A stretch of 64,000 bases of DNA from an uncultured Gemmatimonadaceae bacterium (lineage in GTDB: Bacteria; Gemmatimonadota; Gemmatimonadetes; Gemmatimonadales; GWC2-71-9): assembly GCA_964578865.1 (NCBI GenBank), contig CAZOES010000002.1, positions 31,243-95,242 of the forward strand. The letters run 5' to 3'. Numbering within the stretch: the first letter of the stretch is position 1; each line of letters begins with the position of its first letter. Positions 1 to 64,000 of this stretch are shown here, piece by piece. The notes beneath the pieces are model-generated. The model ran no database searches. It saw only the letters and a list, made by a program, of their open reading frames with translations, and was not told where the DNA came from. A program made the position numbers and the translations under genes.

Positions 1-1083
1 GCCGATGGGCTACGTGCTGCACCGGTAGGGAAGCCGGGCGGAAAGCCGGCGGCCAGGCCGGATCCCCTCGTTGCCGAGGCGCGCAGCCTGCGGGAGAAGG
101 CCCTGGCCTCGCTGAGAGACAAGTTCTGGCTGCCGGAGCAGGGGATGTACGCCTTTGCTCTGCTCGAGGGCGGCACGGTTCGGTCCGATCTCACGGTCTG
201 GCCGGCCACGGCAATGAGCTTCGGTCTGTTCGACGAGACCAGGGGGACCCAGACCGCCAGCGCTCAGGCGGGCGCCGCCCTCTTCACCGATTGGGGCGCT
301 CGGTCCCTGGGATCTACCAGTCAGTTATTCGATCCACTGCACTACAACAACGGCACGGTGTGGCCCTTCGTGACCGGCTTTGCCGCATTGGCCCAATATC
401 GGTATCACAATCCGGTAGCCGGATTTCAGGGGCTGATGGCGCTGGTGCGGAGTGGCTCGATCGACGGGTTGGGCCGCAATCCCGAGGTGTTCGCGGGTAT
501 GCAGAACGAGCCGTTGGAGACCGCAGTACCTCAACAGTTCTTCGGAACCTCATTTCTACCGACGGTCTTTGTGCGCGGCCTGCTGGGGTGGGAGCCCGAT
601 GCGCCCAGGAATACGGTACGCCTGGCTCCTCAGCTTCCCGCCGAGTGGGACACCCTCACGGTTTCGAATCTGGCGATGGGCGACCGGCGCTATCAGATCG
701 GACTGAGAAAGACACCTCGAGAGTTGCGTCTCTCGATCCGGAGGACTGCGGGGGACAAAGCTGCGGTCGACACCCTGCTCTTGCCCTCGGGTACGGTTCT
801 CCTCCGGGGTGAGCCGGCTCAAGCGACCATTCCCAACCCTGCGGGGTACGAGGTGATCCTGCCTCCCTATCACCCGGTTCGGGGCGGACGGTCCACCGGC
901 CTGCGGATGGTGGGAACCCGTCGGGTCGGAGACACGATTGTCGTTCTACTGGATGGGCCGGCCGGTCTTTCGACCGCGATTCGGGTGCGGCGCGATGCCG
1001 AACGGGAAATCCCGGTGAAGTTCCCCGATGTGGGTGACTCGATCGATGGCTATTCTCGCGCCGAAGTACAGATTGTTCCCTGA
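1..1083 (+). CDS. Glycogen-debranching/amylo-alpha-1,6-glucosidase-like glycoside hydrolase, 5'-truncated by the window edge
   Basis: Frame is open from base 1 (ADGLRAAP...FWLPEQGMYAF). HYNNGTVWPFVTGFAALAQYRY resembles the YHNGxVWP motif of (alpha/alpha)6 GDE-like hydrolases; beta-rich C-terminal domain. Confidence 0.7.
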   Translation, partial: ADGLRAAPVGKPGGKPAARPDPLVAEARSLREKALASLRDKFWLPEQGMYAFALLEGGTVRSDLTVWPATAMSFGLFDETRGTQTASAQAGAALFTDWGARSLGSTSQLFDPLHYNNGTVWPFVTGFAALAQYRYHNPVAGFQGLMALVRSGSIDGLGRNPEVFAGMQNEPLETAVPQQFFGTSFLPTVFVRGLLGWEPDAPRNTVRLAPQLPAEWDTLTVSNLAMGDRRYQIGLRKTPRELRLSIRRTAGDKAAVDTLLLPSGTVLLRGEPAQATIPNPAGYEVILPPYHPVRGGRSTGLRMVGTRRVGDTIVVLLDGPAGLSTAIRVRRDAEREIPVKFPDVGDSIDGYSRAEVQIVP

Positions 1084-1104
1084 ATACTCGAATAGAGAAG
1101 CGCT

Positions 1105-1647
1105 ATGACCGTGATCTTTCTGGCCAGCCCCGAGCAGTTGGCCATGGACGACTTTATTCAGCAGGATGACCCGCCGAAAGATCCCAATACCGGCGAGGAA
1201 GTCTCCCTGCTCACCAACTTCGAATGGGATTGGCCCGCGGGAAAGAAGCCGGTCAAGGTGGGGACCATGCTGGCCTTCCCTGATATGACGCTGATGATCA
1301 ACCCCGATTGCGCCATCTGGAAGGAGTCCAAGGCGCTGACGGACGACAAGGTGGCGGAAGAGGTCCTCTCCCATGAGCAAGTCCACTACGACATCGCCCG
1401 GGCGATTGGCCGGGTAGTCGCCAGGAAACTGGAGGCACTCCGGGCCAAGACGGTGGCCGATCTGGACAATGCCGCCGATGCCTTACTGCACTATCACTTC
1501 CGGAGACGGGGCCCGCTGATCCATAAGACCTACGACAAGGAAACCGAGCACGGGAAGGTCAAGGACAATCAGGCTATCTGGAAACAGGCGATCAAGACAA
1601 CTCTGGCCAACAAGAACGCGCTCCAGATCAGAGGCTGGTGGTTGTAG
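1105..1647 (+). CDS. DUF922-like putative Zn-dependent protease
   Basis: HEQVHYDIA (HExxH) followed by YDKETEHG...Q..W, the pattern I recognise for DUF922. Confidence 0.6.
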   Translation: MTVIFLASPEQLAMDDFIQQDDPPKDPNTGEEVSLLTNFEWDWPAGKKPVKVGTMLAFPDMTLMINPDCAIWKESKALTDDKVAEEVLSHEQVHYDIARAIGRVVARKLEALRAKTVADLDNAADALLHYHFRRRGPLIHKTYDKETEHGKVKDNQAIWKQAIKTTLANKNALQIRGWWL

Positions 1648-1680
1648 CTTTCACCGCTCCGATTCCCGGCTGGAGCATTC

Positions 1681-3714
1681 ATGCTGTGCCTCCTCGCGAG
1701 CCTGCTGGCTCTCGGCGGTTCACCCTCGGTTGCCCCGGCTGACTCGCTTTACCAGTATACCACGACCAGGAGTTTTCTCCGGATGAAGGACGGCACCCGC
1801 CTGGCCGTCACCTGGTGGAAGCCGACTCCCAAGGTTGCCGACGAGAAGTTCCCCGCGCTGCTGGAATACCTCCCCTATCGCAAGGAAGACTCGTTCTACG
1901 CGCGGGATTTCCCGCTGTACGACTACTTCGTGCGGCGCGGGTTCCTCATGGCCAAGGTCGATATCAGGGGGACCGGCGGATCGGATGGGCCGCTGCCGGC
2001 GCGAGAGTACTCCGAACCGGAACTGGACGACGCGGTGGAGATTATCGCTCAGCTGGCGAGGCAACCGCTATCCAATGGGAATGTGGGGATGTGGGGCATC
2101 TCCTGGGGCGGCTTCAACGCCATCCAGATGGCCATGCGGCAGCCCCCCGGGCTGAAGGCAATCATCGCACTGCATGCCACCGACGATCTCTTCCACGATG
2201 ACGTGCGCTACATCGACGGAGGACTGCACATCGATCTCTACACCCTGGAGATCGATCACGAAAACGCCCTCCCCCGCACGCCCGACTATGCCATCGACTC
2301 GGCCTACTTCAAGAACCGGTTCGAGGCTTATCCCTGGGTTCTGACCTATCTCAAGCAGCAGGCCGACGGACCGTTCTGGAGGAAGAACGGGCTGCGCTAC
2401 AATACCGATCGGCTGAAGATTCCCGCCTACCTGATTGGCGGACTGCTCGATGGGTACCGGGACATGCCGCTCCGAGCCCTGGAGTATCTCAAGGGTCCGG
2501 TGAAGGTCGAGATCGGCCCGTGGAACCACAGCTGGCCGGACGACGGGACGCCCGGGCCTAACTATGAGTGGCGCAGCCGCGCGGTCCGCTGGTGGAATCA
2601 GTGGTTGAGAGGACAGGACAGCGGACTAATGGAGGAACCGAGGCTGCTGGTATTTCAGCGGGAAGGACATCCTCCCAATCGCAATCTCGAGATGACGCCG
2701 GGAAGCTGGCGATTCGAGGACTGGCCGGTGAAGGGGAGCCGGCGTGAATCCCTGTTTCCGTCGCCCGCCGGCCTGGTACCGAGTGACAGTGGAGCTCGCC
2801 CGAGTGAAGTGAGTCTGGCATACCGGCCTGGCTCCGGTACCACCGTGGGCGATTGGTGGGGTGAGCCCTCGGCCGACCTGCGGACCGACGATGCCGAGAG
2901 TCTGGTGTTCGACGGTCAACCGCTCGACTCGGCGATGACAATTCTGGGATTCCCCCGGGTACGAGTCCGGGCTGTTGCCGGAGCGGAGCTGCTCAACTGG
3001 ACCGCGCGCCTGGAAGATGTGGCCCCCGATGGAGCAGTTTCACTGGTGGCAGGCGCGGTACTCAACGGAACCCAATACCGCTCGACCACCCGGCCCGAGC
3101 GTCTCAAACCAGGCCAGGTCTACGACTTCGACTGGAATCTCCACTTCACCACCTGGAGCTTCCGCCCCGGACATCGTATCCGGTTGGCGCTATCGAACGC
3201 CCAATTCCCCATGATCTGGCCAACTCCCTATCCGATGACGACCCGGGTCTCGCTTGGTTCGGCCGCGACGTCGCTGGAGTTGCCGGTGGTTCCGGCGCAA
3301 AGCGCCTACCCCAGTCCGACCTTGCCCACCCCGGAACCGCGCAGCCGCCGCCCCGATGTGAGGGACTACCCTTCCGAGGGCGCCGTTGAGCGGATCACTC
3401 GCGATCAGCTGACGGGGACTACCGAGATGCTGTTCGGTAACTCGGCTTCCTGGACCATCGGCAAGGTTCGCTATGACTATCAGGAGCGGCAAAGTTACCG
3501 GACGAACGATGAGGACCCAGCACGCACGGGGTTTCTGGGAGTGGAGTTCCACCGGATCCGGCCACCCGGGCGAGACCTGCGGCTCACCACCACTATCGAT
3601 ATCCAGTCCGATTCCACTGCCTTCAACGTGGTGGTGACCCGAGTGCTCCGAAGCGGCGGCAAGGAGGTTGGCCGAAAGGTGTGGAAAGAGGCCGTAGCGA
3701 GGCTGTGGCACTGA
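1681..3714 (+). CDS. CocE/NonD family serine hydrolase (peptidase S15-like), secreted
   Basis: Signal peptide; RLAV..WKP, YLPYRK, VDIRGTGGSDG, nucleophile GISWGG, IGPWNH, C-terminal PepX-like domain. Confidence 0.85.
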   Translation: MLCLLASLLALGGSPSVAPADSLYQYTTTRSFLRMKDGTRLAVTWWKPTPKVADEKFPALLEYLPYRKEDSFYARDFPLYDYFVRRGFLMAKVDIRGTGGSDGPLPAREYSEPELDDAVEIIAQLARQPLSNGNVGMWGISWGGFNAIQMAMRQPPGLKAIIALHATDDLFHDDVRYIDGGLHIDLYTLEIDHENALPRTPDYAIDSAYFKNRFEAYPWVLTYLKQQADGPFWRKNGLRYNTDRLKIPAYLIGGLLDGYRDMPLRALEYLKGPVKVEIGPWNHSWPDDGTPGPNYEWRSRAVRWWNQWLRGQDSGLMEEPRLLVFQREGHPPNRNLEMTPGSWRFEDWPVKGSRRESLFPSPAGLVPSDSGARPSEVSLAYRPGSGTTVGDWWGEPSADLRTDDAESLVFDGQPLDSAMTILGFPRVRVRAVAGAELLNWTARLEDVAPDGAVSLVAGAVLNGTQYRSTTRPERLKPGQVYDFDWNLHFTTWSFRPGHRIRLALSNAQFPMIWPTPYPMTTRVSLGSAATSLELPVVPAQSAYPSPTLPTPEPRSRRPDVRDYPSEGAVERITRDQLTGTTEMLFGNSASWTIGKVRYDYQERQSYRTNDEDPARTGFLGVEFHRIRPPGRDLRLTTTIDIQSDSTAFNVVVTRVLRSGGKEVGRKVWKEAVARLWH

Positions 3715-4094
3715 TGGAAACGCTGGAAGGTTGCCCCCGATGCTGGCCGGCGGAGGCCGAGGCGGCCTGGGAATGCCGGAAGTCGCTGGCAAGGGTGAAT
3801 GAGCTGATTGACGAGAGTCATTTCATGGTCGCGCTGCTTGCGTGTCCTGAATGCTCTCAGCACTTCATCTCCGTGTTTGTCGAAGATGTCGACTGGGTCG
3901 ATGGCGACGACCCGCAGTACTGGAGTGTGATGCCGGTGAGAATGTCTGAATCCACCAGCCTGGTGATCGAAAGTCCCGGTCTGATGCTGGCTTCACTCGC
4001 GCGGCTCAGCTCGACTCGCCGTTGTCTCCACCGGGATTGCCCCAAGGGCACACCCTGCCGCATCAGTTGGAGGGAGGGGTTGCGGCTGGAGTAG
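3714..4094 (+). CDS. Hypothetical Cys-rich protein, putative Zn-binding
   Basis: ATG at 3714 overlaps the upstream TGA. CPRC and CPEC pairs plus further C/H; acidic DWVDGDDPQYW. Confidence 0.65.
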   Translation: METLEGCPRCWPAEAEAAWECRKSLARVNELIDESHFMVALLACPECSQHFISVFVEDVDWVDGDDPQYWSVMPVRMSESTSLVIESPGLMLASLARLSSTRRCLHRDCPKGTPCRISWREGLRLE

Positions 4095-4114
4095 ATGCAT
4101 CCGTTTCTGTTCTG

Positions 4115-4246
4115 GGTTCGGTCGCGAAGTACCCGGAACCACGGCTTCAACCCGAAGCACCGGTCGGGCTATTCGTGACTCCGCAGTAAGGCCGTGACCC
4201 CGGTCCTTCGGGTGATGGAAGACACACCCTCGCACCCCGCCGATCC
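4115..4246. ncRNA. Candidate structured RNA (rod with central bubble; 6S-like shape, family unassigned)
   Basis: In a 290-bp intergenic gap ACCCGAAGCACCGG (4150-4163) pairs with CCGGTCCTTCGGGT (4200-4213) with one mismatch; outer stems GGTTCGG/CCGATCC and GCGAAG/CCTCGC. Folded by eye only. Confidence 0.3.
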
Positions 4247-4296
4247 TCTGGCGTCTTCTGCCGGGGGGGCTGATACCGGCCCTCGGTCTATGATGT

Positions 4297-4321
4297 TAAA
4301 TCGTTGATTATGAACAACTTG
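4297..4321. promoter_or_regulatory. AT-rich 25-bp quasi-palindrome containing an IHF-consensus site
   Basis: TAAATCGTTGATTATGAACAACTTG; the minus strand of 4297-4309 reads AATCAACGATTTA, matching WATCAANNNNTTR. Related motif at 39654-39678. Confidence 0.45.
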
Positions 4322-4352
4322 GGCGTGTGGGCGTCGTGGTCTAGGGCTTGCT

Positions 4353-4374
4353 TCCGGTGACTGGTATCACCGGA
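4353..4374. promoter_or_regulatory. Inverted repeat overlapping the RBS of the Ig/TolB-like gene
   Basis: TCCGGTGA-CTGGTA-TCACCGGA; GGAG at 4372-4375 overlaps the right arm. Confidence 0.35.
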
Positions 4375-4384
4375 GAGTCCAAAG

Positions 4385-6655
4385 ATGATGACCCGCATGC
4401 GTTTCGCCCTCGCGGCGCTGGCACTTCTGTCGGCCTCGCGGCTGGCGGCCCAGAACGTCACCGAACTCTATGTCACGCCCGACACCATCCGGCTCGAGGC
4501 CGGCCAGCGTCAGGGGCTGACGGTGCAGGCCTTCGACGAGTCGGGCAATGCCATCCTCGCAATCAAGTTCCAGATCAAAGACACCACCATCGCCAAGGTG
4601 GCGGCCAACGGTACCGTGAGTGCCGGCCGTCGGGGCCGGACCACGCTCGCGGTTCAAGCCGGGCAGAAGAGTCACTCGGTGCTGATCCTGGTAGCCGGTC
4701 CGGCCGCTGCCCCGGTGGCCACTGCCTCGGCTCCGGTACCGACCCAGGTGGCGAGTGCCAGCAGCCAGACGGTCAGTGCGGGAATGTCTCCACCGCCGGT
4801 GTCCGATATCGTCAAGCTGGTGGCTGAGCCCGCCAGCCTCACGCTGCTCCCAACCGAGAAATCTTCCATCCGGATCACCGCGCTCCGGGCCGACGGGAGT
4901 ACGGTCGCTTCACCCGAGTTGATCTGGCGTTCGCTTCAGCCCGGTATCGCTACCCTTACCGACTCGGCCGGCACTGTCGCCGGTATTGCCAGCGGTACCG
5001 CGGTGATCCAGGTGATCGCCTCCAGCGGTGCCACCGTCAGCGTGCCGATCTCGGTGGCCCTGACCCAGTTTGCCCTCAGCAGCGACAACCTGCTGCTCTC
5101 TCCCGGTGAGGCCGACACCCTTCGCGCCACCGTGCCGGCGCTGGCCAATCGTCCGCTCGCCGCCTCCAATTTTCAGTGGAGCGCCGAGGATCCGGCGGTG
5201 CTGGAGGTGACCGAAGGCGGAATCATTCGGGCCATTGCGCCCGGTCGCACCGATGTTGTGGTTCGGGGCTTCCTGCAGGAGCGGCGAATTCCGGTGATCG
5301 TGCACCGGCACGTGTCCCACTTCGTGGTGGCACCCAGAATCACCGAGCGGGTCCGGATCCCGGTGCAGACTACCCGGGAGTTCACCCTGATTCCCCAGAC
5401 CGCGGACTCGGTGCCGATCGAAGGTGTGCCGATCTCCTGGAGCGTCTCGGACACCGCGGTGGCCGGCTTCGATCCCGCGACCGGCATCCTCACGGCCAAA
5501 CGTCCGGGAACTACGGCGCTCACCTTTGCAGCCCGGGGATTCGTCCCCAAAGGCTGGACCATCGAAGTAATTCCCGGTGCGATCGCGCTCTCCAAGACCC
5601 GGTTGGCCATGCGCCCGGGCGAGAAGGTTCCCCTCAGCGCCAGTTTCGTCGACGATCAGGGCAAGGCGATCGGTATCGCCACCGGACTCGAGTGGATCAC
5701 CAACAATTCCGCCGTGGCCCGAGTCACGCCCGACGGCAGCGTCGAAGCGCTCACGCCCGGGCGAGCCACCATCTCGGCCCAGCCGAGGGGGGGCCAGCCG
5801 GTGAGCGCCATGGTCATGGTGACCGGTGATCTGCTGGTCTCTTCCACCCGGGGCGGGAAATACGGCATCTACACTCTGGTGAGCGGGGCGCCGGAAACCT
5901 TCCTGCCGGTAGTGGCCGACAGCTTCGCCAACAGTGTGGACGGGGTGTATTCACCCGACCGCACCCGCATGCTGTTCAGTTCAGACCGGTTTGGCAGCAA
6001 CAACTTCGACATCTTCGTAGCCGATGCCGATGGCAAGAACCCGGTGCGGCTCACCACCGATCCGGCGGTCGACCAGCAGCCGGTGTGGACTCCCGACGGG
6101 GCCCACGTAGTGTTCGTCTCGGGACGAAGCGGTGTCCGTCAGCTCTACGTGATGAACATCGACGGCACCGAAGTCCGCCAGCTCAGCAGCGTGACCGGCG
6201 GAGCCGAACAGCCGGCGGTTTCGCCAGACGGCCAGCGGGTGGCCTTCACCGGCTATCCCGGCGCCAGGGACGGCCAGACCGAGATCTTCGCGATGCCTTA
6301 CGATGGTGGTCAGGCGGTCCCGGTGACCACCAGCAAGGATCGCCGGGAAGATCGGCCCTTCTTCTTTGCCAATGGTGACATTGGCTGGGTGGAGCAGCGC
6401 AAGGACAAGAACGAACCGGATCGGGTGGTCCGTCAGGGCGGCGCGACGGTTCCGGCGGTGTTGAGCAGCGATCTCTCGGTGCAGGATGTGGCGCTTTCCC
6501 GCGACGGGGCCCGGATCGCCTGGGTCGCGACTCGTCCTTCCGAACGCAATCGCAACACCCTCGAGTTTACATTCCAGTGGCGCACCCTTGCGAGCGGCGC
6601 TGAAACCAGCGTCCGGTTACTCCCGGGAGAACGGATCACCAGCCCCGCCTTTTGA
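4385..6655 (+). CDS. Secreted protein with tandem Ig-like (BIG2) domains and a C-terminal TolB-like (PD40) propeller
   Basis: Signal peptide; repeated W.S...VA.V...G.V.A...G.T.I units; SPDRTR, TPDGAH, SPDGQR, SRDGAR PD40 repeats. Confidence 0.8.
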   Translation: MMTRMRFALAALALLSASRLAAQNVTELYVTPDTIRLEAGQRQGLTVQAFDESGNAILAIKFQIKDTTIAKVAANGTVSAGRRGRTTLAVQAGQKSHSVLILVAGPAAAPVATASAPVPTQVASASSQTVSAGMSPPPVSDIVKLVAEPASLTLLPTEKSSIRITALRADGSTVASPELIWRSLQPGIATLTDSAGTVAGIASGTAVIQVIASSGATVSVPISVALTQFALSSDNLLLSPGEADTLRATVPALANRPLAASNFQWSAEDPAVLEVTEGGIIRAIAPGRTDVVVRGFLQERRIPVIVHRHVSHFVVAPRITERVRIPVQTTREFTLIPQTADSVPIEGVPISWSVSDTAVAGFDPATGILTAKRPGTTALTFAARGFVPKGWTIEVIPGAIALSKTRLAMRPGEKVPLSASFVDDQGKAIGIATGLEWITNNSAVARVTPDGSVEALTPGRATISAQPRGGQPVSAMVMVTGDLLVSSTRGGKYGIYTLVSGAPETFLPVVADSFANSVDGVYSPDRTRMLFSSDRFGSNNFDIFVADADGKNPVRLTTDPAVDQQPVWTPDGAHVVFVSGRSGVRQLYVMNIDGTEVRQLSSVTGGAEQPAVSPDGQRVAFTGYPGARDGQTEIFAMPYDGGQAVPVTTSKDRREDRPFFFANGDIGWVEQRKDKNEPDRVVRQGGATVPAVLSSDLSVQDVALSRDGARIAWVATRPSERNRNTLEFTFQWRTLASGAETSVRLLPGERITSPAF

Positions 6656-7689
6656 GAGCGCTGACCCTCACTGCCACCGGCAGCCTCGATCATCTTCGCG
6701 TTCAAGACCTGCCGGTGCCTCCGCTGGAGGCACCGGATCAGGTTCGAGTCCGAATCCATTCCGCCGCACTCAATCGTCTCGACCTCTGGGTGATCGATGG
6801 CATCCCGGGGGTGGAGTACCGCTTTCCCCGGATTGTCGGTTCCGACGGGGCCGGGATCGTTGATGAGATTGGCTCGGAGGTCGAGGGTTTTCGTCGGGGC
6901 GACCGGGTAATGATCAACCCGGGCATTTCCTGCGGGCAATGCGAATGGTGTCTGGCCGGGGAGCAGCCGCTCTGTCCCAGTTTCCAGGTTCTGGGCGAGC
7001 ACCGCGACGGCACCCTGGCCGAGTTTGTGGTGGTGCCTCAGCGGAACCTGGCCCGGGTTCCCCAAGGAATGTCGTGGGCCCAGGCGGCGGCTTTTCCCCT
7101 GGCGACACTGACCGCGTGGCGGATGCTCACCACCAGAGCCGGACTCAAGCCGGGAGAGAAAATCCTGATCTGGGGAATCGGCGGTGGCGTAGCCCTCGCG
7201 TCACTTGCGATCGCCCGGCATCTTGGGGCCAGTCCGATTGTCACCAGCTCATCACCGGCCAAACTGGACCGGGCCAGGGAACTGGGGGCCGAGATCGGAA
7301 TCAATCACGCGACCCAGAATGTGGCCCAGGAGATCCGCGCCCTCACCGGCAAACGGGGCGTGAACGTGGTGGTGGACACGGTGGGCGAGAAGACCTGGGA
7401 GCAATCGCTGCGTTGTCTCGGCCGCCTCGGCCGGCTGGTCACCTGCGGCGGAACTACCGGCCCGATGGTCACCACCGACGTTCGCAAGTTGTTCTGGTAT
7501 CAATGGTCGATTCTCGGTTCGACCATGGGTACCGACCAGGAGTTCGGTCAGATCGTCGAGCTGGCGGGTCAGGGAAAGTTGTGGCCTCAGCTCGACGCGG
7601 TGTTTCCCTTCGCGCAATCAGGGACCGCTTTCGAGCGGCTCAAGAGCGGTGAGCAGCTGGGCAAGGTCGTCATCGAGGTGACTCAATGA
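6652..7689 (+). CDS. Zinc-binding MDR oxidoreductase (quinone oxidoreductase/ADH family)
   Basis: TTG start overlapping the upstream TGA; structural Zn CGQCEWC...C; GIGGGV Rossmann motif; GSTMG; the catalytic Zn motif is replaced by GSD. Confidence 0.85.
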   Translation: MRALTLTATGSLDHLRVQDLPVPPLEAPDQVRVRIHSAALNRLDLWVIDGIPGVEYRFPRIVGSDGAGIVDEIGSEVEGFRRGDRVMINPGISCGQCEWCLAGEQPLCPSFQVLGEHRDGTLAEFVVVPQRNLARVPQGMSWAQAAAFPLATLTAWRMLTTRAGLKPGEKILIWGIGGGVALASLAIARHLGASPIVTSSSPAKLDRARELGAEIGINHATQNVAQEIRALTGKRGVNVVVDTVGEKTWEQSLRCLGRLGRLVTCGGTTGPMVTTDVRKLFWYQWSILGSTMGTDQEFGQIVELAGQGKLWPQLDAVFPFAQSGTAFERLKSGEQLGKVVIEVTQ

Positions 7690-8423
7690 GAGAATTGTGG
7701 GATCGGCTGCTGATCGGCTGGGGTGAACTGCTGGAGGTATTGCCCGGCCTGATCGCCGCGGCGGTCATCATGCTGGCGGGATATTTTCTGGCCCGGTCGC
7801 TCCAGCGCTGGACCGACAAGACCCTCGAGAAACTTCACTTCAAGCGGCTGGCCGATGCCGGCGGTCTCACGGAAGCGGCAGGCCGGGTGCGGATGGATCC
7901 GGTGCGGGCGGTGGGCAAGCTGGTCTTCTGGCTCACCATGCTGGTGGCGGTGCTGCTGGCCAGTTCAGCCCTCGGCCTGGAGAACGTGCGCGAGATGTTC
8001 GGCCGGATGCTGAGCTTCATCCCTACGCTGATCTCCGCCACCGTCATCATCATCCTCGGTATGATTGTCGGAGAGTTCGTCCGGGCTCTCATCGTCGCTT
8101 CGGCCGGAGTCGTGGAGGGTGTCAATACCGTTGCCAAGATCATCAAAGGCGTCATGGTGATGATCGCGGTGTTCATGGCGTTACAGCAGGTGGGTGTGAG
8201 CGAGGAGATCGTTACCTCCGCTTTTACTCTGATCCTCGGATCGATCGCGCTGGCGGCGGGGCTCGCGTTCGGGCTGGGCAACCGGGACCTGGCCGGGGAC
8301 ATCACCAGGAAGTGGTACGAAGAGGGCCAGCGGCGGAATCGCCGGAAGACCGATCCGCCGGAACCGCTCCCTGGCGATTCTTACCCTGACCGGAGGGATA
8401 AACCGGACGACGCTGCCAGGTAG
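7686..8423 (+). CDS. Small-conductance mechanosensitive channel-related membrane protein (TM-helix repeat, CmpX-like)
   Basis: Five hydrophobic helices; LSFIP.LI.A..I, ALQQVGV, GLAFGLG; no MscS cytoplasmic cage. Confidence 0.7.
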   Translation: MRELWDRLLIGWGELLEVLPGLIAAAVIMLAGYFLARSLQRWTDKTLEKLHFKRLADAGGLTEAAGRVRMDPVRAVGKLVFWLTMLVAVLLASSALGLENVREMFGRMLSFIPTLISATVIIILGMIVGEFVRALIVASAGVVEGVNTVAKIIKGVMVMIAVFMALQQVGVSEEIVTSAFTLILGSIALAAGLAFGLGNRDLAGDITRKWYEEGQRRNRRKTDPPEPLPGDSYPDRRDKPDDAAR

Positions 8424-8427
8424 GGAT

Positions 8428-9357
8428 TCAGGGCCGAGCTGAGTCCACCGTTACGCTGTCTCCCACCGTGAATCGCATCAGGTCTTCTCCCAGCACCAAC
8501 GGCCCCCTGTAGCCGGCGCGGGTCAGGGGCAGCAACTCCGAGGCTGGCATCCCCGGGCGCAGAACGATGTGGGAGTACGCTGCCAGCTTCGGCCGGGTAC
8601 GGCTGAAGACCTCGGCTGCCTGGATCGGAGTAGTGTGGTGGGCCAGTACGCTTCGGCTCAGCGGGCTTGCGGCGTACTCCTGCGGGGTGGCCGCGGCGAC
8701 TTCATGCACCAGGAGATCGACCCCCTGAGCGTGAGCGATCAGGTTGGTGGAGGGGCGGGTGTCGCCGGACAGCACTACCGAATGGCCCCGATAGTCGATC
8801 CGATAGCCGAGGGCGGGCCGGATTGGGGCGTGGTCAACATCGAAGGCGGTGACCTTGACTCCGGCGCTGTCGAACACAGTGCCTTCGGCGATCTCGATCG
8901 CTTCGAGGGCGCTTCCGCTGGTTGGGGCTTTATCGTCCGATATCCGGATCTGTTGGTCGAAGGCGAATGCAGCTTGCAGGTGAGCCGCCAGATCCCTGGT
9001 GCCGGCCGGTCCCCAGACCCGGAGCGGATTGGTCCGCCTGGCTACCAGCCACCCGGTGAGCCACAGATCGGGGAGCCCGACCACATGATCGGAGTGAAGG
9101 TGGGTGAGAAACACGCCAGTGACCTGTTCGAAGCCGACCCCTATCTGGGCCAGACGCTGAGTGGCGCCGCGACCGGCATCGAACACGAATTTGATCGGGC
9201 CGGCTTCGACCAGAGTACTTGGCCCAAACCGATCAATGGCCGGTTTAGGAGTTCCGGTTCCCAGCAGGGTGACCCGGAAATCGGGGGTCTGAGCGGCGAG
9301 AAGCTGAACCATCCCAGCGGCAAGCGCTGGCAATACTACCCGGACGATTCGCCCCAT
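8428..9357 (-). CDS. MBL-fold metallohydrolase, RNase Z/AtsA-like, with signal peptide
   Basis: LLGTGTP, FDAGRG, THLHSDH, DVDH, SGDT, LVHE, HHTTP, SH. Confidence 0.85.
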   Translation of the reverse strand: MGRIVRVVLPALAAGMVQLLAAQTPDFRVTLLGTGTPKPAIDRFGPSTLVEAGPIKFVFDAGRGATQRLAQIGVGFEQVTGVFLTHLHSDHVVGLPDLWLTGWLVARRTNPLRVWGPAGTRDLAAHLQAAFAFDQQIRISDDKAPTSGSALEAIEIAEGTVFDSAGVKVTAFDVDHAPIRPALGYRIDYRGHSVVLSGDTRPSTNLIAHAQGVDLLVHEVAAATPQEYAASPLSRSVLAHHTTPIQAAEVFSRTRPKLAAYSHIVLRPGMPASELLPLTRAGYRGPLVLGEDLMRFTVGDSVTVDSARP

Positions 9358-9378
9358 CAGCCCTCCAGCGTGGTCTGA

Positions 9379-10503
9379 CTACTTGATCACATATCTGGCG
9401 ATTTTCTGCTGGTCCTCACCCAGGCGCATAATCAAATAGATCCGACCGTTCGAACCGAATCCCGCCAGAGAACTATTGCGGGGCAGCTGTACCGTTCGGA
9501 TCTGCTTCCCATCCCGTCCCACCACATCCCATACCGGGATCGAATCGCCCCATGGCCGGGAGCGCTGCAGCCAGACCTCTCCAGCCGGACTGGTCTGGCC
9601 GGCGGCAAAGGGAGGCTTCACATCGGCAAAGGGGTAGGAGAGTTCGATGCCGGCGGGTGCGCCCATCTGGGCCATCTGCACCCGAAGTTTGTCGAGAAAG
9701 GCGTCCTTCTCCACCTGGGGTACCGCGATCTTCTCGAACGGTCGCGCCGGCCCCCGAGTCCATTTCCCGTCAGGGGCCAGCCAGTCCACGGCGTTGTTGG
9801 AGGCCCGGGCCACCCAGAGTGAGCCGTCGGGCAGGACTCCGAAGAGATCACGGCCGGAGAAGATGGTCGACACGATCTTCTGCTGGACTCCGAACTGTCC
9901 TCGGCCCCACACCGGCAGCTTGAGATGGGCGATGGTGTCGGCCAGGGTGTCGGTGGCGTGGACCCGGAGAATCGGCAGGCTGTCGAAGTCGAGCTCCTGG
10001 CCCGGCTCCAGGCCGCCTAACACAGAGCGGATATCTTCCTTGTAGCCGTTGTGCTTGGCGTCGTAGGCCAGCGGCTGGTTGTAGCCGCCCACTCCGGCCC
10101 CCCGCATGGTGGTGATGAATTCGCCCTTTTCATTCCACAGGGTGGTCCGCTGAGCTCCGAAGTCCACCAGCCCCACGGTATCGCCTCCGAAATGCAGCAC
10201 GAAGCCGGGCAGCCGGTGCCTGCCCGGGGCGGGATCACCGGGCTTGATGGTGTCGCTGTGTTCGCCGATCGAAATGGTTTCGCCGCTGGTGAGATTGGCG
10301 AAAATGAAGGTCTTGTCCTTGAGCTCGGCCAGGGCGATCCGGCCGTCGGTGAGCTCGACCACGTTGCTCACCTGCTTGAAGGTGTGATCGAGAGTCAGCT
10401 CGGGCTGATCCAGTACTGCGATCGCCGTCGAGGTTTCACCGTTACAGCCGGCCAGAACGATGACAACAGCGGCGGCCGAAGCCAGCCGAGGATTCAGCTT
10501 CAT
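9379..10503 (-). CDS. Six-bladed beta-propeller lipoprotein, uncharacterised
   Basis: Lipobox LAGC; FGVLPDGSLWVAR, KPPF, PAGEVWLQR, WDVVGRDG; paralogous to 10528-11625 and 15592-16746. Confidence 0.7.
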   Translation of the reverse strand: MKLNPRLASAAAVVIVLAGCNGETSTAIAVLDQPELTLDHTFKQVSNVVELTDGRIALAELKDKTFIFANLTSGETISIGEHSDTIKPGDPAPGRHRLPGFVLHFGGDTVGLVDFGAQRTTLWNEKGEFITTMRGAGVGGYNQPLAYDAKHNGYKEDIRSVLGGLEPGQELDFDSLPILRVHATDTLADTIAHLKLPVWGRGQFGVQQKIVSTIFSGRDLFGVLPDGSLWVARASNNAVDWLAPDGKWTRGPARPFEKIAVPQVEKDAFLDKLRVQMAQMGAPAGIELSYPFADVKPPFAAGQTSPAGEVWLQRSRPWGDSIPVWDVVGRDGKQIRTVQLPRNSSLAGFGSNGRIYLIMRLGEDQQKIARYVIK

Positions 10504-10527
10504 CAGGTAGCTCCAGGAGGAACCCGG

Positions 10528-11625
10528 TCAGGGAGTGGTGCCGGCTGCCGCAGCTGGCGCGGGCATCCGGTAGTCGAGCAGACGAACCCCGCCTTCGAAC
10601 GACTCGCCGACGACGGCGACGCCTTCACCCACGGCGAGGATCCGGCCGAATCCGGCATGATCGGCGGTCCGGATCAGGTGGCCTTTGCGATCGATCAACT
10701 GATAATGCCGCAAGGTGTCGCCGATGGCGCGGTTCTTCACCAGCCATACGGTGCCATCCGGCGCGCTGAAGGCGTTGTCGAACGGCGGCTTGATCACTAC
10801 GAAAGGGATTTGGGCGACGGTGGGACGGAGGGCAGACTCGAATTTGTTGAGAAACAGGTCGCGATCGTTCTGGGTCACCGGCAGCACCGCATCGGGTAGC
10901 TCTCGTCCCCGGTGGATTGCTCCGTTCGCTTCACGCCAGTCCACCCGGTTCTGGCCCACCCGCGCGATCCATAGCGATCCATCGGGCAGCACGCCCCAGC
11001 GGTCCTGCCCCGAGAGCAGCCGCCGTTCCAGCCGGACTCGGCCCTCGCTCATCACCTCGGCGAGTTCCAGTGGCGCCAGCCGGGCAATGGTGTCCCCTTG
11101 GGTGAAGTCCGGCTTGGTGCGGACGATGGCGGCGGAATCGCGATTGCCCGAGCCATCGGGTCCGGGAGGAGGGCGGAGTTCGAAGTACCAGTTGCCTTGA
11201 GCGTCCCGGGCCCGAGGGAGGGCACCCCGCAGGGCACTCACCGCGGGTGTTGCGCCGCCCAGCTTGCCATCCAGCGACCAGGCGGTCAGCCGGCGGCGTT
11301 GCCAATCGGCCACGTAGATCGAATCGCCCGCCCGGAACAGATGGAAGGGCTGCTCCAGCTCTTTGCTCTTCGCCCCGGCGAACGGGGCCAGTTTCCGGGT
11401 ACTGAGGCTGGCGCTGCTCACCGCCCGGTCCTGTGGTGCAATCAGGGCCCAGTTACTCCCACCCAGCCACGCCGCATCGGTGATGTCACCGTAGGGCGTG
11501 AGCAGGGTATCGCCCACCGGCTCAAGTCTCAGGGTCTCTGCCTGGGGCTGCTCCGATCCACAACCCGCGGCCAGCGCCGCGGCGGTGAGGAGCAGGATGA
11601 AACGAGAGGAAATCGGGCTCTGCAT
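10528..11625 (-). CDS. Six-bladed beta-propeller lipoprotein, uncharacterised
   Basis: Lipobox AAGC; WGVLPDGSLWIAR, KPPF, APDGTVWL. Confidence 0.7.
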   Translation of the reverse strand: MQSPISSRFILLLTAAALAAGCGSEQPQAETLRLEPVGDTLLTPYGDITDAAWLGGSNWALIAPQDRAVSSASLSTRKLAPFAGAKSKELEQPFHLFRAGDSIYVADWQRRRLTAWSLDGKLGGATPAVSALRGALPRARDAQGNWYFELRPPPGPDGSGNRDSAAIVRTKPDFTQGDTIARLAPLELAEVMSEGRVRLERRLLSGQDRWGVLPDGSLWIARVGQNRVDWREANGAIHRGRELPDAVLPVTQNDRDLFLNKFESALRPTVAQIPFVVIKPPFDNAFSAPDGTVWLVKNRAIGDTLRHYQLIDRKGHLIRTADHAGFGRILAVGEGVAVVGESFEGGVRLLDYRMPAPAAAAGTTP

Positions 11626-11640
11626 GGGGCGGGAAATGTA
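11626..11640 (-). promoter_or_regulatory. Putative -10 element of a near-leaderless transcript
   Basis: Minus strand TACATT-TCCCGCCCC-ATG with no Shine-Dalgarno; nearly identical to the leuS upstream sequence. Confidence 0.35.
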
Positions 11641-11738
11641 ACGTCTGCGCGGATTTTGGTGATGCGGGTGGAGAATCGGGTAGGTGGGGAGGGGTGGGGG
11701 CAGTATGGTGGCAGGATGAGCCCAAGGGTGTGGGTACA

Positions 11739-11897
11739 GGCTCTCCAGGGGCTGTGATTGGGAGCTTTAAGTCAGCTGTTACAAGAGAACTCAACCTTCT
11801 TAGAAGAACACCTGGAGCTAGAGTCTGGCAATCCAGCCTCTATGCCCATTTGGTCAGGGATGCGGCGGACCTCCAGAGAATCAGGAGATGTATCTCC
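11739..11897 (+). pseudogene. Remnant of a REP-associated tyrosine transposase (RAYT, IS200/IS605 HUH superfamily), C-terminal part only
   Basis: GSPGAVIGSFKSAVTRELNLLRRTPGARVWQSSLYAHLVRDAADLQRIRRCIS matches the RAYT pattern SFKS.....VWQR.YYEHIIR....L.RIR.YI..NP. No HUH motif; the expected catalytic Tyr reads Cys; codon usage is atypical. Confidence 0.75.
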
Positions 11898-11975
11898 CTG
11901 AAATCCTTCTGGAGGTCGTTGAGCCCACTGCGGAACTTTACCTTAGGTGATCCGGCCTCGGTCCAGAATCCAATC

Positions 11976-12773
11976 CTAATTCCGCGTCAGAATCTCCTCG
12001 AACAATGCCAGGGCCCGGGGATCCTCCGACTGGCCCAGCCAGAACAGCGCTGATTTCCGAACCTCGCCGCTCTTGCTGGTCCGGGCCACCTTGATCAGGG
12101 CCGGCACCCCTTCATCCCTGGGCCGCTGCGAGAGGGCGAACACCGCCTGCTTCCGAATCTCATCGTCTTCGCTGTCCGATTGGGCCAGCTGGCTGAGACC
12201 GACGGTCGCCGAATCACCGGCTGCCTGACTAACCCAGAACACCGCCTGCTTGCGGGCGTCGTGGGGAACATCCTCGTTGCGCGCCAGCTTGAGCAGTTGA
12301 GGCCAGACCTCCACCGAATCGGCCAGAGTGCTGGGGAAGATGGCGTTTTCGCCGCCCGAGTTCCTTCGGTCGGAGGCAATCGCGAGGAGCGTGGCGGCGG
12401 CCTCGCGGGGGCTCACGGTGCCGAGGTCGGTAGCGCCGGTTGAGGCCCGCCAGCTGCCTCCCACATAGGTCCGGACCCGGGTGACCCGATGGTCGGTCAC
12501 CCGGAAGACCACCCGGACCGGTCCGTCATTGCAGTTGCAGTTCCCCTCGCCGTAACTCACATCGTCGTCATCATCGGTGTGAATCCGGTGCCGGCTCCCG
12601 ACTCTGATGTTGTTGACGCCATCGCCGCAGACATCGGGCCGGGCCGCGAAACTCATCCGCACTTCACCATTGGGCGCGCCGGTGACCTTCGAGGCCAGGC
12701 CCTGGGCGCTGGCAGACGAGGCGAGTAGCAGGAGCGCTCCAGATACGGCCGAGACCTTCAGTTCGTGCTGCAT
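11976..12773 (-). CDS. Secreted HEAT-repeat protein
   Basis: Signal peptide; Cys-containing N-terminal domain; RKQAVFWVSQ, RKQAVFALSQ, RKSALFWLGQ repeats. Confidence 0.8.
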   Translation of the reverse strand: MQHELKVSAVSGALLLLASSASAQGLASKVTGAPNGEVRMSFAARPDVCGDGVNNIRVGSRHRIHTDDDDDVSYGEGNCNCNDGPVRVVFRVTDHRVTRVRTYVGGSWRASTGATDLGTVSPREAAATLLAIASDRRNSGGENAIFPSTLADSVEVWPQLLKLARNEDVPHDARKQAVFWVSQAAGDSATVGLSQLAQSDSEDDEIRKQAVFALSQRPRDEGVPALIKVARTSKSGEVRKSALFWLGQSEDPRALALFEEILTRN

Positions 12774-12796
12774 AGTGTGTCTCCCTTACCGGTTCA

Positions 12797-12830
12797 CTAC
12801 CCGCCTACCCGCCTGGCCGTCCAGCCGCTT
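12797..12830. repeat. Solo tandem 8-mer arm ((G)GCGGGTAG-type on the minus strand)
   Basis: Minus strand after TAA: GCGGCTGG ACGGCCAG GCGGGTAG GCGGGTAG. Confidence 0.5.
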
Positions 12831-14232
12831 ACTGCTCAATCACCTGCATCAGGAAATCCGCCGCCCGGGGATCCCGGCTCTGCGAGAGCCAGAAAATCGC
12901 CTTCTTCTTGAGTTCCTTATCGGGATCGGACTTGGCGATCGCCATCAGCTTGTCGACTGCTTCCTTCTCCCGCCGCTGGGAGTAGACGAAGATCAGCTGC
13001 TCCCGCATCTCCGGCTCCTTCATCCGCTCGTACAGCGAGATCAGATCGGTGACCGAAGCCTTGGTCTGGCCGGCCCAGAACAGCGCCTTTTTGCGCAGCT
13101 CGATGTCCTCCTTGCCGCTGGTGGCGACGTCCATCAGCCACTGGTCGCTCGAGGCCGACCGCACCTGGGAGATCGAGAAGAGAATCTTCTCCTTGAGTTC
13201 GTTGTTCCCGGTCTTGCCGTAGAGCGTCCTCAGGAAGTCGGCGTTGCCGGCGTCATGCGACTGCCCCAGCCAGAACACCGCCTGCTCCCGCACCTCCTCA
13301 TCGGCACTCTCCCGCATGGCCAGGTCGCGGATGATCTGCTGGGCCCGGCCCACCTTGGTCTGCGACAGTGCGAAGATTGCCTTCTTCTGAATCTCCGGAT
13401 CCTTGGACATCTGGAGGATCGAGTCGAGCGCATTCACCGACCGCTCGGTGCCCACCTGGGAGAGCCAGAACACCGCCTGTTCCCGTACCTCGCTGTCGGG
13501 ATCGTTGCGAGCCGCGTCCAGCAGGATCTGCTCGGTCTCTTCGGTACGCTTCTGCGAAACCAGGAAGACCGCCTTGCGCCGGAGGACCTCGGAGCACTTC
13601 TCCCGCCGGGCCAGCACCCGCTTGAGAATCGGCATCGCCTTGTCGGCGTCCAGCTGGAGCAGCGCGTTCAGCGCGGCGATCCGGGTGTCGTCCTCATCCT
13701 CGGTGCAGTCACCGCTGCTGTTCCGGCTGCCGGAACTGGAACTCGACGCACCGCCGCCCGACGACCGGCCCGGTGCCACCGATTCCGCCGCCACCGAGAC
13801 CCGGCGGGCTGCTTCGGCATCGCCCAGCTGAGCCAGCTGGCCCTCCACCCGGGTCCGCAGGGTGGCCGCATCGCCGTTGCTGGCCGCCTTGGGATACTTC
13901 TCCTGCTGATAGGTCAACAGCCGGCGGGCCTCGCGCAGTTCCTCCCCGCCGCCCAGACGGTAGCGGGCGAAGGCTTCCCAGTAGTAGCTGTCGGCCACAT
14001 AGCGCGACTTGGGCTGCTGATCCCGCAGTTTGCGGAAGAGGTCGGCCGCGCTGCGATAGTTAGACGAGTTCAGGGCCGCCCGAGCCGCCCGATAGAGCGA
14101 ATCGGCCGGATCGTCATCTACCCACCGGCCCAGCAGGGTCCACTCGGACCGGGGGTCCGGCAGGACCGGGCTGCTCACCACCGGGCGACTGAAGACGATG
14201 CCGGTCAAGGCCAGCAGAAGTGTGACACGCAT
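12829..14232 (-). CDS. Secreted TPR (BamD-like) plus HEAT-repeat protein
   Basis: Signal peptide; ADSLYRAAR...YYWEAFARY TPR; Ser/Gly linker; about seven E(V/I)R..A(V/I)F(W/A)LSQ repeats. Confidence 0.8.
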   Translation of the reverse strand: MRVTLLLALTGIVFSRPVVSSPVLPDPRSEWTLLGRWVDDDPADSLYRAARAALNSSNYRSAADLFRKLRDQQPKSRYVADSYYWEAFARYRLGGGEELREARRLLTYQQEKYPKAASNGDAATLRTRVEGQLAQLGDAEAARRVSVAAESVAPGRSSGGGASSSSSGSRNSSGDCTEDEDDTRIAALNALLQLDADKAMPILKRVLARREKCSEVLRRKAVFLVSQKRTEETEQILLDAARNDPDSEVREQAVFWLSQVGTERSVNALDSILQMSKDPEIQKKAIFALSQTKVGRAQQIIRDLAMRESADEEVREQAVFWLGQSHDAGNADFLRTLYGKTGNNELKEKILFSISQVRSASSDQWLMDVATSGKEDIELRKKALFWAGQTKASVTDLISLYERMKEPEMREQLIFVYSQRREKEAVDKLMAIAKSDPDKELKKKAIFWLSQSRDPRAADFLMQVIEQ

Positions 14233-14234
14233 GT

Positions 14235-14861
14235 TCAGCTTGCTCCTGGAATATTGGTGGCGGGCCCGGCCGGAATTGAGGTTCTCAGCCTGGGCAGCAC
14301 ACCCTGTTGATCGAGTTCATGCACAATCAGATCGGCGTCCTCCCGGGACGGATCGGCCTGCAGCTGGGCCACCTGGGCCAGCACCACTTCCAGCTCCCGC
14401 AGCAGTTGCCGCATCCGCTGGTCTTTCAAGTCCGGGGAATCGAGCAGCAGTCGAGTGGTGCTGAGCAGATCGCGAGCCCCGGAGAGCAGCTGCTGATCGG
14501 GCACCCGGCTGCTGGCCTCCAGCTTGAATCCGACCAGGAAAGTCTCGGCCCGGCTCAGGTGCTGCAGCGCCGCGCTGGCCATCGCCGGAGAAACCGGTCC
14601 CTGATTGGTCGGTGGATCGGTCGCCACCTGGGTGGGAGGCAGCTCCTTGTTATCCTCGGTGGCGCGGCCCAGCCCGAACCCGATCGCAATCAGCGCCGCG
14701 ATGCCCAGCGGCCAGACAATCTTCTTATAGGGGCTCGGCTGCTGCCGGGCCTTCTTCCGGGCCTCGATGGCCGCCCACATCTCATCACGGGGCGGAACCG
14801 GGGGCCGGTTGTATTCCTCACGAGCCTGTTCCAGCAGGCGGTCCATCGGGTCTTCAGTCAT
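14235..14861 (-). CDS. Putative single-pass anti-sigma factor without a ZAS motif
   Basis: Overlaps the sigma stop; short cytoplasmic N-terminus, one TM (IVWPLGIAALIAIGFGLG), helical extracytoplasmic domain; no HxxxCxxC. Confidence 0.65.
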   Translation of the reverse strand: MTEDPMDRLLEQAREEYNRPPVPPRDEMWAAIEARKKARQQPSPYKKIVWPLGIAALIAIGFGLGRATEDNKELPPTQVATDPPTNQGPVSPAMASAALQHLSRAETFLVGFKLEASSRVPDQQLLSGARDLLSTTRLLLDSPDLKDQRMRQLLRELEVVLAQVAQLQADPSREDADLIVHELDQQGVLPRLRTSIPAGPATNIPGAS

Positions 14862-15433
14862 CGGTTCCAGTCTCCTGCATGAGGTCCGAGTGCGGTCCTC
14901 AACCTGGCGCGGGCCCGGAACAGCTGGGCTTTCGAGGTGCCCGGATCGATCCCGAGCAGGCCGCCAATTTCCTCGTGGGTGTATCCCTCCAACTCGTGCA
15001 GCACCAGCACAGCGCGATAGCCATCCGGCAGCATGTCGATCGCCTCGTAAAGCTTCTTCCGCAGATCCGGCTCCAGCCCCGGCTTGCTGCTGGCGATCGG
15101 TTCGGCTTTTTCCAGATCCTGCTCCCGGTCCCAGCGCCGCTTCCGCTGTCTCAACCCCGTCAGGGTCACGCTGATCGCGATGCTCCCCAGCCAGGTCGAG
15201 AAGGACGACTCCCCGCGGAAGGTGGCCAGCCGGTCAAAAGCCCGGACAAACGCATCCTGGGTGAACTCCCGGGCCAGCTCGGCGTCGCCCGCCATCCGAT
15301 ATACCATCCGGTAGACCCGGTCCACATGGCGATCGTACAGGTCCCGCTCCGCGGCGGGATCGCCGATGAGGGCTCGCGCGATCACCGCGCGGTCGTTCCC
15401 GGGGTTGGCCCGGATGGTCATGGGCGATGCCAT
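14858..15433 (-). CDS. ECF RNA polymerase sigma-70 factor
   Basis: Region 2 (ARE.TQDAFVRAF...FRGESSFSTWL) and region 4 (LPDGYRAV.VLHELEGYTHEEIG..LGI..GTSKAQLFRAR). Start taken at 15433 (or 15421), not 15571. Confidence 0.92.
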   Translation of the reverse strand: MASPMTIRANPGNDRAVIARALIGDPAAERDLYDRHVDRVYRMVYRMAGDAELAREFTQDAFVRAFDRLATFRGESSFSTWLGSIAISVTLTGLRQRKRRWDREQDLEKAEPIASSKPGLEPDLRKKLYEAIDMLPDGYRAVLVLHELEGYTHEEIGGLLGIDPGTSKAQLFRARARLRTALGPHAGDWNR

Positions 15434-15444
15434 TGGCTGGACGG

Positions 15445-15472
15445 TAGACAACCGCACCCGCCAAAGGGTTTC
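15445..15472 (-). promoter_or_regulatory. Candidate ECF-type autoregulatory promoter
   Basis: Minus strand GAAACCC-N16-GTCTA, 11 nt upstream of ATG 15433; the AAC-to-GTC spacing equals that of the sigmaE-type GGAACTT-N16-GTCTA. Confidence 0.5.
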
Positions 15473-15591
15473 GTGCGACCCCCCGGAGGGGCGGGGCATC
15501 CTACCCCCTGCCCGGTAAGATCCTGGGAGACCACCGGTTTCCCACCCCCGAAATGCTTCATTCCGGATCACCCTCGAGGAGGCTTCGCATC

Positions 15592-16746
15592 ATGGCCAGG
15601 CTGGTTGGTCGGTTCGGCGCGGCACTGCTGACACTCGCGGTTCCCGCCACTCTCGTCGCTCAAGGCAAGGTCGCGGAACAGCGGCTGGAAAAGGCCGAGG
15701 CCGAGTTCCCGGAATCATTCGACCAGATTGGGGCCCTGCGTGAACTGCCGGGCGGTAAGGTCCTGCTGGTGGACCTTGGTCCCAAGTCGCTCATTCTCGC
15801 CGATTTCAAGAGCGGCCAGCAGACGGCGGTCGGTCGCAACGGTCAGGGTCCCGGCGAGTACCAGTTTCCCGGCGCCCTGATTCCTTATCTGGGTGACTCC
15901 ACCTTGCTGGTGGATCTGGTCAGTCGCCGGCTGTTGACGGTGAGCGCTGACGGCAAGATGGGCAAGACGGTTCCATTCCCCGACGCACTCCAGGGGCTGG
16001 CGCAGCCCCGGGGGGCCGATCGTCAGGGGCGGATCTATCTGCAGGCCAGTCCCTTCCGGATCGGCGATGGAGATGGTCCGCCGGCCACGCCTCCCGAATC
16101 GACGGTCGTAATCAGGTGGGACCGCAGCAAGAACAAGATCGACACCATCGCCAAGGTGAAGATCCCGGCTACAAAAATGAACGCCTCCAATTCCGGCGGC
16201 GCTCGCATTGTGATGATGCGGCCGCAGCCGTATGCCCCGCAGGATGAATGGGCCACGACCGGGGACGGCCGCCTGGGCGTGGTTCGGGTAGGTGACTACC
16301 ACGTGGACTGGTACGGCGACCGCGCCGCCAGGGGCACCCCGGTGCGCTACGACCCGGTGAAGGTGACTGCCGACGACAAGACCCAGTTCATGGATGCGCT
16401 GAGGAACACCCGCAACCGCATCACCGTGACCAATGGCGGGCCGGGCGGCGGCCGGGAGCTCAGACCACCGGAACCATCGGCTGATGAATTCGACTGGCCC
16501 GAGGTGAAGCCCCCGTTCCGGTCCCGTCAGGTCTATGCCAGCCCCGACGGCCAGCTCTGGGTCCAGCGTTACACCGCCGCACGTGATTCGGTTCCGGCCT
16601 TCGATGTCTTCGACGCCAGTGGCAACCTGGCCGGCCGGATGACCCTTCCCAAAGGCCGGCAGGTCGTCGGACTGGGTCAGGGGACGGTGTACGCGGTTCG
16701 GACCGACGGTGATGGACTGCAGTGGCTGGAGCGGTATAAGCGGTAA
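15592..16746 (+). CDS. Secreted six-bladed beta-propeller protein, paralog of the two at 9.4-11.6 kb
   Basis: RBS GAGGAGG then ATG 15592; signal peptide; GQGPGEY, WATTGDG, KPPF, SPDGQLWVQR, FDVFDASG. Confidence 0.75.
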   Translation: MARLVGRFGAALLTLAVPATLVAQGKVAEQRLEKAEAEFPESFDQIGALRELPGGKVLLVDLGPKSLILADFKSGQQTAVGRNGQGPGEYQFPGALIPYLGDSTLLVDLVSRRLLTVSADGKMGKTVPFPDALQGLAQPRGADRQGRIYLQASPFRIGDGDGPPATPPESTVVIRWDRSKNKIDTIAKVKIPATKMNASNSGGARIVMMRPQPYAPQDEWATTGDGRLGVVRVGDYHVDWYGDRAARGTPVRYDPVKVTADDKTQFMDALRNTRNRITVTNGGPGGGRELRPPEPSADEFDWPEVKPPFRSRQVYASPDGQLWVQRYTAARDSVPAFDVFDASGNLAGRMTLPKGRQVVGLGQGTVYAVRTDGDGLQWLERYKR

Positions 16747-16754
16747 CAGCAACA

Positions 16755-16831
16755 GCGTGAAAAGTGAAACGTGAAATGTGAACGGGACCGGGCCAACTTC
16801 CTTCTCACTTTTCACTTTTCACTTTTCACGC
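16755..16831. repeat. Tandem-heptamer inverted-arm element (GTGAAAN x4 / TTTTCAC x4)
   Basis: GTGAAAA GTGAAAC GTGAAAT GTGAAC, spacer, TTCTCAC TTTTCAC TTTTCAC TTTTCAC; between convergent genes. Confidence 0.85.
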
Positions 16832-16838
16832 AGTTGTC

Positions 16839-17582
16839 TCACCGTTCTCCACTTACGGCGTAAGAACGGGTCGGCACCGCCCACCGAATTCCCCGTTCCA
16901 CGTACCCGAAACGCCGCAGGGCCATCTCGATTACCCACTCCCAGCCGGCCCGGGCGACCGCCTCGACCCAGGCCATTTCAGTCGCGAGCCGGAGCCAGCG
17001 CCGGAGCGAGCGAGGATCCACCCCCGCGGTCAACGCCGCCAACTCGAGCGACACGTGGCCCGGTAGTGCCGGGGCGGTGAGGATCTGGACCAGCCGAGCC
17101 AGTCCCCGCCAGTCGCGCACCTCCAGCGAGCCCAGGGCGCGGACCCGCCGGGTCAATGTCCGAGGTGGACGGGGGTCGTCTCCCCCGTCGCCGAAGCAGG
17201 CGCCAAGGGTGCTGGCAGTGCCCGGTCGGGCCAGCCGTTTCTCGACCCAGAGCGCGATGGTGGTCGGTTGGGGAGTCGGTCGCCGGGCAATCGCGCGGAG
17301 GGCCCGTTCGGCCGGCGCGAGCCCGGGATAGTCACCGGGGTAGAGCGGGGCGAAAACTCCCGGGACGGACTCAAAAGCAGAAAGGCACGCACTCGACACT
17401 TTCCGGTCGGCGACGCAGGTGACCAGAGGGCACCACGGCGCGTCCCGGTGTTCCTGTACCGCTTCCGACAACGCGGTGATGCCGGCGGAGAGATCCGCCA
17501 CGATTGCCGACCCAACCGGTGGCCGAAAGGAGCCGGCGGGAAGGAACCGCAGGTACGGAGGTTCGAGAATATGGAGTGACAC
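16839..17582 (-). CDS. Divergent AraC/XylS-like transcriptional regulator
   Basis: Two HTH-like segments, PPRTLTRRVRALG and SLELAALTAGVDPRSLRRWL; unassigned N-terminal domain; divergent from the propeller/peptide genes. Confidence 0.5.
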   Translation of the reverse strand: MSLHILEPPYLRFLPAGSFRPPVGSAIVADLSAGITALSEAVQEHRDAPWCPLVTCVADRKVSSACLSAFESVPGVFAPLYPGDYPGLAPAERALRAIARRPTPQPTTIALWVEKRLARPGTASTLGACFGDGGDDPRPPRTLTRRVRALGSLEVRDWRGLARLVQILTAPALPGHVSLELAALTAGVDPRSLRRWLRLATEMAWVEAVARAGWEWVIEMALRRFGYVERGIRWAVPTRSYAVSGER

Positions 17583-17673
17583 AGAAATAACCTGCCTGCC
17601 CCGCGAGCGGCGGGGGTTCGCACTCAGGGGTCCCGGCTTGTGCGCGGGGGGCGGGTAGAGTGCACGAAAATGC

Positions 17674-17711
17674 GACGGGGTTCAAGCTGACGGGCGCGAA
17701 CCCGCCGTCAG
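17674..17711. promoter_or_regulatory. Nested inverted repeats in the divergent promoter region (candidate operator)
   Basis: GACGGGGTTC...GAACCCGCCGTC and CTGACGG-N11-CCGTCAG; GGGGTTC also recurs about 60 bp upstream. Confidence 0.35.
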
Positions 17712-17778
17712 TGGCGTGAACCTGCATGGTGATGAATCAGGCCGACCGGTAGCGTGAGCCACTCTCACCGACCGGCAC

Positions 17779-18741
17779 ATGCGATTCCTCGTCCAACGGG
17801 CCCCCTGGATCAGTTTGACCATCGCGCTCATCGGTCTCTCGGCCGATCAGCTGGCGGCGCAAGCATGTCCCAGCGGCCCAGTCGCTCTCGATGCGCGGGC
17901 TACCCTCCTCCTTCCCGCGTCCTTCGGTATCTCCGGAGTCGCAACCTCGCCCTCCGGAATTCTGACTCTATGGTCGGCTAACGGCGAAATCTTCGCGATA
18001 GATCAGAAACGCACACTGATAAGAATCCAGCTACCCGACACCATTCGGCCGGCGGGCATGACCGTCACGCCGGATGGAATCCGGATTCTGGATCTGCTGA
18101 ACGGACGGGAGTATCTCCGCCACCCCGACGGCACCTTCGCGCTGACTGGTCAGGTTCGGCTCGGCATGGCCGACCAGATTGATCAGGCACTGTGGCGGAA
18201 GGACGGCTGGATTATCGGCCTGCGAGACCTGGCAAGCCGCCGCTTCGTGGTACGTCGTTTCTTCGACACCACTGGGCAGGAACTGTTCCGCTCGGCTCCT
18301 TCCGACAGCGTCAAGACAATTCAGCGCTATCACCTTAGCGACTCAAAGCGGGGTCTCCTGTTAACCCGCACCATGAGCCCGTTCACGGTAATCCGGCTGG
18401 ATCCCGCCAGCGGCATTGCCGACACCCTGCAATCGTTAGCCGACGGTTCGACCCTCGCGATTCCCCCGGACAGCCTGGCCCACTGGCGGGCCCTCTCTGC
18501 GGTGGCCCTCGACTGCACCCTGTTGCTCACCCTGAGTGATCTCACCGCCGACCGGCGGATCCTGGTCCGCTACGGTGCGGACGACCGGGTGGCCCAGGCC
18601 ACCCAGCTGGATGCCCCGCTCGGCTTGATAGCCCGGTTGCCGGGAGAAGATGCCGTGCTGGCGGCCCGCCGGGCCGGCGAACTGGAGTTGGTGTGGTATG
18701 ACTGGCACTGGGTCCGGGAGCCCAGCTCAAACATCCGTTGA
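17779..18741 (+). CDS. Secreted protein, probable divergent beta-propeller
   Basis: Signal peptide (..LAAQ); about six blade-like repeats (GVATSPSGILTLW, GMTVTPDGIRIL, ALWRKDGWII, LSDSKRGLLL, AVALDCTLLL, ARLPGEDAVL). Confidence 0.55.
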   Translation: MRFLVQRAPWISLTIALIGLSADQLAAQACPSGPVALDARATLLLPASFGISGVATSPSGILTLWSANGEIFAIDQKRTLIRIQLPDTIRPAGMTVTPDGIRILDLLNGREYLRHPDGTFALTGQVRLGMADQIDQALWRKDGWIIGLRDLASRRFVVRRFFDTTGQELFRSAPSDSVKTIQRYHLSDSKRGLLLTRTMSPFTVIRLDPASGIADTLQSLADGSTLAIPPDSLAHWRALSAVALDCTLLLTLSDLTADRRILVRYGADDRVAQATQLDAPLGLIARLPGEDAVLAARRAGELELVWYDWHWVREPSSNIR

Positions 18742-18762
18742 TCCATGAGGAGAACGATCAAT

Positions 18763-19215
18763 ATGCGCATGAAATCTTTGATAGTATTGTTAGGCTTGAT
18801 CTTGCTGCTGGCGGGAAGTCCTCGGGTGGCCTCGGCCCAGAGCCTCGCGTCCCTCGCAGCGGCCAACGCGGTTACCGCAGTCGAAAAGCACCCGGGATGC
18901 TGGGGCTGTGGCGTCTACATGGGTATGTCCGTCTGTCAGGGGGGATTCGTGCCGGGCGCCTTCAACTGCACCTCCGGCCTTGCCAACGGTTGCACGCTGA
19001 GCAGCCCCGGCTGCGGCGGCGGTGCGGCCCTGCCGATCGATCCCGACGGGGCGACTCAATATGTGTCACGGGGCAGCTTGCTGGTGGAGCAGGTTGTGTT
19101 CCACGACGGGGATCCGCCAGTTAGGCGGAACTGTGAAGGAATCGTAGTCGCGCGGAAGCAGACTTCTGACGATATTAAGAGCGTACGGAACCGTACCGGT
19201 ACGCTCACCCTCTGA
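18763..19215 (+). CDS. Small secreted Cys/Gly-rich protein (peptide-precursor-like, 150 aa)
   Basis: RBS GAGGAG at 18747-18752; Sec signal ending ASA; core CxxC-x8-C-x10-C-x7-C-x6-C; C-terminal domain with RRNCEGIVVAR. Confidence 0.75.
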   Translation: MRMKSLIVLLGLILLLAGSPRVASAQSLASLAAANAVTAVEKHPGCWGCGVYMGMSVCQGGFVPGAFNCTSGLANGCTLSSPGCGGGAALPIDPDGATQYVSRGSLLVEQVVFHDGDPPVRRNCEGIVVARKQTSDDIKSVRNRTGTLTL

Positions 19216-19238
19216 GACCCGCTCCCGGATCCGTCGCC

Positions 19239-20444
19239 ATGTCCATGTCCCGCCAGCGTTACACATTCATTGCCGTTCTCAGTCTCGGCCTCTGGTTGCA
19301 GCCTCAGACGCCGCCGGTCGTATCCGTCGACCGGGTGGTTGCCCAGCGCGACGCGCAGTTCTCCGTTCCCGACAGCGTGCGGGCACTGCTCTCGTATGTC
19401 ACCGGGCTGGTGCTCGACTCCGACAGCACGCTCTATTTGTCGGATTATCAGCTGGGCGGGATCATCCACCTGGAATCGTCGGGGGATTTCCGTCGAGTCA
19501 TCGGGAACCGCGGCGGTGGTCCCGGGGAGTTCAATTCGATTCTGGCTCTCGGACTCCACCAGGACTCGCTATGGGCCATGGATCCCGCCCTGGTCCGTTT
19601 GACCCTGATTCCCAGACAGGGGCGGGGGGCCACCACGGTGCCCTTCGGCTCCTCCGCGGCGACCGTGGCTTCTCGCGGCAGGCCCCAGACCCGCAGGGGA
19701 TTGCCGGCCACCGTCCTGCCCGACGGATCGCTGCTGATGCAGGAAGTGGTACTCGACAGCGGCGGGGTCGCCGGCAAGTCGGGTTTCGCCTTTCTCCTCC
19801 GCGCCGACCGCAATCTCGAAGTCTTGGATACCCTGGCCCGGTTTCCCATGGGGCACTCCGACATGGGATTCGAGTACCGTGACGGGGCAGCGCTCTATAA
19901 TCAGCCCTTTGGGGATGATCCGGTCTACCGGGTGTCCAGCGACGGAGCCTTGCTGGTACTGGTCAGCCGGGAAGCCTCCCGTCGCGGCGGAGAGGCCACG
20001 TTCAACGTCACCGCGCTGCGGAACGGGCGGGAAGTGATATTTCACCGCGAGATCGCCTATCAACCGCGCCGGCTTCCCCGCTCAGAGGTCGACAGCGTGG
20101 TGAATGCGCTGGCTCACCCCCAGCCCCGCAATCCCCCGACGCCGATTACGGCGGACTCGATTCTCCGCCAGCTCTATCGCCCGGCATTCTATCCCCCGGT
20201 GAAAGAAGTCCGGGTGGGCCGCGACGGCGCGGTCTGGCTCCAGGTCAACTTTGCCGATTCCCCTGTTGGAGTGGGAGACTGGCTGATTCTCTCCCGCAAG
20301 GGATTCGAAATGGCGCGGGTCACGTTCCCTGACAGGTTCCGGTTATTGGAGGCCAACCGCCGGAGCGTCTGGGGAGTGGAAAGCGATGCGCTGGACGTGC
20401 CGCTCGTCAGCCGCTACCAGATTCCGGAGTGGACCGCGCAGTAG
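19239..20444 (+). CDS. Secreted six-bladed beta-propeller (TolB-like/NHL) protein
   Basis: Signal peptide; GNRGGGPGEF, VLPDGSLL, VSSDGALL, VGRDGAVWL, C-terminal VWGVESDALDVP.V.RY. Confidence 0.75.
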   Translation: MSMSRQRYTFIAVLSLGLWLQPQTPPVVSVDRVVAQRDAQFSVPDSVRALLSYVTGLVLDSDSTLYLSDYQLGGIIHLESSGDFRRVIGNRGGGPGEFNSILALGLHQDSLWAMDPALVRLTLIPRQGRGATTVPFGSSAATVASRGRPQTRRGLPATVLPDGSLLMQEVVLDSGGVAGKSGFAFLLRADRNLEVLDTLARFPMGHSDMGFEYRDGAALYNQPFGDDPVYRVSSDGALLVLVSREASRRGGEATFNVTALRNGREVIFHREIAYQPRRLPRSEVDSVVNALAHPQPRNPPTPITADSILRQLYRPAFYPPVKEVRVGRDGAVWLQVNFADSPVGVGDWLILSRKGFEMARVTFPDRFRLLEANRRSVWGVESDALDVPLVSRYQIPEWTAQ

Positions 20445-20469
20445 CAGTCCGCCCATCCAAGAGTCGACA

Positions 20470-20504
20470 CCCAGGGCCAGTACCGATCCGGTGCTGGTCC
20501 TGGG
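20470..20504 (+). terminator. Strong GC hairpin after the propeller gene (terminator or mRNA-stability element)
   Basis: CCCAGGGCCAGTACCG-ATC-CGGTGCTGGTCCTGGG followed only by CCTTTC, a weak U-tract. Confidence 0.45.
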
Positions 20505-20631
20505 CCTTTCGGGGCCCTGCGAGCGGGTCTGTCGCGGAAGGATATTGCGCGCTTTATTGGTACTAACCCCCTCCTGCGACCGTGCTAACGTGTGGCGCAT
20601 CATTATCGCCACCGTTGACACGCGAAACGAC

Positions 20632-21765
20632 ATGACCCGGTACTCCAGTCTCCTTCTGGCAGTCGTGGTGCTGGCCCTCCCGGCCTGTAAAGGCAAGGCG
20701 GCGCAGGCCGAAGGCGAAAAACCGTCCTCCGGCGGTGACGAAGCCGGTCTGGGTGGCGGTTCCAGTCTGGCGCTGCCGGTGGCCGGTGAGCCGGTCCGCC
20801 AAGGCGATCTGGTTCTCACCGTCGCAACCACGGGTCAGGTCCGTTCCGAGGCGATTGCATCGCTCAAGGGGGAGACCAATGGAACCGTCGAGGATGTCCT
20901 GGTCCGGCCGGGCACCCGGGTGAAAAAGGGCGATCCGATCATCCGATTGGATCCCCGTCCATTCGATCTGGCGGTTCGAGAGGCTGAAGCCAGTCTGGCC
21001 GAAGCCGACATCAAGTATCAGGGCAGTCTCGCCTCCGACTCCATTCTGCTGGGTCCGGCTCAGGAAGCCGGCCGGCTCAAGAATGCCCTGGCCCTTTCCG
21101 GGGTACCGGCAGCGAAGGTTCGCCTCGAACGGGCCCAGCTGGATCGCGAACGCGCCACCATCACCGCGCCGTTCGACGGAATCGTCGATCGCGTCAGTAT
21201 CGCCGCGGGTGAGCGGCTTTCCCCGGGTCAGGATGTCGCGACCATCGTGGATGTCTCTCACCTCAGGGTCGAAGCTCAGGTGCTGGAGCACGACCTTCCC
21301 TACGTGCGCAGTGGCGGTGAAGCGCTGATCTCCACCCCGGCGACCCAGGGCAAACCGGTGCACGGCCGGATCGCCGCGGTGCTGCCGCTGGTCGACTCCA
21401 CCAGCCGGGCCGGGCGAGTGGTCGTCGGGGTGACCGCCGGACCCGGCTCGCCGCTGCAGCCCGGGATGTACGCCGATATTCGCCTCGAAGCGACCAGGCT
21501 CCCCAACCGCATCATCGTCCCGGCCCGCGCAGTTATCGAACGCGATGGTCGCCCGCTGGTGTTCGTGGTCAAAGGCGGCCGGGCGCAGTGGGTCTATATC
21601 GTCCCCGGGCGCAGCAACGGGGCCGAGACCGAGGTCCTCGCCGACTCCACCTCGGGGCAGATTCCGGTTTCGGTAGGAGACACGGTCCTCACCGAAGGCC
21701 ACCTCACCCTCACTCACGATGCTCCGGTCAGAGTCCTTTCTGCCAAAGAAAGGGCGGAGCCCTGA
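20632..21765 (+). CDS. RND efflux periplasmic adaptor (MFP), lipoprotein
   Basis: ATG 20632; lipobox LPAC; V..G..VKKGD.I..LD, ITAPFDGIV, LQPGMYAD. Confidence 0.9.
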   Translation: MTRYSSLLLAVVVLALPACKGKAAQAEGEKPSSGGDEAGLGGGSSLALPVAGEPVRQGDLVLTVATTGQVRSEAIASLKGETNGTVEDVLVRPGTRVKKGDPIIRLDPRPFDLAVREAEASLAEADIKYQGSLASDSILLGPAQEAGRLKNALALSGVPAAKVRLERAQLDRERATITAPFDGIVDRVSIAAGERLSPGQDVATIVDVSHLRVEAQVLEHDLPYVRSGGEALISTPATQGKPVHGRIAAVLPLVDSTSRAGRVVVGVTAGPGSPLQPGMYADIRLEATRLPNRIIVPARAVIERDGRPLVFVVKGGRAQWVYIVPGRSNGAETEVLADSTSGQIPVSVGDTVLTEGHLTLTHDAPVRVLSAKERAEP

Positions 21766-21768
21766 TTT

Positions 21769-21845
21769 CGTGAGACGGGAGACGTAAGCCGTGAGCCGCA
21801 CCTGGCTCACGTTGACGTCCCACCTCTCACGTCTCACGTCTCACG
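21769..21845. repeat. Tandem-heptamer inverted-arm element (GTGAGAC / GTCTCAC)
   Basis: GTGAGAC GGGAGAC GTAAGCC GTGAGCC ... GGCTCAC ... GTCCCAC CTCTCAC GTCTCAC GTCTCAC; fills the gap between the MFP and RND1 genes. Confidence 0.8.
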
Positions 21846-21851
21846 GTTGTT

Positions 21852-24800
21852 ATGTCCCTCGCCTCTACCGCCCTTAAACGTCCGGTCACCACCATCGCGG
21901 CAACCATCGCACTGGTTCTGCTCGGTGCGGTGTCGCTGGGTCGGCTGCCGGTAACTCTGCTTCCCGACGTCACCCTGCCGGTGCTGACTATTCGCACCCT
22001 CTATCCCGGCGCGGCGGCCACCGAAGCGTCCCGCTTTGTGGCGGAACCGGTTGAAGAAGCGATTGCGGCGACGCCGGGTCTGGTGGAGTTGCGTTCGGTG
22101 AGCCGGAACGGCGAGGTCACTACCACCGCGCAGTTTGCCTGGGGCACCGACATGGCTGCCACCGTGCTGACAGTACGGGAGCGACTGGACAACGCCCGAG
22201 CCCAGCTGCCGGAGACCGCCGAACGTCCCACGCTGCTGACCAGCGATCCGGGTCAGCGGCCGATCGCTGTCCTGGGTGTTACCGGCTCGGGCGACCAGCG
22301 AGCCATTGCCCGGCTGGCCGAACAGGTGCTGGCCCGCCGGCTGGAACAACTGGATGGCATCGCCAGTGTAGCGGTGACCGGGGTGCCGGAAGACGAGATC
22401 CGGGTCGAACTGGATCCGGGCCGGCTCCGGGCGCTGGATCTCACCACCGAGAACGTGGTAACCGCAATCAGGAACGCCAATGCCGCCGCGCCGGGCGGGA
22501 CCATCCGGCGGGGTCAATTCCGGTTCTCGGTACGGGCGCTGACTGAACTTCGTCAGCTCGATGAGTTCGCCCAGATTCCGGTAGGCCAGTCGGGGCGGGC
22601 CGGCGGTCCGATCAAACTCTCCGACGTCGGCAAGGTCTCGCTCGCCACCGCCGATCCCCGGACCCTGACCCGGCTCGACGGTACTCCCGGTATCGGTCTG
22701 GTGGTCTACAAGGATGCCGGAGCCAACACCGTTGCGGTCACCAGTGACATGGTGGAGACCGTGGAGCAGCTGGGGAAGGAATTCCCCGAGGTCAAGCTCA
22801 AGGTGGTGGCGGCTCAGGCCCGCTTCGTGACCGACGCCCTTTCCAACCTGACTCAGGAAATTGTCGCCGGCGGGCTGCTCTCGCTGCTGCTGATTCTCCT
22901 CTTTCTGCGCGATTGGCGCAGCGCCCTGGCCATCGGTCTGATCGTTCCCCTTTCGGTGCTGGTTTCACTCACCGCGCTGCAGATGCTCGGCGTTACCATC
23001 AACGTTCTCTCGCTGGGCGGACTGGCCCTGGGTGTCGGTCTGCTGGTGGACAATGCCATCGTGGTGTCGGAGGCCACCGGGCGATATCGCGAGGAAGGGA
23101 TGGAGCGCTGGGTGGCCGCCAAGGTCGCTGCCGAGGAAGTCTCCGGTCCGCTGATCGCCGGAACCCTGACGACGGTACTGGTTTTCGGACCGATCGTATT
23201 CGTCCGTGGTCTGGCGGCGGCGCTGTTCCGCGATCTCTCACTCGCGGTAGTCGCCTCGCTGACCGCGTCGCTGATTCTGGCGCTGACCTTGATGCCGGTC
23301 CTTCTGGTGGGTCGAAGAAAGACGGGCGCGACGGGCAAGACGGGCCACAACGATCCGTCCGGCCCGCCTGCCTCGTCCGCCGCGCCCGTCTCCTGGCTGA
23401 CCCGGCTTGGCCTGCAACTGGCCGAGTGGTATGAACACGGCATGATGTGGTCGCTGGATCATCCCCGCACCGTGTTCACCATTTCGATTGGGTCGACTGC
23501 GCTGGCCGCCTGGCTCACGCTGCAGTTGCCGCGGGAAATCCTGCCTCAGGTGGACGAAGGGGTTGCGATTGCCTCGCTACGACTGCCGGAAGGCACCGCA
23601 ATCGAGGAAACCGCCCGTCAGGCCGCCCGAGTGGAAGCCGCGGCGAGCAGTCTCGGGTCTAGAGGGATCTACTCCCGAATCGGCGCCGCCACTGACGAGG
23701 AGCTGGTGTCCGGGGCCGAGCCGGGCGGGCCCAGTTATGCACAGCTGCTGTTGCCGGTCCCCAGCGGATCGCCGGCCCGGAAATTTGCCGATCAGTTGCG
23801 AGCCAGGATCCCCGATCTGGCACAGGGCGGTCTGGCCATCGACCTGGCGGGTCAGTCGGAGTTCGGCAGTCTGATCGGCCGGGAGGGCCGGTTGCTCCGG
23901 GTGGAGATTGCCTCACCCGATCGACGCACCACCGCGCGGTGGGCCGATACCGCTCGGACTTTGCTCAACGGAGTGCCCGGACTCACCGACGTTCGCGATG
24001 CCTACGCCGGAACTCAGCCGGTCATCGAGCTGAGTCTGGAGCGCGAGCGGATCGCGTTGCACAATCTGTCGATCGATGCCGTCTCCAGCGCATTGGCCGG
24101 CGGATTGGGGGGCGTCAAGGCGAGCGAGCTGCGGGAGACCGACCGGCGAACTCCCATCCGGGTCCGCTACGAGGGCAGTGCTAACGAAGACCTGGCTACC
24201 GCACTCAACGCCACCATCAGCGGAGTGCCACTGGGACAACTGGTACAGGTGAAGGAAGTACGTGACCCGGTCGAAGTGGTGCGGGTCGACCAGCGCCCGG
24301 TGCAGGTACTCGAGGCCGCGGTCGAACGAGGGGGCACCGCCAAAGCGGTCGAGCGGGTGCAGAGCACCCTCGCCGGTCTGGCCGCTCCGGCCGGCCTCAC
24401 CTGGCAGATCGGCGGGGCCGACACCGAGCAACGCCGGACCCTCTCCGAGATGGGGGTGGTCGCGGTACTGTCGGTGGCGCTGATGTTTCTGGTGCTGGCC
24501 GGTGAATTCGCCTCGTTCACCATTCCGCTGCTGGTGATGCTCACGGTTCCGCTGGCCGGAGTGGGCGGGATCGTAGTGCTCTGGCTGACCGGCCAGAGTC
24601 TCAATGCGGTGTCGTTGATCGGTATGGTGGTGATGATCGGTCTGGCCGACAATGACGCGGTGGTGAAACTCGATGCCATCCGTCGGTTCCGGGAGGAAGG
24701 GCACTCGATCCGGGAGTCGGTGTTGCTGGGTGGACGCCAGCGGCTCCGCGCGATCGCCATGACCTCGCTGACTACCATCGTGGGTGTGCTGCCCCTGGTG

Positions 24801-25025
24801 ATGGGTTGGGGCAGCGGCGGCGAGCTGTACCAGCCGCTGGCCGCCGGGGTAATCGGTGGCTCGGTGACCGCCACCCTGGTGACCTTCTTCCTGCTTCCAA
24901 CAGCATATGCGGTGGTCGAAGAGCGGGCTGAGAAACGTCAGGCGGTCAGGCGGTCAGGCGGTCAGGAAGCAACTGATTCCGACTCAGGTCCGACCGCCCG
25001 TCCGCCTGTCCGCCCGACCGCCTGA
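21852..25025 (+). CDS. RND efflux permease 1 (AcrB/AcrD/AcrF family)
   Basis: 1057 aa; LKRPV..., PVEEAI, GLLVDNAIVV (TM4), IGLADNDAVV (TM10), RLRAIAMTS (TM11). Confidence 0.93.
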   Translation: MSLASTALKRPVTTIAATIALVLLGAVSLGRLPVTLLPDVTLPVLTIRTLYPGAAATEASRFVAEPVEEAIAATPGLVELRSVSRNGEVTTTAQFAWGTDMAATVLTVRERLDNARAQLPETAERPTLLTSDPGQRPIAVLGVTGSGDQRAIARLAEQVLARRLEQLDGIASVAVTGVPEDEIRVELDPGRLRALDLTTENVVTAIRNANAAAPGGTIRRGQFRFSVRALTELRQLDEFAQIPVGQSGRAGGPIKLSDVGKVSLATADPRTLTRLDGTPGIGLVVYKDAGANTVAVTSDMVETVEQLGKEFPEVKLKVVAAQARFVTDALSNLTQEIVAGGLLSLLLILLFLRDWRSALAIGLIVPLSVLVSLTALQMLGVTINVLSLGGLALGVGLLVDNAIVVSEATGRYREEGMERWVAAKVAAEEVSGPLIAGTLTTVLVFGPIVFVRGLAAALFRDLSLAVVASLTASLILALTLMPVLLVGRRKTGATGKTGHNDPSGPPASSAAPVSWLTRLGLQLAEWYEHGMMWSLDHPRTVFTISIGSTALAAWLTLQLPREILPQVDEGVAIASLRLPEGTAIEETARQAARVEAAASSLGSRGIYSRIGAATDEELVSGAEPGGPSYAQLLLPVPSGSPARKFADQLRARIPDLAQGGLAIDLAGQSEFGSLIGREGRLLRVEIASPDRRTTARWADTARTLLNGVPGLTDVRDAYAGTQPVIELSLERERIALHNLSIDAVSSALAGGLGGVKASELRETDRRTPIRVRYEGSANEDLATALNATISGVPLGQLVQVKEVRDPVEVVRVDQRPVQVLEAAVERGGTAKAVERVQSTLAGLAAPAGLTWQIGGADTEQRRTLSEMGVVAVLSVALMFLVLAGEFASFTIPLLVMLTVPLAGVGGIVVLWLTGQSLNAVSLIGMVVMIGLADNDAVVKLDAIRRFREEGHSIRESVLLGGRQRLRAIAMTSLTTIVGVLPLVMGWGSGGELYQPLAAGVIGGSVTATLVTFFLLPTAYAVVEERAEKRQAVRRSGGQEATDSDSGPTARPPVRPTA
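24938..25025. repeat. Tandem-octamer inverted-arm element embedded in the 3' end of RND1
   Basis: (GGCGGTCA)x3 ... CCGACCGC CCGTCCGC CTGTCCGC CCGACCGC CTGA; translated as QAVRRSGGQEATDSDSGPTARPPVRPTA*. Confidence 0.8.
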
Positions 25026-28000
25026 TGATCACCTGGGCCACTCGCCGCCCCGCGGTAGTCTGGGCCACTGCCGTAGCCCTGATCCTGGCCGGCGGCCTGG
25101 CGCTTTCGCGTCTCCCTATCGCCACCAAGCCCTACGTCGAACTGCCTCGGCTCACCGTCTCGATGAGCTGGCCCGGTGCCTCGGCCGAGCTGGTCGAGAC
25201 CTATCTCGGCAGCCCGATCGAAGCGGCCATTCAGTCGGTGCGGGGCATTCGCAAGATCGGCAGCGAATCGGGCGAGGGATATCTCAGTCTCGATATCGAA
25301 CTGGATCCCGGCACCGATGTGCGGCTGGCTCGTCTGGGCGTGCTGGAGCGGCTGGAGTTGCTGCGGGAGGATTTCCCGGCTGGATCGTCCGACCTCCAGG
25401 TCAGCAATTACGTCCCCGAGGGGCTGGACGAAGAGCCGCTGATCGGGGCGACGGTGTATGGCCCCTATACCGCTGGTGCCTTGAAGCAACTGGTCGAACG
25501 GCAGGTTCAACCTCGGGTCAACGCTGTGCCCGGCGTTGCCGGGGTCCGGTCCCGGGGCGGCGCGATTGTCGGGGTCTCGGTGGCCTATGCACCCGAGAAG
25601 CTCCGTCAGCTGGGCATCGAACCATCGGTGTTGAGTGCGGCGCTGGCCCAGGCCCGGGTGGTGGAAGCAATCGGTGTCGAGCAGGACGGGGCAAACCAGC
25701 GACAGGTGGTTCTGCGGGACACCCCCGATGTGATCGAACAGTTGGGTGAGATCCCGATCCGCGGGGCCGGGGGCCGAGTCCACCGCCTCTCCGATCTCGC
25801 CACCATCCGGCGGGAGGAAGACAATCAGGACCGCTTCTTCCGGGTGAACGGCGAGCCGGCCGTGATGATGCAAGTGGCCCGGCTCCCCGGCGCAGATGCC
25901 ATCCGGACCGCCAGGGAGGTACGGGCGGTGCTGGAGGAGCTCCGCTCCGGGCTGCCCGCCGGAGTCCGTTTCCAGATCATGAGTGATGAGAGCGTTCGCC
26001 TGGGTGATCAGCTAGACGATCTGGGGCAGCGGGGGGCTATTGCGTTTGCCGCCGTGCTGCTGGTGCTTGCCATCGGGTTGCGAGCACCAAGGGCGGTGAT
26101 CATGGTCCTGGTCAGCGCGGTGGTAGCGGTCGCGGGAACCACGCTCGGGTTATACCTCCTGAAGATTCCTGCCAATCTGCTCACGCTGGCCGGACTGGGG
26201 ATGGGAGTCGGCATCCTGGTGCAGAACGGTCTGGTGGTGGTCGATCGGTTGCGGGCGGTTCCGGACACCCCCGAACGACGGGCCGAAGCCGGCCGCAAGA
26301 TCACACCGGCGGTGCTTGGCTCAACCCTGACCACGGCCGTGGTGCTCTTTCCATTTCTTTATCTCCAGGGTGACGCCCGCGCTGCGTTCATGCCCTTTGC
26401 GGCGGCCTTCAGCCTGGCGCTCGGTTGGTCCATCGTGACCTCAGTCGTGATGATTCCCGCCTTCGGGGTCGGGAAGGGTAGTCAGAAGGCGCGCTGGGTC
26501 GGGCTGCGCCACTTCTATCTTCGATTGGTGATTGTGCTGCTCCGCTGGCGCTGGGCCACCATTACCGCCACCCTGCTGGTGCTGACCGGCCTGGGCTGGG
26601 TCTTCGTCGTGAAAGTTCCCCGTTCCAGTTTCGCCGGATGGTATAACCAACGCACGACCCTTTCGGCCCGAGTCGATTTTCCCAGTGGATCCGACCCCGC
26701 CAGCGTGGACCAGAGTGTGAGGGACCTGGAGCGCATCGTGGTGAACCGGCCGGGGGTGGACAATGTTCAGGCCCAGGGTGACGCGGACGGCGGCTTTGTG
26801 GTGGTGACTTTCGATGATGATGCGGCATACACTGCGATTCCGCTGCAGATGCAGGAGGAAGTGACCCAGCGCGCGGTGCTGATCGGCGGTGCGTCTGTGG
26901 GGGTGAGTGGTCGGGGGCCCGGGTTCTACAACGGTGGTGGTTCCGGGAGTCTGGCCACTTTCCGGGTCAAGATCCTGGGATACTCCTTTGCCGGAGTGGA
27001 ACAGCTTGCCCTTGATCTCAAGTCACGTCTGGAAAAGATCCCCCGGGTGAAGTCGGTCGATATCAACGCCGCCGGATTCTGGTTCGGCCGGGAGAAGTCG
27101 AGCGATGTCACCCTGGTTCCGAATCGCTCGTCGCTGGCAGGGTACGGTCTCGATGCCAGCCAGTTCGCCCAGGCGGTGACCCGCGAAGTAGGTGGTGCGG
27201 CCGGGCGCCAGCGCTTTACCCTGGGTGAAGAGGAAGTCTGGCTATCCCTCAAAACCGAAGGGGCTCGCACTCGCACCCTGGACCAGCTGCGCGAAGCGCG
27301 GGTCCCCAACACCCGCAACATTCCAGTGCGGATCGGCGATCTGGCCGGGGTGGACGAACGGGAAGCCCTCTCCCGGATCAGCCGGGAGAATCAGCAATAC
27401 GTGCGGGTGCTCAGTTACGAATTCCGGGGTCCTCAGAAGCTGGCCAACCGGACCCATGAAGCATTCATGAAATCGATCTCGGTGCCTCCGGGCTACACCG
27501 TGAGCGACGAGTATTTCGGCTGGCAGGATGATGAGAGCCAGAAGGGACTGTGGCTGGTCTTCGCGATCGGTCTGGTTTTGGTCGTGCTGACGGTCGCGAT
27601 GGTATTCGACTCGGTGTGGGGCGCGGCGATGGTCTTTCTGAGCCTTCCGATTGCTCTCGCGGGGGTCGTTGCGGCCTTCTGGTTCACCCACGCCGCCTTC
27701 ACCCGTGAAGCGGCGGTCGGCGTGATCCTGGTGATTGGTCTGGCGGTGAATCAGTCGATCCTGCTGGTGGATGGTGTCCTGCAGCGTCGACCTGACGGGA
27801 CCCGGGCCATCCGGCCTTCATTGATAGTCGCCTCCTGCCGTGACCGGGTCGGCATGATCGTCCTCATTACCTTCACCACCCTCGCCAGCCCTCTCCCTCT
27901 GGCAGTAGGAACCCAGGCCCAGGATCTGTTCGGGGCCATTGCTCTCGCTGTGGTCGGCGGGACCATCGCTGGCACCCTGGGCGCCATGTTCCTGCTGCCG

Positions 28001-28030
28001 CCGTTGCTGGTCCGCGGATCTCGGAACTGA
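25025..28030 (+). CDS. RND efflux permease 2, degenerate proton-relay motifs
   Basis: 1001 aa; ATG overlaps the RND1 TGA; TM4 GILVQNGLVV, TM10 IGLAVNQSILL, TM11 DRVGMIVLITFTT. Confidence 0.9.
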   Translation: MITWATRRPAVVWATAVALILAGGLALSRLPIATKPYVELPRLTVSMSWPGASAELVETYLGSPIEAAIQSVRGIRKIGSESGEGYLSLDIELDPGTDVRLARLGVLERLELLREDFPAGSSDLQVSNYVPEGLDEEPLIGATVYGPYTAGALKQLVERQVQPRVNAVPGVAGVRSRGGAIVGVSVAYAPEKLRQLGIEPSVLSAALAQARVVEAIGVEQDGANQRQVVLRDTPDVIEQLGEIPIRGAGGRVHRLSDLATIRREEDNQDRFFRVNGEPAVMMQVARLPGADAIRTAREVRAVLEELRSGLPAGVRFQIMSDESVRLGDQLDDLGQRGAIAFAAVLLVLAIGLRAPRAVIMVLVSAVVAVAGTTLGLYLLKIPANLLTLAGLGMGVGILVQNGLVVVDRLRAVPDTPERRAEAGRKITPAVLGSTLTTAVVLFPFLYLQGDARAAFMPFAAAFSLALGWSIVTSVVMIPAFGVGKGSQKARWVGLRHFYLRLVIVLLRWRWATITATLLVLTGLGWVFVVKVPRSSFAGWYNQRTTLSARVDFPSGSDPASVDQSVRDLERIVVNRPGVDNVQAQGDADGGFVVVTFDDDAAYTAIPLQMQEEVTQRAVLIGGASVGVSGRGPGFYNGGGSGSLATFRVKILGYSFAGVEQLALDLKSRLEKIPRVKSVDINAAGFWFGREKSSDVTLVPNRSSLAGYGLDASQFAQAVTREVGGAAGRQRFTLGEEEVWLSLKTEGARTRTLDQLREARVPNTRNIPVRIGDLAGVDEREALSRISRENQQYVRVLSYEFRGPQKLANRTHEAFMKSISVPPGYTVSDEYFGWQDDESQKGLWLVFAIGLVLVVLTVAMVFDSVWGAAMVFLSLPIALAGVVAAFWFTHAAFTREAAVGVILVIGLAVNQSILLVDGVLQRRPDGTRAIRPSLIVASCRDRVGMIVLITFTTLASPLPLAVGTQAQDLFGAIALAVVGGTIAGTLGAMFLLPPLLVRGSRN

Positions 28031-28119
28031 GGGCGGAAGGGGCGGAAAGGGCGGAAGGGGCGGAAGACTAAGACTTCCGCCTTTTCCGCTTTTTCCGCCT
28101 CTTTCGCCTCTTCCGCCTT
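28031..28119. repeat. Tandem-nonamer inverted-arm element (GGCGGAAGG / CTTCCGCC)
   Basis: Four GGCGGAA(A/G)G units directly after TGA, 7-nt loop, five TTCCGCC-type units. Confidence 0.85.
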
Positions 28120-28143
28120 GTTGAATCCCCGCCCACTTGCTCA

Positions 28144-28165
28144 ACGTTCAATAGTGACTAAACGT
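28144..28165. promoter_or_regulatory. AT-rich candidate operator/promoter for the TolC-MFP-RND operon
   Basis: ACGTT-CAA-TAGTGACTA-AACGT (palindrome within a palindrome), 11 nt before the ATG; TTGCTC at 28137. Confidence 0.3.
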
Positions 28166-28176
28166 AAAGCCAAGGT

Positions 28177-29655
28177 ATGCAGAGCTTTCGGAGTATTCAT
28201 TCGATCGGGTTTTTAGTGATTCTGGCGGGAGCCTGTGCCCCATCCCTCCCGGGTCCTTCCGGTGCCAAGCCGGTCGCGGTTCGTCCCGACACGCTGTGGG
28301 CCCCTCCGCCGGGTTCACCCGAGAAGCAACCGCCGGTCACTACTCCGCGCGATCTTCCCGCGGGTATCGCCGAGCGGCGCACCGCCCTCACCCTCGAGGA
28401 TGTTATTGCGCTGGCGCTGGAATCCAGCCCGACCACTCGCGAGTCCTGGGCCAACGCCAAAGCGCAAGCCGCCGCCTATGGCGCGGCCCGCGGCGCGTGG
28501 TTCCCCACCATTCAGGGTTCGGCCACCGTGACCCGGCTCAAGACCGCCGCGATTCTGGGTCGTAACGCGGTAACTCAGTCGGTCTATCAGCCGAGTGCTT
28601 CCTTCACTTACCTGCTACTTGACCTCGGCGGGCGGAGTGGCGGCATTCGAGCCGAGCGAGAGGCATTGGTCGCCGCGAATTGGACCCACAACAGCACCCT
28701 GCAGAATGTGGTGGCCACTGCCGCCGCAGCGTATTTCGACTACACCGCCGCCAAAGCACTGCTCTCGGCCCAGGAAGCCACCGTGGCTCAGGCCGATACC
28801 AACCTTGCCGAGACGGAGGAACGTCGGAGGGTCGGTCTCGCCACCATCGCCGATGTGCTGCAGGCTCGTACCGCACTGGCTCAGGCCCGGCTCGACCTGC
28901 AGACCATCGAAGGCAATCTTTTCACCACTCGGGGCGCTCTCGCGGTGGCGACCGGCTTCCCGGCCAATCTCGAGTACGATGTCGATACCACCATCGTGGA
29001 ACGCGATGTGATGGTGCTGAGCGAGAACGTCGATACGTTGATCGCCGCGGCGCTGGCCGAGCGGCCCGATCTGGCTGCTGCCAATGCGGAGTACCAGGAA
29101 GCCCGAGCCCGCATTTCGGTGGCCCGGGCCCAGCGGCTTCCTTCTATTACTACGAACGGCAACGCCGGCTATACCAAGGTGGCCGGCCAGCCGGGCAGCT
29201 GGGCTAATTCCTACACCCTGACGCTCGGGCTGCAGATTCCGCTGTTCAACGGCTTTACCTGGGAATACAACCAGCAGCAGGCCAAGGCCGATGCCGAAGC
29301 TGCGCTGGCTCGGGCGGCCGGACTGCGGCAGCAAGTGGTCTTCGAGGTGTTCCGTTCCTACTACGCTCTTCGGACCGCAACCGCCCGGGTGGGGAATGCA
29401 GAGGAACTGCTCAAGTCGGCCAGCCAATCGGCCGAAGCAGCCCGAGGCCGATATCAGGGCGGAGTGGGCACTTTGCTGGAATTGTTGACCGCCGAGACTG
29501 CGCTGGCCGGTGCCAGGGCTCAGCGGATCCAGGCGCGGCTCGGCTGGCAGGCCGCCCTGGTGCAGCTCACTCGTGATGCCGGACTACTGGATCTCTCGGG
29601 CCAGAGCTCGCTCAAGCTGGTCCCGGCAGAGTCTTCTAACGATTCATTGCCATGA
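28177..29655 (+). CDS. TolC-family outer-membrane efflux factor, lipoprotein
   Basis: Lipobox AGAC; LTLEDVIALALESSP, ERRRVGLATIADVLQA, RPDLAAA, RYQGGVGTLLELLTA. Confidence 0.92.
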   Translation: MQSFRSIHSIGFLVILAGACAPSLPGPSGAKPVAVRPDTLWAPPPGSPEKQPPVTTPRDLPAGIAERRTALTLEDVIALALESSPTTRESWANAKAQAAAYGAARGAWFPTIQGSATVTRLKTAAILGRNAVTQSVYQPSASFTYLLLDLGGRSGGIRAEREALVAANWTHNSTLQNVVATAAAAYFDYTAAKALLSAQEATVAQADTNLAETEERRRVGLATIADVLQARTALAQARLDLQTIEGNLFTTRGALAVATGFPANLEYDVDTTIVERDVMVLSENVDTLIAAALAERPDLAAANAEYQEARARISVARAQRLPSITTNGNAGYTKVAGQPGSWANSYTLTLGLQIPLFNGFTWEYNQQQAKADAEAALARAAGLRQQVVFEVFRSYYALRTATARVGNAEELLKSASQSAEAARGRYQGGVGTLLELLTAETALAGARAQRIQARLGWQAALVQLTRDAGLLDLSGQSSLKLVPAESSNDSLP

Positions 29656-30776
29656 TGAAGCGGTCATTCGTTGGTACCTGGTTCCTGCTCGGCGTCACGC
29701 TGGCGGCATCGGCTTGCAAGAAGGACCCGCCCCATCGCGCTTCGGCGCCTAATGTGGTAGTGGGGCCGGTGGAGCGCAGAGATGTTCCAGTGGTGCTCCA
29801 GGCCACCGGCACCGTCGAACCGATTCAAACCGCCTCAGTGTCGGCCCAGGTCGACGGTGTGGTGGAGCGGGTCGCGTTCCGCGAAGGTGACGAGGTGTCC
29901 AAGGGTCAGGTGCTCTTTCAGATCGACTCGCGTCCCTACCAGGCTGCTCTCCAGGAAGCGGAGGCCACCCTCGCCGGAGATCTGGGCCAGCTCAAGTCGC
30001 TGCAGCGAGATCGGGACCGCTTCGAAGATCTGGCCAAGCGGGAGTTCGTGACTGCGCAGCAGCTGGATCAGGCCCGCAGCAGCGCCAATTCGGCGATCTC
30101 CCGGGTGCGGGGCGATTCGGCGCAGGTAGCGCGGGCCCGGCTGGATGTCGAACGGGCCACCATCCGGGCCCCAATCTCCGGGCGGGCCGGTGCGATACTA
30201 CTTAAGGAAGGGAATCTGGCCCGGGCCTCGAGCGGGGAGCCCATGGTCGTAATCAACCAGATCGCCCCGATCCTGGTGCGCTTCGCAGTGCCGGCCACGG
30301 AGCTGGGTGCGATTCGAGGCGCCGGCTCCGGTCTCCCGGTTATCGCAACTCCAGTTGGCGACACAACCCGGCCGGTCGGTGGGACTCTGGCCTTCGTGGA
30401 TAATGCGGTCGACTCGCTCACCGGTACCATACTGCTCAAGGCCACCTTCACTAACCGGGACCGGAATCTCTGGCCCGGTGGTCTGGTGCGAGTGGCGCTG
30501 ACGGTTGCCGTGGAGAAGGGCGCGCTGGTGGTTCCCGTGAGTGCGGTGCAGACCGGGCAGCAGGGTTCGTCGGTCTATGTGCTGGAAGACAGCAGCAGAG
30601 TCTCGCTGCGCAACGTGACGGTCGCCCGGACTACGGACAGCATAGCGGTGCTGTCGAAGGGCGTCACCGCGGGAGAAAAAGTTGTAACCATGGGTCAGGT
30701 GCGCATCACCGATGGTGCCACCGTACAGGTCGTCTCGGCGGAGCAGGGCACGGATAGCGCAGGAGGCAGTCCATGA
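29652..30776 (+). CDS. RND efflux adaptor, MdtA-like
   Basis: Lipobox ASAC; V.AQVDGVV..V.FREGDEV.KGQ.LFQID.RPY, IRAPISGR.G, VDNAVD..TGTI.LKA.F.N....LWPG. Confidence 0.92.
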   Translation: MMKRSFVGTWFLLGVTLAASACKKDPPHRASAPNVVVGPVERRDVPVVLQATGTVEPIQTASVSAQVDGVVERVAFREGDEVSKGQVLFQIDSRPYQAALQEAEATLAGDLGQLKSLQRDRDRFEDLAKREFVTAQQLDQARSSANSAISRVRGDSAQVARARLDVERATIRAPISGRAGAILLKEGNLARASSGEPMVVINQIAPILVRFAVPATELGAIRGAGSGLPVIATPVGDTTRPVGGTLAFVDNAVDSLTGTILLKATFTNRDRNLWPGGLVRVALTVAVEKGALVVPVSAVQTGQQGSSVYVLEDSSRVSLRNVTVARTTDSIAVLSKGVTAGEKVVTMGQVRITDGATVQVVSAEQGTDSAGGSP

Positions 30777-33700
30777 GTATCGGCGAACTCTTTATCAAGC
30801 GTCCGGTCATGACCACCCTGGTCATGGCCGGCATTCTTGTTTTCGGTCTGGCGGCGTACCGGAACCTTCCGGTCAGCGACCTGCCCAGTATCGACTACCC
30901 CACCATCTCGGTGAATGCCAGTCTCCCCGGTGCCAGCCCGGAGACCATGGCATCCTCGGTGGCTACGCCACTGGAAAAGCAGTTCTCGACCATTGCCGGC
31001 CTGGACGCGCTGACTTCGTCGAGCGGTCAGGGCAGTACCTCGATCACTCTGCAGTTCGCGCTGGACCGCAACATCGATGCGGCCGCGCAGGACGTACAGG
31101 CGGCGATTGCCCAGACTCTCCGGAGTCTGCCGCAGAACATGGTGCCGCCCTCCTACTCCAAGGTCGATCCTTCGTCTTCGCCGATCCTCTATTACGCGCT
31201 GACCACCGCCACTCTCCCGCTCTCGGCGCTGGATGAGTATGGCCAGACCACCATCGCCCAGCGACTGTCGACGGTAGAGGGTGTCGCCCAGGTGCAGGTC
31301 TACGGATCGCAGAAATACGCCGTGCGGATCCAGCTCGACCCCCAGGCCCTGGCGGCCCGGCGGATCGGTCTTAACGAAATCACCAGCGCAGTCTCGACCG
31401 GCAACGTGAATCTGCCGTCGGGGATTCTCTGGGGCACCGACCGGGCCTACGCGGTCCAGGCCGAAGGCCAGCTCACCGACGCTGCCTCGTTCCGGCCTCT
31501 CATTATCGCCTATCGGAATGGTGCGCCGGTACGGCTGCAGGATCTCGGCCGTGTGGTGGACAGCGTGCAGGACACCAAGACCGCGAGCTGGTTCAGCGGA
31601 ACCCGGGCGATCGTGCTCGCGGTTCAGCGGCAGCCGGGAACCAACACGGTGGAAGTGGCGGCCCGGGTCCGCAATGTCATCAGCCAGATCGAGAAGCAGC
31701 TGCCCCCGTCGGTCAAGGTAAACCGGCTGTACGACCGCTCGGAGACGATCGAAGAGTCGGTGCACGAGGTGAAGTTCACCCTCTACCTGACGCTCTGCCT
31801 GGTTGTGCTCACGATTTTCCTGTTTCTCCGCAATCTCTCGGCGACCGTTATTCCCAGTCTGGCCCTCCCGATGTCGCTGGTGGGGACCTTCGCCGTGATG
31901 TATACGCTGGGATACAGCCTGGACAATCTCTCCCTGATGGCGCTGACCCTCTCGGTCGGGTTCGTGGTAGACGACGCCATCGTGATGCTGGAGAACATCG
32001 TCCGACACATGGAGATGGGGAAGAAACCGATGGAGGCGGCGCTGGACGGGGCCCGCGAAATCGGCTTCACTATTCTCTCCATGACGCTCTCGCTGGTGGC
32101 GGTGTTCATTCCGCTGCTGTTCATGGGCGGTTTGATCGGGCGGCTGTTCCGCGAGTTTGCTGTCACCATCAGTGTTTCGATTCTGGTGTCAGGCTTCGTT
32201 TCGTTGACCCTGACCCCAATGCTGGGCAGCCGTTTTCTCCGGGCCGGTGCCCACGCCAGGCACGGCAAGTTTTATGAGGCCACCGAGCGGGTCTACAACG
32301 GAGCGTTGGCCGGCTATCTCAAGAGTCTCGATTGGGTCATGGCCCGGCGCGGTCTGGCGCTGGCTGTCTCCGGTTTGATTCTGATCGCGACCGTCTGGCT
32401 CGGCATGATCGTCCCCAAGGGGTTCATTCCCAGCGAGGATACCGCCCAGCTTCGCGGCACCACTGAGGCCATCGAAGGCACCAGCTGGGACCGGATGTTT
32501 GAGCTGCAGCAGACCGCTATGGCAATCGTGCAACGGGATCCCAACATCGAAGGCTTCATGTCGTCGGTGGGTGGTGGGCGTGGAAGCACCAACCAGGGCC
32601 GGTTCTTCATTCACCTGAAGCCCCAGGACGAGCGGTCCATGAGCGCCGATGAGGTGGCTCGATCGCTCTCCGGTAAACTGGCGGCGGTACCGGGTCTCAG
32701 GGTCTTCTTCTCCAATCCGCCCCCGATCTCCATCGGAGGCCGGCAGACCAAGAGTCTCTATCAGTACACCATCCAGGGTCCCGATATCGCCGAGCTGTAC
32801 AAGACGGCCGGTGAACTGGAGGTCAAGCTGCGCCAGTTGCCTCAGCTGCGCGACGTGACCACCGATCTTCAGATCAAGAATCCCGAGGTCAAGGTCACTA
32901 TCGACCGGGAGCGGGCCTCGGCCTACGGTCTTACGGTGCAGCAGGTCCAGCAGGCGCTGTACGATGCCTATGGGGCCCGGCAGGTCTCCACCATCTACAC
33001 CGCGACCAACCAGTACTGGGTGGTGATGGAACTGCTGCCGGCCTACCAGCGCGACCTCGGGGCACTGAGCCTGATTGGTTTGACCGGCAATGACGGTCAG
33101 CTGGTCCCGCTCACCGCGCTGGCCAAGATCGAACCGAGTGTCGGTCCGCTGAGCGTGAATCACTCAGGTCAGTTGCCCTCGGTGACCCTCTCGTTCGACG
33201 TGGCGGCCGGCGTTTCGATCGGCGAGGCGGTGAATGAAGTCGAGCGGGTAGCCGCCCCGATTCTGCCGGGAAGCGTGACGGCCGGCTTTGCCGGAACCGC
33301 CCAGGCCTTCCAGCAGTCGCAGCAGGGTCTGTTGCTGTTGCTGGTGCTCGCGATCGTGGTGATTTACCTGGTGCTGGGTATTCTCTACGAGAGCTTCATC
33401 CATCCGCTCACGATTCTCTCCGGTCTGCCCTTCGCTGGATTCGGGGCGTTGCTGACCCTGCTGATCTTCCGGGTCGACCTGAGCGTGTACGCGTTTGTGG
33501 GCATCATCATGCTGGTGGGCCTGGTCAAGAAGAACGCGATCATGATGCTGGACTTCGCCATCGAAGCCGAGCGCAAGGAAGGCAAGAACCCGCACGATGC
33601 GATTCTGGAGGCCAGCGCGGTGCGGTTCCGTCCCATCATGATGACCACCTTCGCCGCACTGCTTGGCACATTGCCGATCGCCCTGGCGACCGGGACGGGC

Positions 33701-33889
33701 GCCGAATCCCGGCGACCGCTCGGCCTCGCGGTGGTGGGCGGACTGCTGTTCTCCCAGCTGATCACCCTGTATGTCACCCCGGTGATCTACACCGCGCTCT
33801 CGGATCTGACCAAGCGCTGGGGCAAGTCTTCGGTGCCGGTGGGTGCACCTGCGCCGGCGGGGGCGCCGTTGTCGCCGGAGTCGAAGTAA
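30773..33889 (+). CDS. RND efflux permease, MdtB/MdtC-like, canonical proton relay
   Basis: FIKRPVMTTL, SVATPLEKQFSTIAG, GFVVDDAIVMLENI, GLVKKNAIMM, RFRPIMMTT. Confidence 0.95.
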   Translation: MSIGELFIKRPVMTTLVMAGILVFGLAAYRNLPVSDLPSIDYPTISVNASLPGASPETMASSVATPLEKQFSTIAGLDALTSSSGQGSTSITLQFALDRNIDAAAQDVQAAIAQTLRSLPQNMVPPSYSKVDPSSSPILYYALTTATLPLSALDEYGQTTIAQRLSTVEGVAQVQVYGSQKYAVRIQLDPQALAARRIGLNEITSAVSTGNVNLPSGILWGTDRAYAVQAEGQLTDAASFRPLIIAYRNGAPVRLQDLGRVVDSVQDTKTASWFSGTRAIVLAVQRQPGTNTVEVAARVRNVISQIEKQLPPSVKVNRLYDRSETIEESVHEVKFTLYLTLCLVVLTIFLFLRNLSATVIPSLALPMSLVGTFAVMYTLGYSLDNLSLMALTLSVGFVVDDAIVMLENIVRHMEMGKKPMEAALDGAREIGFTILSMTLSLVAVFIPLLFMGGLIGRLFREFAVTISVSILVSGFVSLTLTPMLGSRFLRAGAHARHGKFYEATERVYNGALAGYLKSLDWVMARRGLALAVSGLILIATVWLGMIVPKGFIPSEDTAQLRGTTEAIEGTSWDRMFELQQTAMAIVQRDPNIEGFMSSVGGGRGSTNQGRFFIHLKPQDERSMSADEVARSLSGKLAAVPGLRVFFSNPPPISIGGRQTKSLYQYTIQGPDIAELYKTAGELEVKLRQLPQLRDVTTDLQIKNPEVKVTIDRERASAYGLTVQQVQQALYDAYGARQVSTIYTATNQYWVVMELLPAYQRDLGALSLIGLTGNDGQLVPLTALAKIEPSVGPLSVNHSGQLPSVTLSFDVAAGVSIGEAVNEVERVAAPILPGSVTAGFAGTAQAFQQSQQGLLLLLVLAIVVIYLVLGILYESFIHPLTILSGLPFAGFGALLTLLIFRVDLSVYAFVGIIMLVGLVKKNAIMMLDFAIEAERKEGKNPHDAILEASAVRFRPIMMTTFAALLGTLPIALATGTGAESRRPLGLAVVGGLLFSQLITLYVTPVIYTALSDLTKRWGKSSVPVGAPAPAGAPLSPESK

Positions 33890-33894
33890 AAGCC

Positions 33895-33997
33895 CGTCCT
33901 CCCGACACCGAGCGCAGCGAGGTGGAGGGAGCTGGCCCGCATGCTTCGATGCATGCCAGGAAGCTCCCTTCGGTCGTTGCCCGACCTCGGGATGACG
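33895..33997. repeat. GTCATCC-type palindromic intergenic repeat (REP/MITE-like), copy 1
   Basis: CGTCCTCCCGA...GCGCAGCGAGG..GAGGGAGCT...AGCTCCCTT...TCGGGATGACG; terminal and internal inverted repeats. Confidence 0.7.
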
Positions 33998-34093
33998 TCG
34001 TCCCCCAGTTGCCGCCGTGTGATTCCCGCAGTACCATCCCGCCAGTCGGAGTAGCCAGTCCGGCCCGCCATCCCCCCAACGCCGGTTGTTCGT

Positions 34094-35074
34094 ATGCGCA
34101 GACTCATCGCTGCCGCACTCTCCTGCATTCTGCTCCTTTCGCTCGCCTCAACCGCCGAAGCTCAGCTCGGGGGCCTGAAGAAGAAGGTTGCCGACAAGGT
34201 CACCGGGAAGAAGGACACCGTCGCGGCCGCCTCGACCACCGGGAAGGCCAAGTGCGACAACTCCACGATGGTGATCACCAGTGATGTAGTGGATCGCTAC
34301 CTGAAGGGGCTGCGGGCTCAGGAGGCCGACCAGCGGAAGATCGCCAGGGAAAAGGGGCCGGTCGGCGAGTATTACGCCGCGTACTTCAAGCGGCAGGACA
34401 CCGAAAAGCGCAAAGAGGAGTTCGACCTTCGCCGGGGCAAGGATTGGGAGCGCTACAAGGTGCTCTACCCCAGGTTCGTGAAGGGAGATCAGGGCGCCCT
34501 GGCCGAGCAGCGGGCTCTGCAGGATTCCCTGGATCCCAACCAGGTCCAGGTCCCCACGGTCGACTGGTCGGAACAGAAGGCATACAACCAGCGGCGCGAC
34601 AGCGTGGCCTTGGCCGCGAGCGGCTTCTCCGAGTGCGACTGGGGAGCTCAGGGTCTGGGGGAGCGCATTCCGTTCATTATGCGGGCGCTGATGAATGACC
34701 CTAACACCCGGGACTTCGGGGGCTACGGGACTACGGCCGAGGCCGCCGTCGTCAAGGCTCGCCTGAACGAGCTGACTGACGCGATGGGGTGGACCGGTGG
34801 CCGGGTCGCTCGCACCAGAACCGATGCCGAGCTGGCCCATATCAAGGAAGAAGACGAGAAGCTGGTCCGGTTGTCCATGCTCACCGGGGATCCCTACACC
34901 GACTGCGCTACCAAGGTGCAGCAGGACTTCAACAAGGCGCACCAGGCGGAGATGGAGAAGGCGAGTAAGGCGCAGGACATGGCCGCCCTTCAGCGGATCA
35001 GCATGCTGATGATGCAGGAGACCGACAAGCAGTGCAAGAAATTCAAGAAAGACTCGAGCGACGACGACGATTGA
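34094..35074 (+). CDS. Secreted helical hypothetical protein
   Basis: Signal peptide ending AEA-Q; LGGLKKKVADKV; four Cys in the mature region; acidic tail; GC3-biased codons. Confidence 0.7.
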   Translation: MRRLIAAALSCILLLSLASTAEAQLGGLKKKVADKVTGKKDTVAAASTTGKAKCDNSTMVITSDVVDRYLKGLRAQEADQRKIAREKGPVGEYYAAYFKRQDTEKRKEEFDLRRGKDWERYKVLYPRFVKGDQGALAEQRALQDSLDPNQVQVPTVDWSEQKAYNQRRDSVALAASGFSECDWGAQGLGERIPFIMRALMNDPNTRDFGGYGTTAEAAVVKARLNELTDAMGWTGGRVARTRTDAELAHIKEEDEKLVRLSMLTGDPYTDCATKVQQDFNKAHQAEMEKASKAQDMAALQRISMLMMQETDKQCKKFKKDSSDDDD

Positions 35075-35964
35075 TGAACCGGGCTCACCTCGCGGCAATC
35101 ACAACGCTGCTGGTCGGTGGCGCTGCTGCCCCGACCGCTCCGATCACCTTTGCAACCGATCGGGGCCCGCTTCGGCTGCTCGACGCCGTTCCAGGTGAGT
35201 TGGCCCGCCGAACCAATTGGAAGCTGGGATCCGGTGGTCTGGAGTGGGCCGAGCTGCGGCTGCATGGCCGCGGTGAGGCCAGGCGTACCCGGGTAGTTGC
35301 CGCGCGGCTGGATCCCAGCCGATTCGAGCTCACTTTGCTCAACGGGATGGCCCCAGGCGGCTACTTGCGGATCTGGACCATCGATCAGGCGCCCAAAGAG
35401 GCTGCCTTCGCCATCAATGCCGGCATGTTCGAAAACGATGGGGTATGGGGCTGGGTGGTGCACGCAGGGAAGGAGTACCGCCCGCCCCGTCGTGGGCCGT
35501 TGGCCGCGGCACTGATCGTGGATTCAGCCGGGGCGGTCCGCCTGGTGGATGATGCGGAGGTCGAGCGGATTCGGGCCGGGGGAATGGGAGGGGTGAAAGA
35601 AGCTTTCCAGTCGTTCCCGGTTCTGCTCCGGGATCGTGAGCTGCCGGAAATGTTGCGGATCCCGGGTGCCGAAATCCGGCTCGAACATCGCGATGCCCGG
35701 CTGGCTGTCGGAGTGGATCAGCAGGGCAGTCTCATCGTCGCCCTCACCAGATTCGACGCTCTCGGTCCAAGCCTCGGCTCGGTGCCGTTCGGTCTTACTC
35801 TTCCCGAAATAGCTCTGGTCATGCGCGGGCTGGGCGCAGTCTCGGCCGTGGGTCTCGATGGCGGGGTGTCGGCCCAGATGCTGCTCCGCGACAGTACCGG
35901 CGGGGCACACCGCTGGGATGGATTGCGGGAAGTGCCGCTGGGGTTGAGTGCTACGCCAAGATGA
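35074..35964 (+). CDS. Phosphodiester glycosidase (NAGPA-like) family protein
   Basis: ATG 35074 overlaps the upstream TGA; AINAGMFE, RDARLAVGVD, VGLDGGVSAQM. Confidence 0.7.
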   Translation: MNRAHLAAITTLLVGGAAAPTAPITFATDRGPLRLLDAVPGELARRTNWKLGSGGLEWAELRLHGRGEARRTRVVAARLDPSRFELTLLNGMAPGGYLRIWTIDQAPKEAAFAINAGMFENDGVWGWVVHAGKEYRPPRRGPLAAALIVDSAGAVRLVDDAEVERIRAGGMGGVKEAFQSFPVLLRDRELPEMLRIPGAEIRLEHRDARLAVGVDQQGSLIVALTRFDALGPSLGSVPFGLTLPEIALVMRGLGAVSAVGLDGGVSAQMLLRDSTGGAHRWDGLREVPLGLSATPR

Positions 35965-35968
35965 AATA

Positions 35969-36045
35969 CGTGAGACGTGAAAGGTGAAATGTGAAAAGGG
36001 GCTCCGGCGCAAAGTCAGAGCCCTTTTCACTTTTCAGGTTTCACG
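35969..36045. repeat. Tandem-heptamer inverted-arm element (GTGAAAN / TTTTCAC)
   Basis: GTGAGAC GTGAAAG GTGAAAT GTGAAAA GGGGCTC ... GAGCCC TTTTCAC TTTTCAG GTTTCAC; between convergent genes. Confidence 0.85.
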
Positions 36046-36054
36046 CTTTTTCGA

Positions 36055-37047
36055 TCAGATCACCCGCAAGATCGTCTCCCGGCGCTCCGGCCGGATCCCT
36101 TTCTCCCGATACATCGCAGCATCAGCCACTCGCACCAGACTATCGGCGTCTCTGCCATCCTCGGGATACATCGCCAACCCGGCGCTGAAGCCGATCGTAA
36201 AGATCCTGCCACTCACTTCCACCGGCTGGTTAAACAGCGTACGCAGCGCAATTACCAGCGATTCGGCCACGCTCCGCTCGGGAATCCGTTCGAACAACAC
36301 CGCGAACTCATCGCCCCCCAGACGCGCCAGGGTGTCGCTTCGGCGCACCCCGGCGGCCAGCCGGTTGCCCACTTGAATCAGGACTTCATCGCCCGCGGCA
36401 TGGCCGCAGGTGTCGTTCACCGGCTTGAACCCGTCGAGATCGAGATAAAGTACCGCCAGCTTCTCACGTCTCCGACTGGCGCCGGCAATGGCGTGACTCA
36501 GCCGGTCGAAGTAGAGCGCCCGGTTGGGCAGTCCAGTCAGCGCATCATGAGTGGCTCGATGGGCTTCCCGCTTGCGGGCTCCTTCCAGTTCGGCCATCAG
36601 CCGGTGACGTTCCAGCGAGTGGCGGATGGTGCGGGCCAGTATCCAGCTGTCCACCCGGCCTTTTACCAAATAGTCCTGGGCTCCCGAGCGGAGCGCCGCC
36701 ATGGCCAGCCGTTCATCGTCATCCCCGGTGAGCACTACAATCGGCACATCGGGACTGGCGTCCCGGAGCCGAGTCAGCGGTTCCAGCCCGTTCCCATCGG
36801 GCAGATTGAGATCGAGCAGTATCACCTCGGGCCGCCCTGTCGCCAGTTGGTCGATCGCACTGGCTACGCTGGTGGCTCGAATAAGGTGATAGGGCTCCCC
36901 CGGGAGCTCTTCCAGCAGCACACTGAGGAGCAGTGCATCGTCGGGGTTGTCTTCCACCACCATGACGGCGCGGCCCAGGGAAACCGGGTGCGGCTCGCCG
37001 GGGGGACCGTCGGCGCCGCCGGGAAAATTCAGCTCGGGAGTTTGCAT
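36055..37047 (-). CDS. Response regulator diguanylate cyclase (REC-GGDEF)
   Basis: VEDNPDD, LLDLNLPD, DYLVK; HDALTGLPNR, YLDLDGFK, RRSD I-site, ARLGGDEF. Confidence 0.92.
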   Translation of the reverse strand: MQTPELNFPGGADGPPGEPHPVSLGRAVMVVEDNPDDALLLSVLLEELPGEPYHLIRATSVASAIDQLATGRPEVILLDLNLPDGNGLEPLTRLRDASPDVPIVVLTGDDDERLAMAALRSGAQDYLVKGRVDSWILARTIRHSLERHRLMAELEGARKREAHRATHDALTGLPNRALYFDRLSHAIAGASRRREKLAVLYLDLDGFKPVNDTCGHAAGDEVLIQVGNRLAAGVRRSDTLARLGGDEFAVLFERIPERSVAESLVIALRTLFNQPVEVSGRIFTIGFSAGLAMYPEDGRDADSLVRVADAAMYREKGIRPERRETILRVI

Positions 37048-37475
37048 ACCAGAGTCCAGTAGTCCTGCAGTTCACGCATGGTAGCGGCGAAGGCTTCGAA
37101 ATCGTCCGGCTTGCGGACATAGCTGGCTGCCCCTTCGGCGTAGGCCAGCCGGATATCGGTGAGGCGGTCGCTGACGGTCAGCACGATGACCGGAATGTCC
37201 CGCAACCCGGGATCCCGCTTGATGGCCCGCAGGGTCTCGATTCCTCCCAGCTTGGGCATGTTGAGATCGAGCAGGATCAGGTCGGGGCGGAGTGCCTGCT
37301 GATAGGGCGGCTCACGCCGGAGGTAGCGGAGCGCCTCGGTCCCGTCTCCCACGACATGACCGATGCGGAGCGACTCGGTGGAGTCGACCGCCTCGCGGGT
37401 GAGAACGACCGCGTCATCGCTGTCGTCCACCACCAGCAATTCAATCAACCGCCGGCCGATGCTGGCGCTGGTCAT
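37029..37475 (-). CDS. Single-domain response regulator (Rcp1-like)
   Basis: VVDDSDD, PDLILLDLNMPKLGG.E.L..IK.DP.LRDIPVIVLT, YVRKP; ATG 37475 overlaps the kinase TGA. Confidence 0.9.
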   Translation of the reverse strand: MTSASIGRRLIELLVVDDSDDAVVLTREAVDSTESLRIGHVVGDGTEALRYLRREPPYQQALRPDLILLDLNMPKLGGIETLRAIKRDPGLRDIPVIVLTVSDRLTDIRLAYAEGAASYVRKPDDFEAFAATMRELQDYWTLVCKLPS

Positions 37476-39553
37476 GCGGCCCACTCGTGGTCGGCCGCGA
37501 AGGCCACCGTAAACACCGAACCTCCTCCACCTCGGGGCTCCACCCAGGCCCGTCCTCCGTGTCGTTCGGCGATCTGGCGAACGATGGCCAGACCTGCCCC
37601 AGTACCGGGAACCTCACGTCCTACTCCTCGTTGAAAGAGTTCGAAGATCCGGTCGGACTGCTCGACCGGCACACCGGGACCCCGATCCAGCACTTGGAAC
37701 CCGATCAAGCCGTCCTGCCGCCAGGGTGCCACCAGCACTTCGGCCGGACGACCCGCGGCGGGGAACTTCAAGGCGTTGGCCACCAGGTTGTACAGCGCCT
37801 CGGTGGCCCAGACTCGCTGGACCTTGATGCTCGGCATCGTGGGTTGGACCGTTACCACCGCATGGGATTCACGGATGGTGCCCTCCAGGCGGGCCAGCAC
37901 CTCGCGCACCACTTCGTCCCCATCGACCCGGGTCACCGCCGGTTCGGCCTGCCGGGCCCGGGCCAGCAGCTGGATTTCCTCCAGCAACTGGCCCATGCGC
38001 CCGGTGGCCCGGACTACCCGCTCGAGGAAGTCATGGCTCTTTTCATCGAGCTGACGGCCGAGACGCTTGGCCAGGAGACGAGAAAAACTTTCGATTGAGC
38101 GGAGCGGCTCTTTGAGATCGTGACTGATGACGTGGAGCAGGGTCTCCAGATCACGATTGCGCTGTTCCACGATGGTCCGGTTGCGGGCCGCCTCCAGCTC
38201 CAGCCGGCGCCGGGCCGTGATGTCTCGCTTCACTCCCACCGCCCCAATCACCCGGCCGTCGGAGTCGATCACCGGGCCGTAGAGCCGTTCGTGGATCCGA
38301 ACATCGCCGTTCGCCTGGCGGGTCTCGTCGATGGTGGTGTGTCGTTCGCCGGCCAGGGCTCGGCGCCACGATTCCCTTCCCCGGGCGAGATACTCGGAAG
38401 AGTGGCGATAGGCCTGATCGTAGTGCATCCCCGGCACCACCGTGACGCCCTGATTGGCCCGGACTGATTCGACATAGGCCTGGTTCGCCACCACGAAGCG
38501 ATAGCTGTGGTCGATGGCCACGATGAGATCGGGGGCACTCTCCATGACCGCGTGGAGCCGGGCCCGGGCCGCTTCGGCTTTCACCGTCGTCGCCGTCAGC
38601 GCAGTGGTGCGCCGTGCCACTTCCGCGTTCGCCTCCTCTTCGGCCTGTTCCGCTGCTGCCAGGGCCCGGGCGCTGCGGCGTTCGGCACGGTCCAGTTGCC
38701 TGAAGGCACGCCAGCCAAACACCAGGAGGGCCCCCAGCAGCACCAGGTTCCGTAACGCGGCGGCTTCCCCGGCGCCCAACAGGCTGAATCGCTCTATCCG
38801 GGTCAACAGGAGGACCGCGACCAGCAGCCAGGGCAAATGGAGGAACACCATCCGGCGGGCGGCTGCTCCTGCACTGGTCGGAGAAGTGAACGGACTGCTC
38901 ACCGGTCCGGCCGGGGAGACCATCAGAATTGCCAGCGAGACCGAGATCAGGCCCAGCGTTGTGGCTGGTGCGATCGACTGATACAGCGGATCGATCTGGG
39001 TGAAAAAGTGGGCCTGGTAGATATGGCCCAGCAGCGCCAGCAATCCAATCGCGAAACTGCCGAGGGCCAGGCGCTGCAGCTGGGCCAGGCGACGGCGGTT
39101 CCGGCGGAGGCTGAGCAGCACCAGGGAGCAGCCACACAGCAGAAGTCCGCTGCCGCTGACAACCGACATTCGGCCGATGTACTTCGAGCCGTCTGCCGGA
39201 TGCTGGAAGAGCAGGTTGTCGATCCGGAGATCGATCCCGGTGAGGTATTCGATCAGGGTGGACCCGGATACCACCACGATGACCCCGCTGAGACTGGCGG
39301 CCAGCCAATTGGGCCGGGCCACCCGGCGGGCCAGGAGAGCCAGCGCCACGCCGGCCAGCACCTGCAGCACCCCGGTATTGAGGGTCGGGCCGACCCGCAG
39401 GATCTCGAGCCTGGTCAGCCACCCCATGATCGCGGCTGTCCCGATAGCGATTGCCGCGGCCGCCAGCCACGACGCCACCAGCCGGAGCCGGTGGGTCAGG
39501 GTTGATCGGGCCGGCGAGGGGCCGGAAGCAGGCACGGTCTGGGGCAAGATCAA
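37472..39553 (-). CDS. Multi-TM sensor histidine kinase with PAS domain
   Basis: About seven N-terminal TM segments; PAS (APDLIVAID...VVANQAY); ISHDLKEPL H-box; NLVANALKF, DRGPG, GTGAGLAIV. Start uncertain (TTG 39553 or GTG 39535). Confidence 0.9.
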   Translation of the reverse strand: MILPQTVPASGPSPARSTLTHRLRLVASWLAAAAIAIGTAAIMGWLTRLEILRVGPTLNTGVLQVLAGVALALLARRVARPNWLAASLSGVIVVVSGSTLIEYLTGIDLRIDNLLFQHPADGSKYIGRMSVVSGSGLLLCGCSLVLLSLRRNRRRLAQLQRLALGSFAIGLLALLGHIYQAHFFTQIDPLYQSIAPATTLGLISVSLAILMVSPAGPVSSPFTSPTSAGAAARRMVFLHLPWLLVAVLLLTRIERFSLLGAGEAAALRNLVLLGALLVFGWRAFRQLDRAERRSARALAAAEQAEEEANAEVARRTTALTATTVKAEAARARLHAVMESAPDLIVAIDHSYRFVVANQAYVESVRANQGVTVVPGMHYDQAYRHSSEYLARGRESWRRALAGERHTTIDETRQANGDVRIHERLYGPVIDSDGRVIGAVGVKRDITARRRLELEAARNRTIVEQRNRDLETLLHVISHDLKEPLRSIESFSRLLAKRLGRQLDEKSHDFLERVVRATGRMGQLLEEIQLLARARQAEPAVTRVDGDEVVREVLARLEGTIRESHAVVTVQPTMPSIKVQRVWATEALYNLVANALKFPAAGRPAEVLVAPWRQDGLIGFQVLDRGPGVPVEQSDRIFELFQRGVGREVPGTGAGLAIVRQIAERHGGRAWVEPRGGGGSVFTVAFAADHEWAA

Positions 39554-39653
39554 GGGACCTTTCGGGGGCCAACGTGGGTACCCGGAACGAACTTTGATTA
39601 TCGGCTGGAAGCCTCCTGGCCTTAACCTCGGGAGACCCTCGCCGGAGCCCCCC

Positions 39654-39678
39654 TAAGTCTGTTTCTGAAAACGACTTG
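39654..39678. promoter_or_regulatory. 25-bp quasi-palindrome upstream of gyrA, related to 4297-4321
   Basis: TAAGTCTGTTTCTGAAAACGACTTG (TAARTC-N13-RACTTG). Confidence 0.4.
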
Positions 39679-39694
39679 CATGTCCGTTCCGGAA

Positions 39695-39724
39695 TTGCTT
39701 CCGGGACCCGGAACGGGGTATATT
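39695..39724 (+). promoter_or_regulatory. Candidate sigma70 promoter of gyrA
   Basis: TTGCTT-N18-TATATT followed by GC-rich CCCGCG; inverted repeat CCGTTCCGG/CCGGAACGG brackets the -35. Confidence 0.45.
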
Positions 39725-39779
39725 CCCGCGTTCTCCGGCCCCCATCCGGCCGCTCCCTTTCTCTCCAGTCTGGACCCGC

Positions 39780-42258
<2,479 letters not shown>

Positions 42259-42260
<2 letters not shown>

Positions 42261-42327
42261 GTACCGGATACCGGGTACCGAGTACCGAGTTGCTCGAGAC
42301 TGATCTCGGTACTCGGTACTCGGTACT
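42259..42327. repeat. Tandem-heptamer inverted-arm element (GTACCGR / TCGGTAC)
   Basis: GTACCGG ATACCGG GTACCGA GTACCGA ... CTCGGT ACTCGGT ACTCGGT ACT; begins in the gyrA stop codon. Confidence 0.85.
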
Positions 42328-42372
42328 TTCAGTTTCCTTGCCCGTCATCTCTTTCGCCGGTACCTTCGCCTC

Positions 42373-43335
42373 GTGACCCAGCCCGTCGTGACCCAACCGC
42401 CGGTTTCCCTCGACGCGATCCGGGCCGCCCAGCGGGCCCTCGCCGGCGTGGCGGTCCGGACCCCCATGGTCGAGGTGGCCGGCCGGCCTCTCTTCCTGAA
42501 GTGTGAGCACCTGCAGCCGATCGGCGCCTTCAAGATCCGGGGCGCCTTCACCGCCATCGACCGGCTGGGCAACGAGCGGCGGGCGTCCGGCGTAGTTACT
42601 TCATCGAGCGGCAACCACGGGCAGGCCGTGGCCTGGGCCGCCAAGCGCTTCGGAATCCGGAGCGTAGTGGTGATGCCCGAGTCCGCCCCCGGTGTGAAGG
42701 TGGCCGGGGTGAAGAGCCACGGGGGCGAAGTGGTCTTCGCCGGCCGGATTCGCTCCCCCGAGCAACAGGTCCGGGCCGACCGTTTCGCCAGCGAAGAAGG
42801 GTTGATCATGATCCCGCCCTTCGATCACCCCGACGTCATCGCGGGCCAGGGAACCGCCGGACTCGAAATCCTCGATCAAGTCCCCTCGGTCACCACCATC
42901 CTGGTGCCGGTGGGCGGGGGCGGACTGCTCTCCGGGATCACCGCGGCCATCAAGGCCCTCAAGCCTTCGGTCGAGATTATTGGGGTTGAGCCTTCCGGGG
43001 CTCCCAAGCTTTCGGCGGCGCTGGAGGGTGGCAAGCCGGTGGTACTGGGCCCCACCGAGAGCGTGGCCGACGGACTGCTGACCCGCTCGATCGGGGCGCT
43101 ACCCTGGGCGGTGATCCAGCCTCACGTCCACCGGGCGATCACGGTCTCCGACCCCGAAATCGGTACTGCGGTGCGCTGGCTCTACGATCACCAGGGTCTC
43201 CGGGTCGAGCCCTCCGGGGCGGTGACCATGGCCGCGGTGCTCTCGGGCCGGATCGAGACGAAGCAGGCAACCGTGGCGGTGTTGAGCGGCGGGAACGTCG
43301 ACCCCGACGTCTTCCAGCGGCTGGTGGCCGGATGA
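42373..43335 (+). CDS. PLP-dependent threonine/serine dehydratase (no ACT domain)
   Basis: LKCEHLQPIGAFKIRG, SSGNHG, PVGGGGL, SGGN. Confidence 0.9.
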   Translation: MTQPVVTQPPVSLDAIRAAQRALAGVAVRTPMVEVAGRPLFLKCEHLQPIGAFKIRGAFTAIDRLGNERRASGVVTSSSGNHGQAVAWAAKRFGIRSVVVMPESAPGVKVAGVKSHGGEVVFAGRIRSPEQQVRADRFASEEGLIMIPPFDHPDVIAGQGTAGLEILDQVPSVTTILVPVGGGGLLSGITAAIKALKPSVEIIGVEPSGAPKLSAALEGGKPVVLGPTESVADGLLTRSIGALPWAVIQPHVHRAITVSDPEIGTAVRWLYDHQGLRVEPSGAVTMAAVLSGRIETKQATVAVLSGGNVDPDVFQRLVAG

Positions 43336-44762
43336 GTCTTGCCCCCAAAATCCTGGTGGCCGACGACGATCAGGCGCTCACCCGGACTTTGTCGTGGATC
43401 CTCAAGGAGAATGAGTACGATGTCGTCACCGTCACCAGCGGCGAGCACCTGCTCGACCGGCTGCGAGGCGACCAGTACGATCTCCTGCTGCTCGACATCA
43501 TGATGCCCGGAGCCGACGGGCTGCAGCTGCTGGAACGGGTCAAGGGAGACCCTGCGCTCCGCCACGTGCCAGTTCTGATGATTTCGTCCATGCCCCCCGA
43601 AGAGGCGACGGTACGGGCCCTGGGACTGGGCGCCGCCGATTTCATCTCTAAGCCGTTCCGGGTCCGGGAACTGCTGGCCCGGGTGAAGGCTCATCTCCGG
43701 GTGGGGCGGGAGCTGAACCAGGCCAGGGCCGAGGCCCGGACCCGCTCCGAGATGGTAGACATCCTCCAGGAAGTGACGGCTTCACTCAAGCCGGAGGAGA
43801 TCTACCACATCCTGGTGCGCCGGGTGGCCCGGGGACTCAAGATTTCGAAGTGCTCGCTGATCTTCGCCACCCCCGGTGAAGAAGAGGCGACGGTGGTTGC
43901 CTCATATGAGAATCCGATGCTCCGCAATCTGCGGATCGGTCTCAATCGGTACCCCGAAATTCGCCTTGCCCTCGACACTCGGCAGACCGTGCTGGTCACC
44001 GACGTTTCAACCGATCCGCTGTACGCCGAGGCGCGCACCGAGTGGGAAGAAGAGGGATGGCAGGTGCCGACCCGGTCGGCCATTGCCATTCCCTTTGTGA
44101 TGAAAGATCAGCGGGCCGGGGTTTTCTTTCTCCGGACCACGGCGGAGGACACCCCGCTGAATCATTCCGATGTGGCCTTTGCCGAGCAGGTGATCAAGGC
44201 CGCCTCGCAGGCGCTGGATAAGGCGTACGATCTGGAAAGCGCGGTGCTGGGCCGGGAACAGATGAAGGCGCTGGCCGAGACCGATCCGCTGACCGAGACC
44301 TACAACCGCCGGGCGTTGGCCGAGAAGCTGGTTCAGGAAATCGAGCGGGCCCATCGTTACAACACGACGTTAGCCTGCTTGATGATCGACGTGGACAACT
44401 TCAAGCACATCAATGACGCTCACGGTCACATGGTGGGCGATAGTGTGCTGAGACAATTGGGCGCGATTCTCCGGCGGGAACAGCGAACGGTGGACATCGT
44501 GGCCCGCTATGGCGGCGAAGAGTTCGTGGTGCTGCTGCCGGAGACCGCTTCGAGCGGCTCGAGAATCTTCGCCGACCGGGTGCTCAAGAAAGTCGCCACC
44601 CAGAATTTCGGCGAGGGCGACCGGGTGGTCCATGTGACGATCAGTGTCGGGATCTCCAGCTATCCCGACGAACGTGTAACTGACGGCGAATCGTTGCTCC
44701 AACTCGCCGATCAGAACCTTTACAAGGCCAAGCTGGACGGCCGGAATCGATATCGCGATTGA
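43332..44762 (+). CDS. Diguanylate cyclase REC-GAF-GGDEF
   Basis: VADDD, LLDIMMPG, FISKPF; GAF-like middle; TDPLT..YNRR, IDVDNFK.IND.HGH..GD, RTVD I-site, ARYGGEEF. Confidence 0.92.
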   Translation: MSLAPKILVADDDQALTRTLSWILKENEYDVVTVTSGEHLLDRLRGDQYDLLLLDIMMPGADGLQLLERVKGDPALRHVPVLMISSMPPEEATVRALGLGAADFISKPFRVRELLARVKAHLRVGRELNQARAEARTRSEMVDILQEVTASLKPEEIYHILVRRVARGLKISKCSLIFATPGEEEATVVASYENPMLRNLRIGLNRYPEIRLALDTRQTVLVTDVSTDPLYAEARTEWEEEGWQVPTRSAIAIPFVMKDQRAGVFFLRTTAEDTPLNHSDVAFAEQVIKAASQALDKAYDLESAVLGREQMKALAETDPLTETYNRRALAEKLVQEIERAHRYNTTLACLMIDVDNFKHINDAHGHMVGDSVLRQLGAILRREQRTVDIVARYGGEEFVVLLPETASSGSRIFADRVLKKVATQNFGEGDRVVHVTISVGISSYPDERVTDGESLLQLADQNLYKAKLDGRNRYRD

Positions 44763-45841
44763 GCAGTCGCCGTTGTCCCCGCTGTAACCGGGTCTATTCC
44801 GATCCCGCCCGGTTCTGCCCCCAGGATGGCAGCCCTCTGGTGGAGGTTGCCGGCGCTTCGCCCGCACCCGCAGCCGAAGGCGGCCAGACCAGCGCTGGCT
44901 TGCGCACCCTGGTGCGGCAGGCCGCGCTCAAGCGGGGCCCGGGACTCGACAAGGCGAGCACCCTCACCAATCAGTTGCTGGATCAGCGCTATCAGGTGGG
45001 GAAACGGCTGGGTGAAGGCGGGATGTCCTACGTCTATCTGGCCAAGGACGTCACCAACACCGAGACCGTCGCCATCAAGGTGCTCACGCCCAAGCTCAAG
45101 GAAGACAAGAGCTCGGTCGAGCGGCTCCGGCGCGAAGCCGGTCTGGCGATGCGGCTGGACCATCCCAACGTCTGCAAGATCTTCCGGCTGGGTGAGACCG
45201 AAGACGGTCTGATCTATCTGGTGATGCCCTATCTCCCCGGCGAGCTGCTCTCGGACCGGGAAGTCCGTTCCGGAGCGCTGGCGGTCGACTTCGGAGTACC
45301 GCTGCTGGTCCAGATGTGTCGGGGGCTGCAGCACGCCCACGATCTCCAGATCGTCCACCGCGATCTCAAGCCGGAAAATGTCATGCTGGTTCCCGACGAC
45401 AAGGGACCGGGTGGGGTCCGCGCGGTGATCATGGATTTCGGTCTGGCCAAAGAACGGCGCCAGGAACCGGAAGTCGCCAAGCTCACGGCCACCGGCATCG
45501 TGCTCGGCACACCCGAGTTCATGAGCCCGGAACAGATTCGCGGCAAGGCACTCGATGCCCGGAGCGATGTCTACGCCCTCGCCATCGTCGGATTCGAGAT
45601 GTTCACCGGGCAGCTGCCGTTCCAGGGCCGCAGCGCGCAGGAGATGATGATCGCCCGGCTCCGGGGTAAGCCCAAGACGCTCCGGGACGTGAAACCGGAT
45701 TTGCCCAGCCGGCTGGAACAGGTGCTGACCAAGGCGATGGCGCTGGATCCGGCCGATCGTTTCCCGACCATGACGGCGTTCGCGGAGGCGCTGGAGGGTG
45801 CCGAGGAGTCTGGGGTGTTTGCCCGGCTTTTTCGTAAGTAG
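44759..45841 (+). CDS. Soluble Hanks-type Ser/Thr protein kinase with N-terminal zinc ribbon
   Basis: TTG start overlapping the upstream TGA; CPRC...FCPQDG; LGEGGMS.VY, VAIK, HRDLKPEN, DFG, GTPEFMSPE. Confidence 0.92.
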   Translation: MSSRRCPRCNRVYSDPARFCPQDGSPLVEVAGASPAPAAEGGQTSAGLRTLVRQAALKRGPGLDKASTLTNQLLDQRYQVGKRLGEGGMSYVYLAKDVTNTETVAIKVLTPKLKEDKSSVERLRREAGLAMRLDHPNVCKIFRLGETEDGLIYLVMPYLPGELLSDREVRSGALAVDFGVPLLVQMCRGLQHAHDLQIVHRDLKPENVMLVPDDKGPGGVRAVIMDFGLAKERRQEPEVAKLTATGIVLGTPEFMSPEQIRGKALDARSDVYALAIVGFEMFTGQLPFQGRSAQEMMIARLRGKPKTLRDVKPDLPSRLEQVLTKAMALDPADRFPTMTAFAEALEGAEESGVFARLFRK

Positions 45842-45863
45842 TTCGCGATCGCCGGATCTGTTG

Positions 45864-45961
45864 CAGGATTTCAGGATAAAGGGGATTTGAAGGATTAGTG
45901 TTGTTGTTTTTCAACCTCGCAACAATCCTTTCAATCGTTTCTCCAATCCTGTAATCCTGTT
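45864..45961. repeat. Degenerate AT-rich inverted-arm element (AGGATT / AATCCT units)
   Basis: CAGGATTT CAGGATAA AGGGGATTT GAAGGATT ... AATCCTTTC AATCGTTTC ... AATCCTGT AATCCTGTT. Confidence 0.7.
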
Positions 45962-46014
45962 CCCCAACTCTGCCTTCGATTCGAAGAACGGATTCTGCAC
46001 AACTGGAGGGGTGG

Positions 46015-46821
46015 ATGAAAAGAGGATCGATCTCTACGCTGATGGTCGCGTTGACCGGCCTGGTGGCTGGGGTTGCCGCGACCTTGTTGTTTAACTCCAA
46101 CGAGAGAATGGAGATTTACGAGCGGGGGCAGGCGACCACTCACGGTGAGTGGGTCAAGATCGCCAACCCTTCGGGCGACTCGATCCGGATGTACGTCGCC
46201 TACCCCGAGCGGAAAGACAAGGCGCCGGCCGTGATCGTGATCCACGAGATCTTCGGTCTTACCGACTGGGAACCCAGTGTGGCCGACCGGCTGGCTGCGG
46301 CAGGCTACGTGGCGGTGTTGCCGGACCTGCTGTCTTCCCGTTTTGGAACTACTCCCGCGAGCCCTGACTCGGGACGCAAACTCACTGCGATGCTGGTGCC
46401 TGCCGCAGTGACCGCCGATCTCGATGCCGCCTACGCTTACGTCAACAGCCTGCCTTCGGTGAAGAAGGACGATATCGGGACGATCGGCTTCTGCTGGGGT
46501 GGGGGCCAGAGTTTCCGCTACGCGACCACCAATCCCAGGCTCAAAGCGGCTGTGGTCTGCTACGGTCCGCCGCCGGACAGCACCGCGTTCCCCAACATCA
46601 AAGCCAAAGTTCTGGGCGTCTACGGAGAAGACGACGCCCGCATCAATGCCTCAACTCCCGAGGTCGAGCGGCAGCTCAAGGCGCTCAAGGTGAACTACAA
46701 GTACGACATCTATCCCGGCACCGGGCATGGATTCCTGAAGCCGGGCCGGAAGGGATCCGACACGCCGGCGGTAGAGCAGGCGTGGGGCCGGATTCTCGGG
46801 TTTTACAAGGAGAATCTTTAA
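46015..46821 (+). CDS. Dienelactone hydrolase family protein with N-terminal signal/anchor
   Basis: VIHEIFGL, GFCWGG, YGEDDARI, GHGF. Confidence 0.9.
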   Translation: MKRGSISTLMVALTGLVAGVAATLLFNSNERMEIYERGQATTHGEWVKIANPSGDSIRMYVAYPERKDKAPAVIVIHEIFGLTDWEPSVADRLAAAGYVAVLPDLLSSRFGTTPASPDSGRKLTAMLVPAAVTADLDAAYAYVNSLPSVKKDDIGTIGFCWGGGQSFRYATTNPRLKAAVVCYGPPPDSTAFPNIKAKVLGVYGEDDARINASTPEVERQLKALKVNYKYDIYPGTGHGFLKPGRKGSDTPAVEQAWGRILGFYKENL

Positions 46822-46827
46822 TGGCCA

Positions 46828-48798
46828 CTACAACAACTCGTGCAGCCCCGCGGTCTGCAGCAACCGCGCGTAGCGTGGATCAATCGCAAGCCCGTGATAA
46901 TCGTAGGGCAAGTCGGTCAGGATCCTCCGCAGTCTCCCCGGCCGCCGGTGATAGGCCCGCTCCACCCAGTCCATCGCCTGCCGCCACTCGCCCAGTTCGG
47001 CCAGCACGATGATCACCTTGTCGGAGAGCTGCCGGCTGCCGGCCTTGTCCTGAAAGGGATCCTCCACCTCGCCCCGCGCCAGTAACGCAGCCAGCTCGGC
47101 ACGCAGGTCGGCTTCCCGCGCGGCACTCCATCCTTCGCTCGCCATCCTGGCATCCAGCGCCGCCATCCGGGCGGTCTCCTGACGGGTCCCCAGCATGGCG
47201 CGGCGGGCCGCCAGGGCCTCGTCGTGGCGGCCGGCCCGGTGACAGCTCATCTCCAACCGCTCCCGGGCCGCGTCATACCCGGGAGAGAGACGCAGCGCCT
47301 CGCGCAGCGGCCGGATCGCTTCGTCGTAGCGGCCCATCGTCATCAACACGTCGGCCAGGCCGACCCACATGAACGGTGCCTTGGGCGCCATATCGACTGC
47401 GGCCCGCATCTCGGCCAGTGACTCCTCCAGCCGGCCGGCGATCTTGAGCCACGCCCCGTAGAGCCGGCGAGCCGGCGGATTGTCGGGTGAGAGCTCGGCC
47501 CCGCGCTTGAGTTCGGCCCCACCCATCTCGAATTCATCATCCCAGTAGAGGAAGGTGGTCCCCAGCGCGGTGTGGACCTCGCCCACACTGTCGTCGAGCG
47601 CCAGTGCCTTCATTCGCATCTCTTTTGCGGTCTGCTCCGCTGCCGGCAGCGGAGTAAAGCCGCGAATGCCCAGTACGTGGATGACGTCGGAAAGCGCCAC
47701 CAGCACCTGAGGATTCTCGGGGGAAAGGGCGTGGGCTTTCTCGAGATAGATCTTGGCCAGCTCCAGCTTGTCGCGGGTGCCGGCGCCGCCATGCATCGAG
47801 GCGGTGTAGATCGAGATCCCCTTGTGGTAATAGCTCAGCGCGTCGACTGCACCGATCCAGAAGGCGCCCAAGGGCGGCGGAGGCATCGGCTCGGGAGTCG
47901 AAGGGCGGCCGCCCTTGTTCACCACCCGGGTGGGGGAAGGAGTCTCACCCGACGTGCTCCCGACCCGGCGCAGCCGGTCGAGCACCGCGGCGGCGTTGGG
48001 TGGACGATCGTCCCGCTTCTTCGACATCAGGTCGCGCACCAGCGAATCCAGCTCCTCGGAGACTTCCGGGCGATGGGTCCGCACCGAGGGGATCGGCTGG
48101 GTGACGTGAGCCACGATCAGGGCCATCGACGTGGGGGCCTGAAACGGGGTCTTGCCGGTGAGCAACTCGAACATCATACAGCCGAGGCTGTAGAGATCGG
48201 TCCGGCCGTCGAGACTGGAGACCCGTGCCTCGGCCTGCTCGGGACTCAGGTAGTGCGGGGTGCCCACCACCAGGCCATTCTCCGTAAGCCGGCTCCGGTC
48301 GCCCGACTCTTCGGCCGAATAGGCCACGCCGAAATCGGCCAGCAGGGCGCGACCCCGATAACAGAAGATGTTCTCCGGTTTGACGTCCCGATGCACCGCG
48401 CCCATCGCGTGGGCGTAGCCCAGCGCTTCAGCCAGATCAGTGACGATCCGAATGACTTCCTGGATCCCCATGGCGCCCTCGCGCTCCAGCCGCTGGCGCA
48501 GGGTAGGGCCGTCGATGAACGGCATGACGTAGTACAGCGAGTCGCCCACCTGGCCCGAATCGAACAGGGGGACCAGGTTGGGGTGCACCAGTCTGGCGGT
48601 GAGGTGGATTTCCCGGCTGAAACGTTCGGCTCCCAGCGCCGAGGAGATTTCCGGGCTCAGGATCTTGAGGGCGACCGCCCGATCCAGCCGGGTATCGTGG
48701 GCCAGAAGCACGGTGCCCATACCCCCGCGGCCAAGCTCCTGCTTCACATCGAAGCGGTGTTTCAGCGCGGCGCGGACATCGACTGGCGACTTTGCCAT
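46828..48798 (-). CDS. Hanks-type Ser/Thr kinase with C-terminal TPR domain
   Basis: LGRGGMGTV, VALK, HRDVKPEN, LADFG, GTPHYLSPE; TPR helices after a Pro-rich linker. Confidence 0.92.
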   Translation of the reverse strand: MAKSPVDVRAALKHRFDVKQELGRGGMGTVLLAHDTRLDRAVALKILSPEISSALGAERFSREIHLTARLVHPNLVPLFDSGQVGDSLYYVMPFIDGPTLRQRLEREGAMGIQEVIRIVTDLAEALGYAHAMGAVHRDVKPENIFCYRGRALLADFGVAYSAEESGDRSRLTENGLVVGTPHYLSPEQAEARVSSLDGRTDLYSLGCMMFELLTGKTPFQAPTSMALIVAHVTQPIPSVRTHRPEVSEELDSLVRDLMSKKRDDRPPNAAAVLDRLRRVGSTSGETPSPTRVVNKGGRPSTPEPMPPPPLGAFWIGAVDALSYYHKGISIYTASMHGGAGTRDKLELAKIYLEKAHALSPENPQVLVALSDVIHVLGIRGFTPLPAAEQTAKEMRMKALALDDSVGEVHTALGTTFLYWDDEFEMGGAELKRGAELSPDNPPARRLYGAWLKIAGRLEESLAEMRAAVDMAPKAPFMWVGLADVLMTMGRYDEAIRPLREALRLSPGYDAARERLEMSCHRAGRHDEALAARRAMLGTRQETARMAALDARMASEGWSAAREADLRAELAALLARGEVEDPFQDKAGSRQLSDKVIIVLAELGEWRQAMDWVERAYHRRPGRLRRILTDLPYDYHGLAIDPRYARLLQTAGLHELL

Positions 48799-48859
48799 GG
48801 GCGACTAAGATACCCCCCGCCAAGAACATGCGGAACTTCCGTCCACATCCTCCTCGGCC

Positions 48860-49153
48860 ATGATCTACCATATCGTGTGTTTCCGGTTCAAACCCGACAC
48901 GCCCGCCGAAGCGATTGCGGCAGCCGGAGCGGCGCTGAAGGCGATGAATGGGAAGATCCCGGGGATCGAGGGGGTGCTCTGGGGTCCGAATCTGGGGCCG
49001 AGCGCCGCCGAGTATTCGCACGTCCTGACTGTCATGCTGGACAGTATGGACAGTTTGACGCCTTATCTGGAGCATCCGGTACACAAGGCTGTCATCGCGG
49101 ATCACCTGGCGCCGATCCGGATAGCTCGTTTTGCGATTGATATTGAGGTGTAG
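48860..49153 (+). CDS. Dabb (stress-responsive A/B barrel) family protein
   Basis: MIYHIVCFRFK, G.IPGI....G.N, YLEHPVH, D.E. Confidence 0.85.
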   Translation: MIYHIVCFRFKPDTPAEAIAAAGAALKAMNGKIPGIEGVLWGPNLGPSAAEYSHVLTVMLDSMDSLTPYLEHPVHKAVIADHLAPIRIARFAIDIEV

Positions 49154-49163
49154 AACTAGACCT

Positions 49164-49245
49164 ACGTCATCCCGACCGTAGCGAGGGAACTGCTCCGGGC
49201 TGAGAGGATCCTTCCATCTCGCTTCGCTCGATGTCAGGATGACGT
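49164..49245. repeat. GTCATCC-type palindromic intergenic repeat, copy 2
   Basis: ACGTCATCCCGACCGTAGCGAGGGAA...TCGCTTCGCTCG..GTCAGGATGACGT; 9-bp terminal inverted repeat ACGTCATCC/GGATGACGT. Confidence 0.75.
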
Positions 49246-49260
49246 GAACCTTGGTGAGCC

Positions 49261-50862
49261 ATGATCGCCACGCTGCTACTTGCCATCCAAGTCGCCCAGG
49301 ACCCGCTCGCGGTCCGGGCCGACACCCTGCGCCCTCGGCACGACGCGATTCATCACGACATCACCATTGTCGTGAGTGATACCAGCACTCACATACTCGG
49401 CATGGTTCAAACCACCTGGTTGCTCAAGTCGGCTGAGCCGGTGGAAGTGCAGCTCGATTCGGCGTTCCGGGTGATCCGGGTGCTTACCGATGGTGAGGGC
49501 GATACCCGGATGGGCCGGATCACCTTCGCCATCAATCCGGGCGGGGGAGTGTACATCCCCCACAAGAAACAGGCGGGCGATACGCTGCACACCACCATTC
49601 GGTATCACGGACCAGTGACCGATGGTCTGGTCTTCGGCACCGACCCAGCCGGGCGCCGTACCCTGTTCGCCGACAACTGGCCCGACCGGGCCCATCGCTG
49701 GCTCCCCATCGAGGATCATCCCAGCGACAAGGCAACCGTCACGTTTCACGTAGAGGTCCCGGCGGGCATGCAGGTGATCGCCAATGGGGTGCGCTGGAAG
49801 ATCGACTCGTTGCCCCGCGGCAAGACGGTCTGGCACTTCGATATGAAGCAGCGGATCTCGACCTACGGCATGGTGATCGGGGCCGGCCGACTGGCGACCA
49901 CCGATCTTCCCGATGCGGCCTGCGATATCAAGTGTGTTCCGGTATCGGTGGTGACGTATCCGGAGGATTCAGCCTGGGCCGTGAACGGACCGTTCAAGCG
50001 GGCGGGGGAAATCGTTACCTGGTTCAGTTCGCTGGTGGGGCCCTTTCCCTATGACCGGCTCTCTCACGTCCAGTCCACCACGATCTTCGGGGGAATGGAG
50101 AATCCTACCGCCATCTTCTACGACACCAAAGCCTACAGCAGCAAGAAGCTGAGTGAAGAAACCGTGGCGCACGAAACCGCCCATCAATGGTTCGGCGACG
50201 CGGCCACCGAGGACGACTGGCATCATCTCTGGCTGTCGGAGGGGTTCGCGACCTACTTCGGCGCCCTGTGGGTTCGCCATGTAAGTGGCGACACCGCTTT
50301 CAAGCGCCGGATGCAGGAACACCGGACCGCAGTGATCAACTCCAAGGTTACTACCAGACCGATCATCGACACCGCGGCGAAAGATCTGATGGGGTTGCTG
50401 AACACCAACAACTATCCCAAGGGCGCCTGGGTTCTGCACTCGCTCAGGGGGATGCTGGGCGATTCGGCTTTCTTCGGCGCTCTCCGGCAGTATTACCTGC
50501 TCTACCGCGACAGTACCGCTTTGACGTCCGATCTGGTGCAGGTGGTCAACCGGGTCGCGGGGAAGGACCTCACCTGGTATTTCGTGCAGGCGCTGACCCA
50601 GCCGGGATACCCCAGGCTGGACGTGAGCTATTCGCTCAAGAAGGGCAAGCTGGCCATCACGGTGAAGCAGGTGCAGCCGGCCGAATGGGGGATGTACCGG
50701 ATCCCTGGCCTGGTCATTCAGGTGGACGGGAAGCCGGTAAAGGTTGATCTGACCGGTGCGACGGCGACGGTTTCGGTTGCCATGAGGAAGCCGCCGAAGC
50801 AGGTGGTGGTCGATCCGGCCGGGTGGTGGCTGATGGAAGCGAATGTGGCGGAGGCCAGGTGA
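49261..50862 (+). CDS. M1 family aminopeptidase, secreted
   Basis: GGMEN, HETAHQW...WLSEGFA (HExxH-x18-E), NNYPKG. Confidence 0.92.
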   Translation: MIATLLLAIQVAQDPLAVRADTLRPRHDAIHHDITIVVSDTSTHILGMVQTTWLLKSAEPVEVQLDSAFRVIRVLTDGEGDTRMGRITFAINPGGGVYIPHKKQAGDTLHTTIRYHGPVTDGLVFGTDPAGRRTLFADNWPDRAHRWLPIEDHPSDKATVTFHVEVPAGMQVIANGVRWKIDSLPRGKTVWHFDMKQRISTYGMVIGAGRLATTDLPDAACDIKCVPVSVVTYPEDSAWAVNGPFKRAGEIVTWFSSLVGPFPYDRLSHVQSTTIFGGMENPTAIFYDTKAYSSKKLSEETVAHETAHQWFGDAATEDDWHHLWLSEGFATYFGALWVRHVSGDTAFKRRMQEHRTAVINSKVTTRPIIDTAAKDLMGLLNTNNYPKGAWVLHSLRGMLGDSAFFGALRQYYLLYRDSTALTSDLVQVVNRVAGKDLTWYFVQALTQPGYPRLDVSYSLKKGKLAITVKQVQPAEWGMYRIPGLVIQVDGKPVKVDLTGATATVSVAMRKPPKQVVVDPAGWWLMEANVAEAR

Positions 50863-51656
50863 GGGGAAGGCGGACAGGCGGACAGACGGACACACGGACA
50901 TTACTCTGGTGCCTGGCTTTGATGTCCATTGTCGCTTGTCGAGGGACTCTCTCGCCGCTGTCGAACAAGCTCAAGATCGGGCAGGACTCGTATTTCGTCT
51001 TTGTCGCGGATGGGGAAGACGGGAAGGGAGATCTGTTTGCCTCGCCGGCGGAGGGAGGCAATGCGTTTCAGGTCACGTTCACCCGAGTCGATGAGCGGGT
51101 CCCGGCGCTTTCCCCGGACGGATCGATCCTGGCATTCCTGCGCAGCCGCAGCGCGGAGGACTCGAACTCTTCGCTGGTCATCCTGAATCTGTTGAATGGG
51201 GCCGAGCGTCGAACCGACGCGCCTGCCGGAGCGAGTGCGGTGGCGTGGTCGCAGGACGGTACTTCTATCCTGGTGCGGACTCCATCGGGGATCGGCAGCA
51301 CGGCAGCCCCGCCCCAGCCGCTCGCCCTGGCACCGGTTTCGGGGGCCGAACTGGCAATCGCCGACTCCGCCTTTCGCGCCACTTTCGGCGATCCTCCTCT
51401 GGGTGAGGTGCTCACCTGTTCGTCCGGCCGAGGGGTGTGCGCTCGTCTTACCAGCGGCGATTCGCTGACTCTGGCTCCAGAGGGGTCCCAGCCGGTAAGC
51501 TGGAGCAGTGATTCGGTGGCCTATCTGGAGGGCGGAGCGTTCGTGGTACGGCCGTTGGCGGGAGGTCGGACCCGGACGATCCGGTGGAGTACTCAGGTCA
51601 GGAACCCGAGGGGGCTGACGTACTTCCCAGGGAACTACGTGAAGCGTGAAAAGTAA
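50859..51656 (+). CDS. TolB-like (PD40) lipoprotein
   Basis: Probable GTG start overlapping the upstream TGA; lipobox IVAC; ALSPDGSILAF, WSQDGTSI. Confidence 0.65.
   Translation: MRGRRTGGQTDTRTLLWCLALMSIVACRGTLSPLSNKLKIGQDSYFVFVADGEDGKGDLFASPAEGGNAFQVTFTRVDERVPALSPDGSILAFLRSRSAEDSNSSLVILNLLNGAERRTDAPAGASAVAWSQDGTSILVRTPSGIGSTAAPPQPLALAPVSGAELAIADSAFRATFGDPPLGEVLTCSSGRGVCARLTSGDSLTLAPEGSQPVSWSSDSVAYLEGGAFVVRPLAGGRTRTIRWSTQVRNPRGLTYFPGNYVKREK
50869..50900. repeat. Solo tandem 8-mer arm (GGCGGACA-type x4)
   Basis: GGCGGACA GGCGGACA GACGGACA CACGGACA just after the M1 stop. Confidence 0.7.
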
Positions 51657-51718
51657 AAAGTGAAAAGGGGTTCCTAACCGATCCACGTTTCACTTTTCAC
51701 GTTTCACTTTTCACGTAG
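51636..51718. repeat. Tandem-heptamer inverted-arm element (GTGAAAA / TTTTCAC)
   Basis: CTACGTGAAGC GTGAAAA GTAAAAA GTGAAAA ... GTTTCAC TTTTCAC GTTTCAC TTTTCACGTAG; the left arm supplies the TAA stop; convergent genes. Confidence 0.85.
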
Positions 51719-51726
51719 TTGGCGTT

Positions 51727-52344
51727 CTAGTTCCCCGCCCCCGCAGTCGGCTTCGCCGCAATCGCGTCCCACGCGGCCTCGAGCGCCATGTTCACCGGTG
51801 CACTCTCCGCAGTCCACTCGCCCGAAGCAACCCGCTCAGCCGCATAGCCAACGATCGCCAGCCACACCGAGGCCCAAAGCTCGGCCGGGCCGGGCCTGAC
51901 CTGTCCATCGGACTTCCCCATCGCCACCAGCTGGACCAATCCATCCACAAAATCGCGTCGCAATCCCCGGCTCTGCTGATCCAGGAAGGGCTCGTGTGCG
52001 GTGGAGAGGAGCATGTGGATGATCGGGGGGTCGGCCGCTGCCGTATCGGTGAGGGTCTTGGCCAGCAGGGCGAGCCGCTCGGGGCCTCGGCGCAGCCGGT
52101 CGCTGTCGAACCCTTGGATGACTCCGACCGCCCACCGATGGGCTCGGCGATACACCTCGTTGAGGAGATGCTCTTTGCTGGTGAAGTGCCGGTAGATGGT
52201 TCCTTCCGCCACTCCGGCGCGTTCAGCCAGCGCAGGCGTGGTGGTACTCAGAAAGCTGCTGGCTCCGTACAACTCCAGCGCGGCGCGCAACAGGCGCTCT
52301 TTGGTGGCCTCACCGTCTCGGCGGGTGGTGCGGGCGGTGGTCAT
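51727..52344 (-). CDS. TetR/AcrR family transcriptional regulator
   Basis: TKERLLRAALELY...TTT..LAERAGVAEGTIYRHFTSKE.L. Confidence 0.92.
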   Translation of the reverse strand: MTTARTTRRDGEATKERLLRAALELYGASSFLSTTTPALAERAGVAEGTIYRHFTSKEHLLNEVYRRAHRWAVGVIQGFDSDRLRRGPERLALLAKTLTDTAAADPPIIHMLLSTAHEPFLDQQSRGLRRDFVDGLVQLVAMGKSDGQVRPGPAELWASVWLAIVGYAAERVASGEWTAESAPVNMALEAAWDAIAAKPTAGAGN

Positions 52345-52355
52345 GGGGGAAATAA

Positions 52356-52387
52356 GGGCGGAAGGGCGGAAGGGCGGAAGGGCGGAA
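52356..52387. repeat. Perfect solo (GGGCGGAA)x4 array, G-quadruplex-compatible
   Basis: Four exact copies; GGG-N5-GGG-N5-GGG-N5-GGG. Confidence 0.85.
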
Positions 52388-52435
52388 CGAGGGAACTCAC
52401 GAAGTCTTCATGGAACCCCTACCATCCCCTGCTAG

Positions 52436-52452
52436 TTTCAACTGAACTGAAA
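52436..52452. promoter_or_regulatory. Candidate TetR operator
   Basis: TTTCA-ACTGAAC-TGAAA palindrome in the divergent tetR/thioredoxin gap. Confidence 0.25.
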
Positions 52453-52468
52453 TGTCGAGGGTGTGGAC

Positions 52469-53002
52469 ATGCTGGACTTCGGATCTCTCTGGCAGCAGGC
52501 GCTGCCTTTTCATGACTACGTCGCCACCACGGCCGAGCAGCATCGCGGGCTGTGGGAAGGCGTGTACCGGCTCGCTCGGGTGCCGGAGTGGGCTGGATCG
52601 GTGATTCCGTCGGGGCAGACTCGCCACCTTCTGGTCATCGCTGAGGATTGGTGCGGAGACGCGGTGAACACCGTCCCGGTGCTGCAGAAATGGGTCGAGG
52701 CGGTGCCCAGTCTATCACTCCGGGTCCTGCAGCGGGATCAGAATCCGGAGTTGATGAACCGGTATCTGACCAACGGTTCCCGGTCGATCCCGATCGTGAT
52801 TGGACTGGACGAGGATTTCAACGAGCTGGGCCATTGGGGCCCCCGGCCCACTGAACTGCAGGCCTGGGTTATGGCGAACAAGGACACCATGCCCAAGCCT
52901 GAGCGGTACAAGGAGGTTCGTCGGTGGTACGCGCGCGACCACGGCGAGAGCACGATCCGGGAAGTGGCGGCAGCCCTGGAGGTTCGGCAAAGCGTCCCGT
53001 AA
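52469..53002 (+). CDS. Thioredoxin-like protein with single-Cys WCGD motif
   Basis: LVIAEDWCGDA, RDQNPELM..YLTNGSRSIP, WGPRP; ATG 52469 follows GAGGG. Confidence 0.85.
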   Translation: MLDFGSLWQQALPFHDYVATTAEQHRGLWEGVYRLARVPEWAGSVIPSGQTRHLLVIAEDWCGDAVNTVPVLQKWVEAVPSLSLRVLQRDQNPELMNRYLTNGSRSIPIVIGLDEDFNELGHWGPRPTELQAWVMANKDTMPKPERYKEVRRWYARDHGESTIREVAAALEVRQSVP

Positions 53003-53010
53003 TCGGCTGC

Positions 53011-53040
53011 CGCCATCCCGAGCGGAGCGAGGGATCCCTC
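53011..53040. repeat. GTCATCC-type repeat, half copy (copy 3)
   Basis: CGCCATCCCGAGCGGAGCGAGGGATCCC resembles the left halves of 33895 and 49164; between convergent genes. Confidence 0.55.
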
Positions 53041-53045
53041 AAAGC

Positions 53046-54218
53046 CTAGAACGACCAGCCCGATCCCGCGCTGAACTGGAACCCGTCTGGACCGCCGGCG
53101 AAGTTGAAGGTCCAGATGGTGAAACGCAGTATCCTGATCGCTAACCCGCCGCCCGCGCCCACCTTCATATCCTCAGTGGTCAGCTTGAAATCTTCCTGCT
53201 CGAAGACCCGGCTGGCATCGACGAATCCAAACAGAGTGAAGGCCCCGAAATCGCCCAGGTCCAGCAGATTGTGGCGAACTTCGGCGCTGGACAGCAGCAC
53301 GCCCTTGCCGACCAGCCGCTGAAAGGCGAGCCCCCGGTTGGAATTGGTGCCACCCACCACATTCACTTCACCTTCCCACACCGGCATTTCGTAGCGGGCG
53401 TTGAGCGGCGCCTTGCTGGAGAGACCCGAGCCGGCCACCCGCGCAGCCAGCACCGTCCCTTCCCGGATAGAGACGTAGCCACGGACATCGGCAGTGATAC
53501 GTGAGTATCCGTCACCGCCGGTGCCCCCACCCACCGAGGCCTGGGCGAAGAGACCGTTGGTGGTATTGAACTCATTGTTCCGGGTATCGAGCACCAGACT
53601 AACCCGACCGCGGACGTCGGTGTCGGTCACATCCTTGGTACCGAAGTCGGTGCGAAAGAGCGAAGGATCCGAGAGATCGCCCAGGTTGCTGTGCTCCACG
53701 CCGCCCGCGCCGGCTATCCAGAGCGGCCCCTTGATCCGTCGGGAAATTTCCAGATTGCCGAAATAGCGGGTCCGCCGAGCCTCGTAGTAGTGCGGCTGGC
53801 TCTTGGTGACCAGATCCTCGTCGTTCCTGGTGTCGTTGCCGAGACCGAAGTAACCGAAGCGGGTCTCCCGGGTCGTTCCCAGGTTGGCCAGCAGGCGCCA
53901 ATCTTTCTTGAGTAGCGGCGCGTGGAACCGGGCGACCGCCATCCGTGCACCGGTGAATCCCTGGCCCAGATCGATCGAAAACAATCCGGCGTAGTTGGAC
54001 CGGGCGAAGTAGTCAGCCGCCTTCCGCTCCTCCAGGTGCAGCGCGATCAGAGGAAAGTTGTTTCCCAGCGACGGGAAGAACGGATAGAAGCTGTTCCTCC
54101 AGGGCGCGTCGTTGGGTTCGTCCTGAGCGGCGAGTGTGCCGGGACTGATTGCCAGCCCGAGTGCGAGCCCGCCGGCCAGCCAGCGCAGCGTCTTCCCCGG
54201 ACGAGTGACCTGAATCAT
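53046..54218 (-). CDS. Omp85 (BamA/TamA) family outer-membrane barrel without POTRA domains
   Basis: Signal peptide; alternating beta strands; LDTRNNEFNTTNG, NRGLAFQR, SAEVRH, GFVDASRV, GAGGGL, C-terminal Phe. Confidence 0.8.
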   Translation of the reverse strand: MIQVTRPGKTLRWLAGGLALGLAISPGTLAAQDEPNDAPWRNSFYPFFPSLGNNFPLIALHLEERKAADYFARSNYAGLFSIDLGQGFTGARMAVARFHAPLLKKDWRLLANLGTTRETRFGYFGLGNDTRNDEDLVTKSQPHYYEARRTRYFGNLEISRRIKGPLWIAGAGGVEHSNLGDLSDPSLFRTDFGTKDVTDTDVRGRVSLVLDTRNNEFNTTNGLFAQASVGGGTGGDGYSRITADVRGYVSIREGTVLAARVAGSGLSSKAPLNARYEMPVWEGEVNVVGGTNSNRGLAFQRLVGKGVLLSSAEVRHNLLDLGDFGAFTLFGFVDASRVFEQEDFKLTTEDMKVGAGGGLAIRILRFTIWTFNFAGGPDGFQFSAGSGWSF

Positions 54219-55249
54219 GAGTCAGCCTTATCGAAGAGAAATGCCGTGTCACGCAGCGAAGTGGTGCCATCGTATGCGGCGTACCGGCTGGGATAAATCG
54301 AGGCGCTCCCCACTTCGCCCTTCTTGTTGAGAGCGTAGAAGTTGAGCTGATACCGGGGCCGCCCGTTGGGATTGAGCAGCCGTGGCGGAGTCAGCGAAAT
54401 GACCCGCTTGAGAGTCTCCAGCGCCGCATCGGTCGGGCTCTTCCCCCGGCGCATGAAGTCTACCGTCAGGAAACTGCCGCAGGCCATGATGTTCGCCTCA
54501 CCGAGCCCGGTGGAACCCGCCGCCCCGATTTCGTTATCGGTGTACTGACCGGCTCCGATGATCGGAGAATCCCCCGCCCGTCCGGCGATCTTGAATGCCA
54601 GACCGCTCGTGGTTGTGATCGAAGAAATCTCACCCTGCCGGTTCACCAGATTGAGATTGCAGGTGCCGGTGGGCCGAGCCATCGGAGGGGCCGACTCGGG
54701 GACGTCGAGATAATCGTCTTCGTGACCCCGGTTGGCCCGCCAGCGCAACCACTTCTCCCGGGAAGACTGGGTCAGCAGGTCCTCCTCCTTGAACCCGTAG
54801 GAGAGGGCGAACTTCTTGGCGCCTTCTCCGACCAGCAGAACATGATCGGTGTACTTGAGAACCAGCCGGGCCACTTCGCTCGGGGTCTTGATCCCCTCGA
54901 GCGCCGCCACCGCACCGGCCCGCTTGCTGGGCCCATGCATGCAGGAGGCATCCAGCTGCACCACGCCGTCTTCGTTGGGAAGCCCACCGTAGCCGACTGA
55001 ATCATCGGTGGGATCCAGCTCGGTGATCTTTACTCCCTCGACGATCGCATCCAGCGTGTCGGTTCCCCCTTCCACCAGCCGGATCGCCAGCGAGATCCCC
55101 CGTTCCGAGTTGGCCGATCCGACCGCTGCCGGACGGCTTGCCGTTGGAATGATGATGCTCGGCGGGGCGACCGGACGTACCAGTGCGCCGGCGGCGAGTG
55201 CGGCTCCAGTCTGGCCCAGAAAATCCCGGCGACTGACGGAATCAGACAC
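54215..55249 (-). CDS. Tat-exported N(4)-(beta-N-acetylglucosaminyl)-L-asparaginase / isoaspartyl peptidase (Ntn hydrolase)
   Basis: SRRDFL twin-Arg signal; SVGYGGLPNEDG.VQLDA.CM, TDH.LLVGEGA, GT nucleophile site, TTTSGLAFKI.GRAGDSPIIGAG. Start probably GTG 55249 (GGAG upstream); track start is 55261. Confidence 0.88.
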   Translation of the reverse strand: MSDSVSRRDFLGQTGAALAAGALVRPVAPPSIIIPTASRPAAVGSANSERGISLAIRLVEGGTDTLDAIVEGVKITELDPTDDSVGYGGLPNEDGVVQLDASCMHGPSKRAGAVAALEGIKTPSEVARLVLKYTDHVLLVGEGAKKFALSYGFKEEDLLTQSSREKWLRWRANRGHEDDYLDVPESAPPMARPTGTCNLNLVNRQGEISSITTTSGLAFKIAGRAGDSPIIGAGQYTDNEIGAAGSTGLGEANIMACGSFLTVDFMRRGKSPTDAALETLKRVISLTPPRLLNPNGRPRYQLNFYALNKKGEVGSASIYPSRYAAYDGTTSLRDTAFLFDKADS

Positions 55250-55397
55250 GGACGGCTCCACGTATAGGGAAGGGGAAAGCGGTCGTGAGGCAGGGATTTA
55301 GACACCGGTCGGCGCTCCTGTCAACTTGCCGCGCCGCCGGCCGCTTCCTAAGTTGCCGCGACCTCTCACCGGTATCGATTCTCCCTCAACACCCGCC

Positions 55398-56933
55398 GTG
55401 AGAACTACCATCCGACGCCCAGCATCCCGGCTCTGCCTCGTTGCTCTGATTGTCGCAGCAGTCCCCAGACCGCTCGCTTCCCAGGAACCGATCGACACCG
55501 GCGCCATTCGCCGAATTCGAGAAGAGGCGGCCGATCGATCCCGGGTGATGGAGACGGCGCTGGGCCTCTCCGACTTGGCCCCGCCCCGACTAGCCGGCTC
55601 ACCAGGGTACCTGGTCTCGGCTCGGTGGGCCCGGGACCGGTTACGCTCCTGGAATGTCCCTTTAGCCCGGCTGGAACCGTGGGGCCGGAACACGTCGAGT
55701 TGGGTCCTTGATCGCTTCGCTCTGGAGATGGTCTCCCCCTGGTATCTCCATCTCACCGGGTTCCCTCGAGCCTGGAGTCCCGCCACACCCAAGCCGGTGA
55801 CCGGACCGGTTGTTCTGGCCCAGATCTCATCCGACAGCGACATGGCCCGCTACCAGGGCAAGCTTCGGGGGAAAATTGTATTGAATGGCAGACTGAAGCC
55901 CATCGAACGCTCTCCCGCGCCGCTTCAACGCTTGAGCGAAGCTGAACTGGACAGTCTCTCGACACTCACCGATCCGGGTGAACCAGCCAGCGCCGATGCC
56001 GACATTCAACCGTGGCTTGCCGAGTTGGCCCACGTTCGCAAGCTCGCGGCCTATTTCAAGACCGAAGGTGCGCTGGCAGTGGTCGAGGCCAGCGGAGTGG
56101 AAACGTCCCTGCGGGTTGACGGTTTCTTCGAGTATCCCTCGGCTCTTTGGGCATCGGTCCCCAGTTTCCTGGTCACCCGGGATCACTTCAATAGGTTGGT
56201 GCGGCTGGTCGAGGCCGGTCAGCCCGTGCGCATTACTGCGTCGCTCAGCTCCCGGATGGTTCGGCCCGATTCGGTGGGTTACAACGTGATCGCCGAAATC
56301 CCCGGCACCGACCTGCAAGATCAGGTCGTGCTGATCGGCGGCCATCTGGACAGCTGGATCGCAGGCAGTGGAGCGGGTGATAACGCGGCCGGCTGCGCGG
56401 TGGCAATGGAAGTGTTCCGGATCCTGATGGCCCAGGGATTCAAACCTCGGCGTACTATTCGGCTGGCGCTGTGGGATGCCGAAGAACCGAGTGAGGACTA
56501 CGCCGGTTCCATCGGCTATGTCCGCCGCAACCTGGCCGACCCGAAGACCGGAACGCGTCTCCCCGCCTACGATCGCTTCTCGGCCTATCTCAACCTGGAC
56601 AACGGCAGCGGCCGGATTCGGGGGATCTACCTGCAGGGCAACAAAGGGGCCCGGTCCCTCTTCGAATCCCTGTTGGCTCCCTTCGCCGATCTGGGCGCCA
56701 ACCATGTGACGCTCGCCGCCACCGGGGAAACCGATCACATTTCATTTGTGGCGGTCGGGCTCCCCGGCTTTCAGTTCATCCAGGACCCGCTCGACTACGA
56801 CACTCGCACCCATCACAGTCACCTCGACACCGGCGATTACCTGGTCGAAGATGATCTCAAGCAGTCGGCAGCCGTCATGGCATCGGTGGTGTATCACCTC
56901 GCGATGCGTGACAGCCTGGTTCCCCGCCGGTAA
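55398..56933 (+). CDS. M28 family metallopeptidase (carboxypeptidase Q-like), secreted
   Basis: Probable GTG 55398; GGHLDSW, GAGDN..G, WDAEE, NLDNG, TDH, THH..LD. Confidence 0.88.
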   Translation: MRTTIRRPASRLCLVALIVAAVPRPLASQEPIDTGAIRRIREEAADRSRVMETALGLSDLAPPRLAGSPGYLVSARWARDRLRSWNVPLARLEPWGRNTSSWVLDRFALEMVSPWYLHLTGFPRAWSPATPKPVTGPVVLAQISSDSDMARYQGKLRGKIVLNGRLKPIERSPAPLQRLSEAELDSLSTLTDPGEPASADADIQPWLAELAHVRKLAAYFKTEGALAVVEASGVETSLRVDGFFEYPSALWASVPSFLVTRDHFNRLVRLVEAGQPVRITASLSSRMVRPDSVGYNVIAEIPGTDLQDQVVLIGGHLDSWIAGSGAGDNAAGCAVAMEVFRILMAQGFKPRRTIRLALWDAEEPSEDYAGSIGYVRRNLADPKTGTRLPAYDRFSAYLNLDNGSGRIRGIYLQGNKGARSLFESLLAPFADLGANHVTLAATGETDHISFVAVGLPGFQFIQDPLDYDTRTHHSHLDTGDYLVEDDLKQSAAVMASVVYHLAMRDSLVPRR

Positions 56934-57995
56934 ATGACCTGGGGCCGACGCTTTCTCCCCGATGTCGGCGATGTGCATCCCGAGCTGCTGACAGACCGGG
57001 GTGAACACTCGCTGGCACCCGAGGCGGTCGAGCAGCTTCTCGCACTGGCCCAGTCACGGCTCCGCTCGATCTTTCGGACCGTTGAACCGGTCACCGTCGT
57101 GCCCACCCCGGCCGGAATGCTGCGGGAAATCGGGCTCCGGGCCACTATCGAACATCGAGTGCTGGTGCTGGTCACCGGGGCCGAGAGTGCCGCCCTGGCT
57201 GATACTGCCGAATTGCTGGGTGCCGAAGTCGTGAGGCTGATGGTGCACCCCGGGCAAGCAGTCGAACCGGATCAGCTGCAGCACTTTATCGCCAGTCCTC
57301 CAGTCGATAGCGTGGCGCTGGTTCATTCGGAGCCGAGCACTGGAGTGCTGGCCCCGCTGGAACAGCTGGCTCAGGTCGTCCGGGCTCGCAAAGAACTGGT
57401 GCTCTTTGTCGATGCCACCAGTTCGCTGAGTGCTGCACCACTGGAGACCGATCAGTGGGGCCTCGACTTTGTGCTTGGCTCGACCAACGGCCCGCTCGGG
57501 CTTCCTCCCGGGCTCTCCTTTGGAGCAGCCTCTTCCCGCTTGCTGGCCCGGACTCGGGGGCTATCGGGGCGAGGGGTCCTGCTGGACTACCTGACTCACT
57601 ACAACGCCAGCGTCACCGGCACTCTGCTGACTCCCATCGATCCCGGCCTCACTCTGGCTTTGGATCGGCAGCTGGAACGGATCGAACGCGAAGGCCTGGA
57701 AGCCCGCTGGTCCCGCCATCGCCGGCTGAGTGAAGTGGTCCATCGCTGGGCCGAAGGGCGCACCGATCTCGGGTTACTGGCCGCTTCCGGCCGACGTTCA
57801 CCCACCGTAACCGCCATTCGGCTCAAACCACCTCATTCGGCTCTCGACGTCGCGGCCAAACTGCTCAGATTAGGCTGGGAGATCGGTGCGGCCGACGATG
57901 ATCAGGGCGGGGTGCTCAGTATCGGCCACATGGGTGACGTGACCCTGGAGCAGATGACTGAGCTGCTCGACGGGTTGGAGAAGGCCCTCCGGTAG
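56934..57995 (+). CDS. Class V aminotransferase (AGT/SgaA-like) homolog lacking the PLP lysine; probable pseudoenzyme
   Basis: VHSEPSTGVL, VDATSSL..PLETDQWGLD.V.GSTNGPL.LPPGL (family consensus GSQK...PPGL), RSPTVTA, IGHMG. Confidence 0.8.
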   Translation: MTWGRRFLPDVGDVHPELLTDRGEHSLAPEAVEQLLALAQSRLRSIFRTVEPVTVVPTPAGMLREIGLRATIEHRVLVLVTGAESAALADTAELLGAEVVRLMVHPGQAVEPDQLQHFIASPPVDSVALVHSEPSTGVLAPLEQLAQVVRARKELVLFVDATSSLSAAPLETDQWGLDFVLGSTNGPLGLPPGLSFGAASSRLLARTRGLSGRGVLLDYLTHYNASVTGTLLTPIDPGLTLALDRQLERIEREGLEARWSRHRRLSEVVHRWAEGRTDLGLLAASGRRSPTVTAIRLKPPHSALDVAAKLLRLGWEIGAADDDQGGVLSIGHMGDVTLEQMTELLDGLEKALR

Positions 57996-58014
57996 AAGAA
58001 TTCAGGAGCTAGCG

Positions 58015-59232
58015 ATGGGTGTCTCTGCTGCCGCGGTTCCCGGTGATCCGATTGCCTCGAACCGGGCTCGCTTTCGTCTGGAAAGCGTCGATGTACTCCG
58101 CGGCATCGTCATGATCATCATGGCACTGGACCATGTGCGCGACTTCTTCGGCAACTACGCCCAGAGCCCTACCGATCTGGCAACCACCACGCCGGCGCTC
58201 TTCTTCACCCGCTGGATCACCCACTTCTGCGCTCCAACCTTCTTCCTCCTCACCGGAGTCGGCTCCCGCATTTCGCTGCGGAACAAGTCGGCCGCTGAGC
58301 TTTCCCGGTTCCTGGTGACTCGAGGGTTCTGGCTGGTTTTTCTCGATGCCGTGGTGGTCCGTTGTCTGGGTATGCAGTTCAATTTCGACTACCGGGTCAC
58401 CGTCCTGAATGTTCTCTGGGCCCTCGGCTGGTCGATGGTCGGTCTCTCGATTCTGGTGCGCTTCTCGCCCAAGGTCCCGTTGATCGTGGGCGTTGTGCTT
58501 ATTCTGGGGCATAACGCGCTCGACGGGATTCAAGCCCAAAGCTTCGGGGTCCTGGCCCCACTGTGGAGTTTTCTGCACGCACCCGGGTTCCTGTTCCCCG
58601 GCCCCGATCACATGGTGCTGCTGGCCTACCCGATAATCCCCTGGGTTGGAGTCACGGCGCTGGGCTATGCGATGGGTGAAGTGTTCAGCTGGGAACCGGA
58701 GGCGCGGCGCCGCCACCTGTTAAGGGCGGGGGGTGCGCTGATCGTGGCGTTCCTGCTGCTGCGGGGGCTCAATATCTACGGCGACCCCAGCCCCTGGTCG
58801 AGCCAGGCGACGCCGCTGATGACCCTGATCTCCTTTCTCAATACCACCAAGTATCCGCCTTCGCTGTCATTCCTGTTGATGACGCTGGGCCCTTCGCTCT
58901 GGGTCTTGGCGCTGCTCGAGCGGCGTACTCCCCGGCTGCTCCAGCCCGCCCTGACATTCGGCCGGGTGCCGTTGTTTTACTTCGTGGTGCACTTGACGCT
59001 GATTCACGGGTTGGCCGTAGTGGCCTGCTATTTCCGGTATGGCGAAATCCACTACATGTTCGAGTCGCCCAGTCTGGACAAGTTCCCTTTCACCCAGCCG
59101 CCCAACTGGCCCTACTCGTTAGCAATGGTCTATGTGTGGTGGGTAGGGATCGTGGCGCTACTGTATCCGCTGAGTCGCTGGTTCGCAGGGGTTAAAGCGC
59201 GGCGGCGGGACTGGTGGCTGAGCTATCTGTAG
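58015..59232 (+). CDS. DUF1624 / HGSNAT-like multi-pass membrane acyltransferase
   Basis: RLESVDVLRGIVMIIMALDHVRD, RWITHFCAP.F, RG.WL, KYPPSL.FLLMTLG, GRVPLF.YVVH. Confidence 0.85.
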   Translation: MGVSAAAVPGDPIASNRARFRLESVDVLRGIVMIIMALDHVRDFFGNYAQSPTDLATTTPALFFTRWITHFCAPTFFLLTGVGSRISLRNKSAAELSRFLVTRGFWLVFLDAVVVRCLGMQFNFDYRVTVLNVLWALGWSMVGLSILVRFSPKVPLIVGVVLILGHNALDGIQAQSFGVLAPLWSFLHAPGFLFPGPDHMVLLAYPIIPWVGVTALGYAMGEVFSWEPEARRRHLLRAGGALIVAFLLLRGLNIYGDPSPWSSQATPLMTLISFLNTTKYPPSLSFLLMTLGPSLWVLALLERRTPRLLQPALTFGRVPLFYFVVHLTLIHGLAVVACYFRYGEIHYMFESPSLDKFPFTQPPNWPYSLAMVYVWWVGIVALLYPLSRWFAGVKARRRDWWLSYL

Positions 59233-59336
59233 GTAGAAACAGGATTATAGGATGCGGGTGATCAATACTTGAGTGATTGTGATTTCAATGCAGTCCGTTT
59301 CGATCCTTGAAATCCTCTAATCCTGTTCACTACCTA
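59230..59336. repeat. Degenerate AT-rich inverted-arm element (AGGATT / AATCCT), same family as 45864
   Basis: TAGGTAG-AAACAGGATTATAGGAT ... GATCCTTGAAATCCTCTAATCCTGTTCA-CTACCTA; between convergent genes. Confidence 0.7.
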
Positions 59337-59340
59337 AACA

Positions 59341-60633
59341 TTATTGCACCTTGAATCGTCCCACCTTACTGAACAGTCCCTGCGCCGTCTCTGACAACGA
59401 ATGCGCCGAGCCGGCCACCTGCTCGGTAGATGCCGAGAGCTCCTGAGCGCTCGCCGCAATCTGCTGAGCCGCCGCGGCAACGTCTTCCGTCCCACTCGAC
59501 ACTTCCGCCATTCGAGTGGCAATCCCCTCGATCAGGCTTCGCACTTCGCCTGAGCTCTGCGAAATCTGCCGGCCCCACTCGTCAGTCTGGTGGGCTTCCT
59601 CGGCCACCCGGGCCAGACCTTCAGCCGCCTTGTGGGCCGTGGCCCGTGCGGCCTGACCGCCCTGGGCCAGGCGCAACAGCCGGTCTTTCGCGGTGGCCAC
59701 CCGCTCCTGCACCAGCTGCACCGTCTCGCTGGTAAGGGTCGCGGCCTGGGCTGCCTGTCCCGCCAGCTTGCGGACCTCTTCCGCCACCACCGCGAAGCCC
59801 TTGCCCTCTTCGCCGGCGCGGGCAGCCTCGATACCGGCGTTGAGCGCCAGCATGTGAGTCTGACGGGCGATCGCCTTGGTCTGGGTAACGAACTTCTCAA
59901 TTTGCTCAGAGGCCGCAGCCAGCGCGGCTGCCTCTTCGGCGCCCTTCTCGATTTCCTCGGCCAGGCGCTGCAGCTCACTGGAGCTGGCGTCGAGCTCGTC
60001 CCGATGAGCCCGGGCCAGCCGGGCCAGCGCGGCGTTGCGGTCGGCCGCTTCACCCGCGCTTACCGCCAGGGTCTGGGCGATCTGGAGAATCCGGTCGCCG
60101 TCCTGAGCCGCGGCCCGGACCACGGCGGCCTGCTTGGTCGCCCGATCGGTCAGGTCGTTGCAGGTCCCCGAGACTTCCTCGGTCGAGGCGCTCATCTGCT
60201 GGGTCGAACTGGAAATCTCCTGCGCCATCGCCGCCGCCTCCTGGGCGCTGCCTCGAATGGCACCCACCAGATTGCGCAGCTGGCTCACCATCAACCCCAC
60301 CGCCTGGGTGAGACTGTTGGCTTCTCCCCGCCCTGCGGATGAGAGTGAGACGGTGAGATCGCCCTCGGCCACCCGAGTGGCGACTACGATGGTGTTGCCC
60401 AGAGGGCGCAGCAGATTCCGGCGCAGCCAGCTGACCGTGAAGATGATGACCAGCGCAGCGAGGATCAGGTAGGCGCCGAGGGCCCCGGCGGCCACCGGCC
60501 AGAAGCGCCCAGGAGGAAATTCGCCCGCCCCGAAGGCCCAGAAGACACCCACCTCGAGCAGGCCGAGGCCGAGCATCAGGAGTGCCGACACGATGTAGAT
60601 GCTGCGGGTGAACCGCCGTCGTTGGTCGGACAT
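59341..60633 (-). CDS. Methyl-accepting chemotaxis protein (2 TM, HAMP, signalling domain) without a ligand-binding domain
   Basis: Two TM helices about 10 aa apart; [12 protein letters not shown]; [37 protein letters not shown]. Confidence 0.92.
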
Positions 60634-60704
60634 CTAGGAGTTTCGGTAAGTGGGGGTGAGGGTGGAACTTAGGCCCTCAGGCCGGGTTCCGGCAAGCAGA
60701 CGGA

Positions 60705-60796
60705 CGTTCCTCGTTCCTCGTTCCTCGTTTCGGCGCTGAGCTAGGCCTTGACGGCGGTGCGCACCCCAAGGAACCAGGAACGAGGAACCAGGAACC
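60705..60796. repeat. Tandem-heptamer inverted-arm element with reversed polarity (GTTCCTC x3 / SAGGAAC x4)
   Basis: GTTCCTC GTTCCTC GTTCCTC ... AAGGAAC CAGGAAC GAGGAAC CAGGAAC; in the divergent MCP/leuS gap. Confidence 0.8.
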
Positions 60797-60826
60797 TCCA
60801 TCCTGTTCTGGGACTCCGAGTAAGCC

Positions 60827-60841
60827 TAAATTCCCGCCCCT
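60827..60841 (+). promoter_or_regulatory. Putative -10 element of a near-leaderless leuS transcript
   Basis: TAAATT-CCCGCCCCT-ATG; no Shine-Dalgarno. Confidence 0.4.
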
Positions 60842-63298
60842 ATGACCGATACGACGACCGACCCGTACCGCCCCGATGTGGTCGAGGAGAAGTGGCGCGC
60901 CAGATGGGCCGAGCGCGGCACCAATAACCCCGATCTCGACAACGCCAAGCGCCCATTCTACAACCTGATGATGTTCCCCTACCCATCGGCCGAAGGGCTG
61001 CACGTGGGGAACATGTTCGCTTTCACCGGCGCCGATGTGTACGGCCGCTTCAAGCGGCTGATGGGATACGATGTCTTCGAGCCGATGGGCTACGATGCCT
61101 TCGGAATTCACAGCGAGAACTACGCCCTCAAGGTCGGGATCAATCCGGCCGAGTTGATTCCCCGCAACATCGCCAACTTCCGGCGCCAGCTGGAGCGGAT
61201 CGGCGGGATGTTCGACTGGCGGCATTCGCTCTCCACTACTGATCCGAGCTACTACAAGTGGACCCAGTGGGTCTTTCTCCAGCTGTTCAAGGCGGGCAAG
61301 GCGTACAAGAAGAAGGCGGCGGTCAACTGGTGCCCCAACGACAAGACCGTTCTGGCTAACGAGCAGGTCGAGAACGGCCGCTGTGAGCGGTGCGGCGCCC
61401 TGGTAGAGCAGCGATTCCTCGAGCAGTGGTTCTTCCGGATCACCGAGTACGCCGATCGGCTGCTCAAGAATCTGGAGAACATCGACTGGTCGGAGACCAC
61501 CCGTACGGCCCAGCGGAACTGGCTGGGCCGGAGCGAAGGCGCCGAAATCGAGTTCGGGATTACCGGCGTCGGCTCGGCCCCCAGGCCCGGCAAGGGTCCC
61601 CGGATCAGGGTCTTCACCACTCGGCCGGACACTCTGTTCGGGGCCACGTTTATGGTGCTGGCCCCTGAACATCCGCTGGTCGACCGCCTGACCACTCCTC
61701 AGCAGCGAGCCGAAGTGGACGACTACGTCCGGGCCGCGGCGGCCCAGGATCTGGTGTCCCGCAAGATCGGCGAGCGGGAGAAGACCGGCGCGTTCACCGG
61801 TGCGTTCGCGGTGAATCCGGCCACCGGCGACCCGATCCCGATCTGGATCGCCGATTACGTGCTGATGGAGTACGGCACCGGTGCCATCATGGCGGTGCCG
61901 GCCCATGATGAGCGCGACTTCGAGTTCGCCACCAAATACAAGCAGCAGGTGGTGACCGTTCTGGCCGAACCTGGGAAGCCGGTACCCAAGCGGCCCACCG
62001 AGGCGGTGACCGAGACCCAGGGCTTTGTGCTGGTGAACTCGGGGCAGTTCGACGGGACCGATCCGGAGAAGGCCAAGAAGGCGATCACCGAGTGGCTGTC
62101 CCAAGAGGGGATGGGCAAATCGGTAGTCCAGTACCGGCTGCACGACTGGTGCATCTCCCGGCAGCGCTACTGGGGTCCGCCGATTCCCATGATCTACTGC
62201 GACAGCTGCGGGCCGGTGCCGGTGCCGGAGAAGGATCTGCCGGTGACGTTGCCCTTGATCGAAGACTTCCGGCCGGACGATTCGGGGATTTCTCCCCTGG
62301 CTCGTCACGAGGAGTGGTACTACGTCCCCTGTCCGCAGTGTGGCAAGCGGGGGCGGAGGGAGACCGATGTCTCCGACACCTTCCTGGATTCGGGCTGGTA
62401 CCATCTCCGCTATCCCAGCACCGAGTTCGAGGATCGGCCTTTTGATAAGGCACGGACCAAGAAGTGGTTGCCGGTCACCAGCTATATCGGCGGCAACGAG
62501 CACGCGGTGTTACACCTGCTGTACGCCCGTTTCCTGTCGATGGTGCTGCACGATCTGGGGCATCTCGAGTTTGAGGAGCCCTATACCCGATTCCGGGCCC
62601 ACGGCCTGATCGTGAAGGACGGCTCCAAGATGTCCAAATCCCGCGGCAACGTGGTGATTCCCGACGAGTACATCGCCCGGTGGGGAGCGGACACTTTCAG
62701 GCTCTATCTGATGTTCCTGGGTCCGTTCCAGGAGGGCGGCGACTTCCGCGATGCCGGCATCAGCGGGCCTCGTCGATTCCTCGATCGAGTCTGGGCCCTG
62801 GTCGGCGAATCGGAACCGGATGGCGAACTGACCAAGGAGATCGTGGTCCGCTGGCACGCCACCAAGAAGAAGGTGGCCGAGGATCTCGACAACCTGCACT
62901 ACACCACCGCCATCGCGGCGCTGATGGAGCTGGTCAACCACATGAAGGAGTGCGGTTGCAAGGACCGCGCGATGGTCACGGATCTGGTCGTCATGCTGGC
63001 TCCCATTGCACCACACTTTGCGGAGGAGTGCTGGGAGCGGCTGGGCGGGAAGGGCAGTGTGTTCGATGCCGGCTGGCCCCAGTGGGACGAGAAGCTGGTG
63101 GTCTCGGACGAGATCGAGATCCCGGTTCAGGTCAGTGGGAAGACTCGCTCGAAGGTCAAGATCGCTCGGGGATCCACCGAGGGCACCGTCTTCGCGGCGG
63201 CAATGGCCGATCCTGCCGTCTCAAAGTTCGCCGATGGGAAAGAGATCAAGAAGGTGGTCTACGTGCCCGACCGGCTGATCAACATCGTGGTTGGGTAA
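60842..63298 (+). CDS. leuS: Leucine--tRNA ligase
   Basis: MFPYPSAEGLHVGN (HIGH), GYDAFG, CP1 editing region FTTRPDTLFG and GTGAIMAVPAHDERD, KMSKS, C-terminal K.IKKVVYVP.RLINIV. Confidence 0.98.
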   Translation: MTDTTTDPYRPDVVEEKWRARWAERGTNNPDLDNAKRPFYNLMMFPYPSAEGLHVGNMFAFTGADVYGRFKRLMGYDVFEPMGYDAFGIHSENYALKVGINPAELIPRNIANFRRQLERIGGMFDWRHSLSTTDPSYYKWTQWVFLQLFKAGKAYKKKAAVNWCPNDKTVLANEQVENGRCERCGALVEQRFLEQWFFRITEYADRLLKNLENIDWSETTRTAQRNWLGRSEGAEIEFGITGVGSAPRPGKGPRIRVFTTRPDTLFGATFMVLAPEHPLVDRLTTPQQRAEVDDYVRAAAAQDLVSRKIGEREKTGAFTGAFAVNPATGDPIPIWIADYVLMEYGTGAIMAVPAHDERDFEFATKYKQQVVTVLAEPGKPVPKRPTEAVTETQGFVLVNSGQFDGTDPEKAKKAITEWLSQEGMGKSVVQYRLHDWCISRQRYWGPPIPMIYCDSCGPVPVPEKDLPVTLPLIEDFRPDDSGISPLARHEEWYYVPCPQCGKRGRRETDVSDTFLDSGWYHLRYPSTEFEDRPFDKARTKKWLPVTSYIGGNEHAVLHLLYARFLSMVLHDLGHLEFEEPYTRFRAHGLIVKDGSKMSKSRGNVVIPDEYIARWGADTFRLYLMFLGPFQEGGDFRDAGISGPRRFLDRVWALVGESEPDGELTKEIVVRWHATKKKVAEDLDNLHYTTAIAALMELVNHMKECGCKDRAMVTDLVVMLAPIAPHFAEECWERLGGKGSVFDAGWPQWDEKLVVSDEIEIPVQVSGKTRSKVKIARGSTEGTVFAAAMADPAVSKFADGKEIKKVVYVPDRLINIVVG

Positions 63299-64000
63299 GT
63301 GACTTCGAGTCGGCTGGCGGTCGGAGTTCTACTCGGCGCGGCAACCTTTGCGCGAGTTTCCCCGGCTCAGACCGCCAGCCCGAAGTACGCAACCGCGATC
63401 GACCAGTCGCGGGCTCAGATTCTCGATACGATGGAGAAGTTGAAGGTCCCCGGGGTCCAGATCGCCGTCGTCAAAGACGGTGAGCTGGTCTGGAGCGAGG
63501 GCTTCGGGCTGGCCGATATCGAGAACCAGGTCCCGGTCACCCCGCTCACCCGCTTCCGCATCGCCAGCGTTTCCAAGCCGGTGACCTCCATTGCACTCGG
63601 CTTGCTGCTGCAGGAAGGCAAGGTCGATCTCGATCAGCCGATTCAGCGCTACGTCCCTTATTTCCCGGTGAAGCGCTGGCCCATCACGGTGCGACAGGTC
63701 GCCGGACACATCGCCGGCATCCGGCACTACCGGGGCGACGAGTTCGGCAGCATGAAAGCCTATCCCACCGTTCGAGAAGGCCTCTCGATTTTTGCCGACG
63801 ACAGTCTGCTCTTCGAGCCGGGTACTCAATTCGAGTACTCCAGTTACGGCTGGAATCTGGTCAGCGCGGTGATCGAAGGCGCCGGCGGCGAGCCCTTCCT
63901 CGAGTTCATGAAGCGCCGGGTGTTCGGGCCGATGGGGATGACCCGAACCATCCCGGAGTATCCCGACAGCATTGTCCCTTGGCGGGCGCGCGCCTACGTC
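63299..64000 (+). CDS. Serine hydrolase (class C beta-lactamase-like), 3'-truncated by the window edge
   Basis: Not in the ORF track because it has no stop. GTG 63299; signal peptide; KVPG.QIAV, FRIASVSK (SxxK), LLFEPG..FEYSSYG. Confidence 0.85.
   Translation, partial: MTSSRLAVGVLLGAATFARVSPAQTASPKYATAIDQSRAQILDTMEKLKVPGVQIAVVKDGELVWSEGFGLADIENQVPVTPLTRFRIASVSKPVTSIALGLLLQEGKVDLDQPIQRYVPYFPVKRWPITVRQVAGHIAGIRHYRGDEFGSMKAYPTVREGLSIFADDSLLFEPGTQFEYSSYGWNLVSAVIEGAGGEPFLEFMKRRVFGPMGMTRTIPEYPDSIVPWRARAYV

Follow-up and report, generated by a model that had tools for sequence, protein, structure and literature searches.

Many palindromes with arms of 7-9-base repeats were found on the chromosome of a Gemmatimonadales soil bacterium, mostly right behind stop codons and changing fast. 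The window, the whole 64-kb stretch of DNA that was analysed, is a housekeeping chromosomal stretch and contained 11 paired elements and three single arms (Table 1). All 13 sites of an earlier sequence-only reading (ten paired elements and three single arms) were located by reading the sequence, and their positions agreed within about 3 nt. Ten of them followed the plan of 2-5 tandem 7-9-nt units, a spacer, and the reverse-complement units over a total length of 69-108 bp; the sites at 12797, 50869, and 52356 were single arms. The earlier count missed one paired element, 23320-23391, inside the AcrB ORF. The existence of tandem-arm palindromes at gene ends was confirmed. Our best, though tentative, reading is that they are DNA-level palindromic repeat elements that may renew themselves in place via slippage and hairpin-templated repair. 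On this reading, the elements are DNA entities and not designed RNA signals.

Table 1. Tandem-repeat elements of the window, their gene context, and the corresponding sites in relatives (L numbers). In the text, elements are named by the starts first given for them.
Position	Type	Strand	Repeat structure	Fold or detection	Context	Relatives
12797..12814	single arm	-	(GGCGGGTA)x2, read on - strand		14 nt past stop of HEAT-repeat gene 12829-14232(-), ahead of 11976-12773(-)	L085: GGCGGACA-type units
16755..16831	paired		(GTGAAAN)x4, about 22-nt centre, (TTTTCAC)x3-4	z -8.6	convergent genes 15553-16746(+) and 16839-17582(-)	L082, L085, L086: different GTGA/GTAA units
21769..21846	paired		GTGAGAC-type units	folding and inverted-repeat search	within efflux operon, membrane-fusion gene (stop 21765) to AcrB1 (start 21852)	GTGAGCG (L082), GTGAACG (L085), GTGAGAC (L086)
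23320..23391	paired, degenerate		(GACGGGCNN)x3 and inverted copy		AcrB1 ORF, hypervariable loop past TM6; translated	L082, L085: (GTTCCGA)x4..(TCGGAAC)x4; L086: GTTCCGC units; all in frame
24937..25025	paired		(GGCGGTCA)x3, centre, (GNCCGCCN)x4		codes final ~29 residues of formal AcrB1 ORF; last TGA overlaps AcrB2 ATG	
28031..28118	paired		(GGGCGGAAG)x4, 7-nt loop, U-enriched CTTCCGCC-type units	-68.5 kcal/mol, z -9.7	first base is the next after AcrB2 stop	
35966..36046	paired		(GTGARAN)x4, palindromic centre, (TTTTCAC)x3		convergent genes NAGPA 35032-35964(+) and GGDEF 36055-37047(-)	GTGAGNA x10 (L167); same family (L168); CACGAAGA 8-mers (L169)
42259..42328	paired		(GTACCGR)x4, 15-nt centre, (CTCGGTA)x3		starts at gyrA stop; 45 nt upstream of cysteine synthase (PALP-domain) gene, here cysK	
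45862..45962	paired, degenerate		AGGATT-type units	z -6.0	22 nt past Ser/Thr kinase stop; upstream of dienelactone hydrolase gene	same unit type in L173; GCAGATTA(C) units in L167, L168; none in L170
50864..50900	single arm	+	(GGCGGACA)x4		immediately 3' of M1 peptidase stop codon	missing in L167, L168; different single purine-rich arm in L170
51636..51716	paired		(GTGAARN)x4, centre, (NTTTCAC)x4		overlaps stop of ORF 50823-51656(+), opposite end of convergent TetR 51727-52344(-)	
52354..52387	single arm		(AGGGCGGA)x4		divergent TetR / thioredoxin-like gene pair	other single arrays in L167
59228..59335	paired, degenerate		AGGATTA-type units	z -4.9	overlaps stop of 58015-59232(+); convergent with MCP gene 59341-60633(-)	
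60703..60798	paired, opposite layout		(CGTTCCT)x3, about 40-nt centre, (AGGAACS)x4		divergent MCP and leucyl-tRNA synthetase genes	

A scan of the window for arrays with a period of 6-10 returned 22 arrays, and 15 of these had an inverted partner within 110 nt. The 40 dinucleotide shuffles gave 0.68 ± 0.88 arrays per shuffle (maximum 3) and no array with an inverted partner. Furthermore, tandem-repeat elements accounted for 19 of the window's 25 longest inverted repeats. When folded, all paired elements reached -32 to -68 kcal/mol, with z values of -4.2 to -9.7 relative to shuffled sequences.

Each element is a quasi-palindrome whose outer arms consist of 2-10 tandem copies of a 7-9-nt unit, commonly about four per arm, and whose centre is usually a small palindrome as well. 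The sequence-only reading had stressed that the unit differs between copies, but the units are not arbitrary: a fixed core of 4-5 nt is accompanied by free positions, and the cores recur as families. The GTGA core was found in elements 16755, 21769, 35969, and 51636, the GGCGG core in 12797, 24938, 28031, 50869, and 52356, the GGATT core in 45864 and 59230, and the GGAAC core in 60705; at least six distinct cores occur in the 64-kb window. The GGGCGGAA(G) unit was present at two window loci, a single contig (L082/L168) carried GTTCCGA at three, and spacers were unrelated between copies having a unit in common. The purine-rich arm came first, as had been claimed, in 10 of the 11 paired elements, while 60705 was reversed. 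Since the elements are palindromes, this order is a trait of layout and not of strand.

The elements occupied the first bases after stop codons, C-terminal tails, a cytoplasmic RND-pump loop, and some 5' regions, which we read as the places where additional sequence is tolerated. Both the distances and direct reading bore out the claim that 11 of the 13 cited sites have a stop codon within 25 nt. Element 24938 is not behind a stop codon, and the AcrB ORF formally runs through it to the TGA; the Pfam profile match stops at residue 1022 of 1057. The absence of terminator U-tracts was mostly right, but the 3' arms of 28031, 35969, and the GTGAAAA-type elements are U-rich themselves. No canonical terminator was called at the elements, and there was no excess of terminators overall. 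Nearly all non-trivial 3' junctions in the window carried some hairpin, tandem or not. This hints that hairpins behind genes have a use of their own, a point against the DNA-level reading.

In relatives, the same junctions were occupied with the same unit core (GTGA, GGCGG, GGAAC, or GATT) in lineages with protein identities as low as about 84%. The MFP/AcrB1 junction carried GTGAGAC, GTGAGCG, and GTGAACG, the AcrB1/AcrB2 junction GGCGGTCA, GGCGGACC, and GGCGGGAA, and the junction after the 397-aa gene GTGAAAA, GTAAGGA, and GTGAGAC. Whole arms changed within this framework. At gyrA/cysK, L167 and L168 have GTTCCGA/TCGGAAC and the window has GTACCGA/TCGGTAC, with every unit of both arms changed; in L172, three of four 5' units read GTGCCGA while the 3' arm has kept TCGGAAC. 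These patterns indicate that units are homogenised within an arm and that the other arm compensates later or never. Copy number also shifted arm by arm; the DLH end had 3-4 versus 10 units, the NAGPA end 10 versus 4.

The centres were replaced. Between L167 and L168, identity is 90% at third codon positions and about 87% just 3' of the elements, whereas their element centres were 32-65% identical, against a shuffled baseline of 50 ± 4% (maximum 60%). The elements were stable among L082, L083, and L084 (0.03% divergence).

These observations suggest a tentative mechanism. Slipped-strand mispairing in one arm would add, remove, or homogenise units, and hairpin extrusion would allow one arm to template repair of the other. 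Because the arms can pair in any register, a change could spread through the array. Breakage and imprecise repair at the fragile hairpin tip may renew the centre at a rate far above that of neutral change. Slippage alone leaves the persistence of the core and the palindromic new centres unexplained. Against an origin in place, one unit at several loci of a genome could mean dispersal or templated synthesis. In a transcript across an element, a stem of 26-36 bp would follow closely on the stop codon. It probably acts as a barrier at the 3' end or as a site of double-strand-specific (RNase III-type) processing, and the long RNA stem is probably a secondary effect.

It is also conceivable, although rather unlikely, that the RNA stem is the primary function, as a U-tract-independent terminator, a 3'-exonuclease barrier, or an RNase III processing site. 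RNase III sites would set relative cistron stability, and tandem arms would be the way in which stems lengthen. The proximity of 11 of 13 sites to a stop codon, the highly stable stems, canonical terminators without excess, and other hairpins at most remaining 3' junctions are consistent with this. Junctions stay occupied in relatives with both arms at times changing jointly, and A/T-rich units (GTGAAAA/TTTTCAC) at three convergent junctions place A- and U-tracts beside the stem. The 23S rRNA intervening sequences, long stems cut out by RNase III, may serve as an analogy. However, the 1x1 stem mismatches on the sense strand, only 46 in 21 co-directional or intragenic elements, comprised 11 G-U, 13 A-C, and 22 others; without G-U bias, they do not suggest that an RNA stem is under selection. 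In some cases (L082 MFP/AcrB1; L172), the arms match at just 5 of the 7 positions of a unit, many orthologous junctions manage without an element, and single arms and divergent-junction copies cannot be 3' hairpins. The palindrome is retained by the in-frame copies inside AcrB1, a place in which a terminator would make no sense. Centre turnover beyond that of synonymous sites is the opposite of purifying selection. In line with the sequence-only reading, the elements behave as fast-changing DNA-level entities and not as conserved terminators, given that centres are unrelated at 10% synonymous divergence and copies lie in frame within an ORF.

The elements had also been proposed as relics of a mobile or repeat-generating system, with a suggested link to four-helix-bundle (23S rRNA IVS protein, PF05635) genes. 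This link was verified. Across 80 metagenome loci, period-7/8 arrays had a density of 2.25 per kb up to 200 nt from a PF05635 gene versus 0.20 per kb in the rest of these loci, about 11-fold higher, and 52 of the 80 had at least one array. Many arrays were inverted arms enclosing the gene, directly after a host gene stop and inside operons. Such cassettes could be the putative autonomous form with tandem-heptamer terminal inverted repeats, and the window elements MITE-like derivatives that lack cargo and re-insert by preference at stop codons or in existing hairpins. We consider this unlikely. It is favoured by filled copies that have cargo-less neighbours built from the same unit (L148, L135, L104) and by the presence of one unit at several loci of a genome, and repeated re-insertion would account for unrelated centres. 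In-frame gene-internal copies also recall Rickettsia palindromic elements. The expected filled and empty junctions were seen among close relatives, the filled state starting exactly at the stop codon: gyrA/cysK was filled in four lineages (window, L167, L168, L172) and empty in at least ten (L169-L171, L173, L001-L006), and the junction of TetR with the Tricorn-like gene (ORF 50823-51656) was filled only in the window and empty in L167, L168, and L170. Comparison of filled and empty gyrA/cysK sites, however, revealed none of the predicted target-site duplications. Cargo-carrying copies exist in the metagenomes, but the window, as had been noted, holds no four-helix-bundle gene, and none was found in 418 kb of Gemmatimonadales DNA with about 80 arrays. 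Both the window (about 48 genes) and the 418 kb of related DNA also yielded no transposase, integrase, or reverse transcriptase. Copies share the unit and never the spacer, unlike MITEs, and the unit core is kept junction by junction across lineages. The earlier proposal is supported in part, but the elements are not simple relics of inserted mobile elements. Repeat generation in place fits the data better than a mobile and empty element.

Arrays of binding sites for a protein recognising the core motif at 7-9-nt spacing are very doubtful. Global-regulator or IHF/HU sites were proposed for the Geobacter metallireducens paired repeats and post-transcriptional regulator sites for TAACTGA repeats (PMC2700814, PMC4679880), and a fixed core with other positions free and about four units per arm agree with binding. 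However, at least six cores occur in one 64-kb window and drift among close relatives, the elements lie behind genes and inside an ORF instead of at promoters, and a 7-nt period leaves sites off a single face of duplex DNA. Least probable of all are quadruplexes, as proposed for Xanthomonas and Nostoc GGGNATC repeats and demonstrated in vitro for Xanthomonas units (PMC4692102): (GGGCGGAAG)x4 (28031) and (AGGGCGGA)x4 (52354) fit four G3 tracts, 5-6 nt apart, with four units each, but the GTGAAAA, GTGAGAC, GTACCGA, AGGATT, and GGAAC families lack G-tracts, and the common trait is the inverted tandem layout and not G-richness, so the whole family cannot be explained.

The elements are neither ordinary terminators nor classical transposon relics. 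Close precedents are known from Xanthomonas (GGGAATC inverted pairs) and Geobacter (paired repeat sites), and similar palindromes had received no more than passing mention for a few other bacteria. The present analysis documents their architecture, enrichment, location, junction and core persistence, whole-arm change, and centre replacement, together with gain and loss, copies inside ORFs, and the link between such arms and four-helix-bundle genes in other microbes.

All 13 sites listed in the sequence-only reading were read again and proved real. Ten were paired elements, in which two to five tandem units of 7-9 nt were followed by a centre and by the reverse-complement units over 69-108 bp in total, and three were single arms. 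One paired element, lying within AcrB1, was additional to that list (Table). When an independent repeat finder was applied to the 64 kb, 19 of the 25 longest inverted repeats were parts of these elements. Our own scan returned 22 arrays of period 6-10 in the window, 15 of them with an inverted partner within 110 nt, compared to 0.68 ± 0.88 arrays and no partnered array in 40 dinucleotide-preserving shuffles. The elements are real, their excess over chance is statistically overwhelming, and their density is approximately one per 5 kb of the window.

Folding gave one long stem of 26-36 pairs for each paired element (-32 to -68 kcal/mol; z = -4.2 to -9.7). The spacers measured 7-40 nt, and the palindrome mostly continued into them, leaving an apical loop of 4-7 nt. 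Periods of 7, 8 and 9 were present, and the units per arm, at most five in the window, reached 10 in relatives. The units were not arbitrary. They combined a fixed core with free positions, and the cores recurred within the window (GTGA four times, GGCGG five times and GGATT twice), with at least six different cores in 64 kb. Of the 11 paired elements, 10 began with the purine-rich arm. This order is a property of the layout and not of the strand, because a palindrome is identical on both strands.

Positions of the elements and of other features (window positions unless a locus of a relative is named; elements are named by their starts)
Feature	Position	Core, unit or motif	Setting
Paired element	16755	GTGA(N3)	
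Paired element	21769	GTGA(N3)	
Paired element	23320-23391	degenerate, 9-nt	AcrB1 hypervariable loop; in frame, translated
Paired element	24937	GGCGG(N3-4)	formal 3' tail of AcrB1; final TGA overlapping the AcrB2 ATG
Paired element	28031	GGCGG(N3-4)	begins at the base after the stop codon
Paired element	35966	GTGA(N3)	
Paired element	42259	unit GTACCGA	begins at the base after the stop codon
Paired element	45862	(A)GGATT	
Paired element	51636	GTGA(N3)	stop codon inside first arm
Paired element	59228	(A)GGATT	stop codon inside first arm
Paired element	60703	GGAAC	divergent junction; the only opposite layout
Single arm	12797	GGCGG(N3-4)	
Single arm	50864	GGCGG(N3-4)	
Single arm	52354	GGCGG(N3-4)	
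Canonical four-tract G-quadruplex motif	28031-28066	(GGGCGGAAG)x4	
Canonical four-tract G-quadruplex motif	52354-52387	(AGGGCGGA)x4	
Non-tandem hairpin	33926-33969	22-nt palindrome	3' junction
Non-tandem hairpin	49165-49250	ACGTCATCCCGAC..GTCAGGATGACGT	3' junction
Non-tandem hairpin	63305-63385	GGCTGGCGGTC..GACCGCCAGCC	3' junction
Possible second repeat family	49171-49188; 53017-53034; 33907-33924; L082 ~3715-3800	CCCGAnnGnAGCGAGGGA	
Conserved box	~39715-39725	GGTATATT	~55-75 nt upstream of gyrA start
Composite element	L082 3649-3912	(GACAGGC)x5, then GTGAGAA-type	orthologue of 16755
Almost spacer-less palindromes	L009 14784-14830; 16549-16596	(GCTGAAT)n/(ATTCAGC)n	1.7 kb apart

The window is ordinary chromosome. 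It contains gyrA, a PALP-domain cysteine synthase gene (here called cysK), the leucyl-tRNA synthetase gene, two RND efflux operons, and genes for kinases, two-component proteins and peptidases, and the nearest relatives of its GyrA and AcrB all belonged to Gemmatimonadales metagenome-assembled genomes. No transposase, integrase, reverse transcriptase or four-helix-bundle protein was found among the approximately 48 window genes. In 11 of the 13 elements, a stop codon lay within 25 nt. Elements were present between MFP, AcrB1, AcrB2 and OEP of one efflux operon, and several stood between translationally coupled genes or within an ORF. Nearly all non-trivial 3' junctions of the window contained a hairpin, tandem or not.

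The motif CCCGAnnGnAGCGAGGGA may mark a second family of small palindromic repeats, located in 3' junctions and within the loop of an element of the relative L082. Five matches with at most two mismatches were obtained compared to 1.63 expected, and five were reached by 1 of 100 shuffles. Separately, the GGTATATT box upstream of gyrA was also conserved in five relatives (the L001-L006 set) and was preceded by a conserved TAAGTC...GACTT segment. The box is probably the gyrA promoter.

Syntenic loci at graded distances were compared for the efflux block (L081, L082-L084, L085 and L086) and for the gyrA block (L001-L012 and L167-L173). The relatives are all metagenome assemblies, and the same elements recurred in independent assemblies. 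Junction occupancy and the unit core persisted among relatives, and the variable unit positions differed. The units at the MFP/AcrB1 junction were GTGAGAC in the window and L086, GTGAGCG in L082 and GTGAACG in L085. Those at the AcrB1/AcrB2 junction were GGCGGTCA, GGCGGACC and GGCGGGAA/GGCGGAAG, and those after a 397-aa gene were GTGAAAA, GTAAGGA and GTGAGAC.

At the gyrA/cysK junction, L167 and L168 carried GTTCCGA/TCGGAAC, and the window carried GTACCGA/TCGGTAC in every unit of both arms. In L172, three of the four 5' units read GTGCCGA and the 3' arm was still TCGGAAC. These whole-arm differences indicate that the units are homogenised within an arm, with the other arm following later or never. 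In the MFP/AcrB1 element of L082, pairing was restricted to five core positions. Arms, and likewise relatives, differed in copy number (3-4 compared to 10 units in one example).

The centres changed as well. L167 and L168 shared 90% third-codon-position identity in gyrA and a neighbouring gene. The centres of four orthologous elements were 32%, 42%, 50% and 65% identical, compared to 50 ± 4% (maximum 60%) after shuffling, and the 45 nt directly downstream of the gyrA element were approximately 87% identical. The centres are rewritten faster than neutral sites change. Strain-level hypermutability was rejected, since the elements were identical in L082, L083 and L084 (0.03% divergence; 8 SNPs in 23 kb).

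Gains and losses of elements were also frequent. The gyrA/cysK junction was filled in the window, L167, L168 and L172, and it was empty in L169, where stop and start codons overlap, as well as in L170, L171, L173 and L001-L006. The window alone carried the element located between a Tricorn-like gene (ORF 50823-51656) and TetR, and likewise the single arm that follows the M1 peptidase gene; an element at the end of the dienelactone hydrolase gene was present in L167 and L168 and not in the window. No target-site duplication was found when filled and empty gyrA/cysK junctions were compared. A GTGA...GTGA bracket was seen there only relative to L169, and the stop/start overlap accounts for it.

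Two further proposals were rejected. The first was an abrupt replacement of the AcrB1/AcrB2 element, proposed because the window differs there from L081, whose protein identity is 98%. After 3 kb of approximately 100% DNA identity, at about 24800 in the window and 3050 in L081, identity dropped to 50-70% in the final 130 nt of AcrB1 and past its end. This break reflects either recombination or a chimeric metagenome contig. The second was the seeding of a unit from local coding sequence, proposed from the gyrA end of L005 (GGTACCGAGGAC), which resembles the window unit. Closer relatives did not contain GGTACCGAGGAC, and the likeness was treated as coincidence.

In L082, the orthologue of 16755 contained two different 5' arrays, and its loop held an insert of approximately 100 nt with its own inverted repeat, which indicates that loops can acquire cargo. 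Paired tandem-repeat palindromes with 10-130-nt centres were also observed at gyrA loci of other phyla (L021, L036, L046, L055, L058, L066 and L078). Their hosts were Omnitrophota, Bacteroidaceae, Thiotrichales, Sedimenticolaceae, Dyella and other Gammaproteobacteria, and L046 and L058 had GTGA-containing units. L009, from a more distant member of Gemmatimonadota, contained two near-identical palindromes whose core, GCTGA, is that typically seen beside four-helix-bundle genes.

Copies of the element were found inside protein-coding sequence. AcrB1 has a hypervariable loop between the conserved LTLMPVLLVGRR and WLTRLG..LAEWYE, which corresponds to the cytoplasmic loop after TM6 of E. coli AcrB. 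This loop is the site of an element. Its coding sequence in L082 and L085 comprised (GTTCCGA)x4 and (TCGGAAC)x4 on either side of a centre, and in L086 GTTCCGC units around approximately 100 nt; each was in frame and translated, as was the window copy. The C-terminal tails of 60 AcrB1 homologues were also hypervariable and resembled translated repeats. The AcrB1 ORF reads through the entire 24937 element, and the overlap of its TGA with the AcrB2 ATG (24922-25027) was also present in L081, L082, L085 and L086. The open frame through 24937-25025 was rejected as a sign of selected translation, since the other frames of this GC-rich DNA were mostly open too.

These comparisons demonstrate a DNA palindrome with tandem-repeat arms whose units are homogenised within an arm, whose core is kept at each junction and whose centre is renewed, and which is gained, lost and tolerated in coding sequence. 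The origin that we favour for these dynamics, at slightly short of an even chance, combines slippage, hairpin-templated correction and repair at the tip. Slipped-strand mispairing would expand, contract and homogenise each arm. Hairpin extrusion would let one arm template the correction of the other in any register, and breakage with imprecise repair at the hairpin tip would renew the centre. These ingredients have support in established knowledge: SbcCD-type nucleases cut palindromes at hairpins, and template switching corrects quasi-palindromes.

A stem of such length following a stop codon is bound to influence the transcript, and an RNA effect is treated as real but probably secondary; by analogy, the stem could act as a 3'-end barrier or as an RNase III-type substrate. 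The stems of 23S rRNA intervening sequences provide the analogy for such processing. The proposal that the RNA hairpin itself is what selection maintains is rather unlikely. What speaks for it is that hairpins are near-universal at the non-trivial 3' junctions. If an RNA stem were selected, mismatches should lean to G-U on the transcribed strand, but the 1x1 stem mismatches in 21 co-directional or intragenic elements, a small test, comprised 11 G-U, 13 A-C and 22 others. Folding gave no consistent order of sense and antisense stem stability. Furthermore, the palindrome is kept inside the AcrB1 ORF, where a terminator or processing role offers no explanation.

The elements share with intrinsic terminators a hairpin shortly after the stop codon, and in 28031 and 35966 an inner GC stem leads into U-rich sequence; only these two have partial U-tracts. 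However, they are not ordinary terminators. The stems are 26-36 bp and not 5-14 bp, a U-tract is mostly missing, and the consensus terminator scan called none of the elements (8 and 10 calls in total compared to 10.1 and 10.9 expected). The copies between MFP, AcrB1, AcrB2 and OEP and the one inside the AcrB1 ORF are not at the ends of transcription units. A consensus sigma-70 promoter scan gave 0 compared to 2.4-2.6 expected in 40 kb, and no match was obtained in Rfam 15 (gathering score) and tRNA scans of the whole window.

The sequence-only reading had pointed to similar arms beside four-helix-bundle genes and had interpreted the elements as empty or non-autonomous relics of a mobile or repeat-generating system. 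To examine four-helix-bundle loci, we used a consensus-like probe validated by its match to PF05635 (E = 4.6e-51) and TIGR02436 (8.3e-50), which returned 80 metagenome loci. Arrays of period 6-10 reached 2.25 per kb within 200 nt of the four-helix-bundle gene, compared to 0.20 in the rest of the same loci, so the link holds. The density was 0.038 in 68 gyrA loci of other phyla, 0.344 in the window and 0.169 in Gemmatimonadales relatives. Near the four-helix-bundle genes, the period was 7 in 65 arrays and 8 in 9, and 52 of the 80 loci had at least one array. Many loci carried (NNTCAGC)n upstream and (GCTGANN)n downstream, or other unit families, in inverted orientation.

The arms of these cassettes are of the same kind as those of the window elements, with three to six or more tandem units, a fixed core such as TCAGC/GCTGA and free positions, in inverted arrangement. 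Their placement is also the same, directly after the host gene's stop codon and inside operons, as in L116, L139 and L146. L135, L104 and L148 showed the order arm, spacer, inverted arm, gene, inverted arm, so that direct copies of one arm flank the gene. In L148, two tandem cargo-less elements stood next to the gene and used the unit of the gene's own arms. The inverted arms around these genes indicate that cargo-carrying versions of the architecture exist. The cassettes enclose a gene of approximately 350 nt, whereas the window elements enclose 7-40 nt, and no PF05635/TIGR02436 ORF lies between the window arms; arm build and placement match. Four-helix-bundle proteins are relatives of the retroelement protein Avd, a reverse-transcriptase accessory protein, and PF05635 genes have been noticed wedged between cas-operon genes.

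Descent of the elements from a mobile four-helix-bundle cassette that re-inserts at stop codons is unlikely. It is favoured by the cargo-carrying cassettes in metagenomes and by the cargo-less copies in L148. Against it, tblastn with the validated probe found no such gene, either in the window itself or in the 418 kb from Gemmatimonadales relatives, with their approximately 80 arrays. Two long-range inverted array pairs (100-2000 nt) were found in gyrA loci, neither with a four-helix-bundle gene. From the earlier interpretation, the DNA-level dynamics and the four-helix-bundle link were retained, but the persistence of junction and core is at odds with the idea that an inserted mobile element left empty relics.

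It is improbable that the inverted tandem arms are written by an unrecognised activity that adds templated repeats at DNA 3' ends, a process of which four-helix-bundle proteins could be part. Both 3' ends of a chromosomal break would be extended with one short unit and then joined, giving (unit)n, filler and (reverse-complement unit)n. Extension of the two ends of a linear fragment would give the opposite layout, as around four-helix-bundle genes and at 60703. If true, this would account for the inverted symmetry, the whole-arm changes, the existence of single arms, the recurrence of one unit at several loci in a genome, the opposite layout around cargo and the lack of relatedness among centres at only 10% synonymous divergence.

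That the elements are arrays of protein-binding sites is very unlikely. Such a reading has been given to Geobacter metallireducens, where classes 1-3 (GTTGCTYN x4, TCTCCGTS[Y] x3 and MTYCTGA x5) of octa- and heptanucleotide sites form mostly opposite-strand pairs at variable distance in gene junctions such as proB-proA; the paired sites are absent from the sister species and were read as sites of unidentified global regulators or of IHF/HU (Aklujkar et al. 2009, PMC2700814). The several unit classes per genome, the opposite-strand pairs and the gene junctions are as in our window. That study contained no comparative or evolutionary analysis and no four-helix-bundle link.

The weakest proposal, very improbable and applicable only to the GGGCGGAA units, is that of G-quadruplexes; two arrays match the canonical four-tract motif, like the Xanthomonas GGGAATC repeats, but the other unit families cannot. 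The Xanthomonas heptamers occur as 2-26 tandem units, four being preferred, with 70-75 convergent inverted pairs per genome that are transcribed and capable of forming stem-loops (Rehm et al. 2015, PMC4692102). Their position and type (single or paired) are mostly kept between two species while repeat length varies, and their one unit family per genome was read as quadruplex-forming (PMC4692102). In contrast, at least six cores, most of them incapable of quadruplex formation, were present in 64 kb here, and the whole-arm unit changes, replaced centres and ORF-internal copies are unreported for Xanthomonas. The window elements share with the Xanthomonas and Geobacter types the tandem arms of 7-9-nt units, the opposite-strand pairs with a variable spacer and the bias to within approximately 50 nt of a stop codon.

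Other tandem short repeats are the cyanobacterial STRR heptamers and the TAACTGA direct repeats of Beggiatoaceae, Cyanobacteria and Bacteroidetes (MacGregor 2015, PMC4679880). These heptamers are intergenic, in 2-6 or more copies near gene boundaries, and their TGA-containing units give stops in all three frames, as do the GTGA-type units here. However, they are almost always direct and single-armed (inverted in 1 of 170 sets), lie just upstream of start codons and use one unit per genome (PMC4679880).

REP/BIME, MITEs and Rickettsia palindromic elements are likewise small palindromes at gene 3' ends, some of them in operons. Rickettsia palindromic elements also occur in frame inside genes. 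In these classes the entire sequence is conserved from copy to copy and depends on a transposase, whereas only the short unit is common here. A MITE or non-autonomous transposon was rejected because the spacers of copies with a common unit are unrelated and the gyrA/cysK junction has no target-site duplication. REP/BIME elements are imperfect palindromes of 20-40 nt with a conserved sequence (GTAG-type head), occurring in many near-identical copies alongside a RAYT gene. They were rejected because copies here have nothing but the 7-9-nt unit in common and the window encodes no Y1 transposase domain. Integron attC sites were excluded by housekeeping flanks in conserved synteny (gyrA, leuS and the RND operon) and by the lack of an integrase and of a shared GTTRRRY core. 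A CRISPR array was excluded by contiguous units of 7-9 nt, inverted between arms, in place of 24-48-nt direct repeats with unique spacers.

Elements of this kind have been seen before and never explained, and new features are added here. Paired tandem-heptamer palindromes were noticed in single-genome papers on Xanthomonas and Geobacter and were interpreted differently each time, as quadruplexes or regulator sites. Among open-access papers and preprints, we found none that linked tandem-repeat arms with PF05635 genes or that described such elements in Gemmatimonadota. Five points are new: the architecture occurs in Gemmatimonadota; junction occupancy and unit core are kept across species; whole arms and centres are rewritten faster than synonymous sites; copies are tolerated in protein-coding sequence; and arms of this kind flank four-helix-bundle ("23S rRNA IVS protein") genes, which are widespread and functionally unexplained. 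Taken together, the five points make up a class open to testing, in which a process at gene ends generates or maintains repeats. Programs that search for repeats, terminators or CRISPR arrays are confused by it. The process would shape operon transcripts and protein termini, and it may offer a handle on the function of four-helix-bundle proteins.

Follow-up and report, generated by a model that had tools for sequence, protein, structure and literature searches.

A conserved cassette for three exported proteins adjoins an atypical RND permease pair in Gemmatimonadales

Locus organisation

The locus lies in a 64,000-nt stretch of DNA from an uncultured Gemmatimonadaceae bacterium (GenBank assembly GCA_964578865.1, contig CAZOES010000002.1, positions 31,243 to 95,242), hereafter the window, and consists of two independently conserved modules in juxtaposition. 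Module A (16839-20444) contains a divergently transcribed putative helix-turn-helix regulator, R247 (16839..17582, minus strand; 247 aa, cytoplasmic), and a plus-strand operon for three exported proteins, namely P320 (17779..18741; 320 aa, a six-bladed β-propeller of an orphan sequence family), C150 (18763..19215; 150 aa, a signal peptide followed by a 125-aa mature chain) and P401 (19239..20444; 401 aa, a DUF5128-like NHL-repeat β-propeller). Module B (20632-28030, plus strand) encodes MFP, the lipoprotein periplasmic adaptor of an RND pump (20632..21765), and the permeases RND1 (21852..25025; HAE-1-like) and RND2 (25025..28030; full-length and strongly divergent). Upstream, beyond the range of the original prediction, lies the gene for P397, an exported NHL-type β-propeller (15553..16746, plus strand). 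The open reading frames, the spacings of 21 and 23 nt within the trio and a hairpin at 20470-20504 were as originally described.

Both modules are real, conserved and unnamed in Gemmatimonadales, an order of soil bacteria. Each gene had 46-86 homologue clusters, indicating genuine genes under selection. R247, P320 and C150 matched no Pfam family, NCBIfam family or named protein, in line with the proposal that the module was undescribed. Pfam and NCBIfam returned zero matches for the four non-pump proteins, which agrees with the initial observation that no peptide-modifying enzyme is present. Likewise, P397, R247, P320, C150 and P401 matched none of the PADLOC anti-phage defence models.

The GC-rich stem-loop that ends the trio operon (20470..20504, plus strand) has a 16-bp stem, and the fold of its region (z = -3.57) was equalled by none of 200 shuffles. 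A GC-rich hairpin followed the P401 stop codon in nearly every related locus, its position kept and its sequence different. The element, which has a weak U tract and is probably a terminator, marks a boundary between the trio operon and the pump as predicted separate transcription units, as had been suspected for the two halves of the locus. MFP is preceded by a conserved AT-rich motif that may act as a promoter of its own. Two palindromes, neither assigned to a strand, lie further out. The first, built of GTGAAAN heptamer repeats (16757..16829), is probably a bidirectional terminator between the stop codons of the convergent P397 and R247 genes; the window contained 17 matches where 0.36 were expected, with copies at 35970-36044 and 51639-51714. 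The second, built of GGGCGGAA repeats (28031..28120), separates RND2 from a TolC gene and is probably also a terminator.

Distribution and gene order

Among reference species, C150 was carried by 22 GTDB species, all of them Gemmatimonadota from one order. The order P397/R247(-)/P320/C150/P401/MFP/RND1/RND2, with the cassette between P397 and the pump, was kept in 22 of 22, and the same P397-to-RND2 order was found in three metagenomic loci. The original prediction was to fall if the peptide/propeller genes and the RND pair did not co-occur in other genomes and the peptide did not interact with either propeller. Because the cassette and the RND pair occurred together in every C150-carrying Gemmatimonadales genome with enough contig sequence, it passes this check within the clade, but each module was also found alone elsewhere. 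The minimal unit of module A is the trio P320-C150-P401, which was also present, without R247, in six more distant contigs.

The original prediction casts C150 as a secreted peptide rich in disulfides (a signal, bacteriocin or metal binder), the propellers as its receptor or immunity proteins, and MFP-RND1-RND2 as its dedicated heteromeric exporter. The strict co-occurrence within the clade is consistent with this reading. So are the full duplication of the cassette, with a paralogue of its regulator, upstream of one pump in L013, L014 and L023, which resembles multi-cassette bacteriocin loci, and the faster divergence between loci of the cassette proteins (34-68% identity) than of the pump proteins (69-88%). 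However, MFP-RND1-RND2 occurred without the cassette in approximately 30 metagenomic loci (RND2 at 48-70% identity), the pump being far commoner than the cassette, and the six trio-bearing contigs held no RND gene within their available short flanks (1-6 kb). These distributions do not favour a dedicated exporter.

Given that each module exists alone, their adjacency within one order could stem from a single insertion and not from functional constraint. In this case, the cassette would have entered once beside the pump in the ancestor of the clade, and the two modules would perform unrelated tasks. The restriction of carriers to one order, the terminator hairpin and possible separate promoter between the modules and the state of the P401/MFP junction are all consistent with such a history; the junction elsewhere contained insertions of 0.2-7.5 kb, among them extra, partly decayed cassettes and a DDE transposase fragment. 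Nevertheless, the arrangement has survived divergence to 34% identity in P320 and 45% in C150, as well as repeated rearrangement of the junction itself. Moreover, P401 is paralogous to P397, a neighbour of the pump in other lineages, and R247 paralogues occupy the pump promoter in several genomes, being divergent from MFP in L005, L019 and L061. We therefore regard a purely historical adjacency as unlikely.

Orthologues of P397 (36-40% identity, E 1e-78 to 1e-86) directly adjoined MFP-RND1-RND2 in cassette-free loci, either upstream or downstream (L043, L045, L046-48, L051, L054, L067 and L071). This adjacency was frequent but not universal, being seen in about nine of 25 informative loci. The genes upstream in L043 were those for PPK2 and glucokinase, which have housekeeping roles.

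Putative regulator and the region before P320

R247 was always divergent from P320 and represents an orphan family confined to this clade: no Pfam domain was detected in any of its 86 homologue clusters, and the source-named ones all came from Gemmatimonadales/Gemmatimonadota. Its initial description as AraC-like was not confirmed. In 27 family members, HTH_29, HTH_28, HTH_18 and Xre appeared at sub-threshold level only, in 2-3 of the 27 (HTH_18 in two, at E 0.047 only). R247 had no sequence match in the PDB, a profile search of the PDB found no AraC protein, and hhalign against MarA and SoxS, whose sequences were entered by hand, gave a probability of 0.3%. No significant match to DNA-binding families was obtained by HMM, PDB or profile–profile comparison, and membership of AraC/XylS was not supported, as the C-terminal dual helix-turn-helix domain of that family (PF12833/PF00165, ca. 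100 aa) lacked support from all three. R247 resembles AraC/XylS proteins in its size, its divergence from a candidate target operon and a candidate operator that abuts the promoter, with elements ca. 21 bp apart, and its helix-turn-helix-like segment 174-209 is in register with the first helix-turn-helix of MarA; it differs in lacking the significant matches described above.

A candidate operator/promoter block lies 5' of P320 (17690..17756, plus strand), with the layout GCGCGAACCCGCC-N6-GGCGTGAACCTGCATGG-N20-TAGCGTG. It comprised 20 invariant columns in 23 species within otherwise diverged intergenic DNA and every cassette locus scanned had it at this position before P320; further matches to a loose form of the pattern were few and intragenic. 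AraC/XylS regulators bind repeated half-sites beside the -35 element of the promoter under their control; the candidate operator contains CGCGA[AT] repeats with a spacing of 21 bp as well as the dyad CGCC-N6-GGCG, 5' of a TAnCGT -10-like element. R247 probably controls the trio operon through this block. The leader of R247 itself (17599..17630, minus strand) contains a hairpin (17599-17615), the stem of which is kept despite sequence change, and the motif CCCCTG (17625-17630; CAGGGG as reverse complement), invariant in 23 species.

Exported proteins

The identification of both cassette propellers proved correct, on different grounds. The P401 family profile matched the NHL domains of Thin, TRIM71 and TRIM2 (E 1e-20 to 1e-17, best 1.2e-20). 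The repeat signature of P401 and P397 is GxGPGEF, and the NHL match covers the first two or three blades only. DUF5128 (PF17170) was found in 13 of 24 P401/P397 family members (best E 2.4e-7) and TolB_like (PF15869) in six of the 24; the window propellers themselves remained sub-threshold for DUF5128 (E 0.031), and thus the NHL/DUF5128 assignment of P401 applies at the superfamily level only. P397 is a paralogue of P401, with 22% identity (E 5e-8) and an hhalign probability of 100% between the family profiles.

P320 is unrelated to P401 by sequence and had no sequence match in Pfam or the PDB. Its AlphaFold2 model (pLDDT 87.7, pTM 0.84) contains 24 strands forming six blades, consistent with the six or seven four-stranded blades round an axis that define a β-propeller. 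A Foldseek search with this model returned 701 matches at E ≤ 1e-3, the best 50 of which were all propellers, including NHL, WD40 and Vgb-lyase types (E 6e-8 to 1e-6). The mature N-terminal Gln is invariant, and Cys30 and Cys246 are conserved.

C150 belongs to no known family and is rare: of 1.84 billion representative proteins, only 51 clusters fell within its family. A Pfam scan at E ≤ 0.1, NVEALA family included, returned nothing, and its AlphaFold2 model was unreliable (pLDDT 47.6). The description of C150 as a Cys-rich secreted precursor was correct with regard to the ordinary Sec-type signal peptide and seven conserved cysteines, whose framework persists in the wider family (first half, C-x2-C…C…C…C…C; second half, R-x-C-x-G), but not with regard to a precursor, as there was no conserved-leader/variable-core pattern. 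Instead, 34 invariant positions are spread along the entire mature length. For this reason, and given the absence of modifying-enzyme families from the locus, a RiPP or bacteriocin precursor is not supported.

These features also bear on the proposed dedicated exporter. C150 has a signal peptide of its own and a mature chain conserved end to end, the locus lacks genes for a peptidase, a modifying enzyme and an ABC exporter according to Pfam and NCBIfam, and its two halves are predicted to be transcribed separately. In addition, RND pumps are, to our knowledge, known for exporting small molecules and not folded proteins of 13 kDa. Considering these points together with the distribution of the two modules, we judge the original model of C150 with cognate propellers and a dedicated exporter to be very unlikely.

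Alternatively, the trio might function enzymatically in the periplasm, with C150 as its cross-linked small subunit. It would then resemble either TTQ/CTQ amine dehydrogenases, which combine a propeller with a Cys-rich small subunit, or an NHL-type lyase or hydrolase, and the pump would remove the compound acted on. The combination of a propeller with a small Cys-rich subunit would fit such an architecture, the NHL profile also matched peptidylglycine α-amidating lyase (E 2e-4), and virginiamycin B lyase is one of several propellers to which the P320 model is similar. However, this propeller similarity is generic, a conserved catalytic constellation was not found, and neither MauG nor a radical-SAM, cytochrome or cupredoxin partner was detected in or near the locus. 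Furthermore, W47, the only Trp in the Cys region of C150, is not kept in the wider family, and a TTQ/CTQ amine dehydrogenase small subunit was rejected on the basis of this variability and the absence of MauG and the radical-SAM protein QhpD nearby. An enzymatic trio thus seems highly improbable.

RND pump

The adaptor MFP matched HlyD_D23 (E 5.5e-30) and TIGR01730 (168 bits, above the cut-off). RND1 (E 4.5e-206, profile positions 2-1020 of 1021) and RND2 (E 1.7e-129, positions 1-1017 of 1021) both possess the full-length ACR_tran domain of HAE-1 permeases. The two permease genes overlap or abut, the RND2 start overlapping the RND1 stop in the window. The nearest solved structures to RND1 were unnamed efflux transporters, MdtB and AcrB (ca. 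310 bits), and the best PDB score of RND2 was only ca. 170 bits. Against NCBIfam, RND1 scored 359 bits for MdtC (cut-off 1774) and 316 bits for MdtB (cut-off 1584), and RND2 scored lower; these values, far below the equivalog cut-offs, do not support orthology with MdtB/MdtC.

The pair was rightly called atypical: the two proteins are only 24% identical, and both depart from the canonical proton relay of D407/D408 (TM4), K940 (TM10) and R971 (TM11; AcrB numbering). RND1 has D-N in TM4, ADNDA in TM10 and R in TM11, a type shared by 39 of 39 orthologues. RND2 lacks all four relay residues, with Q-N, N and G at these positions and [QH]-[NDS], [NH] and [GPE] across 42 of 42 orthologues. RND3, encoded in the same window, has a DD/K/R relay. 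The TolC-family outer-membrane factor (28177..29655, plus strand) overlaps MFP2 by 4 nt and therefore belongs to the downstream canonical operon TolC-MFP2-RND3; TolC followed RND2 in L001, L009, L011, L034 and L061 and not in L005 and L007.

Proposed function of the locus

We propose that two envelope modules, each conserved in its own right, are joined at this locus, that the cassette and the pump share a class of small-molecule substrate, and that C150 is not itself cargo of the pump; on the present evidence, this proposal stands about level with its negation. Module B would be the older module, a tripartite RND efflux pump with two deeply diverged permease genes. RND1 and RND2, whose genes overlap and whose relay losses are complementary, may form a heterotrimer with divided labour, in which RND1 would supply energy through an altered yet usable relay, and RND2, relay-dead yet full-length and conserved, would serve in substrate binding or in a structural role. 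The P397-type periplasmic propeller may capture or process the pump substrate. In module A, R247 would act via the candidate operator before P320, and P320, C150 and P401, presumably exported by the Sec pathway, could assemble, in the periplasm or at the cell surface, into a complex in which disulfide-bonded C150 is the small subunit beside both propellers. As P401 is a paralogue of P397 and an R247 paralogue can lie divergent from the pump, the cassette would handle the same class of substrate as the pump.

A more specific version holds that P320-C150-P401 is a novel exported machine in which a disulfide-knotted small subunit clamps two unrelated six-bladed propellers, serving in Gemmatimonadales as the periplasmic front end of the asymmetric RND pump. 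We consider this version quite unlikely. If true, the trio would deliver or process substrate for a pump with one energising and one relay-dead permease, and separate dedicated proteins would select the substrate in the periplasm, couple energy and carry out extrusion.

Comparison with known systems

P401 and P397 resemble the NHL propellers of TRIM71, TRIM2, Thin, the PknD sensor and PAL in that their profile matches solved NHL domains, and the P320 model superposes on such propellers (TM 0.58-0.65) without any sequence similarity. Known NHL propellers bind RNA or protein or are enzymes; we know of no example linked to RND pumps. P401 and P397 also resemble Bacteroidota DUF5128/TolB_like proteins as exported or lipoprotein propellers with several paralogues per locus. 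The initially drawn parallel with Bacteroidota NVEALA loci is retained in this weak propeller similarity but not in C150, which matches no Pfam family, NVEALA included, and is about twice the size of NVEALA proteins. The literature searched contained no mention of NVEALA or DUF5128, and thus offered no functional knowledge to transfer.

In CusCFBA, a small operon encodes an RND pump together with CusF, a small soluble metallochaperone of the periplasm. The P397-MFP-RND1-RND2 arrangement in L043 and L045 is similar in combining pump genes with that of a soluble accessory protein, although P397 is a 40-kDa propeller in which no metal-binding motifs were identified.

In gene organisation, the pump resembles MdtABC of E. 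coli, MuxABC-OpmB of P. aeruginosa and SmeIJK, in which an adaptor gene precedes a pair of adjacent RND genes that overlap. MdtB and MdtC are about 50% identical, whereas RND1 and RND2 share only 24%. MdtBC has been described as a proteobacterial duplication (PMC7015380), whereas the host here belongs to Gemmatimonadota. Mutagenesis of MdtB2C suggests that the relay of one subunit matters far more than that of the other, to which most substrate binding falls (PMC4338810). The division of labour proposed for RND1 and RND2 would be comparable. The present pump differs in that the relay of RND2 is naturally and completely lost and RND1 has D-N/DND/R in place of DD/K/R.

Gene Content of the Locus

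All open reading frames of the original prediction were found again at the same coordinates. The cassette comprises the divergent putative regulator gene R247 (16839–17582, − strand) and the trio P320 (17779–18741), C150 (18763–19215) and P401 (19239–20444), all on the + strand, named by protein length in amino acids and separated by the predicted gaps of 21 nt (P320/C150) and 23 nt (C150/P401). On the + strand, it is followed by a pump consisting of the adaptor MFP (20632–21765; HlyD_D23, E 5.5e-30) and the permeases RND1 (21852–25025; ACR_tran, E 4.5e-206) and RND2 (25025–28030; full-length, ACR_tran, E 1.7e-129). The G+C content of the window is 62%–67%. Pfam and NCBIfam recognised only pump parts, in agreement with the predicted absence of a modifying enzyme; R247, P320 and C150 had no match in either database, P401 gave only a sub-threshold match to DUF5128 (Pfam, E 0.031), and no PADLOC model matched. 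The TolC-family gene starting at 28177 (OEP, E 4.3e-58) follows RND2 in L001, L009, L011, L034 and L061, an arrangement that L005 and L007 lack. Because the window has 4-nt overlaps between TolC and MFP2 and between MFP2 and RND3, TolC was assigned to the downstream canonical pump operon, TolC–MFP2–RND3.

Protein Families of the Cassette

Both P320 and P401 had been predicted to be propellers, and the structural and profile comparisons agreed. The AlphaFold2 model of P320 was confident (pLDDT 87.7, pTM 0.84), showing an all-β fold of six blades and 24 strands, and Foldseek matched it to NHL, WD40, virginiamycin B lyase and BamB propellers (E 6e-8 to 1e-6). No match was found among PDB sequences, and hhalign comparisons detected no relation of P320 to P401, P397, R247 or C150. 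P401, in turn, is homologous to P397, the propeller encoded upstream of R247 (15553–16746, + strand; BLASTP E 5e-8, hhalign probability of the family profiles 100%), and a joint P397/P401 profile matched the solved NHL domains of Thin, TRIM71 and TRIM2 (E 1e-20 to 1e-17). DUF5128 matches occurred in 13 of 24 family members. Judging from these profiles, the P397/P401 propellers have no usable family name, as the NHL and DUF5128 models match them weakly. The family has four members inside 11 kb of the window, including two paralogues of P397 with a lipoprotein signal (LAGC; 9379–10503 and 10528–11625, both − strand) that are kept upstream of P397 in most related genomes. Between these and P397 lie genes for an ECF sigma factor, a putative anti-sigma protein and two HEAT-repeat proteins (11976–15430, − strand). 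This set occupies the same position only in the closest relatives of the window (L007, L009, L011, L012 and L034) and is located downstream of the pump instead in L062 and L073.

C150 carries an N-terminal signal peptide followed by a mature chain of 125 aa. Its homologues formed 46 clusters of approximately 150 aa, every one unnamed, with 34 invariant positions including seven cysteines (C46, C49, C58, C69, C77, C84 and C124) and the motif DPDGxTQYVSRG. Searched against 1.84 billion representative proteins, the C150 profile retrieved just 51 clusters at E ≤ 1e-3, nearly all of 125–157 aa; this wider family retains the signal peptide, the cysteine framework and R-x-C-x-G-[IV][IV]-x-R, and Trp47 varies in it. 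The trio could conceivably form an enzyme complex of the quinoprotein dehydrogenase type, although this is very improbable given that the cofactor tryptophan and the maturation genes are absent. The AlphaFold2 model of C150 was unreliable (pLDDT 47.6, 21 sequences). The sole matches of the C150 profile among PDB sequences were to RNase A family members over the Cys-rich stretch (E 0.007–0.5), which were judged to be cysteine-composition matches to a vertebrate family, and this kinship was rejected. C150 is a new small cysteine-rich protein in a trio of otherwise known folds, and all members of the trio and R247 belong to unnamed families.

R247 had 86 homologue clusters, in none of which a Pfam domain was found; those with a named source were from Gemmatimonadales or Gemmatimonadota. 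Its profile matched nothing in the PDB, and only 2–3 of 27 members gave weak, mixed Pfam matches to HTH_29, HTH_28, HTH_18 or Xre. In hhalign comparisons with MarA and SoxS sequences, residues 174–209 were in register with the first helix-turn-helix, without reaching significance. Since none of the three comparisons was significant, the predicted AraC-like nature of R247 is a resemblance rather than membership.

Distribution and Gene Order

With each GTDB species represented by one genome, C150 was detected in 22 species, all of them Gemmatimonadota MAGs, and the order P397(+), R247(−), P320, C150, P401(+), MFP, RND1, RND2 was kept wherever the contig reached. This order and the unnamed status of R247, P320 and C150 bear out the prediction of an undescribed conserved module. 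At the P401–MFP junction, approximately half of the loci contain an insert of 0.2–7.5 kb, sometimes with another P320/C150/P401 set in partial decay and a DDE transposase fragment. A second R247 paralogue (approximately 30% identity) is usually located inside these inserts.

As a reverse test, metagenomes were scanned with the RND2 alignment, yielding 42 loci. The cassette was restricted to loci with an RND2 at least 84% identical (L034, L035 and L061), and MFP–RND1–RND2 occurred without it where RND2 was 48%–70% identical. One propeller gene was located directly up- or downstream of the pump in L043, L045, L046–48, L051, L054, L067 and L071. In L043, L045 and L046–48, it is an orthologue of P397 (36%–40% identity, E 1e-78 to 1e-86, versus E 1e-4 to 1e-6 against P401); the others are also nearer to P397, at 25%–28% identity. 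In L043, genes for PPK2 and glucokinase are next upstream.

Six distant C150 relatives were found on contigs of 53%–64% G+C. A P320-like gene immediately precedes C150 in all six, and a P401-like gene follows it in L078, L080, L081 and L082; the L077 contig ends before the following gene can be identified. In L075, this gene (1761–2705) encodes 314 aa with a CarboxypepD_reg-like N-terminus and a TonB-receptor Plug domain, without a barrel. A CarboxypepD_reg protein is also encoded approximately 1 kb downstream of the trio in L078. These neighbours hint at a link of the trio to outer-membrane transport. Neither R247 nor the pump was present in the short flanks of the six loci.

The occurrence of the pump without the cassette, and of the distant trio without R247 or the pump in its short flanks, resolves the locus into three layers: the P320–C150–P401 trio as the minimal unit; the pump, often with P397; and, in a single Gemmatimonadales clade, the juxtaposition of the two, with the trio and R247 flanked by P397 on one side and by the pump on the other. 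The predicted co-occurrence of peptide and propeller genes with the RND pair held for C150-bearing Gemmatimonadota wherever the contig reached, and was not seen in the pump-only loci or in the short flanks of the distant trio loci.

Regulatory DNA

The R247/P320 intergenic region has a mean column identity of 36% overall, yet 20 columns are invariant across 23 species. The main block (17690–17756), a putative operator, reads GCGCGAACCCGCC-N6-GGCGTGAACCTGCATGG-N20-TAGCGTG. Within it, a CGCC-N6-GGCG dyad and CGCGA[AT] repeats at a distance of 21 bp precede a −10-like TAnCGT. This pattern was at its position in all cassette loci scanned, and the few further hits of the loose pattern are intragenic. 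The sequence TGGCG-N-TGCA in front of P320 was considered as a σ54 promoter and rejected because its GG and GC are one base too close together and the C varies; an ECF-type −35/−10 reading was excluded on spacing. A σ70 consensus scan returned no promoter, and Rfam had no match anywhere in the window. In the 5′ leader of R247 (17599–17630, − strand), CCCCTG is invariant, and a hairpin is present whose stem persists in 19 species despite sequence differences; this leader may exert control by autoregulation or at the RNA level.

The hairpin at 20470–20504, predicted as a possible boundary between the two halves, has a 16-bp stem (region z = −3.57; 0 of 200 shuffles folded as well), and nearly all loci have a GC-rich hairpin after the P401 stop, different in sequence each time. 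This recurrence indicates that the trio forms its own transcription unit, separate from the pump half. Upstream of MFP, the AT-rich motif GCGYTTTATTGGTAC occurs in the window (20545–20575), L009 and L012, in a genome of approximately 64% G+C, and may serve the pump operon as promoter or operator.

Long intergenic palindromes at 16757–16829, 35970–36044 and 51639–51714 have tandem GTGAAAN heptamers in one arm and the complement in the other (17 matches of this pattern versus 0.36 expected by chance). The first, between two convergent genes, resembles a bidirectional terminator built from repeats or a REP-like element. A second repeat-built kind, (GGGCGGAA[AG])x4 facing (TTCCGCC…)x4, separates the RND2 stop from the TolC start (28031–28120).

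Possible Function of the Locus

The original prediction proposed a bacteriocin or signal with a dedicated exporter. This reading was weakened because the two modules are distributed independently, C150 carries a Sec signal and is evenly conserved end to end, and the halves are transcribed as separate units. That the cassette and the pump are functionally linked is nevertheless plausible, since their adjacency outlasts strong divergence and junction rearrangements, P401 is paralogous to P397, the pump neighbour in other lineages, and several genomes have an R247 paralogue at the pump promoter. A purely historical juxtaposition is a less likely alternative.

In the paper collection searched, nothing was found on NVEALA, DUF5128 or the combination of Gemmatimonadetes with RND and NHL. 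For annotation, the locus adds four families without a usable name, three of them (R247, P320 and C150) without any family. Two operon-level units and a conserved putative operator offer experimental handles in a phylum of which very few genes have been studied; the confinement of the cassette to a narrow set of uncultured lineages limits the immediate impact.

Atypical RND Permeases and Comparison with MdtB2C

With the canonical RND3 of the window (DD / K / R) as the reference for the relay alignment, both RND1 and RND2 departed from its pattern, confirming that the pair is atypical. RND1 has D-N in TM4 and ADNDA in TM10 and keeps the arginine in TM11, a pattern (D-[NTQ], ADN[DE]A, R) found in 39 of 39 orthologues examined. 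The corresponding RND2 residues are Q-N, N and G, with [QH]-[NDS], [NH] and [GPE] in all 42 orthologues. RND2 is full-length and 48%–88% identical across lineages, indicating that it is under selection. In RND2 of L001 and L046–L048, Asp rather than Asn at 408 goes with His at 940 (Q-D with H); these positions may form a co-varying pair in an otherwise uncharged relay site. An overlap of 1–4 nt between the RND1 and RND2 genes occurs in the window and in L001 and L007. The two permeases are HAE-1-like, the nearest solved pumps are distant (approximately 310 bits for RND1 and 170 bits for RND2), and both score far under the NCBIfam equivalog cut-offs for MdtB and MdtC.

MdtBC has been described as a proteobacterial duplication (PMC7015380). 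In MdtB2C, function is abolished more by mutating the relay of MdtB than that of MdtC, the main substrate-binding subunit (PMC4338810). By analogy, RND1 and RND2 could assemble into a heterotrimer in which RND1 would energise transport and RND2 would bind the substrate or have a structural role. The pump would be a new variant of heteromeric RND pumps, and its family is widespread outside Proteobacteria. Its pairing of a relay-bearing with a relay-dead permease could reveal the way in which transport is energised in asymmetric RND trimers. MdtB2C is the nearest functional precedent: the relay was altered there by mutagenesis, whereas RND2, without any proton-relay residue, provides the natural counterpart.

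Follow-up and report, generated by a model that had tools for sequence, protein, structure and literature searches.

A conserved two-module, cysteine-rich exported protein encoded in a three-gene cassette with an NHL propeller in Gemmatimonadota

The analysed window, a stretch of 64,000 nucleotides from an uncultured Gemmatimonadaceae bacterium, contains a gene, here called D, for a small exported protein with a six-Cys core and a distinct C-terminal tail, which stands in strictly conserved order between a gene for an exported β-rich protein (C) and a gene for an exported NHL-repeat propeller (E). D is a real and conserved gene and no chance reading frame. We tentatively favour a reading that falls just short of probable, in which the product of D, two modules stapled by disulfides, belongs as small subunit or ligand to an extracytoplasmic C-D-E complex and is not a RiPP-like precursor. 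D represents a new, unannotated family of more than 100 members, for which no Pfam or NCBIfam family (E ≤ 1), no PADLOC match and no PDB relative was found, and neither the family nor the C-D-E triad was found in the full-text literature searches or the curated libraries that were searched. The general kind, an exported disulfide-stabilised small protein with a propeller partner, is known; no described counterpart is known for the fold, the rule of six plus one cysteines and the triad with two propellers. Gemmatimonadota are abundant in soils, biofilters and sludge, are poorly understood, and their genomes show large expansions of secreted six-bladed propellers. A subset of these propellers is now linked with a strictly conserved module of three genes, which often occurs as several paralogous copies in one genome and offers an experimental handle on what the propellers of Gemmatimonadota bind or do.

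Gene D and the anatomy of its product

The original prediction had described a tripartite protein with signal peptide, six-Cys core and a distinct tail, and this anatomy was borne out by the sequence together with the list of open reading frames (Table 1). The start of D was assigned to the ATG at 18763, since the GAGGAG ribosome-binding site lies 10 nt before it and homologues begin at the equivalent Met; an alternative ATG of the same reading frame at 18745 has no ribosome-binding site. From the N-terminus, the product reads MRMKSLIVLLGLILLLAGSPRVASA, followed past the predicted cleavage site by QSLASLAAANAVTAVEKHPG, the core CWGCGVYMGMSVCQGGFVPGAFNCTSGLANGCTLSSPGC, the segment GGGAA, LPIDPDGATQYVSRGS, a variable stretch and finally RRNCEGIVVARKQTSDDIKSVRNRTGTLTL before the stop codon. 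The landmarks after the core are GGGAA-LPIDPDG, RRNCEGIVVAR and TLTL. According to the A-x-A rule, the signal peptide would be cut after ASA, and Q26, the first residue past this putative site, is invariant in the orthologue alignment. The Ala-rich spacer that follows is kept only in the closest orthologue group and is predicted to be disordered (AF2, pLDDT 36–43). The core cysteines are spaced C-x2-C-x8-C-x10-C-x7-C-x6-C, from C46 at 18898 to C84 at 19012–19014, and the 39 core residues include nine Gly and not a single charged residue. The tail of 66 residues carries the seventh Cys. Both the spacing and the additional Cys had been claimed before and agree with a direct reading of the sequence. 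In the family alignments, D proteins always terminate directly past the last Leu or Ile.

Table 1. Features of the D locus, with positions given for the window.
Feature	Position	Strand	Basis
E-type propeller copy	9382..10527	-	
E-type propeller copy	10531..11766	-	
Gene A, 397-aa E paralogue, 22% identity over the full length	15553..16746	+	profile, HMM
Gene B, 247-aa cytoplasmic protein, divergent from C-D-E, DPRTLRRW HTH-like segment	16839..17582	-	HMM, alignment
Gene C, 320-aa exported beta-rich protein, weakly NHL/PknD-propeller-like	17779..18741	+	HMM, profile
GAGGAG Shine-Dalgarno sequence / ribosome-binding site	18747..18752	+	sequence; 10 nt 5' of ATG 18763
Gene D, 150-aa exported two-module Cys-rich protein	18763..19215	+	ORF list, homologues, profile search
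Sec-type signal peptide (predicted), aa 1-25	18763..18837	+	n-region MRMK, h-region SLIVLLGLILLLAG, c-region VASA before Q26
Ala-rich spacer QSLASLAAA..., aa 26-45	18838..18897	+	alignment, AF2
Six-Cys core, aa 46-84	18898..19014	+	invariant scaffold C-W-x-C / GG-x-x-PG-x-x-NC / SSPGC
Junction, aa 85-104, G[AG]GAxLPxDPDGxxQYVSRG	19015..19074	+	conservation profile
Linker, aa 105-119, length and sequence vary across the family	19075..19119	+	alignments
C-terminal module, aa 120-150, R-x-C-x-G-x-I-V-A-R-x-[QY] ... R-x-T-x-x-L-x-L-COOH	19120..19212	+	alignments, AF2
Codon of the lone tail (seventh) cysteine C124	19132..19134	+	family Cys count
Gene E, 401-aa exported NHL-repeat six-bladed beta-propeller, GxGPGEF motif, no Cys	19239..20444	+	profiles

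A search of 5.8 billion proteins returned 71 D homologues of about 150 residues with E values from 1e-23 to 1e-79, and the D profile recovered 66 proteins at E ≤ 1e-3 from 1.84 billion cluster representatives. Members of the wider family mostly measure 125 to 156 residues and match from the first Cys through the C-terminus. They have in common a signal peptide, C-x2-C and four further Cys, a DG turn, a variable-length linker and the ending R-x-C-x-G-x-I-V-A-R-x-[YQ]...R..T..L.L at the carboxyl terminus; since these features span the whole length, core and tail modules travel together far outside the orthologue group. The 13 related loci from species-representative genomes all belong to metagenome-assembled genomes (MAGs) of Gemmatimonadota (Gemmatimonadales/Gemmatimonadaceae), and metagenomes of biofilters, sand filters, sludge and drinking water contain DNA near-identical to the window. 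With regard to expression, one metatranscriptome supplied the only matches, two short contigs that fall on the D gene of a related strain, which is too weak a signal to be used.

Conservation pattern and cysteines of the D family

All seven Cys are invariant in the 41 aligned orthologues, and so are, besides Q26, the residues G65, N68, S81, G83, G85, D93, D95, G96, V101, S102, R122, N123, G126, V129, R131, Q133, R142, T145 and the terminal L150. The mean frequency of the most common residue is highest in the junction (0.86), followed by the C-terminal module (0.77), the core (0.62) and the linker (0.49). The mean of the core stems from an invariant scaffold that is broken by three hypervariable loops (residues 50–57, 70–76 and 78–79). 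The expectation of a hypervariable core and a conserved tail was matched in that the core loops are hypervariable and junction and C-terminal module are kept. Such a pattern of variable loops next to a conserved junction and tail would suit a RiPP precursor with a follower; the core scaffold is invariant, however, and the pattern suits a stable two-domain protein just as well. The GGG motif, which had been taken for a processing junction between core and tail, turned out to lie in the most conserved segment of the orthologues and not in a linker, and across the superfamily only the DG turn of the junction is kept, the distant members not being Gly-rich at this place. W47, the single Trp of D, is replaced by Y, F, M, L, V, T, K and others in the superfamily.

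Four homologues of 75 residues consist of signal peptide and core only and end at PGCG(x). The domain boundary thus falls exactly at the junction that had been proposed from the window, and the core is separable as suggested. A tail-only family was not detected in the profile search, in which such matches were fragments only (P0086, P0130), and a metagenome scan found no more core-only peptides.

The number of cysteines follows a simple rule. Among 108 aligned D members, 107 combine an even number of core Cys (6, 8 or 10) with one tail Cys: 99 have six plus one, four have eight plus one and two have ten plus one, and two members that score seven plus two purely from the placement of the alignment boundary are counted within this rule. 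In one of the 108 members, the tail Cys is exchanged for Ser. Additional core Cys occur in pairs only. This parity suggests that the core Cys pair among themselves and leave the tail Cys as a singleton. One of the core-only homologues, at locus L022, is encoded directly downstream of three genes, one for a MauE/DoxX-family membrane protein with a C-G-C motif, one for a ResA/MauD-like redoxin with a CQTC motif and one for a DUF5128/NHL propeller that the E/A HMMs recognise. According to a 2026 preprint, MauE proteins can take the place of DsbB and use a CXC motif as active site, and MauE is now regarded as a generalist oxidase (bioRxiv 10.64898/2026.03.05.709764). Cys parity and these adjacent genes together make the three core disulfides of the original prediction likely. 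Since the L022 propeller itself has three Cys, the small L022 protein is not necessarily the sole client of the MauE-like/redoxin oxidase pair. For DUF5128, no papers were found in the full-text literature search.

The lone tail Cys was compared with the cysteines of the neighbouring proteins. E has no Cys in most close orthologues, as in the window. C has two, one just past the signal peptide and one in an LDC motif, and both are absent together in two paralogous C proteins; in view of this joint loss, the two probably pair with each other. The D paralogue beside a Cys-free C retains its tail Cys. A disulfide between the tail Cys and a Cys of C or E was thereby ruled out as a conserved feature, and the seventh Cys is unpaired in the sense that had been proposed. 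A Cys that is conserved without a hetero-partner would be either free and reactive or engaged in a D-D disulfide. As a separate candidate, intein-like Asn-Cys or other autoproteolysis between the Asn and Cys of RRNC was rejected, the Asn being invariant only in the closest group and replaced by P, A, G, D or Q elsewhere.

Structure prediction depended on the diversity of the alignment. With 41 close orthologues, AF2 returned a poor model (pLDDT 55), which was superseded by a run with 108 diverse sequences and an overall pLDDT of 65. In the latter, the core was predicted with a pLDDT of 80–87 as four strands in two β-hairpins, and the C-terminal module as strand-helix-strand with a pLDDT of 60–79. 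The moderate confidence of the tail would be compatible with a tail that becomes ordered on a partner. A Foldseek search of the better model against the PDB gave no match (best E = 6.7), and a sequence profile search of the PDB with D gave spurious Cys-rich matches only (RNase A and retroviral zinc knuckles, E ≥ 0.05). The segment LPxDPDGxxQYVS looks blade-like and drew a YVTN-repeat protein in a profile search (P0131, E = 6e-4). As hhalign comparisons of the D profile with the E and C profiles yielded probabilities of at most 0.4%, a D tail made of a single NHL or propeller blade was rejected, and the segment is best described from its profile as a generic DG hairpin and not as a sign of propeller homology.

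The likeness to defensins and knottins in the original prediction has to be judged against these data. In common with these families, the D core measures about 39 residues, has six Cys and predicted β-hairpins, and keeps its Cys scaffold fixed while the loops vary. A secreted antimicrobial or toxin-like mini-protein of the defensin, knottin or Gly-rich microcin type with diversifying loops would, in addition, account for the Gly-rich hydrophobic core and for several divergent paralogues per genome. However, the core is neutral to anionic, with a net charge of 0 in the window D and a mean of −1.4 and maximum of +1 over the 108 members, and neither fold nor sequence searches matched defensins or knottins. 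It is furthermore joined to a conserved 65-residue module with a lone Cys, the cassettes are devoid of immunity or export genes, there is no PADLOC match, and D is strictly coupled to two propellers. The likeness was consequently not upheld, and an antimicrobial role is scarcely to be expected.

The C-D-E cassette and its neighbours

The proteins encoded around D were characterised by profile comparison. Members of the C family have about 300 to 350 residues and a signal peptide. Their profile is weakly similar to the PknD NHL propeller, and hhalign aligned C with the first blades of E at an E value of about 1e-3 and a probability of 22%. The E family comprises proteins of about 375 to 400 residues, and the combined E/A profile matched TRIM-NHL structures in the PDB (3e-44 to 1e-27, in three to five stretches) as well as PknD, Brat, PAL, NHLRC2 and SOQ1. 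The match to NHL propellers is strongest in the first blades, and these profile results identify E as a bona fide NHL six-bladed propeller. An invariant His or Cys was found neither in the mixed alignment of E and A-type paralogues nor in the C alignment, which argues against a PAL-like metal (Zn) site, not against catalysis in general. Gene A is syntenic in the closest orthologue group and stands outside the universal triad. The product of B has no signal peptide and a conserved DPRTLRRW...GWEW segment. With sub-threshold matches to HTH_18/HTH_AraC in three of 18 members (best E 2.9e-4), it is probably an AraC-type regulator. B accompanies every Gemmatimonadota cassette and also stands next to lone propellers, and it is absent from the distant cassettes.

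For synteny, HMMs built from the neighbour genes of the window were scanned against every fetched locus. Among the non-identical full-length D genes, 25 could be read on the upstream side and 25 on the downstream side; all of the former are preceded by C, and all of the latter are followed by an E-type propeller. Many of these 25 cassettes come from related Gemmatimonadota MAGs, so that the synteny is partly inherited and not independently maintained. The order C-D-E is also kept in distant cassettes on contigs with 53–62% GC (L029, L030/31, L032, L033), there without B, and a metagenome scan with a three-member distant subgroup yielded one further locus, again C-D-E. In the loci examined, every C-family match is accompanied by D. 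E-type propellers are found without C and D as well, and the window holds four E-type copies within 12 kb (Table 1). The intergenic gaps in the window amount to 21 nt between C and D and 23 nt between D and E, with no terminator-like site found between the three genes; at L030, C and D overlap by 4 nt. Two to three divergent paralogous cassettes, each with its own D, can be found per genome: L025 has two in tandem, L002, L012 and L013 have a second one, and L027 and L014 come from one MAG.

Beyond C, E and, in Gemmatimonadota, B, no neighbour of D is conserved, and the wider flanks differ between loci. In none of about 25 cassettes is D accompanied by a protease, maturase or exporter, and neither a radical-SAM protein nor an MNIO, an ABC exporter or another maturation gene is conserved with D. 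This bears directly on the terms precursor and follower in the original prediction. In such a scenario, the core would be freed after export by cleavage near GGG, the tail would act as follower, recognition element or intramolecular chaperone, and C and/or E would process or modify the product. The self-sufficiency of the core in the 75-residue homologues, the exceptional conservation of the junction among orthologues and the combination of variable core loops with a conserved tail resemble the logic of a precursor, and the structural relatives of E include a peptide-processing NHL propeller, PAL. However, the processing machinery is absent, the superfamily junction retains the DG alone, and the E/A and C alignments are devoid of invariant His or Cys metal ligands. 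The tail is kept across the superfamily like a functional domain, including its exact C-terminus and lone Cys. Taken together, the missing machinery and the domain-like tail weaken the precursor model, which we consider unlikely. Conservation along D is uneven (segment means of 0.49 to 0.86) and not uniform as in one globular domain, which leaves the idea weakened and not refuted.

A precedent for RiPPs with a signal peptide is given by the bufferins, Sec-exported Cys-containing peptides with DUF2282 or BUF_6/12Cys precursors that are encoded with MNIO (DUF692) and DUF2063 proteins (PMC11626156). D resembles them as a small, Cys-containing protein with a Sec signal. However, D matches no Pfam family, and no MNIO (DUF692) or DUF2063 genes are located within ±8–10 kb of the D loci. 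Membership of D in the SCIFF-like, bufferin or MADH light-chain families, or in any other curated family, was rejected as no Pfam, NCBIfam or PADLOC match was obtained.

A metal site had been offered as an alternative to the disulfides. D would then be a periplasmic binder of Cu, Zn or Cd that acts through reduced Cys and is linked to a downstream RND efflux system and an upstream ECF sigma factor. In favour of this reading, D has seven Cys including a CxxC, and an RND adaptor (HlyD_D23/CusB-like) with an AcrB-family pump does follow the cassette in the window, L001, L002 and L025. On the other side, the alignments hold no conserved His or Met in D. The RND and ECF sigma neighbours are furthermore absent at L027, L029, L030 and L033; as they are not conserved with the cassette, a metal role tied to them is unlikely. 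Even-plus-one Cys parity and the disulfide-forming MauE/redoxin pair beside the core-only relative point to disulfides instead, and no metal-binding or bufferin family of Pfam was matched. Overall, a metal-binding D appears very unlikely.

Proposed role of D and comparison with known systems

For the reading of D as a stapled small subunit or ligand, the following mechanism is proposed. C, D and E would be co-transcribed, and D, exported by Sec and cleaved after ASA, would stay intact as the small component of a three-gene extracytoplasmic module. Its first module would be a β-hairpin mini-domain of about 39 residues with three disulfides, whose invariant scaffold displays the three hypervariable loops; the second, the tail of about 65 residues, would combine the conserved DG hairpin with the terminal strand-helix-strand and the single invariant Cys. 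D may thus bind the propellers and serve, without catalysis of its own, as their subunit, ligand or adaptor, with the variable knot loops providing specificity and the tail docking or cross-linking the protein. The lone Cys would most simply form a D-D disulfide dimer, or otherwise be a reactive thiol. Some observations stand against this proposal. The core-only homologues indicate that the core is able to function by itself, PAL among the PDB matches of E illustrates that an NHL propeller may be an enzyme, the AF2 model of the tail is weak, and no structural or sequence analogue is at hand as a functional anchor. Gene order alone also fits an enzyme-substrate relation.

For better comparison, D was set beside known small subunits of propeller proteins. 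In the light chain of methylamine and aromatic amine dehydrogenases (MADH/AADH; MauA), two conserved Trp form the TTQ cofactor, and twelve Cys are arranged in six disulfides. Like D, it is a small exported disulfide-rich protein encoded beside a β-propeller partner, and the core-only D relative adjoins MauE-like (CGC) and MauD/ResA-like (CxxC) genes. However, there is no sequence or fold similarity, and the Me-amine-dh_L model is unmatched by D. D has six plus one Cys instead of the twelve of MauA and lacks the conserved pair of Trp needed for TTQ, NHL six-bladed propellers take the place of a seven-bladed heavy chain as partners, and the cassettes contain neither MauG nor amicyanin. A second comparison concerns QhpC, the γ subunit of quinohemoprotein amine dehydrogenase, a small Cys-rich protein in a three-protein periplasmic assembly with a propeller, in which Cys take non-disulfide roles. 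It has no Sec signal and depends on a radical-SAM maturase, on a protease dedicated to it and on an ABC exporter. D is likewise small and Cys-rich and has propeller neighbours, but maturase, protease and exporter of the QhpC type are absent from the C-D-E cassettes.

By an attractive analogy with these TTQ/CTQ-type examples, D could be the small subunit of a propeller enzyme and bear a cofactor or be redox-active, with Cys124 and/or W47 being turned into a cross-link or quinone. Such a role would suit a small, exported, Cys-rich protein encoded beside propellers, the MauE- and MauD-like genes beside the core-only relative, a lone conserved Cys that is swapped only once for Ser, and the AraC-like regulator, which suggests induction by a small molecule. 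However, no match to the light- or heavy-chain Pfam families of MADH was obtained, W47 varies among superfamily members, and the cassettes examined contain no MauG-like haem enzyme, radical-SAM protein, cytochrome or cupredoxin. MauE, moreover, is now taken to be a generalist oxidase (bioRxiv 10.64898/2026.03.05.709764). We regard this role as highly improbable.

A related and quite unlikely possibility is that C-D-E forms a three-component device, in which two NHL-type propellers are arranged around a disulfide-knot protein with a chemically active tail Cys, which would serve as a catalytic thiol, as a cross-linking thiol or as the starting point of a cofactor derived from the protein. If true, D would be a functional analogue of the small subunits of TTQ and CTQ amine dehydrogenases with an unrelated fold, and the paralogous cassettes, each with an AraC-like regulator, would differ in substrate or ligand specificity through their knot loops. 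With an active lone Cys, the module would constitute a new type of small-subunit/propeller machine; with an inactive one, D would still add a new, compact disulfide scaffold whose loops have diversified naturally.

The combination of an NHL six-bladed propeller with thiol/disulfide chemistry has a parallel in NHLRC2 and plant SOQ1, both of which are among the PDB relatives of E. NHLRC2 and SOQ1 carry their redox module as a fused thioredoxin fold, whereas the Cys-rich D is a separate, non-thioredoxin mini-protein.

Regulator-propeller pairs and propeller expansion

Divergent AraC-like genes of the type of B, the 247-aa gene beside the cassette C-D-E, were also found next to lone propellers at four related loci (L006, L007, L018 and L021) that carry neither the propeller-like gene C nor D, the exported six-Cys protein. 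Therefore, a unit of regulator and propeller seems to be the basic one, with the C-D pair inserted in some copies. Paralogues of B contain a (Thr-Asp)n low-complexity insertion in the middle of the protein, which ranges in the alignment from approximately 4 to 16 repeats and thus differs greatly in length; it may be a slippage-prone tract.

The propellers themselves are numerous. Four paralogous secreted NHL-type six-bladed propellers with a GxGPGEF motif are found inside the window in a span of 12 kb, and related MAG loci hold up to six. This set is a lineage-specific expansion in Gemmatimonadota.

Features in the window and at related loci
Feature	Location	Strand	Remark
NHL-type propeller paralogue	9382-10527	-	
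NHL-type propeller paralogue	10531-11766	-	
NHL-type propeller paralogue (A)	15553-16746	+	
NHL-type propeller paralogue (E)	19239-20444	+	
Operon: ECF sigma factor (Sigma70_r2/r4), 208-aa putative anti-sigma protein, HEAT/TPR-repeat protein	12829-15571	-	upstream
RND efflux adaptor (HlyD_D23/CusB-like), AcrB-family pump	20653-25025	+	directly 3' of E
B-type gene and lone propeller, divergent	L006 9712-11640		
B-type gene and lone propeller, divergent	L007 2160-4184 and 4243-5100		
B-type gene and lone propeller, divergent	L018 9614-11629		
B-type gene and lone propeller, divergent	L021 4960-6970		
B paralogue with (Thr-Asp)n insertion	L012 9717-10496	-	
B paralogue with (Thr-Asp)n insertion	L013 9711-10472	-	
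B paralogue with (Thr-Asp)n insertion	L020 9478-10302	-	
Long ORF antisense to/overlapping real genes	12607-14310	+	
Long ORF antisense to/overlapping real genes	14612-15631	+	
Long ORF antisense to/overlapping real genes	15715-16815	-	
Long ORF antisense to/overlapping real genes	20563-21837	-	

Junction of D and related gene clusters

In P0131, a 635-aa protein from the D-family profile search, four YVTN-type propeller repeats (SPDGSTLYVSN, residues ~380-600) match the D junction LPxDPDGxxQYVS with E=6e-4, and this part of D has the appearance of a generic blade hairpin. Profile-profile comparison of D with C and with the NHL propeller E gave no significant match.

On the low-GC (43%) metagenome contig L022, genes for a MauE-like protein (CGC), a redoxin (CQTC), a DUF5128 NHL propeller and a 75-aa core-only Cys peptide follow each other at 4032-6546. 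The layout is similar to that of mauB-E-D-A and of assT-dsbL-dsbI, both dedicated oxidase/propeller clusters. With regards to the genes flanking the cassette in the window, the synteny of the sigma factor operon is kept in L001 and absent at other cassettes. RND adaptor/AcrB-like genes are also located downstream of the cassettes in L001, L002 and L025, and were not found after those in L027, L029 and L030.

Probable gene-call artefacts and transcripts

Two proteins from the D-family profile search appear to be chimeric calls: P0092 (262 aa) joins the C-terminus of C to D, and P0084 (186 aa) joins D to an unrelated hydrophobic tail. Most likely, both are frameshift or assembly artefacts of short contigs and not true fusions. 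The four long ORFs in the table are typical of DNA with 64% GC and are not to be counted as genes.

In one metatranscriptome run (X25), two short contigs with 85-95% identity match window positions 18701-18867 and 19099-19170. They cover only D, from a related strain, with no match to C or E, which gives a faint hint that D could be the most abundant transcript.
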